Source: Candidatus Oleincola secundus
GTDB lineage: Bacteria; Atribacterota; Phoenicimicrobiia; Phoenicimicrobiales; Stramentimicrobiaceae
Direction of reading: 5' to 3'
Assembly: GCA_018400815.1 (NCBI GenBank)
Contig: JAGYLS010000013.1
Coordinates: 1-32,868 of the forward strand
DNA length: 32,868 nt
The position numbers were made by a program, and so were the translations under genes. Position 1 is the stretch's first letter. Every line of letters begins with the position of its first letter. This document shows, piece after piece, positions 1-32,868 of this stretch. A model generated the notes under the pieces. The model did not search any database. It was not told the DNA's origin and saw only the letters and a list, made by a program, of their open reading frames with translations.

Positions 1-489
1 AGAAAGAAAAAGGGATCTGCCAATCGTGCCAAAGCCCGGCATAGAGTGGCCGGGCTCCATGAGCAGGTTGCCAACCAGAGAAAAGACTTTCTCCACAAAT
101 TGAGCCATAACATCACGTCCAGGTTCGGCCTTGTGGCCCTTGAGGATCTGCATGTAGCAGGCATGGTAAAGAACCACTGCCTGGCCAAAAGTATATCCGA
201 CTCCGGATGGGGTGCATTTGTAACCATGTGCGGGTACAAGGCCAACCTAAGCGGCGGATACCTGTACCAGATTGGCAGGTTCTTTCCATCCAGCAAAACA
301 TGTAGCAACTGCGGGTACATAAATAGTAACCTTCAACTTTCAGACCGCGACTGGCTATGCCCGGAGTGTTCAACCACGTTGGACCGGGATATCAATGCCG
401 CAGTCAATATTTTAGCACAAGCTACCGCCGGAGTGGCGGGAAGTAACGCCTGTGGAGATTGTGTAAGACCAGCCAAGCTTTCAGCTTGA
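1..489 (+). CDS. tnpB: IS200/IS605-family RNA-guided endonuclease TnpB, 3' part (5' end outside window)
   Basis: Frame open from base 1 (RKKRGSANRAKAR...). Motifs NQRKDFLHKLS, RuvC-II VALEDL, SISDSGWG, FPSSKTCSNCG...WLCPEC zinc finger and RuvC-III DRDINAAVNI. Visibly more GC-rich than the flanking phage DNA. Confidence 0.95.
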   Translation, partial: RKKKGSANRAKARHRVAGLHEQVANQRKDFLHKLSHNITSRFGLVALEDLHVAGMVKNHCLAKSISDSGWGAFVTMCGYKANLSGGYLYQIGRFFPSSKTCSNCGYINSNLQLSDRDWLCPECSTTLDRDINAAVNILAQATAGVAGSNACGDCVRPAKLSA

Positions 490-544
490 CTGGCAGTTTT
501 CTTTGAAGCAGGAAGCCCATATGCTTTAGCTATGGGTAGCTCAC
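420..544 (+). ncRNA. TnpB omegaRNA/reRNA scaffold and transposon right end; predicted guide starts at 545 (AAATCCTGCATCTAAA...)
   Basis: Overlaps the tnpB 3' end. Ends GAAG-CCCATATGC-TTTA-GCTATGGG-TAGC-TCAC (subterminal hairpin plus TCAC cleavage tetranucleotide at 541-544). The 5' boundary is approximate. Confidence 0.8.
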
Positions 545-613
545 AAATCCTGCATCTAAAAAAGTTTCTTTCCAAGTCGATAAAAAAATTAATTAATAAG
601 AAAGGAAAAACCA

Positions 614-1897
614 ATGGAAGATGAAATTAAAGAAATTGAACAAACAGTATTTGGGTTTAGAATTGTAAACACAGAAGTTTTGAGGTGTTTAAAATTATGT
701 ATTGAAGCCGAAACAAATAAAAAAATACGGGCTGATAAAGGTTTAAAGATTGGGTTGGTTCTATCTCAAATGAAATATTGGTACGATATAAAATGTAAAG
801 AAAATAAACACAAACATTATTTTTATAAAAGTGCCAATGAATTAAATTATGAATTACCAATTATAGATGAAGAAAATATAAGATGCCATTTAAAGCTATT
901 GACCGATTTGGGGATTTTACTCAGAGAACAAGGGTTATATAAAGGGAACTTTAAAACTTATTCGTATGAATTAAACCTGGCGCATCCTATAAACATACTC
1001 AGTTACTTGGCTGAATCGGCAAATAAAATTACCAATGAAAAAACATACGACCATAAAGGCGAAAAGATTTTTAATCAACATCAATTTTTATCTGAATTAA
1101 CCATAGAAGAAATTTTAGATGGCATTAAAAACAAAACAGCCAGAGATTCAATCCCAAAAATATTGGCAAATGCGAGCTTAGAACCTGAAAAAATCGTCCC
1201 CCCTAAACAGGGTGACGAAAATGACACAAATGAATCCGTCCCCCCTAAACACAGGAACCGTCCCTCCGAAACACAGGAACCGTCCCCCCTAAACACAGGA
1301 ACCGTCCCCCCTAAACACAGGAACCCTACTAAGATTACTCTAAGACCTTCCAAAAACTTCTCAGAGACTAACGAGCGCCTGTATGTCGCTCGAAGCCCCC
1401 ATTTTTTATTTTTTTTTTCACTGCTTTTAAAAAGAACTTTTTTTTATTTTTTTCCAAAATGTGGCTCGGAAAATCGAGCTTACATTTCGAGCCTCGGATT
1501 TGACACATCCAAATTGCTTGATTGCGATATTGGAAAATCTGTTATTTGCAAATTGCAGGATTTACCCCTTGAAAAAATTTATGAATTGAAATATTTAAAA
1601 ATTGGGGGGTGGCGGAAAAATAGCAGAAATGGTTATTATAAAGATTTTAAGAAATGTGATGATGCCAAAAAATGGTTTGATAATTTGGCTGGCAAAGATA
1701 AAGAACTTGTTCAAGCCTTTCAGGAAGATCAATTTAATTGTAGCGCCAAAATCTCAAAAGAATGGTCTTATGACTGCAGTTTGATTGATGCTAAAGAGGG
1801 GGCTGAAAATTTCTTGCAATTTGTTCTTAGAAAAATCGGCACTACCCCTTTAAATATCAATGAAGATTATTATCATAAACAAGAGATAGTTGCCTGA
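614..1897 (+). CDS. Putative phage replication initiator (N-terminal winged-HTH-like region, internal iterons)
   Basis: 427 aa with AAAGGA RBS. N-terminal LVLSQMKYWY...YFYKSANELNYEL...IRCHLKLLTDLGILL resembles phage replisome-organiser wHTH domains. Tandem DNA repeats plus an AT tract lie in mid-gene, as in lambda O. Confidence 0.6.
   Translation: MEDEIKEIEQTVFGFRIVNTEVLRCLKLCIEAETNKKIRADKGLKIGLVLSQMKYWYDIKCKENKHKHYFYKSANELNYELPIIDEENIRCHLKLLTDLGILLREQGLYKGNFKTYSYELNLAHPINILSYLAESANKITNEKTYDHKGEKIFNQHQFLSELTIEEILDGIKNKTARDSIPKILANASLEPEKIVPPKQGDENDTNESVPPKHRNRPSETQEPSPLNTGTVPPKHRNPTKITLRPSKNFSETNERLYVARSPHFLFFFSLLLKRTFFYFFPKCGSENRAYISSLGFDTSKLLDCDIGKSVICKLQDLPLEKIYELKYLKIGGWRKNSRNGYYKDFKKCDDAKKWFDNLAGKDKELVQAFQEDQFNCSAKISKEWSYDCSLIDAKEGAENFLQFVLRKIGTTPLNINEDYYHKQEIVA
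1195..1324 (+). repeat. 22-bp tandem repeats (CGTCCCCCCTAAACACAGGAAC), putative replication-origin iterons
   Basis: Four head-to-tail copies at 1237, 1259 (2 mismatches), 1281 and 1303, plus a partial copy at 1195-1210. The period is not a multiple of 3. A T-rich tract follows at ~1401-1453. Confidence 0.85.
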
Positions 1898-1910
1898 ACT
1901 TCAAGTTCAG
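1894..1910. promoter_or_regulatory. Palindrome CTGAACTT-C-AAGTTCAG, candidate operator
   Basis: Perfect 8-1-8 inverted repeat 10 bp upstream of TTGACA (1921). 16 of the 17 nt recur at 16005-16020. Confidence 0.5.
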
Positions 1911-1920
1911 AACTTTTTTG

Positions 1921-1950
1921 TTGACAAATGATTTTATGTGTGATATACAT
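1921..1950 (+). promoter_or_regulatory. Sigma70-type promoter, copy 1 of a phage promoter family
   Basis: TTGACAAATG-N10-TGATATAC, i.e. TTGACA-17-TATACA with a TG extension, upstream of the polymerase gene. The same motif occurs at 7601 and 30910. Confidence 0.65.
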
Positions 1951-2137
1951 GGCTGAAAAAATCAATTTTAAGGGGGCTGAGATGCTCAAATTTGAACGAT
2001 CGACTGCTCGGCTATACAACGATATATTAAGAAAGAAAAGAGTTTAATTTATGCGAAAGGAAAAATTATTTACAGTTGGGGTTCATTTTCTTATTACAAA
2101 GGAAGAGGCTGTTGATTTTTAAAAAGGAGGATACTTT

Positions 2138-4741
2138 GTGAGTTGTACTGATTGTCCGTTATACAAAAAAGAGAGGGAGATACCGTATCGAGGCAACCCT
2201 GATGCTGATATAGTTTTCATATATGAAAGCGCTGGTTCCACGGAAGTTAAAGAAGGGGTTATGCTTATTGGCCCTTCTTTAAAATATGTTACTAAAGAAT
2301 GTGAGCGAGTTGGGCTTGACTTTAATTCTGTTTTTTTAATGAACGCTGCCCGTTGCCGGATTAATAAAGATAAATACACAGCCGGAGAGATAGGTAAAAT
2401 TTTAAAGGCTTGCCGACCTAATGTTGAAACTGCTTTAAAAACTATTCAGCCGAAACTTATTGTGTGCTTTGGGGCTATAGCCCTTCAACAAGTATATCAT
2501 AAAATGGCTATCAAGCGAGCCAGAAATAGAATATTCTGGTCAGATGAATTTAATGCTCATATCATGGTAACATTTCATCCAGCCGCAATCATGCGTGATC
2601 CCAATAAGTTACCTTTATATCAGGCTGATTTTGACGCTATGATAAGGTTTATTAAAAATAATTATCAGTCCAAATCAGATGTGATATATAAAGAGGTTGA
2701 AAGTATCCAACCTATTTTGGATGGTAATTGTTATAAAGAAGGCAGTTATAGCTTAATTGGTATTGATACCGAAACCCAAGGTGTAGATTGGCATAATAAA
2801 AATTCAGTTATAATTTCTTATCAGGTGTCGAAAGACTTGGACGAGGGCTGGACTGTTATATTGCAAGAGGAGTGCGAAAAGGATAAAGGCGATTATAATA
2901 TAACAGTTCAAAGGGGCGGCTCCAAGAAAACACCCGAATATATAGAGGTAGGTATTAAAAAAACTGAAGGGTATGATAGAAAAGTTAATGAATTAAAGGA
3001 ATTATTACAACGACAGGATATTAAGAAATATTTTTTTAACCAGAAGTTTGAGCAACATAGGTTTATGAACTTAGGAATAATTGATTGGAATAACTGCTGT
3101 ATGGATGTAAGGACAGCGGCGCATTGTCTTGACTCAACTATGTACAGGGATTGTTCCTTGGAAGATGTTATTTCCCAATTTGCCCCTACCAATGAGAATC
3201 ACAAAGGCATTGTAACTGAAACTGAAAAAGCTGATATGCTTATGTTGCTTCAGACAGATAGGGATAAGTTTATTAAATATGCTTCTCTTGACCCTGTTTT
3301 TACATTACGGACTGCGCTCGAAGTGCGGAAAAAATTATTGGCTGATAAAAAATCTTTAAATTATTTTATTAATTTTGCGCAACCGATCGAAAATGAATTT
3401 TTGTTTGATATGGAAAGAAATGGGGTTTTGGTTGATAAAGACAAAATACCTGAAATAAGAACTGCGCTACAGAAAGAGATGGACAGATTCAAGCAACAAT
3501 TTATTAAACTAACTCCTCCCTTGGTGTATCATAAATATGAAAATAATTTTCAGCTTACGAGAACTGTTATTTTGCAGGAGTCGTTATTTACATGGAAAGA
3601 TAAGAAATTAAAAAAGGCGGATTCGGAATTAAAGTTACATGATATAGGATTTAATTTAAAGCCTATTGTGATGAATAAAAAATCAGGCACACCAAGCGTT
3701 GATAAAAAAGTATTAGCCACTATAATTGACGGCAAGTACCCAAAAACGGCTAAGGAGCTTATCAGAACTCATATTAAATGGAATGAGCGAAGGATGCTGA
3801 TTAATAACTTCCTAAAGAATATAGCTCATTATTTGGACGAGGGTAATAGGCTTCATACTAATTTTTCTATAACCTTTACAAGTTCTGGAAGGGTTGCTTC
3901 ACGTAACCCAGGTTTAATGAATCAGCCCAAGCATGGGGATTTAGCTAAATACATAAGAAGCCTGTTTATAGCCGAAGATAATTTTAAGGTATGCCATTGT
4001 GATTACAATGCTTCTGAATTAAGGTGGGTGGCTCATGTGGCTCAGGAAAAAGAATTAATGCGTATTTTTGCTGAAGGAAAAGACCCTCATAGGATTACAG
4101 GACTTTGGGTAAGGGACTTGCCGGAGGATTACAAATTTGAGTCGGAAAAAGAATTAAAAATGACAAGGCAAAATTCTAAGCCCTTGTCTTTTGGGCTTAT
4201 TTATCTTATGTCCTGGCAAGGGCTGAAAAAATACGCCAAACAGGGTTACGGTGTGGAATATACAGATAAACAGGCTAAAGACAATGTTAGTAAGTTCTTC
4301 CAAAAATATAATAAAATACCAATATGGCACACAAAAGATAGGGCATTTTTGGCTGTTCATGGCTATTTAAGAACAGATTTTGGAAGAAAGCTAGTATTGC
4401 CCAACATATTTTCAGAAGAAGATGCTGTAAGGGCTATGGCTGAAAGAACCGGCATTAACGGAAAAATACAAAGCCCATCAAGCGATGGCACACTTTTGGC
4501 AGGTTATGAAATACTTAAAGATAAAAGGGTAGACAAACGTCATTTTAAGACTATATTATTCATACATGATGCTTTAGTTTTTGCTATTGCGGCTGATAAG
4601 ATAGATTATTATTTACCAATAATAAAAGAACACATGGAGAATATACCAACTGAAAGATTTGATTTTAAAATGACAGTCCCATTAAAAATTGAAGCTGAAA
4701 TCGGAGATAGAATGTCAGATTTGCAGGAATATCAATTTTAG
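2138..4741 (+). CDS. polA: Family A DNA polymerase with N-terminal family-4 uracil-DNA-glycosylase-like domain and 3'-5' exonuclease domain (SPO1-type architecture)
   Basis: GTG start with AAGGAGG. UDG-like part: CTDCPLY, NAARCR, TFHPAAIMR. Exonuclease: GIDTETQG, YASLD. Polymerase: TSSGRVASRNPGLMNQP, motif A DYNASELR, motif B RQNSKPLSFGLIY, AER..IN..IQS, motif C IHDAL. Confidence 0.93.
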   Translation: MSCTDCPLYKKEREIPYRGNPDADIVFIYESAGSTEVKEGVMLIGPSLKYVTKECERVGLDFNSVFLMNAARCRINKDKYTAGEIGKILKACRPNVETALKTIQPKLIVCFGAIALQQVYHKMAIKRARNRIFWSDEFNAHIMVTFHPAAIMRDPNKLPLYQADFDAMIRFIKNNYQSKSDVIYKEVESIQPILDGNCYKEGSYSLIGIDTETQGVDWHNKNSVIISYQVSKDLDEGWTVILQEECEKDKGDYNITVQRGGSKKTPEYIEVGIKKTEGYDRKVNELKELLQRQDIKKYFFNQKFEQHRFMNLGIIDWNNCCMDVRTAAHCLDSTMYRDCSLEDVISQFAPTNENHKGIVTETEKADMLMLLQTDRDKFIKYASLDPVFTLRTALEVRKKLLADKKSLNYFINFAQPIENEFLFDMERNGVLVDKDKIPEIRTALQKEMDRFKQQFIKLTPPLVYHKYENNFQLTRTVILQESLFTWKDKKLKKADSELKLHDIGFNLKPIVMNKKSGTPSVDKKVLATIIDGKYPKTAKELIRTHIKWNERRMLINNFLKNIAHYLDEGNRLHTNFSITFTSSGRVASRNPGLMNQPKHGDLAKYIRSLFIAEDNFKVCHCDYNASELRWVAHVAQEKELMRIFAEGKDPHRITGLWVRDLPEDYKFESEKELKMTRQNSKPLSFGLIYLMSWQGLKKYAKQGYGVEYTDKQAKDNVSKFFQKYNKIPIWHTKDRAFLAVHGYLRTDFGRKLVLPNIFSEEDAVRAMAERTGINGKIQSPSSDGTLLAGYEILKDKRVDKRHFKTILFIHDALVFAIAADKIDYYLPIIKEHMENIPTERFDFKMTVPLKIEAEIGDRMSDLQEYQF

Positions 4742-4757
4742 TAGAAAGGCAATAATT

Positions 4758-7571
4758 ATGGAAGATGCGAAAAAATATTATAAGTTACGAAAAGAATTAA
4801 GAAGTATTAAGCGAAAAGCCACAACTGAATTATTGGGTTACGGTACTCGGCAGACGACACCTGAAGAAGATTATATGACGCCCACGGCTTTAAGAGAGCA
4901 TGATTTGATTGTACCTAACTACGATCCTATTAAATTATGCACTATAGCTGAAACAAGCTCAATGGTCGGGGTATGTATTGAAGCTATGGTCAATAATGTT
5001 CATGGGTTCGGCTACGAATTGCAATATACAGGTACAAAAGAAAACGTAAAATCAGATGAAGTTTTGGCTGAAAAAGCTGCCTTGCAAGGATTTTTTTCTA
5101 GAGTAAATGAAACCCAATCAATGGTTGCGCTTAAAAAAGAAGCCGGACTTGACTACGAAAGAACCGGCAACGCCTATATAGAGGTAGTGCCTTATTTGAA
5201 TGGGAGTGTTTCAACTTTGTATAGGGCTGATTCTCAATATATGCGGCTTCAGTTAAAACAAGAAGAAACAACCCCTATCACTGTTAATTTAATACGAAAT
5301 GGAACAGTAAAGCCTACTACTATTCATAAGCGTTTTAGACGTTTTGCAATGATAAGCGACACAACGAATAATATTCGCTGGTTTAAAGAATACGGCGACC
5401 CAAGAGTAATGTGTTCTATATCAGGCAAATATGAGCATGAATTGAAAAAGAACGAAAAGATTATAGCTCCGGCTTCCCAAATAATTCATATCAAACAAGG
5501 CAATGATACTTATGGCGTAGCCCAAGATGGATAAGGGATTGCGTTAGCAGCTATTGGAGTTAAATACGCTGACTTTGTAAATTATGATTTATTTGAAAAT
5601 AATGCTATACCGCTTTTATGTTTAGTATCAGGGGGCGCTTAACCTGTGAAGCTATTGAAGACCTCAGCAAATATTAGAACAGAGAAAAGGGGGTGGAGAA
5701 TTTCACTAAAGTTGCTATTTAGAAGCTATAAGTGCTGAAAGCGGGGATGTTGGGGATAAATCGGCTAACACAAAAATAGATTTTAAACCGTTACCGCAGC
5801 AGAATGATTTGATTTATTGTTTAAAGATTTTATATCCGACACAGAGAAAAGGGTCAGAAGGGCTAAATTCAGGCTTCCAGCAGCACTTTCAGCAGGCAAA
5901 CAGAAGATTTTTTCAAGGTCTTGTTCAGGAAGACACTGAAACATTGACTGAAAATGGATGGAAACATTATTCAGATATAGAAGAAAATGAAAAAGGAATT
6001 GCTACACAACCCTGAAAATAATCGGTTGGAATATCATAACCCTATTGGTGGTATTTTATTATATCCATACAAGGTAAAATGATTCATTTCAAAAATCTCA
6101 ATACTGATGTTTTAGTTACACCGAATCATACGATGTGGGCTTTGCGCGTCAAATGCAAAAAAACCAACTTGGTGTAAAAAACATGCCGAGGATTTTATGT
6201 TATTTGACAGGGCAAGGTCTTATTTCAAACATGCTCTGGTATGCTTTTGGATATAGAAGACAAAGATATTGTTATTCCATTTGAGGATAGAGCAGATACT
6301 AATAGAAGCTATCCATGAAGATTATAGAATATCTATGGATTTCTTTTGGAGTTTTGGGCTATTTATTGGAGACAGGTCTACTTATTCTAAAAGATGTCAG
6401 TATGTTATTGCTTTAGGGGCGCATAAAGAGAAAGAAAACTTGAAAAAATTTAAAATATTGCTGAGTATTTAAATAAAAATCATGATATGTCATATTGTGT
6501 TTCTAAAGATAAAATAGAGGCCTAAATTCTTATTTTATTTCTAATAAAGAGGTTACAGAGAGTGGTTGAGGAGTAATTGTGGGGATAGGGCTTTACACTA
6601 AGCATATGCCTGAATGGTGTTTAAAGCTTAATAAAAGACAGAGTAATATTTTGTTAAATGCTTTAATTGATACAGATGGTACAAGGGAACTTACGAGGGT
6701 TGTAAAAGTGCATTATACTATACAACATCAAAAAATTAGCAGACCAAGTTCAAATATTGGCAATGAGGTGCGGCTATAGAGCTTCACGTCAATTTACCTA
6801 AAATTAAACATGTCATGCAATACCTTATCGTGTTAATATTATATAAAAATCATAGTCAAATTAGAGAGAGGAAGCATCAAATTAAGAGATTGACATGATA
6901 GGATGAAGATTTATTGCTTTGAAGTTCCGAACCATTTATTTTTTACAAGGCGGAAATGGTAAAATAGCTATTCAAGGTAATACATCTGAGAGCTCCAGAA
7001 GCTAATAGCAGAGGAGCAAGTGTTTAGACCTGAAAGAAATAACTTTGATAGGAAATAATTAATTTTTACGATTATGAAAGACCTTGGGGGCGAAAATTGG
7101 GCTTTCAGAACTATTGGGATAAACATAAAGGGTTCGGAATTGAGTGATGCTATTGGCAAGAATTGCAGGAGCTGGCTCGATGTCAATCAACCAGGGAATA
7201 AAAATGTGAATAGGGTTCTTGATTTGGATGTGCCGCTGTTCGATGACCAATGGGCAGGATACCCTGCGGCTATGAGCATTAGAACTATCCAAAAGGGCTA
7301 CCTTAAAGGGATAGAGAGAGAGAATATCAAAATTGCTTCTATCAATAATAATTTAAAAGATAATATTGATAAGGCTGCGACTGAACTTAAAAACCAGGAC
7401 GGCTACGAAGATATTATGAAAGGCATGGAAGATGTAAAAGTGGACAAATGGAGAGAGAATATGATTTTTAATCAGGAACGAATAACTAAAAAAATCCCCA
7501 CGGGAAAAATCAAAACCTGCGAGAGGATTTTATGGGAGAGAACGACCCCAAGGCACTTGATAAATCTATAA
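4758..7571 (+). pseudogene. PBSX-family phage portal protein with intein; frameshifted after ~5520 (probably sequencing error rather than true decay)
   Basis: ATG 4758. PNYDP..L, CIEAMVNNVHGFG, DYERTGNAYIEV and WFKEYGDPR are in frame, then YGV/PRWI spans a frameshift at ~5520. Later fragments read DFSRS[intein]TSES...AEEQVFRPER..FD..IN. The 3' end is approximate. Confidence 0.8.
5922..6981 (+). mobile_element. Intein with LAGLIDADG homing endonuclease inside the portal gene (frameshifted)
   Basis: Block A C...EDTETLTENGWK from TGT 5922, block B DVLVTPNHTMW, endonuclease block LLNALIDTDG, and C-terminal YCFEVPNHL...NGKIAIQGN followed by Thr (ACA 6982). Confidence 0.85.
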
Positions 7572-7600
7572 TAAGCCTTTTAGGATGTCAATATTTTTAG

Positions 7601-7639
7601 TTGACAAATGGAGGTAAATATGATATAAGATAAAAAACA
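7601..7639 (+). promoter_or_regulatory. Sigma70-type promoter, copy 2
   Basis: TTGACAAATG-GAGGT-AAATATGATATAAGATAAAAAACA (TTGACA-17-TATAAG). Nearly identical to 30910-30948. Confidence 0.7.
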
Positions 7640-7900
7640 GTCAACTAACCAGCTACCTAAAGGGTAGTGGCTTGAAAAGAGGAAGGGAAATCCTCTTTGA
7701 AGTCGGTTGATTAACTTTAGTGAAAACTATGTTATATAAGAATGATATAGTTACCTTGAAGTGCTTCACTAGCTTCAAGCTCTAAGTACAGTGATTAAAC
7801 ATTCCTGAGGGTTAGGGAGAAGTGTTGCTGTTGAAAACCTTATATAACTTTAGCCGAAGTGAACCCACCACGGCGTAAGGTGAGATATTATCTGAAAAGG
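7640..7900 (+). ncRNA. IscB omegaRNA (HEARO-type) scaffold; guide is the 5' flank ending at 7639
   Basis: ~270-nt structured non-coding leader (GTCAAC...GTTGA pairing, ACTATGTTATATAAG...CTTATATAAC, CTTGAAG...CTTCAAGCTCT, GCCGAAG) between the element end and the iscB start. Confidence 0.8.
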
Positions 7901-7910
7901 ATTAAACTAA

Positions 7911-9250
7911 ATGGTATGCGTATTAAGTCGGGCAAGGGAAAACCTCTAATACTAGCAAATGCAAAGAAACAAGAAGGATTTTACTTAAACAAGGAAAAGC
8001 AGTGTTAAGACTGTAAAGCCCTTTCACTTTATACAACTAACTTATACTACCACAGAGTACACTCAGAAAGTAACTTTAGGTGTTGATTCAGGGTACTTAA
8101 ACACTAGGGTTTAGTGCAGTATCTGTGAATCTAAGAACTAATATCCAGGTGAGGAGTTAAACTCCTTCAAGGTATGAGTGATAGGATTTCAGAGAAGTCC
8201 ATGTACCGAACTATAAAGAGAAGGAAGGTAGACTTGGACACCGAAAGCTGGGTTTGATAATAGGGAACGCAAGAAGGTTGGTTAGCACCATAGTATTCAA
8301 CACAGGATACTCATGTTAGATTCATTGAAAAGTTGAAAAGAGTCAATACTCTATATCTAAAAAGTTATGAGTAGAGTTGCAAATTTCGATACAGAAATTA
8401 AAAATCCTGACATTGAAGTGAAAGGCTACCAAGAGGAGGTGAGCAGAAAGGTTTCTGGAGACAGGGAATATATGTCTCCACCGAGATGGGCATAAATGTC
8501 AAATCCTAAATGTAAAGTCTACAGGTAAAAGATATCTTGAAGTTCATCACATTAAATTTAGGGGTAACAGTGGAACGGATACACCTAATAATCTTATAAC
8601 TTTATGTTCTAACTAGCACATACTTCTGAAAACCACCATAAGAAGGTAAATTTCTATATGAGTGGCAGTATACTAAACCTAAATTAGAAGTTTCAAGGAT
8701 GCTACCTTTATGAAGTATGGTGAGATGGAAGGTAACTAAAATATTAAACTGTAAAGTTACTTTTGGGTACATAACAAAGTCTAAAAAGGATTGAATTAAG
8801 GTTAGAGAAAGGAAATCACATTATAACGATGCGCTTCGCTATAGCGGGTGGAAGTACTCAAGTAGGGTTCACCCTATAGAAGTTGAACAGACAAGAAGAA
8901 GGAATAACAGAAGTTTAGAGAGGTTTTATGATTCTAAATTCATTGATGTTAGAACAGGAAAGAAAGTTAGTGGAGGTGAGTTGAATTGTGGTAGAAGAAC
9001 TCGGAAATAAGAGCTATAACACTGAAAACCTAAGGGTGTACAGAGGTGAAGGTGTCTAAGGACAAGAAGGATACGTACTCAAAGATATTTTATACCAACC
9101 AGGGGACTTAATTAAATACGAAATAGAGGTGTATACAGTTAAAGGTGCTCAGAATAGCGGAAAGTAGTAACTTGGCACTAAAGAAATTAAGTACTTAGGG
9201 TTGAATTATTAGAACCTTATAGGTTTAGGAAAGGACTGGTGGTAGTATGA
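7911..9250 (+). pseudogene. iscB: IscB RNA-guided endonuclease, many frameshifts (probably sequencing error)
   Basis: Fragments across frames: MV.VL...GKPL, LLKQGKA, IQLTY, QKVTLGVDSG (RuvC-I), Arg-rich bridge helix, FDNR...GWLAP, HNH part LEVHHIKFRGNSGTDTPNNLITLC, and SHYNDA (RuvC-III). Confidence 0.9.
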
Positions 9251-9330
9251 GGGTGAATAAGCATTCATCCACTACCCTAAAGGGATAGTGGTTTTCTGCT
9301 AAGTTTTTATAAAAAAGGGAGGATAGAAAA

Positions 9331-10783
9331 ATGATAGGTAAACAATAGTTGAACACACATGATTGGATGTTGCGGAGTTCCAGCAACGGGGTTTCCTACA
9401 GAGAGGGTTTCAATGGGAAAAGAGAGTGGACTAAAGGCCAAGTTGGGATTCGTCTCCGATATGTGGGGATGGTTTTTACATGGCAATGCCCCCCGAAGCT
9501 CATGGCTTTGGGCTTTATTATTATGCGGGGGTGGAGCTTTGTGAAACCAAGGGCAAGAAGAGTAGTGGTACAAGGTGACAAAATAAAGGTTCCAGAGGCA
9601 AGGATTGTAGCGATGGGGAGATCCCACAAGAGGCGTTTGTTTCAGTGTGGGATGACAAAAATAACGGAAAGATTGCACCATAACTCTAACGATGGAGATT
9701 GGTACGTTATTTTTAGGAGCAATGTAACAGTAAAAGACCAACAAGGCGGGGAGTGTCGGGCTTATGACAAAGCCACCATAAACTCCAAGAACCAACAAGG
9801 CGGGTGGTGTCGGGCTTACTAGTGGCCACCACCATAAACTCCGGAGAACCAACAAGGCAGGGAAGTGTCAGGCTTATTATGGCAAACTACCATAAACTCA
9901 AGAACCAACAAGGCGGGAGTGTCGAACATGGCAAAGCTACCGTAAACTCGAGAACCAACAAGGCGGGGAGTGTCAGGCTTATGGCAAAGCTACCATAAAC
10001 TCCGAGAACCAACAAGGCGGGGAGTGTCAGGCTTATTATGGCAAAGCTACCATAAACTCCAAGAACCAACAAGGCGGGTAGTGTCAGGCTTATGGCAAAG
10101 CTACCGTAAACTCCGAGAACCAACAAGGCGGGGGTGTCAGGCTTATTATGGCAAAGCTACCATAAACTCCGAGAACCAACAAGGCGGGGAGTGTCAGGCT
10201 TATTATGGCAAAGCTACCATAAACTCAGAACAAGGCGAATTGGTGTCGGGCTTATTATGACAAAGCCCACCATAAACTCCGGTAACAAGGCGGGGAGTGT
10301 CGGGCTTATAGCAAAGCTACCATAAACTCCAAGAACCAACAAGGCGGGTGGTGTCGGGCTTATTATGACAAAGCCACCATAAACTCCGAGGGCAACAAGG
10401 CGGGGAGTGTCGGACATAGCAAAGCTACCATAAACTCCAGAACCAACAAGGCGGGTGGTGGTATCCGGGCTTATTATGACAAAGCTACCATAAACTCAAA
10501 GAACCAACAAGGCAGGGAGTGTCAGGCTTATGGCAAAGCTTACCGTAAACTCCGAGAACCAACAAGGCAGTGTCAGGCTTATTATGGCAAAGCTACCATA
10601 GCTCCACGAGAACCAACAAGGCGGGAGTGTCAGGCTTATTATGGCAAAGCTACCATAAACTCCAAGAACCAACAAGGCGGGTGGTGTCGGGCTTATTATG
10701 ACAAAGCCACCATAAACTCCAAGAACCAACAAGGCGGGTGGTGTCGGGCTTATTATGACAAAGCCACCATAAATTATTTATAA
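9331..10783 (+). pseudogene. Phage protein with a globular N-terminal domain and ~19 18-aa repeats (probable beta-helix/solenoid); frameshifted in this assembly
   Basis: GGGAGG RBS and ATG at 9331. Unique sequence runs in frame into QQGGECRAYDKATINSKN. The last repeat ends KATINYL-TAA at 10783. Confidence 0.6.
9736..10773 (+). repeat. Tandem repeat, ~19 copies of a ~54-57 bp unit (GAGAACCAACAAGGCGGGGAGTGTCAGGCTTAT[TAT]GGCAAAGCTACCATAAACTCC)
   Basis: Counted by the CAAGGC anchors. No unique spacers. The 54-bp unit translates as ENQQGGECQAYGKATINS. Confidence 0.95.
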
Positions 10784-10802
10784 TTAAAGAAGCGGGTAAA
10801 AA

Positions 10803-10988
10803 ATGCTGACAGAACATGAACGAGAAGTAAATTTATTAATACCTAAAGCTACGAAAATAGCAGATGCTCAATTACGAAAAATGGGTATTAAAAACGAAAG
10901 TAGTTTAGAGGCAATGGATTTGTGGAATCGGTTTTACCATAAAACTATGGATAAATTAGCATTTGAGAAAGGACTTAGGGTGATTTAA
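10803..10988 (+). CDS. Hypothetical protein
   Basis: 61-aa ORF, TAATG-coupled to the next gene. Confidence 0.7.
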   Translation: MLTEHEREVNLLIPKATKIADAQLRKMGIKNESSLEAMDLWNRFYHKTMDKLAFEKGLRVI

Positions 10989-11392
10989 TGAATAAACTGA
11001 CAAATAAACAAAAAGGTTATATAATTTTGTTTAAATGGGTAGGAGGACACAAAGGTTGGGTTATTTTCGGCACAGTAAAAAAAGACATTGTTCCTATTAA
11101 GCCGGTATCTCCTTATGTATTTAGTACTTACAAGGAAGCAGAAGAGTACGCTCTTAGTTTGCTTAGTAATGAAACTTATCATATAGTTAATTATTTAATT
11201 GCCTATATTGGAGAATCTGCTACGGAAAAGCGGTTATCGGGCTTAGTTAAAAAATTTAAAAAGAAATTCATGCGTGGTAAAGAATTGTCGATTTCAGATG
11301 TCAACTTGTATAACTCTATAACAAGGAGGCTTAACAATGACAAAATCTCAGAAAAAAAGGAAAAAAGATTGCAACCGGAAAGTGAGATTTGA
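10988..11392 (+). CDS. Hypothetical protein
   Basis: 134-aa ORF in a tightly packed operon. Confidence 0.65.
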   Translation: MNKLTNKQKGYIILFKWVGGHKGWVIFGTVKKDIVPIKPVSPYVFSTYKEAEEYALSLLSNETYHIVNYLIAYIGESATEKRLSGLVKKFKKKFMRGKELSISDVNLYNSITRRLNNDKISEKKEKRLQPESEI

Positions 11393-11564
11393 CAATGAGC
11401 AATACGCAAGATCAGTAGCCCGAAAGATGAACAGAAGGGGTTGCTATGTCGAGGCTTATTATTGCAAGTACTGTAATGGCTGGCATGTTGGAAGGATGAA
11501 AAGGGAATGTAAGGTGATGGAGGCTTTTAGGCGGTTAGAATTAGAAAGGAGGATGCACGCATGA
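11337..11564 (+). CDS. Small basic putative zinc-binding phage protein
   Basis: GGAGG RBS. C.RK.RF...AYYCKYCNGWH motif. Confidence 0.75.
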   Translation: MTKSQKKRKKDCNRKVRFDNEQYARSVARKMNRRGCYVEAYYCKYCNGWHVGRMKRECKVMEAFRRLELERRMHA

Positions 11565-11743
11565 AGGATAAAATTGATAGTGGCAAAATGACTTGGAAAG
11601 ATATAGCACAGATTAAATGGGAGAACAAAAGAAAAAATTGCCCGGCTTTCCACTCTGCTTCTGAATATGATTATTGTTTAGCAACAGGGAAAAAATGTAC
11701 TTATAAAAGTTGTATTTTTAATTATTGGTTTCAGGAAGAATAA
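11561..11743 (+). CDS. Small Cys-rich hypothetical protein
   Basis: AGGAGG RBS, ATGA overlap, four Cys (CP...C...C...C). Confidence 0.7.
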   Translation: MKDKIDSGKMTWKDIAQIKWENKRKNCPAFHSASEYDYCLATGKKCTYKSCIFNYWFQEE

Positions 11744-11937
11744 TGATGGAAGTATATCAATGGGTTTTATTAATTTTAGGTGTAGGGTATTGCTTTGGGT
11801 TTTTGTGCTGCTGGTTTTTGATAGGTAAAATGTATAAGTATTCTTTCAACAAATATACAACAGAAATTTACCGGCAATATAAGAAATGTTTGGCTGAAAA
11901 GAATATTTCAACAAAAAATACAGTATTTGATAGGTGA
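11743..11937 (+). CDS. Small membrane protein
   Basis: TAATG coupling. One hydrophobic segment WVLLILGVGYCFGFLCCWFLIG. Confidence 0.65.
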   Translation: MMEVYQWVLLILGVGYCFGFLCCWFLIGKMYKYSFNKYTTEIYRQYKKCLAEKNISTKNTVFDR

Positions 11938-11944
11938 CTAAAAA

Positions 11945-12490
11945 ATGGGTTATTTAGAAAGGCATAAAAATAGTGGGATTAAAGTTGGCGACAAGGTAAA
12001 AATTATACGAGGAGATAGGCCGCTTTGGAAAGGTTCAAATCAATCGATTTCATCCCAGGTGGATATAAATATATCACAATTTATAGGGAAGACAGGACAA
12101 GTGGAAATTGACAGTGGGAAGTATGGGTTTGAAGTAAGGCTTAGGGACGGGCGGCTATATGCATTTCCTTATTTTGTCTTGGAAGTGCAATCTGATGATA
12201 AGTATGGTAAATTAAAAAAAGTTTTATCTAATGCCGAGGAGCATAGTTCTATCGGAAAAGGGCTGGAACGACATGCAACCAATAACAATTTTGAAGACCA
12301 GGTGATTTGTGTAGTCCAACGGCTGTTAAAAGATCATCCATTTGGGGGCCATGCTTTTCAAGTTATAAAGAAAACAATAGAAGCCGGGAGGCTTTATAAA
12401 ATTAAAGGAGAGGATGCCGCTTATCAAGAAGTGTTAGGAGCTATTAATTATTTAGGGGCTATGGGAATTTTAATTAAAGAAAGGAATTAA
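11945..12490 (+). CDS. Two-domain hypothetical protein (N-terminal KOW/SH3-like, C-terminal helical phage domain)
   Basis: IKVGDKVKI...IGKTGQV...FPYFVLE, then GKGLERHA...FQVIKK..EA...EVLGAINYL. Confidence 0.7.
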   Translation: MGYLERHKNSGIKVGDKVKIIRGDRPLWKGSNQSISSQVDINISQFIGKTGQVEIDSGKYGFEVRLRDGRLYAFPYFVLEVQSDDKYGKLKKVLSNAEEHSSIGKGLERHATNNNFEDQVICVVQRLLKDHPFGGHAFQVIKKTIEAGRLYKIKGEDAAYQEVLGAINYLGAMGILIKERN

Positions 12491-12492
12491 CT

Positions 12493-12672
12493 ATGGAAAA
12501 AGTTAAGGCAATCGCAACGACAAAGAAAGGTGAGGTGTTTACTGCTAACGGCACAAATGAAGCGGTATGGCGGGAGCTTCAATGTTTTATTAACAAGCAT
12601 TGGAAAGAGGGCATTGAAATTAATATGGGGCCAAAACAAAAAGAGAGGGCACATGAGAACAATACAAGTTAG
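12493..12672 (+). CDS. Hypothetical protein (59 aa, below the ORF-track cutoff)
   Basis: AAGGA RBS. MEKVKAIATTKKGEVF...NNTS-TAG fills the gap between neighbours. Confidence 0.6.
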   Translation: MEKVKAIATTKKGEVFTANGTNEAVWRELQCFINKHWKEGIEINMGPKQKERAHENNTS

Positions 12673-12895
12673 GGATGATGATTGTGTTATAGTTATTTCA
12701 AAAGATATGAAGCCAAATATCACAATTCCGTGCAAAAAAACTAATGAAGAAATACCTTTTCACATGAAATATTGTGTTGGATTGGCACATCTAATTAACA
12801 ATAGGGCTGATATTTTAGATTTGGCTGTAATGGGGCAATGGAACGATTTGGTAGATTTTTATAAATTAGCTAAAAAGGGGGAACAATGGGAATAA
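12653..12895 (+). CDS. Hypothetical protein
   Basis: Probable start ATG 12653 (GAGGG upstream) within ORF 12530..12895. Confidence 0.65.
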   Translation: MRTIQVRDDDCVIVISKDMKPNITIPCKKTNEEIPFHMKYCVGLAHLINNRADILDLAVMGQWNDLVDFYKLAKKGEQWE

Positions 12896-13068
12896 GGCTA
12901 CCTGATGATATCAAGAGGACAATCAAAAAAAGGGCTGCGCAAAGAAATTTATTGCCCACAGAATACATTAAGTTTTTAATCAAGATTGGATTGTTAGTGG
13001 ATAGTGTAAACACCTACGATGCCAATATTTATTTATGCGATACTGAAGAAAAAGAAATTAAATTTTAG
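12886..13068 (+). CDS. Ribbon-helix-helix (CopG/Arc-like) DNA-binding protein
   Basis: MGIRLPDDIKRTIKKRAAQRNLLPTEYIKFLI matches the RHH pattern. GGGGG RBS. Confidence 0.65.
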   Translation: MGIRLPDDIKRTIKKRAAQRNLLPTEYIKFLIKIGLLVDSVNTYDANIYLCDTEEKEIKF

Positions 13069-13079
13069 CGGGAGGGGCT

Positions 13080-13586
13080 ATGAAAATGATTTGGGTATCT
13101 TTAATATTTAATATTTTTCTTGTATGCTTTATTATAACTCTTTGTTTTTATAACGAGAAAGAATTTACTAATCAGGAGTATGAGTATATCGAAGAAGTAA
13201 GAACTCTTGTAAGTGTAAATGCCGTTATAAGGGAGCGGCTGGATGAGCTTCAAAAAGATTATGATAATTTTATCAATACTTATTGTTATCATTCTGTTAA
13301 TATCACTGCGTACACCACTTCAAAAGACGAAACAAACCATGATAGCGGGCATACAGCTACTATGGAAAAGCCCGTGGTCGGCAAGACTGTGGCAGTATCA
13401 AGAGATTTAATTCATCTTCTTGGCAAATGGGTTTATATTGAAGGTACAGGAGTACGTTATGTTGGGGATTTAATGAATGAAAGATGGGAAAAAAGAATTG
13501 ATATCTTAGTCGGCTCCAAAAAAGATGCTTACAAATTTGGCAAGAAAGAAAATATTAAAATGGTAGTATTGCCTAATAAGGCTTAA
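13080..13586 (+). CDS. 3D-domain protein (cell-wall hydrolase-like) with N-terminal membrane anchor and coiled coil
   Basis: ITAYT...ET...TATM, TVAVSRDL, VYIEG.G.R.VGD.M, RIDIL. GGAGG RBS. Confidence 0.85.
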   Translation: MKMIWVSLIFNIFLVCFIITLCFYNEKEFTNQEYEYIEEVRTLVSVNAVIRERLDELQKDYDNFINTYCYHSVNITAYTTSKDETNHDSGHTATMEKPVVGKTVAVSRDLIHLLGKWVYIEGTGVRYVGDLMNERWEKRIDILVGSKKDAYKFGKKENIKMVVLPNKA

Positions 13587-13604
13587 CATTATAAGAGGGA
13601 AATT

Positions 13605-13838
13605 ATGCAAAAAGAATTTTATATACTAAAGATTAACGATTTGGCTGAAGTGGGGGTAATGCCGATATTTGACCCGACACAGAAGGAGCCTAAAATTAGT
13701 GATCTTTATATTTTCAGGGGTTACAGCAAATTGGGGGCTGTGGCAGAGTTTGATAAAGCTCCAAAATGGCTGGTTGATATTGCCAACAATGAACTTTACG
13801 AAGATATAATGAATAGTTATGTAAAAATGGAGGGATAA
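13605..13838 (+). CDS. Hypothetical protein
   Basis: 77-aa ORF with GAGGG RBS. Confidence 0.7.
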   Translation: MQKEFYILKINDLAEVGVMPIFDPTQKEPKISDLYIFRGYSKLGAVAEFDKAPKWLVDIANNELYEDIMNSYVKMEG

Positions 13839-13842
13839 AAAA

Positions 13843-14001
13843 ATGGGAGATTTGGCTGTTTTAACTGGAATTATTGGTGGGCTGGTGTTATTTGCAATAT
13901 TAATTATATTGCCAATATGTGTTTATTATGCCCAAAAATGGGCTTATGAGTGTTATAAAGAATTAAGAAAGATTAACGAAAGTATAAATAGGGAAAAATA
14001 G
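13843..14001 (+). CDS. Small membrane protein (52 aa)
   Basis: GGAGGG RBS. MGDLAVLTGIIGGLVLFAILIILPICVYY... then a charged tail. Confidence 0.65.
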   Translation: MGDLAVLTGIIGGLVLFAILIILPICVYYAQKWAYECYKELRKINESINREK

Positions 14002-14009
14002 GGAATATC

Positions 14010-14369
14010 ATGAAAAAAGAGCTGCGAGAACAGGTATGGAATAAATATGGTCGCTGTTGTGCGTATTGCGGGAAAAAATTAGAGTACGCCGATATGCAGG
14101 TTGACCACTATCAGCCTAAATGTGGAGCGCATTTGCGCAACAATAAAGGCGACCATATCGATAATTTAATGCCAAGTTGCCGAAGGTGCAACCATTATAA
14201 ACGGCAATGGCCGCCAGAAGTATTCAGACAACTTATTGTTAAATTGGCAGATAAAATACAGGAAACGTATCTTGCAAAAGTGGCTATCGATTTTGGTATT
14301 TTGCAGTTTAAACCGTTTGATGGCGTTTTTTATTTTGAAAGGTATAACCAGCAGCTTGACCAAGACTAA
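14010..14369 (+). CDS. HNH endonuclease
   Basis: REQVWNKYGRCCAYCG, MQVDHYQP, NLMPSCRRCNHYK. Confidence 0.92.
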   Translation: MKKELREQVWNKYGRCCAYCGKKLEYADMQVDHYQPKCGAHLRNNKGDHIDNLMPSCRRCNHYKRQWPPEVFRQLIVKLADKIQETYLAKVAIDFGILQFKPFDGVFYFERYNQQLDQD

Positions 14370-14407
14370 CACTGGTCAACTGTGTATTATAAATAAAGGG
14401 GGTTAAA

Positions 14408-14824
14408 ATGTTATGCGAAGCTATAAAATTGGCTGTTAAAGCCCACGCCGGACAAATGGACAAATGTGGTCAACCTTATATCTTACACCCATTAAGGGTA
14501 ATGTTTAATGTACCGGATTATTTAAGGGTTCCGGCTGTTTTACATGATGTGGTGGAGGATACAAAAATTACATTAGATATGTTGAGGCAAAAAGGGTTTT
14601 CCGATGAGGACGTTTCTGTAGTTGATGCCTTAACAAAAAGGCAAGATGAAAAGTATGCTGATTATATAAAAAGAGTATCTTTGAACACATCGGCTTCTAT
14701 TATCAAAATACAAGACTTATACGATAATATGTTACCTGAGCGCAATCAGTTTAAAGGGGCAGGAAGTTTAATGAAACGCTATAAGAAAGCTTTGTGGGAA
14801 TTGAAAGGAGTGAAAGTAGTGTGA
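14408..14824 (+). CDS. HD-domain hydrolase, RelA/SpoT hydrolase (small alarmone hydrolase)-like
   Basis: AHAGQ.DK.GQPYILHP, AVLHDVVED, VDALTK, IK..DL.DN. The stop codon lies inside the element starting at 14821. Confidence 0.85.
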   Translation: MLCEAIKLAVKAHAGQMDKCGQPYILHPLRVMFNVPDYLRVPAVLHDVVEDTKITLDMLRQKGFSDEDVSVVDALTKRQDEKYADYIKRVSLNTSASIIKIQDLYDNMLPERNQFKGAGSLMKRYKKALWELKGVKVV

Positions 14825-14941
14825 ACTACCACTACCTTAAAAGGTGGGACGCACCCGAACTTAAACGCCCACGGAGAGGCGGTGCTACAAGGCCCCTCAT
14901 TGAAGTGGGAAGCCACCTGCTTTAGCTGGTGGAGCAGTCAC
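14821..14941 (+). ncRNA. Orphan TnpB-type omegaRNA/right end fused to a partial, oppositely oriented element end; predicted guide from 14942 (ATGAGGATACAAGTATAAAA)
   Basis: AACGCC...GGAGA...TTGAAG..GGAAGCC..TGCTTTAGCT...TCAC parallels 420-544. The first ~25 nt, GTGAACTACCACTACCTTAAAAGGT, parallel the end at 32290. No tnpB ORF. Confidence 0.75.
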
Positions 14942-15053
14942 ATGAGGATACAAGTATAAAAATAACTTGTATAGATTTTAAATGGTACGAAAATATCGGT
15001 GGTGCTAGTTTTTTGACAGATACTCAAGGTACTTTTAGGCGCAGACCAAAGCT

Positions 15054-16058
15054 ATGAAATTTAAATCATTAGAAAAATTATTGTCTTTATTGAATATACA
15101 GATAATAGATTATAACCAAACATGGGTTAGGGTTAGCTGCCCTTTGGCTTTCCTTACCCATGATAAAGGTATTGATGAGCGCCCTTCGTGCAGTATATCT
15201 ATAAATGATAAAGGCTTGTCTTATGTAAATTGTTTTACTTGTGGCTGTAGGAGCTTATATGAAGTATTGCACGCTTTATTTTGGACAAAAAACATAAGCA
15301 GGGAAATTCTTGAATTTTATGTTAAAAGTGAATTTATTCAAGAGGAAGCCGAGGATACCATTTTATTTAATGACGGCTTTTCTAATAACCATAAGCCTGA
15401 GAAATATATACCTGTTCCTGATGAGGTATTAGCTTTATTTGAGCCTATAAACAAAGCTGCTGATTATTTAAAGTCCAGAAAAATAAATTTAGATATTGCA
15501 CGACAAGCGGGGTTGCAATTTTGGAAAAATGCGTTATTATGTCCTATAAGGGATACAGATTTTAAAACTTATTGGATTCATTTCAGGTCAATTAATTCTA
15601 AAATATTTTGGCATGGCAAGCCGGAGCATTTCAATTCTAACATACAATGGGGGCGGCCTGATAGTTGGTTTGGGATTGAATTTTTAAACATTAATGAACC
15701 TATTGTTTTAGTCGAGGGTATTATGGATTGCCTTCGTTTAAAAACTTTAGGGCTGCAAAATGTTATAGCAAGTCATGGGGGTATAGGGAAGAAATCACTT
15801 AAATTAAAACGTATCTTAGATTTTAATCCAAAATTATTGTATCTTGGTTTTGATGCAGATAATGCCGGAAAACAATTTAGTTTAGCCGTAAGGCGACAAG
15901 CTAATTGTAAAGTTATAGACCTTGATTGGTCAAAAGTGGGTCGTAAAGACCCAGGAGAGCTCGGCTCAAAAGAAGAATTAGAACAGGTTTTAGACCAACA
16001 AACACTGAACTTCAAGTTCACAGACAAATTCAGGAGAGAAAATTATGAAAGCTTTTAA
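15054..16058 (+). CDS. DNA primase (N-terminal zinc-binding domain + TOPRIM)
   Basis: CP....H....DERPS, NCFTCG, YLKSRKI, LVEGIMD, LGFDADNAG, KDPGEL. Confidence 0.9.
   Translation: MKFKSLEKLLSLLNIQIIDYNQTWVRVSCPLAFLTHDKGIDERPSCSISINDKGLSYVNCFTCGCRSLYEVLHALFWTKNISREILEFYVKSEFIQEEAEDTILFNDGFSNNHKPEKYIPVPDEVLALFEPINKAADYLKSRKINLDIARQAGLQFWKNALLCPIRDTDFKTYWIHFRSINSKIFWHGKPEHFNSNIQWGRPDSWFGIEFLNINEPIVLVEGIMDCLRLKTLGLQNVIASHGGIGKKSLKLKRILDFNPKLLYLGFDADNAGKQFSLAVRRQANCKVIDLDWSKVGRKDPGELGSKEELEQVLDQQTLNFKFTDKFRRENYESF
16005..16020. promoter_or_regulatory. Second copy of the TGAACTT-C-AAGTTCA palindrome
   Basis: Identical to 1894-1909. Lies in the primase 3' end, 25 bp upstream of the SSB start. Confidence 0.45.
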
Positions 16059-16761
16059 AAGCACAGAAGAAGCATTATCATTTTTGAAAGAGGAAGAGGA
16101 CAAACAGGCGGCAAGAAAAACGGCTTATGCCGAAGATAACGTAAGGCAAAGACGTTTTTACATGAAATACGACACGGAGGCTTTGGTTTTATATTTGGAT
16201 GATTTATTGTTTCCTGTTGTAGAGCATAGTTTTAAAGACTCGAACGGCTGGACAGTTTTTGAAACTTGCATAGAAGATATAGAAGGGGAGTGCCCTTTAT
16301 GTGATAATAAAACAACTAAATATCTTGGGTTTGCTTCTACCATTATTCATATTAATCCTTATGACAAAAAAGGAAATTTACAGCCCCCTACTAAAAAATT
16401 GATTGTTATCAAACAAGGGGCTTCTAAAAACTGGCTTAGGCGGCAAAAGGAATACGGCACTTTGAAAGGCAAGATATTTAATCTTTACAGATCAAATGAT
16501 TCAAAATCGGCTACAACCGGCTCTGATATGGAATTTAAAAAAAATGCTGATTGGGATAGAGTAGCTGAAAAAACTCCAAATGGTATTAAGTTTGAAGATT
16601 GGATTGCACCTTACGACTATAAAGATATTTTTAAGCCAAAAACACCATCTGAACTTAGAAAGATTTTAGCTATTCCTGATCCTGTTGGGTCGGAAAAAAC
16701 CCGGGCTGAACAGCAAGACGCTAATACGGAAAACAAAAAAAAGCTTGCAGATTTGATTTAA
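16045..16761 (+). CDS. Single-stranded DNA-binding protein, gp32-like (putative)
   Basis: RFYMK, VEHS, TC......CPLC, R...KS...G.D.EF pattern. Lies between primase and helicase. AGGAG RBS. Confidence 0.65.
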   Translation: MKAFKSTEEALSFLKEEEDKQAARKTAYAEDNVRQRRFYMKYDTEALVLYLDDLLFPVVEHSFKDSNGWTVFETCIEDIEGECPLCDNKTTKYLGFASTIIHINPYDKKGNLQPPTKKLIVIKQGASKNWLRRQKEYGTLKGKIFNLYRSNDSKSATTGSDMEFKKNADWDRVAEKTPNGIKFEDWIAPYDYKDIFKPKTPSELRKILAIPDPVGSEKTRAEQQDANTENKKKLADLI

Positions 16762-16765
16762 ATAA

Positions 16766-18070
16766 ATGATTCTTTCTAATATGTTATGGCTCCCGAAAGG
16801 GAGCCTATTTGACATCAATACAATTAAGCAGGATTTAATTGTAAAATCTAAATTTCCTGATATACAGCCTATCTTTAATTATATTGATACAGATAATTAT
16901 TTAGGTGTGCCTAAAAATTATTTACCTATTCCTAAAAAAGTTAAAGATGAGCGAATAGAGGGGAATCGCTGGAAGTTAAAATTTAAAGGCACGCTTAGAG
17001 GGCATCAAAAAGAGGTAGTCAAGGAATGGCAAGAATTTTATAATAAAGGTATAACAGAATATATTTTAAATCTTCAAACCGGGGCCGGTAAAACAGTTGT
17101 TGCTTTATGGGTAGCGGCTCAATTAAAAGTGCCTTTTCTTGTTATAGTTCCAAGAGAGAGGCTTTTAACTCAGTGGGAATACCATATAAAAAAGTTTACA
17201 AATATTAAAGATGTTGGTTTTGTTCAGCAGAAAAGATGCGAATATGAAGGCAAAAAAGCCTGTGTAGGGCTGATTCATTCTGTATGTAAAGACAGGTATC
17301 CTGATGAGTTTAAGAAGCGTTTTGGTTTAATTATTATGGATGAAATCCATATGACCCCTACTTATACCTTTTCTCAAGTTATGAAAATGTTTCCGGCTAA
17401 ATATAATTTGGCGCTTTCCGCTACCTTATTCCGACAAGATAAAATGGAAACTGTATTTTTTCAGCATCTTGGGAGAAACATTATATCATACAAAGAAGCT
17501 ACTCAACCTAAACCGAGGGTGTTTATTAAAAAATATTCAGGCAATTCCGGCAAGTTACCTTATTGGTTAAACAGGCAAGATAAAGTTAAAGTAAGGGCTT
17601 GTATCTTATCTAACTTAGCTAAAAATAAGGAAAGAAACCAGTTAATAGCTGATTTTGCTGAAATATTGATTAATAAAGGATTGCAAACTTTGGTTATTGG
17701 TGATAGGATAGCCCAACTTGAAAACATTGAAGCTATATTAAAGGAAAAAGGTTTTGATAAGATAGGATTATATATATCTAAAACTAAAGCCGAACAAAAA
17801 GTATGGCTTGAAAAAAATGCAGGTTGTATTCTGGCTACAACCCAAATGTTAAGTGTTGGAATTGATATTGATACATTGAGAGGGCTTGTTTATGCCACCC
17901 CTCATTCAGAGGTTGAGCAAATTGTAGGCAGGATTAGAAGAATCAATCAAAACGTAGCTGACCCTGTTGTTGTTGATATATGGGATAATTATCCTGAAAC
18001 TATTAGATGGGGCAAAAAAAGACTATCTTATTATAAGGATAATAATTTTGACTGCCAAGAAGTTACCTAA
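16766..18070 (+). CDS. Superfamily 2 (DExH) helicase, UvsW/ResIII-like
   Basis: LRGHQ, TGAGKT, DEIH, LSAT, GIDI, QIVGRIRR. Confidence 0.93.
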   Translation: MILSNMLWLPKGSLFDINTIKQDLIVKSKFPDIQPIFNYIDTDNYLGVPKNYLPIPKKVKDERIEGNRWKLKFKGTLRGHQKEVVKEWQEFYNKGITEYILNLQTGAGKTVVALWVAAQLKVPFLVIVPRERLLTQWEYHIKKFTNIKDVGFVQQKRCEYEGKKACVGLIHSVCKDRYPDEFKKRFGLIIMDEIHMTPTYTFSQVMKMFPAKYNLALSATLFRQDKMETVFFQHLGRNIISYKEATQPKPRVFIKKYSGNSGKLPYWLNRQDKVKVRACILSNLAKNKERNQLIADFAEILINKGLQTLVIGDRIAQLENIEAILKEKGFDKIGLYISKTKAEQKVWLEKNAGCILATTQMLSVGIDIDTLRGLVYATPHSEVEQIVGRIRRINQNVADPVVVDIWDNYPETIRWGKKRLSYYKDNNFDCQEVT

Positions 18071-18581
18071 GAAAAAAACCCCTAAGTCCTGGACTAAGGA
18101 ATATTCGACATTACATAATCAGCGGACGCTTTATTCGTCACGCTATTCATCTAAAAGATATTATAAGAAAAAGAAAAATCATTTAAGCAGGGTTTTCGGG
18201 AAGAAATATATTTTTGAGTATAAAGATGAATTTTATATGGTTAGAAAATTGGCTGCCGATCAACTTCCAATTAGTTTAATCACGTTAAAGATGTATATGT
18301 CTAACACTTTCAATGTCATACCAAAACCAATTTATTTTAGGAAGATTAAAGTTCCTGGGTATAAGTTGATGAAGGAGGTGTACGGGGTTGAATATGTCCA
18401 ATATTTATCACAAACACAAGTTGATTTAATAAGAAAAGTTATCAGGGCGTGCAGGGGCAATAAAAAAAAGATACGGCACGGAGGTTTAAAATATATGAAG
18501 GAGTATTTACATGATAATTGGACACGATACGAAAAGAATCTTGGAGCTTTCAGCAAAGACGGAGATTGTTTTGAAGAATAA
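18048..18581 (+). CDS. Basic hypothetical protein, possibly DNA-binding
   Basis: Lys/Arg/Tyr-rich ORF. Likely TTG start at 18048 after AAGGA (start uncertain). Confidence 0.6.
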   Translation: MTAKKLPKKKTPKSWTKEYSTLHNQRTLYSSRYSSKRYYKKKKNHLSRVFGKKYIFEYKDEFYMVRKLAADQLPISLITLKMYMSNTFNVIPKPIYFRKIKVPGYKLMKEVYGVEYVQYLSQTQVDLIRKVIRACRGNKKKIRHGGLKYMKEYLHDNWTRYEKNLGAFSKDGDCFEE

Positions 18582-18603
18582 TATAACTAAAGAGGAGAAA
18601 ACA

Positions 18604-18855
18604 ATGAAGAAAACTGATGATAGATTGCCTGTAAAAAAAATAGAGGGGGAACCGGCTTATGTTGGAATTTCAGCCGGAATGACTGTTCCTACAAGACCTT
18701 ACGAATCGGCAAGAATACATATTTCATTGACTTATCCTTGTAATTTGAAAGATACTGATGAAGTATTTGAAAAATGTAAGAATTGGGTAGATGTAAGACT
18801 TGCCGAAGAAATAGCTGAAATTAGAGAATCAGCTCCAAAAGTTGAGGATATTTAA
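18604..18855 (+). CDS. Hypothetical phage protein
   Basis: GAGGAG RBS before ATG 18604. G.T....YESARI motif. Confidence 0.7.
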   Translation: MKKTDDRLPVKKIEGEPAYVGISAGMTVPTRPYESARIHISLTYPCNLKDTDEVFEKCKNWVDVRLAEEIAEIRESAPKVEDI

Positions 18856-18905
18856 TCTATGTGTCAATTAATAGAGGATATTAAAAACGAAATCCAAACA
18901 GGAAT

Positions 18906-18951
18906 GTCAACTACCCAAAGCTAAAGCATTGGGCTTTCTCAGACATTATTT
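18906..18951. mobile_element. 46-nt single-hairpin IS200/IS605 derivative (PATE-like), copy 1, followed by GTAA
   Basis: GTCAACTA-CCCAAAGC-TAAA-GCATTGGG-CTTTCTCAGACATTATTT. Including GTAA, 50 nt are identical to 31396-31445. Similar to the reverse complement of the tnpB right end (512-544). Confidence 0.85.
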
Positions 18952-18984
18952 GTAACTCGAAAGATTGCTGAAAAAAGGCTACGC

Positions 18985-20091
18985 ATGAAAATAAGCGATA
19001 TAATGAATGACAAAAAGAAAGTGTATTCTTTTTATAAACCTGAAGAATACGGCAGAGATTTTCCAAGAATTTTAAGTGGTATATTTGCTTTGGATTATTG
19101 CACAGCCGGTATACCAATAGGAGTCACATCTTCTATTTATGGCCCTGAATCAGGTGGTAAGAGCTCAGTAACAAATAAAATAATATCCGGCGCACAAAAT
19201 ATATGTTGGAATTGTTTTGAATATTTATGGGATTGTAAATGTAAAAAGAAAACTAAAAAGAAGGCTGTAATTGTTCAAACTGAAAGGTTTGATTTAGATT
19301 GGGCTGAAAAACTTGGGGTGAATGTTAATGATTTAGTGCTGGCTGAACCTTGTTATGGAGAAGAAGCTGTTGATATTATTTATGAATGTTTGAAAGCCGA
19401 CGACTGTGGTTTAGTTTTATTGGACAGTTTTTCAAGGGTTGTTCCTGAAGCTGAAATAGTGGAACCGGCTATGGTTAATCATGTTGGGACAAGAGCCAAG
19501 TTACATACTAGATTGATTAACAAAGTTAAATCTGTTTTAATTGAAAACAAAAAGAAGGGCAATAACACTGCTTTTTTGGCTATTAATCAAATGAGGGCTA
19601 AGATTGACAATACCTGGGGAGGGGCTACAGACGAACCGACAGGTTGTTTTGCAAGTAAGCATGACTGGCATTTGTCAATAAGAATGTCCCAATTAAAAAG
19701 TCAATTTGTTGATACAGAAACAGAATTACCAGCTTATGGCAAATTTAAAGCAAGTATTATTTCTCCTGGCATTAAGCGAAAACTTTTAACTATGGCTGGA
19801 ACGGCTGAGTTTTTTATGGCTATGCAAGCTACTCCAAATCATAAAGTAGGGCAAGTTAAGGAAGAAGCTATTGTTCTGGATTATGCTATAAAGGCTGGCC
19901 TGTACGATGAAAACACGAATACTATTTTTGGCAGGAAATATAGTAATAAACAAAAAGACTTGTTTGAAAACTGGAAGGCAGATAATAACCTTTTTCTTTC
20001 AGATAAAAAAAGAATAATAGATTATTATGTAAAAATTAAGAAGGGGCTTATCGAAGCGCCTCCAAAGAAAGAACCGCTGGATGAAGTTTAA
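18985..20091 (+). CDS. recA: RecA/UvsX-like recombinase with a Cys-rich insertion
   Basis: SGIFALD, Walker A YGPESGGKS, WAEKLGV, Walker B VLLDS, INQMR. Insertion CWNC.....CKC. Confidence 0.88.
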   Translation: MKISDIMNDKKKVYSFYKPEEYGRDFPRILSGIFALDYCTAGIPIGVTSSIYGPESGGKSSVTNKIISGAQNICWNCFEYLWDCKCKKKTKKKAVIVQTERFDLDWAEKLGVNVNDLVLAEPCYGEEAVDIIYECLKADDCGLVLLDSFSRVVPEAEIVEPAMVNHVGTRAKLHTRLINKVKSVLIENKKKGNNTAFLAINQMRAKIDNTWGGATDEPTGCFASKHDWHLSIRMSQLKSQFVDTETELPAYGKFKASIISPGIKRKLLTMAGTAEFFMAMQATPNHKVGQVKEEAIVLDYAIKAGLYDENTNTIFGRKYSNKQKDLFENWKADNNLFLSDKKRIIDYYVKIKKGLIEAPPKKEPLDEV

Positions 20092-20551
20092 CTGCTATTG
20101 CGGAAACGGCTTTACATTACCGACAAACAAATGCAAATATGTTTTACCAGAGGCTACTTTATTTTGTTCTACTGGTTGTTTCTTGAAATTTTTAAATGGG
20201 GTAGAAAAGCAGGATATAAGTGTTCCTATGGAGTTGCCTCAAATTGATACGGCTTTTGAAGAATGGGAACCGCTGACAAATTGTTTTTATAGATCAAAAT
20301 ATGAAAAGTCAGTTGTGTTATGGTTTATTAAAAATAATATTAAATTTTATTATGAGTCATGTTCTTTTAAGATAGGCGACCATTATTATACACCTGATTT
20401 TTGGCTTCCAGAGAAAAATATTTTAATAGAAGTAAAAGGCATGTGGCATTTTGGTAGTAAATACAAAACCAAAAAGGCTTTGAAAGTATTACCGCTATAT
20501 ATTTTACCAGGATATCTTCAAAAGCAATTTAACAAAGGAGAGACGGAATGA
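20081..20551 (+). CDS. PD-(D/E)XK endonuclease (T7 endonuclease I-like) with N-terminal Cys cluster
   Basis: YRSKYE, YYE, YTPDF, IEVKG. N-terminal CYCG...FCSTGC. Confidence 0.85.
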   Translation: MKFNCYCGNGFTLPTNKCKYVLPEATLFCSTGCFLKFLNGVEKQDISVPMELPQIDTAFEEWEPLTNCFYRSKYEKSVVLWFIKNNIKFYYESCSFKIGDHYYTPDFWLPEKNILIEVKGMWHFGSKYKTKKALKVLPLYILPGYLQKQFNKGETE

Positions 20552-21093
20552 AAAAAATACCTACAATTTTTAAACGTAATCCTGAAAAGATGAGCGTTGT
20601 TCTTAATGAGCGTAATCCTGATTGTTATTGGGTTTTTGACGGCGAGGGAGTAGCAACACGAAAATATGATGGAACGTGCGTTAAAATAGAAAATGGGCAG
20701 TATTTTAAACGTAGAGAGGTTAAGCCAAATAAAAAAATTCCAGTTGGTTTTGTTGAAGAACAATTTGATGAAATTACTAAAAAACGAGTTGGTTGGTTGC
20801 CGGTAAATCCTGATTCTAAAGAAGACCGATGGCATATGGAGGCTTTTGACCCAACCTTACCTGACGGCACATATGAATTGGTAGGCCCAAAAATTCAAGG
20901 CAACCCTGAAAAATCTGAAATACATAAGTTGATAAGGCACTCTGAAGCTGAGGTTATGGACGCTCCGAGAACTTATCATGGGCTTTCTGAATGGTTTAAA
21001 TATATAAATATAGAAGGTATTGTTTTTCATCATCCTGATGGACGCATGGCTAAAATTAAAAAACGTGATTTTGGCCAAAAGAGGGTAAGATGA
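20548..21093 (+). CDS. Minimal ATP-dependent RNA ligase-like nucleotidyltransferase (DUF5565-like)
   Basis: Motif I TRKYDGT, motif III TYELVGP, motif IV EGIVFH, motif V MAKIK. Confidence 0.75.
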   Translation: MKKIPTIFKRNPEKMSVVLNERNPDCYWVFDGEGVATRKYDGTCVKIENGQYFKRREVKPNKKIPVGFVEEQFDEITKKRVGWLPVNPDSKEDRWHMEAFDPTLPDGTYELVGPKIQGNPEKSEIHKLIRHSEAEVMDAPRTYHGLSEWFKYINIEGIVFHHPDGRMAKIKKRDFGQKRVR

Positions 21094-22016
21094 AATTTTT
21101 AAGGACTACGACTGAAGAAAAACATACTGGTGGGGGGGGTGTATCTAAATACGACAATATAGGTGACCCGGTTGTTTTATCTCATCAATTATTAAATACC
21201 AAGAAATCTTTTAGATACAAAAAATACACCCATGTTAGAATATCAGAAGTTCATTCATTTTGCCCAAGAGAGTACGCAATAGGGTATTTAACTGATACAG
21301 CGCAAGAAAACTATGTAGATTTCCCGCTTCAACAGCAGTTTGATTTAGGGTCGGCTATACATTATTGGGTTCAAAACGGGCACTCAAAGGTATTTAAAGA
21401 TGTGATATGTGGAACATGGAAATGCCTCGGCTGCCGAAATAAACGTAAGAATAAAGACGGCTCAATTTATTTTGGAACCAAGCCTAAAACAAATTGTGAA
21501 ACTTGTGGGGCTTTCCCTGAAGCAACTGTTTATGATGAGTTTATGTTTAGGATAGATAAGCCGTATAGAATTGTTGGTAAGATGGACGAAATCCTTTTTA
21601 AGGATGGGGTGTACCGGATAGGGGATTTTAAATCTTATTGGCAAAGACCAAAGTCCGGCTTTCCTATAGGTAAGGACGTAGTTCAATTATCAAGTTATAT
21701 GTATTTTTACAGTTTACTACCTGATGAGTTAAAATTCCCTGTAAATGTTGATACGACTTGCGGTTATCTTCACTACATTAGTAAAAAGTTTTCTTTTACT
21801 GAAAGTATCTTGACTTATCCTATAAGACCTAATAAAAAGATGTTGGAGCCGATTATTAGAAATGTAGGAGCTTTCACAAACGCTGCTAATATAAGGAAGT
21901 TGCCCCCTCCCTTATCTGTTTGTTTGCGCTCCGAGTTCAAAAAAGGAAGGGCTAAGGACTGTTATATGGCTGATAAATGTAAGGAGTATTATTACAATGG
22001 AATTACAAAATGTTAA
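21090..22016 (+). CDS. Cas4/RecB-like PD-(D/E)XK exonuclease with Cys clusters
   Basis: FCPRE, G.AIH, E, GKMD, DFKS, QL..Y, C-terminal C...C..C and internal CxxC pairs. Confidence 0.8.
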   Translation: MKFLRTTTEEKHTGGGGVSKYDNIGDPVVLSHQLLNTKKSFRYKKYTHVRISEVHSFCPREYAIGYLTDTAQENYVDFPLQQQFDLGSAIHYWVQNGHSKVFKDVICGTWKCLGCRNKRKNKDGSIYFGTKPKTNCETCGAFPEATVYDEFMFRIDKPYRIVGKMDEILFKDGVYRIGDFKSYWQRPKSGFPIGKDVVQLSSYMYFYSLLPDELKFPVNVDTTCGYLHYISKKFSFTESILTYPIRPNKKMLEPIIRNVGAFTNAANIRKLPPPLSVCLRSEFKKGRAKDCYMADKCKEYYYNGITKC

Positions 22017-23332
22017 AAAACCTGATTAAGGCTAAAGTAACCCCTATTATTATAGAGGCCGACGAGCCTGAAAGAGTATATAACTTTATACCAGAAAACC
22101 TTGACTTTAATATTACAGGAATATGGACTGCCAGTAAAGGGCTGGAATTAAAATGTGGTAATATCAGTTATTCAAATTCCCCTAAGAATAAAGATATAGA
22201 ATCGGCTTTTGAATATTTAAGGTATGCTAACAAGCAACATTTTATTATTTTTATTAATCCACCTGAAATAGAGAATATTAATAAACACTGCCTTGTTTTT
22301 GTAGGGCAGGGGTTGAAAAATTTGAAAGGTGCTTTATATTATACGTTACCTTCTCCGACAAAAGAGGAGTATGAAAAGGAATTTACCTTGCTTTTAAAGC
22401 CAAAGAAAGATAAAAAGCTAATTAAAAAATGGGCGGGTTATAGTTGTGGGATGCTTTTAAACGAGGCTAAAAATTGTTTCAAATATTCTATTTATTCTGA
22501 GTCTGATTTTCTCAGCAACAAATCAAAATTCATAAACAAAAAAATTATCGAAGAGATACGAACAGCTTATAGATTTAATGATGTAGGGGGTTTTAACAAT
22601 TTTAAGGAATGGTTCAATAAACGAAAATTCCTTTATAAAAAAGAGGCTGTTCAATTCGGTTTAGAATTTCCAAAGGGGGTAATCTTAGCAGGGATACCCG
22701 GTACAGGGAAAGGGCTTGTAACAAAAGCAATGGCTAACGAGGCGGGCTTACCTTTATTCAAATTAGATTTATCTACTGTATATAATCAATATGCGGGGGT
22801 AACTGATATGCAATTAAGGGAAGCTTTAGTATCTATTGAACAACATGCTCCATGTATTTTATGGTTGGATGAGTTTTCAAGATTCATTGTTGGTAAGGAA
22901 TCAGAAGGGGATTCAGGATTAACATCAAGGGTTTACGCTATTTTATTAAATTGGCTGCAGGAAAGAGAAAAATTTGTTTTTGTTTCGGCTACAGTGAACG
23001 ATTTTTATTTATTGCCTCCTGAATTGATACGAAAGGGCAGATTTTCAGAAGTGTTTGGAATTGGCTACCCAACACTATCAGATTTATGTGATATATGGGC
23101 AATCCATTTAAAAAGAAAAGGCATTAATGCGGATATGGCATTTCTATCTGAAATTAGCGAGAATATGACTGGTGCTGACATAGAAAATGTAGTCAACGAT
23201 GCTTTAATTAATTGTTACAATGAAGGAGGCACTAAGGAAGACATATCGGCATTATTTATATCTAATTTAATCAAACCATTGGAAAAGAACCAAAATATTT
23301 TAAATCAAATAAAAGGTTTACGGGGAGTTTAA
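22010..23332 (+). CDS. AAA+ ATPase (Ycf46-like)
   Basis: DVGG...KEW, PKGVILAGIPGTGKGL, LWLDE, ATVN, LPPELIRKGRF, TGADIE. Confidence 0.9.
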   Translation: MLKNLIKAKVTPIIIEADEPERVYNFIPENLDFNITGIWTASKGLELKCGNISYSNSPKNKDIESAFEYLRYANKQHFIIFINPPEIENINKHCLVFVGQGLKNLKGALYYTLPSPTKEEYEKEFTLLLKPKKDKKLIKKWAGYSCGMLLNEAKNCFKYSIYSESDFLSNKSKFINKKIIEEIRTAYRFNDVGGFNNFKEWFNKRKFLYKKEAVQFGLEFPKGVILAGIPGTGKGLVTKAMANEAGLPLFKLDLSTVYNQYAGVTDMQLREALVSIEQHAPCILWLDEFSRFIVGKESEGDSGLTSRVYAILLNWLQEREKFVFVSATVNDFYLLPPELIRKGRFSEVFGIGYPTLSDLCDIWAIHLKRKGINADMAFLSEISENMTGADIENVVNDALINCYNEGGTKEDISALFISNLIKPLEKNQNILNQIKGLRGV

Positions 23333-23967
23333 TGGGAAGAAAGCATTTGCATGTATATTTTAATAGCAAAACTCTAAGCGGGTGGGCTTCTGCGGCAATA
23401 TTAGATGTATGCCGTCCGGGAGCTTTGTTATCGCCTATGAATAACAACAAAGCATTTCCTTTTGATACGTTAGACCCCCAATGCGTAACTTATTTGATTG
23501 GATACTGTCCTGAATATTTTGATACTATGGAGTATATTTTTGAACAGTCTAATTTAATTTGGATAATCGGCAACGATGTAAAAATTGAACGTATCGCTGA
23601 AGAACACCAAATAAAAGAGAGGGCTTTGTCACCGAGTGACGTATTTATTGATTATAATAAAGGGCTGTGCGAAATAGTGTATAAGTGGCAATACGAAGTC
23701 GATTATGAAAAAGTGCCTTATTATCTAAAGCTACTTGGGCAATACGAAATAGGAAATTATTCTGACCCAAATACAGTTCCATTCCAATACGGAGCCAGGG
23801 CTTGGCTTGATGACCCAAAAAAGGCTATTGCGCCTTGGAAAAAATTAATTTATATGATGAAAGCTACCGACAAAAAATTTTTAGACGGTATTATTGAAGA
23901 TGGGAAAGCTATAATAAGGTATATAGAGAAGAAAAACTCAAACTCGGAATACAGCAAGGTATTTTAA
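23332..23967 (+). CDS. Degenerate DHH-phosphoesterase-like protein
   Basis: Spacing and context match phage DHH proteins (VY....L[S]G.ASAAI, LIWI[IGN], GLCE.VY, VP....LGQY[E], FQYG, I..GK.I), but the catalytic D/H residues are replaced. Confidence 0.55.
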   Translation: MGRKHLHVYFNSKTLSGWASAAILDVCRPGALLSPMNNNKAFPFDTLDPQCVTYLIGYCPEYFDTMEYIFEQSNLIWIIGNDVKIERIAEEHQIKERALSPSDVFIDYNKGLCEIVYKWQYEVDYEKVPYYLKLLGQYEIGNYSDPNTVPFQYGARAWLDDPKKAIAPWKKLIYMMKATDKKFLDGIIEDGKAIIRYIEKKNSNSEYSKVF

Positions 23968-23968
23968 A

Positions 23969-24541
23969 ATGGAAATTGTAGATTTAAAGCCGATAGATAG
24001 GGCTGCTAAGATACGGGCTGACTTACAAACTCTGGCTAATCAAGTAATTAATAACTTTTGTGAGCTATCTGATTTATTGTTGGAAGTATGGAAATATCAA
24101 TACCATAAACAATATGATTATAGTAGTTTTAGCGAATATGTGGAAGCGGAATTAGATATTAAAGAGCGCAAAGCGTATTATATGGTTCAAACAGCTAAAG
24201 TAGTCCATAATTTAGGTATTGAATGGGATGAAGTAAGGGCAATCGGCTGGCGAAAAATGGGGGCTATCACTCCATTATTAACATACGACAATAAAGACGA
24301 ACTCATAAAAGATGCTAAGGAATTAAATCTTACTAATTTAACAGAGAAGTTAAAAGCAAGTAAAAAAGGGTCTGATTTAAATGCGGAAGCGCCGACAAGA
24401 ATGACTGTTCAAATGGATGAAGATCAAAATTCAATCGTAAAGGCAGCTATTGATTATGCTAAACGCTACGAAGAGGCAAGGAGTAATTCAGATGCTATTG
24501 TAAAAATATGTTATGATTGGCTACAAGATAAGGATATTTAA
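23969..24541 (+). CDS. Hypothetical helical DNA-binding-like protein
   Basis: YSSFSEYVEAELDIKERKAYY and IGW.K pattern. C-terminal RHH-like segment. Confidence 0.7.
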   Translation: MEIVDLKPIDRAAKIRADLQTLANQVINNFCELSDLLLEVWKYQYHKQYDYSSFSEYVEAELDIKERKAYYMVQTAKVVHNLGIEWDEVRAIGWRKMGAITPLLTYDNKDELIKDAKELNLTNLTEKLKASKKGSDLNAEAPTRMTVQMDEDQNSIVKAAIDYAKRYEEARSNSDAIVKICYDWLQDKDI

Positions 24542-24558
24542 AAAAAAACGGAGGGGCT

Positions 24559-25077
24559 ATGAAAAAAGATGCAATGATAGATTTGGAAACTATGGGCACG
24601 AGCCATGATGCTGCTATTATTCAGATCGGGGCTTGTTATTTTAATAGAGAAACTGGCGAAATAGGCAATACTTTTTTTTCAAATGTAGACCTTAATTCAG
24701 AACTCGAAAGTGGCTTTGAAGTTGATGGTTCAACTATAATGTGGTGGTTGGGGCAGTCAGAAGAGGCAAGGAAATCTTTATTTTCTCAGCCGATCGGAAC
24801 AAACACAACTATTTTGCATTTCTTGTCTTTATTTTTAGATGGGGCTGCTAATATTTGGAGCCATGCTACATTTGATTTTGTTATACTAACAAATCATTAT
24901 AAGAAGTTAGATATGAAACCAACATTTCATTATAGAACTGCAAGAGATTTGAGGACGTTAGTGGATTTGGCTAATATCACTTCAAAGAAATATCCCAGGG
25001 AGGGGGTTCATCATAATGCTTTGGACGATTGTAAATATCAAGTTAAATATGCAACAGCTTGTTTAAAAATAAAGTAA
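24559..25077 (+). CDS. DEDDh 3'-5' exonuclease (exonuclease VIII/RNase AS-like)
   Basis: MIDLETMG, IIQIGA, TIMWW..Q, ATFDFVIL, RDLRT, HNALDD..YQ. Confidence 0.92.
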   Translation: MKKDAMIDLETMGTSHDAAIIQIGACYFNRETGEIGNTFFSNVDLNSELESGFEVDGSTIMWWLGQSEEARKSLFSQPIGTNTTILHFLSLFLDGAANIWSHATFDFVILTNHYKKLDMKPTFHYRTARDLRTLVDLANITSKKYPREGVHHNALDDCKYQVKYATACLKIK

Positions 25078-25088
25078 AGTGAGGTAAA

Positions 25089-25415
25089 ATGGCTAATAAA
25101 TGGAAAGAAGATCATACAGCATTAAAAAATTTATATGACGGCTTATATAAATTAGATAAGCGGTATGAATTTAGATGGCCTCGGCTGAAAGAAGACTTAG
25201 AGGCTTATATGAATGCCTTATTAGTTTTGGTGAATAAGGCTATAGAAGAATCCAGTATAAATAAAATCGTGGGACACGATGGTCTTATATACGTCCCTGA
25301 ATTTATTAACCTATCATACAAAAAGAAAAAACCAAAGAAGGCAACTAAAACTAAAAAAGAAACTACAAAAAAAGAATCCAATCTTAAAAAAACGGAGCCT
25401 TTGGATGATATTTAA
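25089..25415 (+). CDS. Hypothetical protein with Lys-rich tail
   Basis: GAGG RBS, 108 aa. Confidence 0.65.
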   Translation: MANKWKEDHTALKNLYDGLYKLDKRYEFRWPRLKEDLEAYMNALLVLVNKAIEESSINKIVGHDGLIYVPEFINLSYKKKKPKKATKTKKETTKKESNLKKTEPLDDI

Positions 25416-28400
25416 TGATGTATTTAGGGATTTTATATATTTTAGAACTTATTCGAGATGGCTGGACACAGAACATAGAAGGGAGTTTTGGCATGAAACT
25501 ACAGATAGATACAGAAATTTTTTTATAGAGTCTGTTCCTAAATCAAAGAAGAAAGAATTTGCAAAAGCTTGTGATGCTATTAAGGCGCAAGAAATAATGG
25601 GAAGTATGAGAGGGCTGTGGACTGCCGGCAAAGCATTAGAAAGAGAAAATTTATGTCTTTATAATTGTGCTGCCCTTTTAATTGATTCTGTAAAATCTTT
25701 TTCTGAGCTTTTGTATTTGTTAATGAACGGCACTGGAGTAGGCTATTCTGTAGAACGACAATACATAACAAAATTACCGGATATTCCGGTTTTAGATTAT
25801 AGTGACGACACTATAATTTTTTCTGATAGCAAATTGGGATGGGCTGAAGGGTATAATAAGTTTTTAAAGCAATTATACAACGGAAATATTTTAAATTATG
25901 ATTTATCTAAATTAAGACCAAAAGGAGCCAGACTAAAAACGTTTGGTGGCCGTGCTTGTCTCACTGGGGATACTATTCTTTATAAAGATAGGAAAAAGGC
26001 GAGAGGATATAATGAAATAACTATAAGAGAGCTATATGATTTAGAAAGATCACAAGGTAGATGGGAGCATAAACCAAATCATTTTAAAGCAGTTAAACTG
26101 CGTTCTTTGGACGAAAAAACAGGAACTTTTTTTCGTAATAATGTGTTACATGTAATTGATAATGGAGTAGCGCCAGTATATGAAATATTAACTGAGAATG
26201 GCTACAGAATAAAAGCTACTGATAATCATAGATTTATGAATGACTTGGGAGAGTATCAGTTTGTTTCTGAATTTAACCCAGGTGAGTTTATCGCTGTAAA
26301 TGGGTCTAAAGATAGGAGAACAGGTATTTGTATAGACTGTGGTTGTAAAATTTATCCGTCCTCTATTAGATGCAAGTCTTGTCATGATATATTTCAAATG
26401 AAAGATGATTGTCTACCTACTACTGCTCGTCAAAGAAGACAATGTAGATCTTATTTAAAAGAGTCTTGTGAGTTATGTGGGCATGATGGATCATCGAGTA
26501 AATTACAGGTCCATCATATTGACAAAAATCCACATAATAATGATTGGGATAACCTACAAACTCTTTGTGAAAAATGCCATAGAGTGGAAGATGCTAAATT
26601 GAGTACTTTTGGTAGCGCATATTCTCATAAATACTTATCGTTTGATAAGATTATTTCTATAGAATACGCTGGAACAGAGAGAGTGTATGATTTACAAATG
26701 GAAGGACCAAATCATAATTTTGTTGCTAATGGTTTTGTATCTCATAATAGTGGAGGACAGGTTTTAGATAACTTATTAAAATTTACCATTCAAATATTTA
26801 AAAACGCACAGGGCAGAAAATTAAATTCGTTGGAGTGCAATGATCTTTGTTGTTATATAGCCAGTATTATTATTGTTGGCGGCACAAGAAGGGCTGCTTG
26901 TATTTGTCTTTCCAACCCATCTGATGATCGTATGCGACATGCTAAAGATGGTCAATTTTGGAAAACTGCTCCCTACCGATCATTATCAAATATTTCTGCT
27001 GCTTATACCGAGAAGCCTTCTTCTGATTTATTTTTATCTGAATTTTTAAATTTAATCAGGAGTGGTAGTGGGGAAAGGGGTATTTTTAATAGAGAATCAT
27101 GTGAGTTTACTGTACGACAAAACGAGTACAGAAAAAGTAATTATTCGTGGTTGAGCAATCCTTGCTTTACAGGGGATATGCGGTTACTTACTGATATTGG
27201 GTATGATAGTTTTAAAAAACTATCAAAACAAGAATTTGTAAATACAGTTAATGAAGAAGGTGATATTTCTGAAGGCAAGGTTTGGTCTAATGGAATAAAG
27301 CCAGTATATGAAATTGTTTTAAGCGGAAAATTTAAAAATATTAAATGCACAATAGACCATAAATTTAAATTAATTGACGGATCGTCTTGTTTAGCTAAAG
27401 ACTTAACAGGAAAAAGATTAAAACCGTTTTTTGGGATTAGAAAAATTCAGGAGGAGGCGTTTAATTTTGATGATTTTTATGCTGGTTTTTTATTTGGGGA
27501 CGGTTCGCTTACAAGGCTTTCCTCTAAATCACACTTAGGCATGGAAGTTAGGATAGGCAAGAATGACTATGATATTGCTAATTTATTAGGATTAGAAGAA
27601 GGGGGCAACTACAACAAATATGCTTATGATTTAGCCGTAAAATACGGGTTTCCTTCTGCTGTAACTTATGAAAGGGAGTTACCAGAAAAATTAAATATCA
27701 CTAATGATTTTTTGTGCGGGCTTTATTCTGCTAATGGGTCTGTTATAGAATCTGCTTGTAGAATATCTTATAAGACAACAAGCAAGAAACTTTCTTTACA
27801 AATTTGTGATGAACTAAAAAAGAGAAAGATTAGTTGTTATATTACTACAAACAAAGCACATTCTGTAAAACATGCGAATGGGGCTTATGTCAGCAGAGAA
27901 AGTTATGATATTAATATAGCAGACGTTATTTCTTTTATGAGATTTGCGGAGATTATCGGTTTTGGTCAGATATACAAACAAGAAAGACTTCATAGTTGTA
28001 TTTTAAAAAAAGCTCCCTTTGTAAAATCGGTACGATTTATTGGCGAAGAAGAGGTTTTTGATTTTTCAGAGCCTTTGACTCATTGGGGGATTGTGGAAGG
28101 GGTTGTTGCTCATAATTGCGGGGAACGAATATTACGACCAAGATCGTTGTGTAATTTATCAGAAGTGATTGTAAGGCCAGATGATACAAAAGAAACACTA
28201 TGTCGGAAAGTCCGACAAGCCACAATTTTAGGCTGTGTTCAAGCCTGCTATACTAAATTTAATTTTGTGTCAAGGGACTGGAAGAAGAATGCAGAAGACG
28301 AAAGATTAATAGGCGTTAGTTTTACTGGCCTTAGAGACCATAAAGTATTAAATAAAGTATCCAACGAAGCTAAACTTTGGTTTACCGAGTTTAAACAGGT

Positions 28401-29046
28401 GTGTATTGATACAGCTTTAGAGTGGTCAAAAGCTTTGGAAATAAATATGCCCGCATGCCAAACTTGTGTTAAACCGGCAGGTACAACATCTGCTTTGTGT
28501 GGTACATCAAGCGGGCTTCATCCAAGATTTTCACAATACTATATTAGAAGAGTAAGAGTTGCGGCTGTTGACCCGCTGGCAAATTTATTAATTGATTGTA
28601 ATGTGCCACATAAACCAGAAAACGGTCAAACTATTGATAATGTTGATACCTGGGTTTTTGAATTTCCAATGATATCTCCTGAAGATTCTGTATTAAATTC
28701 TGAGGTAAATGCTATAGAACAATTAGAATATTGGTTGATGCTTAAAAAATATTGGTGTACTGGTAATCCAAGCTGTACTATTCATGTAGACGAAAATGAA
28801 TGGGTTGAAGTAGCCTCGTGGGTTTATAAACATTGGAATTATATAGCTGGCATAACCTTTCTACCTAAATCTAATACAGTATATGAATTAATGCCGTTTG
28901 AAGAAATTTCAGAAACCAAATATAATGAGTTAATTAAAAATTTGCCGGATGTAGATTTTTCATTATTGTCTAAATACGAAGAAACAGATGAAACGCAAGG
29001 GGCGCAGGAATTAGCTTGTAGTGGTGGATCATGTGAAATCGAATAA
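25405..29046 (+). CDS. nrdJ: Class II (adenosylcobalamin-dependent) ribonucleotide reductase with two inteins
   Basis: Probable start ATG 25405. YFRTYSRW, RRE.W.ET..R, YNCA, GTGVG.SVE, RPKGARLKTFGGRA^SG, GGTRRAA, GERGIFN, NP^CGE, CNLSE, TCVKPAGT, C-terminal ACSGGSCE. Confidence 0.93.
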   Translation: MIFNDVFRDFIYFRTYSRWLDTEHRREFWHETTDRYRNFFIESVPKSKKKEFAKACDAIKAQEIMGSMRGLWTAGKALERENLCLYNCAALLIDSVKSFSELLYLLMNGTGVGYSVERQYITKLPDIPVLDYSDDTIIFSDSKLGWAEGYNKFLKQLYNGNILNYDLSKLRPKGARLKTFGGRACLTGDTILYKDRKKARGYNEITIRELYDLERSQGRWEHKPNHFKAVKLRSLDEKTGTFFRNNVLHVIDNGVAPVYEILTENGYRIKATDNHRFMNDLGEYQFVSEFNPGEFIAVNGSKDRRTGICIDCGCKIYPSSIRCKSCHDIFQMKDDCLPTTARQRRQCRSYLKESCELCGHDGSSSKLQVHHIDKNPHNNDWDNLQTLCEKCHRVEDAKLSTFGSAYSHKYLSFDKIISIEYAGTERVYDLQMEGPNHNFVANGFVSHNSGGQVLDNLLKFTIQIFKNAQGRKLNSLECNDLCCYIASIIIVGGTRRAACICLSNPSDDRMRHAKDGQFWKTAPYRSLSNISAAYTEKPSSDLFLSEFLNLIRSGSGERGIFNRESCEFTVRQNEYRKSNYSWLSNPCFTGDMRLLTDIGYDSFKKLSKQEFVNTVNEEGDISEGKVWSNGIKPVYEIVLSGKFKNIKCTIDHKFKLIDGSSCLAKDLTGKRLKPFFGIRKIQEEAFNFDDFYAGFLFGDGSLTRLSSKSHLGMEVRIGKNDYDIANLLGLEEGGNYNKYAYDLAVKYGFPSAVTYERELPEKLNITNDFLCGLYSANGSVIESACRISYKTTSKKLSLQICDELKKRKISCYITTNKAHSVKHANGAYVSRESYDINIADVISFMRFAEIIGFGQIYKQERLHSCILKKAPFVKSVRFIGEEEVFDFSEPLTHWGIVEGVVAHNCGERILRPRSLCNLSEVIVRPDDTKETLCRKVRQATILGCVQACYTKFNFVSRDWKKNAEDERLIGVSFTGLRDHKVLNKVSNEAKLWFTEFKQVCIDTALEWSKALEINMPACQTCVKPAGTTSALCGTSSGLHPRFSQYYIRRVRVAAVDPLANLLIDCNVPHKPENGQTIDNVDTWVFEFPMISPEDSVLNSEVNAIEQLEYWLMLKKYWCTGNPSCTIHVDENEWVEVASWVYKHWNYIAGITFLPKSNTVYELMPFEEISETKYNELIKNLPDVDFSLLSKYEETDETQGAQELACSGGSCEIE
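25957..26748 (+). mobile_element. Intein 1 in NrdJ (264 aa) with zinc fingers and an HNH endonuclease
   Basis: GGRA|CLTGDT, IKATDNHRF, CELCG...LQVHHIDKNPHNN...NLQTLCEKCH, VYDLQM..PNHNFVANGFVSHN|S. Confidence 0.93.
27163..28116 (+). mobile_element. Intein 2 in NrdJ (318 aa) with LAGLIDADG endonuclease, at the active-site Cys
   Basis: NP|CFTGDM, CTIDHKF, YAGFLFGDG, LCGLYSANG, VFDF...GVVAHN|CGE. Confidence 0.93.
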
Positions 29047-29064
29047 CAAGAAAGGAATAAATTT

Positions 29065-29595
29065 ATGAATTGGGCTGAATATCAACTTTGCGCTTTAAAA
29101 ACTGCTGTTTACCCTAAAGGATTTGTTGGGCTTGTTTACACTACGTTAGGGCTTCCTGATGAAATACAGGAATTTAATGATTCGCTTCATATTAAAGATC
29201 AAAATAAAGAACTTGGGGATATATGTTGGTATGTTGCTTGTTGTGCTTATGAGGCTGGCTTGTCTATTGAAAATATTGAAGTGTTGGCTATTGACCTTAA
29301 AGACCAATTACATAATAACCCATTACTAGCTATCATACAAATGCAAAGTTCGGCTGGTGTTATTTGTGGTATAGTTAAAAAATATTTAAGGGATGAGGAT
29401 TATTTAAAGCATAAGATGTCCATAAATAAAAAAGCTAAGGTCAAATACGAATTAGCCAGTATTATTGCAAGTATAGATTGTATTTGTAAGAATAGCAACA
29501 AAATACCACTTGAAAATATAATGGAAATGAATTTAAAAAAATTAAAATCACGTCAGGATAGGGGCAAACTAAAAGGCAGTGGTGATGTCAGATAA
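29065..29595 (+). CDS. MazG-like nucleoside triphosphate pyrophosphohydrolase
   Basis: EYQ..A.KTAVYP, TLGL.DE, KELGDICWY, VKK.LRD, N..KL.SR..RG.LKGSGD.R. Confidence 0.88.
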   Translation: MNWAEYQLCALKTAVYPKGFVGLVYTTLGLPDEIQEFNDSLHIKDQNKELGDICWYVACCAYEAGLSIENIEVLAIDLKDQLHNNPLLAIIQMQSSAGVICGIVKKYLRDEDYLKHKMSINKKAKVKYELASIIASIDCICKNSNKIPLENIMEMNLKKLKSRQDRGKLKGSGDVR

Positions 29596-30274
29596 AATTG
29601 AGAAATTTAAAGAACGTAAAAAATATGTAGATAAGAAGCTACCTAAGATTAGAATAGCTGAAAAAAGCAATATAACGGAAGTACCGGCAAAGGCTATTAA
29701 AAAGTACGACAAAGTAAAATCAGAAGAGGAGTTTGAAGTTGATGAGTCTATCTATAATCTTGTGGAAAAAATTGAAGGGGGGGATATATTATTTTCGGAT
29801 TTAAAGCCGGATGAAAAATTTTTTGTTATTAAACATTATAAAGAGATTTGTAAATGGTCTAAAGATGAGATAGCTAAGAATTTTGATTGTAAAAGAAATG
29901 TTGTAACAAATTATTTTAAAAAAATAAAACAATACAATGCCAAAAAATTAGCTGACACCGACATTTGGGAATTGGGAGGTGAAATACACCAGGCGGCTAT
30001 TGAAGCTATGGAAGGGGCAATGAAAGCCGGTAAATTTCAGCAGGTGGCTTATATCATGTCCGTTATGGTTCAAACATTGCAATCAATGGGGCTGATATTT
30101 AAATCGCCTCAAAGATCGCAAGTGGCACAGTATTTAGTAAAAGAGTTAAGAACCCAAAGCGCCAAAGGCTATTCAGAACTGAAACAAATAGCTGACGACG
30201 GCGCTATTGATATAGATACTGTATTTGATGAATTAATGAAGTCAGTAAAAGAAGGTAAACTTGAAGAAAAATAG
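29585..30274 (+). CDS. HTH-containing hypothetical protein (possible terminase small subunit)
   Basis: WSKDEIAKNFDCKRNVVTNY HTH followed by a helical region ending LQSMG. Function is inferred only. Confidence 0.55.
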   Translation: MSDKIEKFKERKKYVDKKLPKIRIAEKSNITEVPAKAIKKYDKVKSEEEFEVDESIYNLVEKIEGGDILFSDLKPDEKFFVIKHYKEICKWSKDEIAKNFDCKRNVVTNYFKKIKQYNAKKLADTDIWELGGEIHQAAIEAMEGAMKAGKFQQVAYIMSVMVQTLQSMGLIFKSPQRSQVAQYLVKELRTQSAKGYSELKQIADDGAIDIDTVFDELMKSVKEGKLEEK

Positions 30275-30289
30275 GAAGGGGTATCAGTT

Positions 30290-30490
30290 ATGATAATATT
30301 TGAATATCAAAAGGATATGGAACTAAATAACGAATTTGAAAAGAAAAGATTATTTAGAATGGAAATGGAGTCAGAAGTTACGGCTGATGATGTAATAGAT
30401 GTTTTCTATGATTTTTTATTAGCTTGTGGCTACAGTGATAAATATTTAAAAACAAAGTTTAATACAGAAGAACATCCAATGGAACCTTAA
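30290..30490 (+). CDS. Hypothetical protein
   Basis: 66 aa, F.DFLLACGY motif, TAATG-coupled to the next gene. Confidence 0.7.
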   Translation: MIIFEYQKDMELNNEFEKKRLFRMEMESEVTADDVIDVFYDFLLACGYSDKYLKTKFNTEEHPMEP

Positions 30491-30942
30491 TGATTTTTAT
30501 TCCGTATAATGTGCCAAGTTTAAAAACTAAAAGGGTGGCTGGTAAGTACAGACCAAAAACTGTGTCCAAGTATCTTCGACAAATAGGTATTAGAAATTAT
30601 AATAGCAGAAAAAAAATAGTAACTGGATACAAAGAAGGGTTGAAAACTTACCGGCCTAACCTGTTTAAAGAGAAAATAGGGGATTATTTTTTAAATCGGG
30701 AGTACCCTATTTGGCTTGGCTTACATTTTGTAAGAGGGAATAAAAAAAAGGCTGATTTTAACAATTTAAGTCACTTGATTTGTGATTTATTAACAGCACA
30801 TGATTTTATAGAAGACGACTCAATGGATTATTTATTACCAATACCGCTGGTATTAAATAATAAGGTTTATTCTTACGACAAAGAAAAACCTGGGGTGTGG
30901 TTAAAAATATTGACAAATGAAATCAAATATGATACAAGATAA
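30490..30942 (+). CDS. RusA-like Holliday junction resolvase
   Basis: IPYNVPSLK, DFNN....ICDLL....IEDD, DKEKPGV. Confidence 0.75.
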   Translation: MIFIPYNVPSLKTKRVAGKYRPKTVSKYLRQIGIRNYNSRKKIVTGYKEGLKTYRPNLFKEKIGDYFLNREYPIWLGLHFVRGNKKKADFNNLSHLICDLLTAHDFIEDDSMDYLLPIPLVLNNKVYSYDKEKPGVWLKILTNEIKYDTR

Positions 30943-30948
30943 AAAACA
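30910..30948 (+). promoter_or_regulatory. Sigma70-type promoter, copy 3
   Basis: TTGACAAATG-AAATC-AAATATGATACAAGATAAAAAACA, overlapping the resolvase 3' end. Confidence 0.65.
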
Positions 30949-30965
30949 AATAGAGGCAATTAAAA

Positions 30966-31130
30966 ATGATTAAGATATTAAAAAATAAGAATATAAAAGA
31001 TAAAAAACCGAATTTAAAATTAAAATCTAACCATTATTATTTTTTGAGTGGGTATGGCAGGTATTGGAACTCTGAAGAGTTGGGCACTGCTTATAGTGAT
31101 GGAAAAGGTTGGTATAAAACAGGGAAATAA
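30966..31130 (+). CDS. Hypothetical protein (54 aa)
   Basis: GAGG RBS. MIKILKNK...WYKTGK-TAA directly behind promoter copy 3. Confidence 0.5.
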   Translation: MIKILKNKNIKDKKPNLKLKSNHYYFLSGYGRYWNSEELGTAYSDGKGWYKTGK

Positions 31131-31151
31131 ATTTTAAAACATGGGGGGTTT

Positions 31152-31445
31152 ATGAAGGTGGAAAGCAAATGTTGGGGCAAACGAACTTCTATTCGACAAG
31201 ACTCGACACACGAAACTTGTTTACTGGAACTAAAAAAGGGCTATGAATGCTCCTGGCATTATCACGAACAGAAATATAATTTATTTTATGTGATTTCCGG
31301 CTGTGTTTCTATAATTACAGAACAATTCGACAATGAAAAATCGGAAGTTATTTTATTTGAAGGAAATTGTTTTATGGTTAAGCCAGGGCTGAAACGTCAA
31401 CTACCCAAAGCTAAAGCATTGGGCTTTCTCAGACATTATTTGTAA
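31152..31445 (+). pseudogene. Cupin-fold protein, apparently truncated by the 46-nt element
   Basis: K.WG, CSWHYH..K.N.FYV.SG, VKPGLK. The expected second-motif His and last strands are replaced by element-derived RQLPKAKALGFLRHYL. Confidence 0.7.
31396..31441. mobile_element. 46-nt single-hairpin IS200/IS605 derivative, copy 2, followed by GTAA
   Basis: Identical to 18906-18951 with unrelated flanks. Confidence 0.85.
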
Positions 31446-31454
31446 AAGATAGAG

Positions 31455-31631
31455 ATGTATAGAAAAGTTAGAAAAAAAGTGCCTCCTCCGACAATATGGT
31501 ATAAGGATAAATCCAAATATAAAAGGAATAAATACAAAGAGATTGAAAAAGAGTTGGAAGATATGATTAATGAATACTTCGACAATAAAGATATGGACGG
31601 AAATAATCAAGATAGCGGAAATAATGCCTGA
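31455..31631 (+). CDS. Hypothetical protein (58 aa)
   Basis: MYRKVRKKVPPPTIWYKDKSKYKR...NNA-TGA. Confidence 0.55.
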   Translation: MYRKVRKKVPPPTIWYKDKSKYKRNKYKEIEKELEDMINEYFDNKDMDGNNQDSGNNA

Positions 31632-31711
31632 GTCAGTACAAGAGTTACGACAAGGTGATATAGTTTACCAGAAGTATATAGAAAACAGTTTAATTTTTTT
31701 ATGGGGGGCGT

Positions 31712-32095
31712 ATGCCAAAAATAAAATTGGAGGAGCAAGCGACAAGGTCATTTTATTGCCCTATTAAAAAACAGATGGGTAAGGCGCTATTAAATTGTCC
31801 GGCTTGCCCGCATTTTCCTTGTTCTGCACTCCGAGTTCAGGACATTGAATTTTTAAGGAAATATTGTAAATCGTATGAATGGCTGGAAAGGATAAAGAAA
31901 ACAAAAATGGTTATTATTGAAAAAACAGACGGCACATTTGAAAAAAATGAGAACTTCAATCCCGACAAAGCGGCGGAAAAAGATTTAAAAAACATAAAGG
32001 CCGTATACGTACCGACAAAGATTTATACAAAACAAGTTAAATTAGTGCCAATAGCCAAAAAGAGGAAAGTAAAAAATGTTAAGGAGAGCGGCTGA
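31712..32095 (+). CDS. Hypothetical protein with Cys cluster
   Basis: GGGGG RBS. YCP...CPACPHFPC. Confidence 0.65.
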   Translation: MPKIKLEEQATRSFYCPIKKQMGKALLNCPACPHFPCSALRVQDIEFLRKYCKSYEWLERIKKTKMVIIEKTDGTFEKNENFNPDKAAEKDLKNIKAVYVPTKIYTKQVKLVPIAKKRKVKNVKESG

Positions 32096-32261
32096 AAAAA
32101 TGATCGAAATATGTCAGAAACATGGGGTTACCGTTGATATTGATTTAACCGATCCTGAGCGCCCTAAAATCGAATTTAAAGACCCTGTTCCAGCTTCCGT
32201 AGATGATGCTATATATAATGAAATAAAAGCCCTGTATGGCTACCTGCTGCTTTTAGAATAG
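32076..32261 (+). CDS. Hypothetical protein
   Basis: GAGGA RBS, 61 aa. Confidence 0.65.
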   Translation: MLRRAAEKMIEICQKHGVTVDIDLTDPERPKIEFKDPVPASVDDAIYNEIKALYGYLLLLE

Positions 32262-32289
32262 ATATTCAAAATAATAGATTGAACTTGGA

Positions 32290-32659
32290 GTGAACTACCT
32301 CTACCCTAAAGGGATAGCGGCTTCTTCGGAAGCCTAAGTTCACCAGACTAAGTATTCAGAAATGGATACTACGATAGATAGGTCAAGACACCTTCGGTTG
32401 ACGCACCAGACCGTTGCAACTGTCGCATAATGTTAAGTAGAACTGAGGGTAAGGTTCAGTGGATTATGTGCAAAAAGCCTGTTTATCTTTGTCGAGGTGA
32501 GGACGGATTCTCTAATTGGTAACAGATTAGAGATACGCATTACCTACCTTCGGGTAGAGTGTTTTGAGTTTGGCAGTTCCTACCAAAAACTGCCTTTTTA
32601 AAACGCAACGACGGCTTACATCCCCTACCCTAAAGGGATAGGGGTTTTACGCCGTTCTT
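32290..32659 (+). mobile_element. ORF-less IS200/IS605 element consisting of an IscB-type omegaRNA (HEARO-like) between two intact ends
   Basis: GTGAACTA plus hairpin CCTCTACCCTAAAGGGATAGCGG. Scaffold hallmarks GTTCACCAGACTAAG, CTACGATAGATAGG...CCTGTTTATC and TGTCGAGG. Second hairpin CCCCTACCCTAAAGGGATAGGGG at 32622-32644, then ATAAA at 32660. Confidence 0.85.
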
Positions 32660-32665
32660 ATAAAT

Positions 32666-32695
32666 AAAGCCATAGGTTCATAATCCTATGGCTTT
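32666..32695. terminator. Probable bidirectional intrinsic terminator
   Basis: AAAGCCATAGG-TTCATAAT-CCTATGGCTTT, an 11-bp perfect stem between convergent transcription units. Confidence 0.7.
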
Positions 32696-32717
32696 GAATA
32701 TCTAAATTAGTACTAAT

Positions 32718-32867
32718 TTATATAGGCTTACCACCTCCATAATTTACATCATAAAATGGCTGGCTTTGTAAATATGACTCTTTTAAAAATTGTTTGTTCC
32801 GGGTTATTTTGGCTTTGCCGATTTCTCTTAACCTATCCCCCCCATATTTGAATCCATAAGAAACAAT
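32718..32867 (-). CDS. 3' end of a convergent gene (partial, unknown product)
   Basis: Open frame from the window edge, IVSYGFKYGGDRLREIG...YGGGKPI-TAA, ending just before the terminator. Confidence 0.5.
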   Translation of the reverse strand: MVSYGFKYGGDRLREIGKAKITRNKQFLKESYLQSQPFYDVNYGGGKPI

Positions 32868-32868
32868 T

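Follow-up and report, generated by a model that had tools for sequence, protein, structure and literature searches.

In IS608 of Helicobacter pylori, guide and cleavage tetranucleotides are paired as GL AAAG with CL TTAC and GR GAAT with CR TCAA (PMC5934647). In the non-autonomous TnpB/IscB families studied by Meers et al. (2023; bioRxiv 10.1101/2023.03.14.532601), TAM and TEM covary with the guides. Terminal-only PATEs of 52 bp have been described to arise when a repeat-mediated deletion removes their core (Dyall-Smith et al., 2011; PMC3119063).

The stretch analyzed here, referred to as the window, comprises 32,868 nucleotides of contig JAGYLS010000013.1 and carries six elements, all of which were found where a previous sequence-only reading had placed them. 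They are IS200/IS605 copies and leftovers in a phage fragment, genuine yet ordinary. Subterminal hairpins are present at all ends, without terminal inverted repeats, and the differing flanks of the two 46-mers (elements 4 and 5) show no target duplication. Left and right ends are on the same strand in elements 2 and 6, while that of element 1 on the left lies beyond the contig start, a left end is lacking in element 3, and in elements 4 and 5 one hairpin stands for both ends. We consider it likely that elements from several families were inserted, having been moved in trans, and then decayed to a PATE, a fusion, and scars. The phage segment would have been struck repeatedly by non-autonomous IS200/IS605 elements from different families, with a Y1 TnpA acting in trans as the probable mobilizer. 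Elements 1 and 2 would be full-length selfish homing units, in which TnpB or IscB with its own omegaRNA would cut the empty donor site so that the element is copied back, as is established for the family; elements 3 to 6 would be decay products. The contig thus offers a compact set of IS200/IS605 decay stages within a phage. The "reduction series" that had been proposed holds as a series of anatomical types but not as a single lineage, since several families are involved. The omegaRNAs of elements 2 and 6 are identical in 154 of 293 alignment columns, and those of elements 1 and 3 in 68 of 129. One common ancestor for all six elements was dropped, the omegaRNA scaffolds being only about 53% alike.

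Element 1 consists of two overlapping parts:

1..489, plus strand: 3' part of tnpB (162 aa, the last 162 codons; the contig start cuts the gene)
416..544, plus strand: scaffold of the TnpB omegaRNA together with the right end (GAAG foot at 512-515, hairpin, TCAC at 541-544)

In the tnpB fragment, the RuvC motifs E (LEDL) and D (DRD) are kept, as is the zinc finger; the fragment is 97% identical to the intact 377-aa TnpB P0038/P0039, which pass NCBIfam guided_TnpB. The first RuvC D is beyond the contig start and is present in P0038/P0039. The omegaRNA overlaps the 3' end of tnpB. Of the "tnpB+RNA" unit read at 1-544, omegaRNA and right end stand, while tnpB is incomplete, being truncated by the contig start. 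No left end for element 1 was obtained from 30 viral TnpB relatives, all of which are at most 56% identical.

Because Rfam had no TnpB RNA match for elements 1 and 3, a custom TnpB omegaRNA model was built from seven sequences, with element 1 included and element 3 excluded. Element 3 has the following parts:

14821..14844, minus strand: 5' part, half of a right-end hairpin from a minus-strand element, ending in TCAC
14838..14941, plus strand: 3' part, core of an orphan omegaRNA of TnpB type with its right end (GAAG foot and TCAC at 14938-14941)

The model matches 14838-14941 at full length (29 bits; E about 1.6e-6, a rough value), and in the CCUGU/GCAGG helix three positions are changed with pairing kept. 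The half hairpin at 14821-14844 has three mismatches to the end of element 6; two matches were obtained in 0 of 100 shuffles. Its first bases provide the stop codon for an HD-domain gene (14408-14824). The "orphan TnpB-type RNA" read at 14821-14941 is confirmed as to RNA core and TCAC end, but two right ends are fused in it and a left end is lacking. It probably represents the deletion junction of two oppositely oriented elements, both of which would have lost their left ends. Comparison of element 3 to phages and plasmids gave no match, and its motif had 0 matches in viral contigs.

Element 2 lies in a problematic part of the assembly:

7601..7639, plus strand: promoter-like motif, putative IscB guide source, lying immediately upstream of element 2 and having paralogues at 1921 and 30910
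7640..7868, plus strand: IscB omegaRNA (HEARO); the right end is on the minus strand (CAAG foot, TGAC at 7640)
7911..9247, plus strand: iscB, with HNH and RuvC motifs recognizable
9269..9312, minus strand: left-end hairpin with an AAAA foot and a leader of 13 nt; the target TTAT is at 9309-9312
5490..9690, no strand: error-rich assembly stretch (portal gene, its intein-like insert, and iscB all frameshifted)

HEARO (Rfam RF02033) matches exceed the gathering score at 7640-7868 and at 32290-32504, both over the full 211-position model; together with the custom model matching element 3, the covariance models agree with the RNA types that had been assigned. The HEARO omegaRNA sits upstream of iscB, as is typical of OMEGA-IscB, and similarity to phage c-st begins at 7640. 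The promoter-like motif was not called by a consensus promoter scan; it is parted by element 2 from RBS and ATG, which are joined to it in the paralogue at 30910. The iscB sequence is identical to the 437-aa relative P0001, which passes guided_IscB, in 355 of 423 aligned residues. Compared to 437-aa relatives it shows about 33 frameshifts and one stop, and the ORF list of the window holds no ORF of at least 60 aa between 7572 and 9306. For the "omegaRNA+iscB" unit read at 7640-9308, coordinates, HEARO, and motifs are thus upheld but the iscB frame is broken in the window.

These breaks, together with the broken portal and cupin genes, might suggest a decaying prophage, with iscB and the portal gene, like the orphans, being genuine pseudogenes. 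This is improbable, as the contigs from two samples match 4600-5488 exactly (0 differences of short-read runs X1 and X2 to the window), yet show hundreds of gaps over 5550-9612, where a single X1 contig differs in 81 letters and 241 gaps, most of the listed differences being common to X2. In addition, long genes outside the error-rich stretch are open. These data point to 5490-9690 being an unpolished stretch. Because both short-read runs disagree with the window there, portal gene included, the iscB frameshifts are probably assembly error. We have thus dropped iscB as a proven pseudogene; the "pseudogene" is likely a sequencing artefact and should serve as a warning. The two nucleases attributed to the phage are plausible, given that the TnpB fragment is so close to intact proteins, but neither has its whole frame open in the window. 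No joint skipping element 2 was found in the matched short-read contigs, assembled contigs being prone to lose rare variants.

Element 6 retains both ends and lacks a gene:

32290..32663, plus strand: gene-less PATE (HEARO omegaRNA at 32290-32504, further hairpins)

On the minus strand, its right end has a GAAG foot with TCAC at 32290 and its left end an AAAA foot 11 nt from TTAT (32660-32663). The HEARO match and the lack of an ORF bear out its description as an ORF-less IscB-type RNA element. It would have lost iscB and kept both ends, leaving a PATE that may still be mobilizable. As had been stated, there is no tnpA: the 86 ORFs of the window include no tnpA-like one, and a Y1 TnpA (PF01797) search of the genome gave no match on this contig (C35). 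The host search that had been suggested yielded one IS200/IS605 TnpA in the genome bin, on C133, with hairpins unlike those of the window. REP-type Y1 proteins are also encoded in the bin (C159, C119); they were rejected as mobilizer, since the tested piece falls short of the REP cut-off and there is no link to the window hairpins. The phage contig may lie outside this genome bin.

All tetranucleotides named by the sequence-only reading were confirmed at their coordinates, in the transposon orientation it had correctly assigned (minus strand for the IscB-type and 46-nt elements). The guide predicts the cleavage tetranucleotide in 8 of the 10 full hairpin-site pairs of the window, both misses being the tails of the 46-mers. 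The joint chance of seven independent matches is about 1e-13, a rough value with offsets picked post hoc; because the ends are homologous, a covariation table is the fairer test. We compiled 114 unique viral right ends out of at least 125. Among the matches listed, a GAAG foot goes with TCAC in 78/78 cases and a CAAG foot with TGAC in 24/25, so that 102/103 follow the code (p 1.4e-22 for the covariation, with kin not independent). AAAG-footed right ends among these matches carry TTAC in 5 of 11 cases, none with a TTAY leader, and TCAC in 6 of 11, five of these with a leader at 11-16 nt. As a tidy side result, most right ends breaking the code among the matches listed (5/7) are solo-hairpin recombinants. 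For left ends, the expected site was found in 8 of 11 hand-picked cases, 12-24 nt away. Minimum-energy DNA folds mispaired some tails and were excluded from the evidence. The guide code as proposed is thus correct, judged by the viral right-end covariation among the matches listed, but it is not new, being prior in Meers et al. (2023) and in the IS608 structures. The ends probably obey it because they derive from working transposon ends.

Both misses concern the 46-nt elements:

18906..18955, minus strand: element 4, 46-nt solo hairpin and target TTAC (18952-18955), intergenic
31396..31445, minus strand: element 5, second 46-nt solo hairpin and target TTAC (31442-31445)
31152..31395, plus strand: cupin gene broken by element 5, directly after the KPGLK codons

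The two 46-mers (18906-18951 and 31396-31441) have the same sequence throughout, and the flanks part exactly at TGAC and just past TTAC. Each has a left-end leader, an AAAG foot (14 nt from TTAC), one hairpin, and a right-end tail with TGAC; this is the layout of a terminal-only PATE, with left leader, single palindrome, and right tail in about 50 nt. All of 13 cupin relatives go on with HKF and further residues. The final 30 or so conserved residues are absent from the contig, a tblastn search within the window giving no convincing match for the C-terminal piece. The break sets the right boundary of element 5, and the opposite flank is deleted.

The 46-mers are probably scars of core deletion between a left and a right end, i.e. 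the "terminal-only PATEs" of 2011. In an element whose right end is CAAG/TGAC and whose two hairpins, left and right, are nearly identical, deletion between the hairpins would leave the left leader, a single hairpin, and the right tail. The TGAC exception that had been noted is real, and such a recombinant origin would account for it: the tail, which mismatches the surviving AAAG guide, would come from the recombined CAAG/TGAC right end. A scar of this kind would hold TAM and target apart, so that cargo might be shed without recreating a cuttable site.

The solo pattern (TTAY at 11-16 nt) was found in 19/27 viral and 18/61 genome matches, or in 35 of 85 unique matches versus 2-13 of 82-85 in control windows; among the 18 "solos" from genomes, at least two (L057, L079) are in fact ordinary right ends of TnpB elements. 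In G001, 19 of 30 fetched loci are solos with leader, hairpin, and tail. Two-hairpin parents with the same leader as the solos (L100, L115) and full-length tnpB parents (L374, L375) occur there as well, so that parents with near-identical left and right hairpins are present in the G001 family. In the IscB element L137, the left hairpin is the same as that of the 46-mer, and the right end CAAG...TAGTTGAC has 14 bases in common with the 46-mer; the recombinant of L137 would therefore bear the hairpin and tail of the 46-mer. L029 is a solo with the leader of the element 6 family, and C147, from the genome bin of the C133 TnpA, carries an iscB element with an internal deletion and an almost identical left hairpin. 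A strict pattern for the 46-mer parent gave 0 matches, the 46-mer's own leader gave one match, without hairpin and taken as chance, and none of 85 further genomes of the phylum had a parent with this leader.

Solos might instead be mobile minimal transposons, one hairpin serving as both ends and a second one being supplied in trans in the TnpA dimer. Identical 46-mers at separate TTAC sites of the window, a corresponding pair in a different phage contig (L013/L015), and the fact that solos outnumber parents in G001 would fit this, and mobility was suggested by Dyall-Smith et al. (2011; PMC3119063) for six strain-specific insertions that occur only as the 52-bp form. We nevertheless regard it as unlikely. 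Solo tails (TGAC, TCAC) mismatch the AAAG guide, excision of ISGst2 requires intact LE and RE with cognate pairing (Meers et al., 2023), and parents with near-identical hairpins would yield identical scars independently. Because none of the five code-consistent AAAG->TTAC right ends among the matches listed has a left-end leader, there is no sign of selection for a self-consistent solo. If mobile, the solos would test whether TnpA can act on one hairpin. For single-hairpin elements, only Dyall-Smith et al. (2011) was found in the literature covered, which mostly excludes subscription papers.

The sequence-only reading had further proposed that TnpB, IscB, and the orphan omegaRNAs of the phage together form a dispersed multi-guide system for cutting relatives with empty sites. 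Several features could be cited for this: the scaffold is kept in both orphan RNAs (elements 3 and 6), both sit behind plus-strand genes able to transcribe them, elements 2 and 6 share the plus-strand flank ATAAA so that a single IscB TAM could serve both, and the actual phage probably has an intact TnpB and IscB. Homing directed at co-infecting phages is recognized as a category (PMC13565253, Table 1), and loading of orphan RNAs in trans is not new, having already been proposed for bacterial PATEs. However, every feature is also to be expected from plain decay. Orphan and cognate scaffolds belong to different families, and their similarity of only about 53% makes cross-loading uncertain. Element 3 has no left end, and its former TAM need not equal that of the TnpB of element 1. 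The guide of element 2 would be only a few bases long if transcribed from the adjacent promoter-like motif. The four 16-nt guides have no second site with zero or one mismatch in G000 among the matches listed. The search for empty sites found no empty allele or close relative for any window element: RecA relatives were lacking in viral contigs, HD-gene relatives in metagenomes (80 of 550 loci) had best-segment identities of 35-64%, too distant for DNA comparison, and element 6 matched phages only at its left end. No RNA datasets matching 7000-9800, the interval searched, were found; run X12, with short pieces in 5/30 bins, was set aside. The literature covered, again with few subscription papers, yielded no study dealing directly with orphan omegaRNAs in phages. 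With neither empty site nor target found, the anti-phage system is unsupported, and we consider it very unlikely. A broader version, in which intact IscB with the element 6 RNA and TnpB with the element 3 RNA provide extra guides while cut-proof 46-nt solos spread, is also quite doubtful. If true, scars of dead transposons would cut co-infecting relatives at several sites and the solos would be the smallest single-strand transposons; trans-loading by itself would make this a naturally occurring homing system with several guides, at work in the competition between phages. The set looks like ordinary decay, not like a coordinated multi-guide weapon.

Among known systems, HEARO RNA/IscB omegaRNA (RF02033) is represented by elements 2 and 6, both above the gathering score, although element 6 has no ORF, and element 2 shows an additional hairpin and is part of the error-rich stretch. 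With IS608 (PMC5934647), the window has in common imperfect hairpins in subterminal position, guides of 4 nt at the 5' foot, and cleavage tetranucleotides that are outside the element on the left but inside it on the right. It differs by the lack of tnpA, by the pairs GAAG/TCAC, CAAG/TGAC, and AAAA/TTAT, by leaders of 11-14 nt, and by nearly identical left and right hairpins. ISGst1-5 and the PATEs of Geobacillus stearothermophilus (Meers et al., 2023) are similar in that several non-autonomous TnpB/IscB families share one replicon, TAM/TEM covary with DNA guides, the IscB omegaRNA comes from the right end, and the PATEs are gene-less with omegaRNAs that would need TnpB or another nuclease in trans. 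The window, in contrast, is a phage contig known from sequence alone, with a single copy per family except for the 46-mer, and in its element 3 two right ends are fused head to head. The PATEs of Haloquadratum walsbyi (HqIRS46, ISHwa23; PMC3119063) are likewise left/right fusions of about 50 nt with one palindrome and several copies, whereas those of the window are 46 nt long, are set in a bacterial phage, and belong to a hairpin family with a CTTTAG loop.

Contig C35 constitutes the complete window, and the genome bin to which it was assigned (G000, Candidatus Oleincola secundus) comprises 2.0 Mb in 213 contigs. PHROGs labels (30 proteins scanned) name a portal, DNA polymerase, primase, helicase, RecA-like protein, nuclease, and ribonucleotide reductase; on this basis, C35 is a phage segment. 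It carries six elements, whose coordinates and tetranucleotides in the sequence-only reading all proved correct on re-inspection:

1–544: element 1, tnpB with its RNA
7640–9308: element 2, omegaRNA with iscB
14821–14941: element 3, initially labeled an orphan TnpB-type RNA
18906–18951, minus strand: element 4, a 46-mer
31396–31441, minus strand: element 5, a 46-mer
32290–32659: element 6, a gene-less element (PATE)

The guide code, by which 4 nt at the hairpin foot predict the cleavage tetranucleotide, is real and is upheld in viral relatives. We applied the pairing rule of the IS608 structures (site position 1 with guide position 2, 2 with 1, 4 with 4; site position 3 is A). A viral scan in which the first position of the guide and the second of the site were unconstrained returned at least 125 loci (114 unique). 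Among the matches listed, GAAG was followed by TCAC in 78/78 unique right ends and CAAG by TGAC in 24 of 25, while the 11 AAAG right ends were divided between TTAC (5/11) and TCAC (6/11). The left-end check was weaker, the predicted site being found 12–24 nt from the guide at 8 of 11 hand-picked ends. The rule reproduces the two guide/site pairs of PMC5934647. The code is known, not new: Meers et al. (bioRxiv 10.1101/2023.03.14.532601) describe covariation of TAM/TEM with DNA guides across ISGst1–5, an IscB scaffold stemming from the right end, and PATE omegaRNAs that would require TnpB in trans.

Two nucleases had been attributed to the phage. In the window, tnpB is cut by the contig start and iscB has no ORF, yet both are probably functional or intact in the phage itself. 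The 162-residue tnpB fragment is 97% identical to intact 377-aa proteins having D-E-D motifs, and TnpB is thus probably functional. The iscB region (7911–9247) aligns end to end with 437-aa relatives (355/423 identities), with about 33 frameshifts and one stop. Short-read contigs from X1 and X2, two samples of one study of which X1 may be the source sample, show zero differences from the window over 4600–5488. A single X1 contig across 5550–9612, however, shows 81 letter differences and 241 gaps relative to the window, most of those listed recurring in X2. This appears to be an unpolished assembly stretch, so that iscB is probably intact in the phage and would have an open frame. The portal gene (4689–7070) and its intein-like insert are frameshifted similarly; by eye, the insert has a Hint-like start near 5930 and LAGLIDADG-like words near 6650, and the piece tested against Pfam gave no match. 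About 19 tandem 57-nt units (9737–10773), translating to a 19-aa repeat, probably belong to a single repeat-protein gene that begins near 9331 and is garbled by the same assembly errors.

In the ribonucleotide reductase gene (25279–29046), intein sequence is accompanied by HNH and LAGLIDADG domains, apparently as two inteins; the phage is rich in homing elements. A family A DNA polymerase (2138–4741) carries a uracil-DNA-glycosylase-superfamily domain at its N-terminus. Four copies of a 22-nt repeat (1236–1325) within a replication-initiator-like gene are likely origin iterons.

In a HEARO covariance search (Rfam, gathering score 83), element 2 (7640–7868, 100.6 bits) and element 6 (32290–32504, 122.8 bits) both score above threshold. 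A promoter-like motif (TTGACA, 15 nt, TG, TAYA word) occurs at 1921, 7601, and 30910, element 2 lying directly downstream of the 7601 copy. For element 3, the orphan RNA label holds for 14838–14941, which matches the full TnpB right-end covariance model (seven sequences, element 1 included, element 3 excluded) and retains the CCUGU/GCAGG helix as CCCAC/GUGGG. It does not hold for the first 24 bases, which are the outer half of an opposite-strand right-end hairpin (three mismatches to the end of element 6). Element 3 has two outward-facing right ends and no left end. TnpA could not mobilize the whole, and its former site has lost its TAM. We infer that element 3 is the junction left by a deletion that removed the interiors of two oppositely oriented elements.

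The orphan omegaRNAs had been proposed to load the nucleases in trans as a dispersed multi-guide system against related phages. In support of this, the scaffolds of both orphans (elements 3 and 6) are complete, and an ATAAA flank is common to elements 2 and 6. Standalone IscB omegaRNAs acting in trans in a bacterium were reportedly described by Altae-Tran and colleagues in 2021. Homing against co-infecting phages is a listed category in PMC13565253, and PMC10734277 gives the general homing picture. However, the omegaRNAs belong to different families with diverged scaffolds (identity about 53%), the left end of element 3 is lost, and the four 16-nt guides have no second site in the bin, perfect or with one mismatch, among the matches listed. 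No relative with an empty site was found among RecA relatives in viral contigs, HD-gene relatives in metagenomes, or in searches of phages and plasmids with element 3 and of phages with element 6. The underlying observations were careful and mostly right; we consider this headline proposal unlikely.

A cupin gene is disrupted by element 5, the break falling at the conserved KPGLK-H. The last ca. 30 cupin residues, present in 13/13 relatives, are absent from the contig, indicating that a flanking deletion accompanied element 5; the simply reconstructed empty site is therefore not the ancestral allele.

As had been noted, C35 encodes no Y1 transposase. Elsewhere in the bin, an IS200/IS605 TnpA is encoded on C133, with hairpins unlike those of the phage elements, and REP-type Y1 proteins on C159 and C119. 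The iscB element on contig C147 (10060–10872) is internally deleted in frame, and its ends obey the code (right CAAG/TGAC, left GAAA/TCAT); its left hairpin is identical to that of element 2 at 31 of 32 positions.

The 46-mers are identical to each other, and their flanks part at the predicted TGAC and just past TTAC. Each has a left-end leader, an AAAG foot, a single hairpin, and a right-end tail and lacks an omegaRNA scaffold. The AAAG foot with right-end tail recurs at 27 viral and 61 genomic loci, with TTAY 11–16 nt upstream of the guide in 19/27 and 18/61, the genomic set including at least two false positives; for unique loci this amounts to 35/85, compared to 2–13 in control windows. 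In another genome (G001), one IS605 hairpin has 110 matches. Of 30 of these loci, 19 are solos (single hairpins between leader and tail) with a 24-nt leader, and another two, which share this leader, are the left ends of two-hairpin PATEs. Full-length tnpB parents bearing it occur in two further regions. With solos beside both kinds of parent, G001 is well suited to testing whether solos are mobile. At L015:190–260, a solo hairpin splits an inverted repeat, one arm on each side, supporting TTAC and TCAC boundaries.

The TGAC end of the 46-mers had been singled out as the sole exception to the code. The observation stands and can be accounted for by an IscB element (L137) whose left-end hairpin is that of the 46-mers and whose right end has a CAAG foot and the tail TAGTTGAC: deletion between both hairpins would give the TGAC end.

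Established here are the anatomy of the elements, the limits of elements 4 and 5, the covariation of guide and site, solos recurring alongside parents, and distinct families. The phage elements were probably inserted by TnpA acting in trans. Elements 1 and 2 would home, elements 3–6 probably arose by deletion, and the scarred sites would be protected from cutting. As scars, the 46-mers belong to a known kind: Dyall-Smith et al. (PMC3119063), who leave mobility open, describe 52-bp terminal-only PATEs of exactly this type, resulting from repeat-mediated core deletion.
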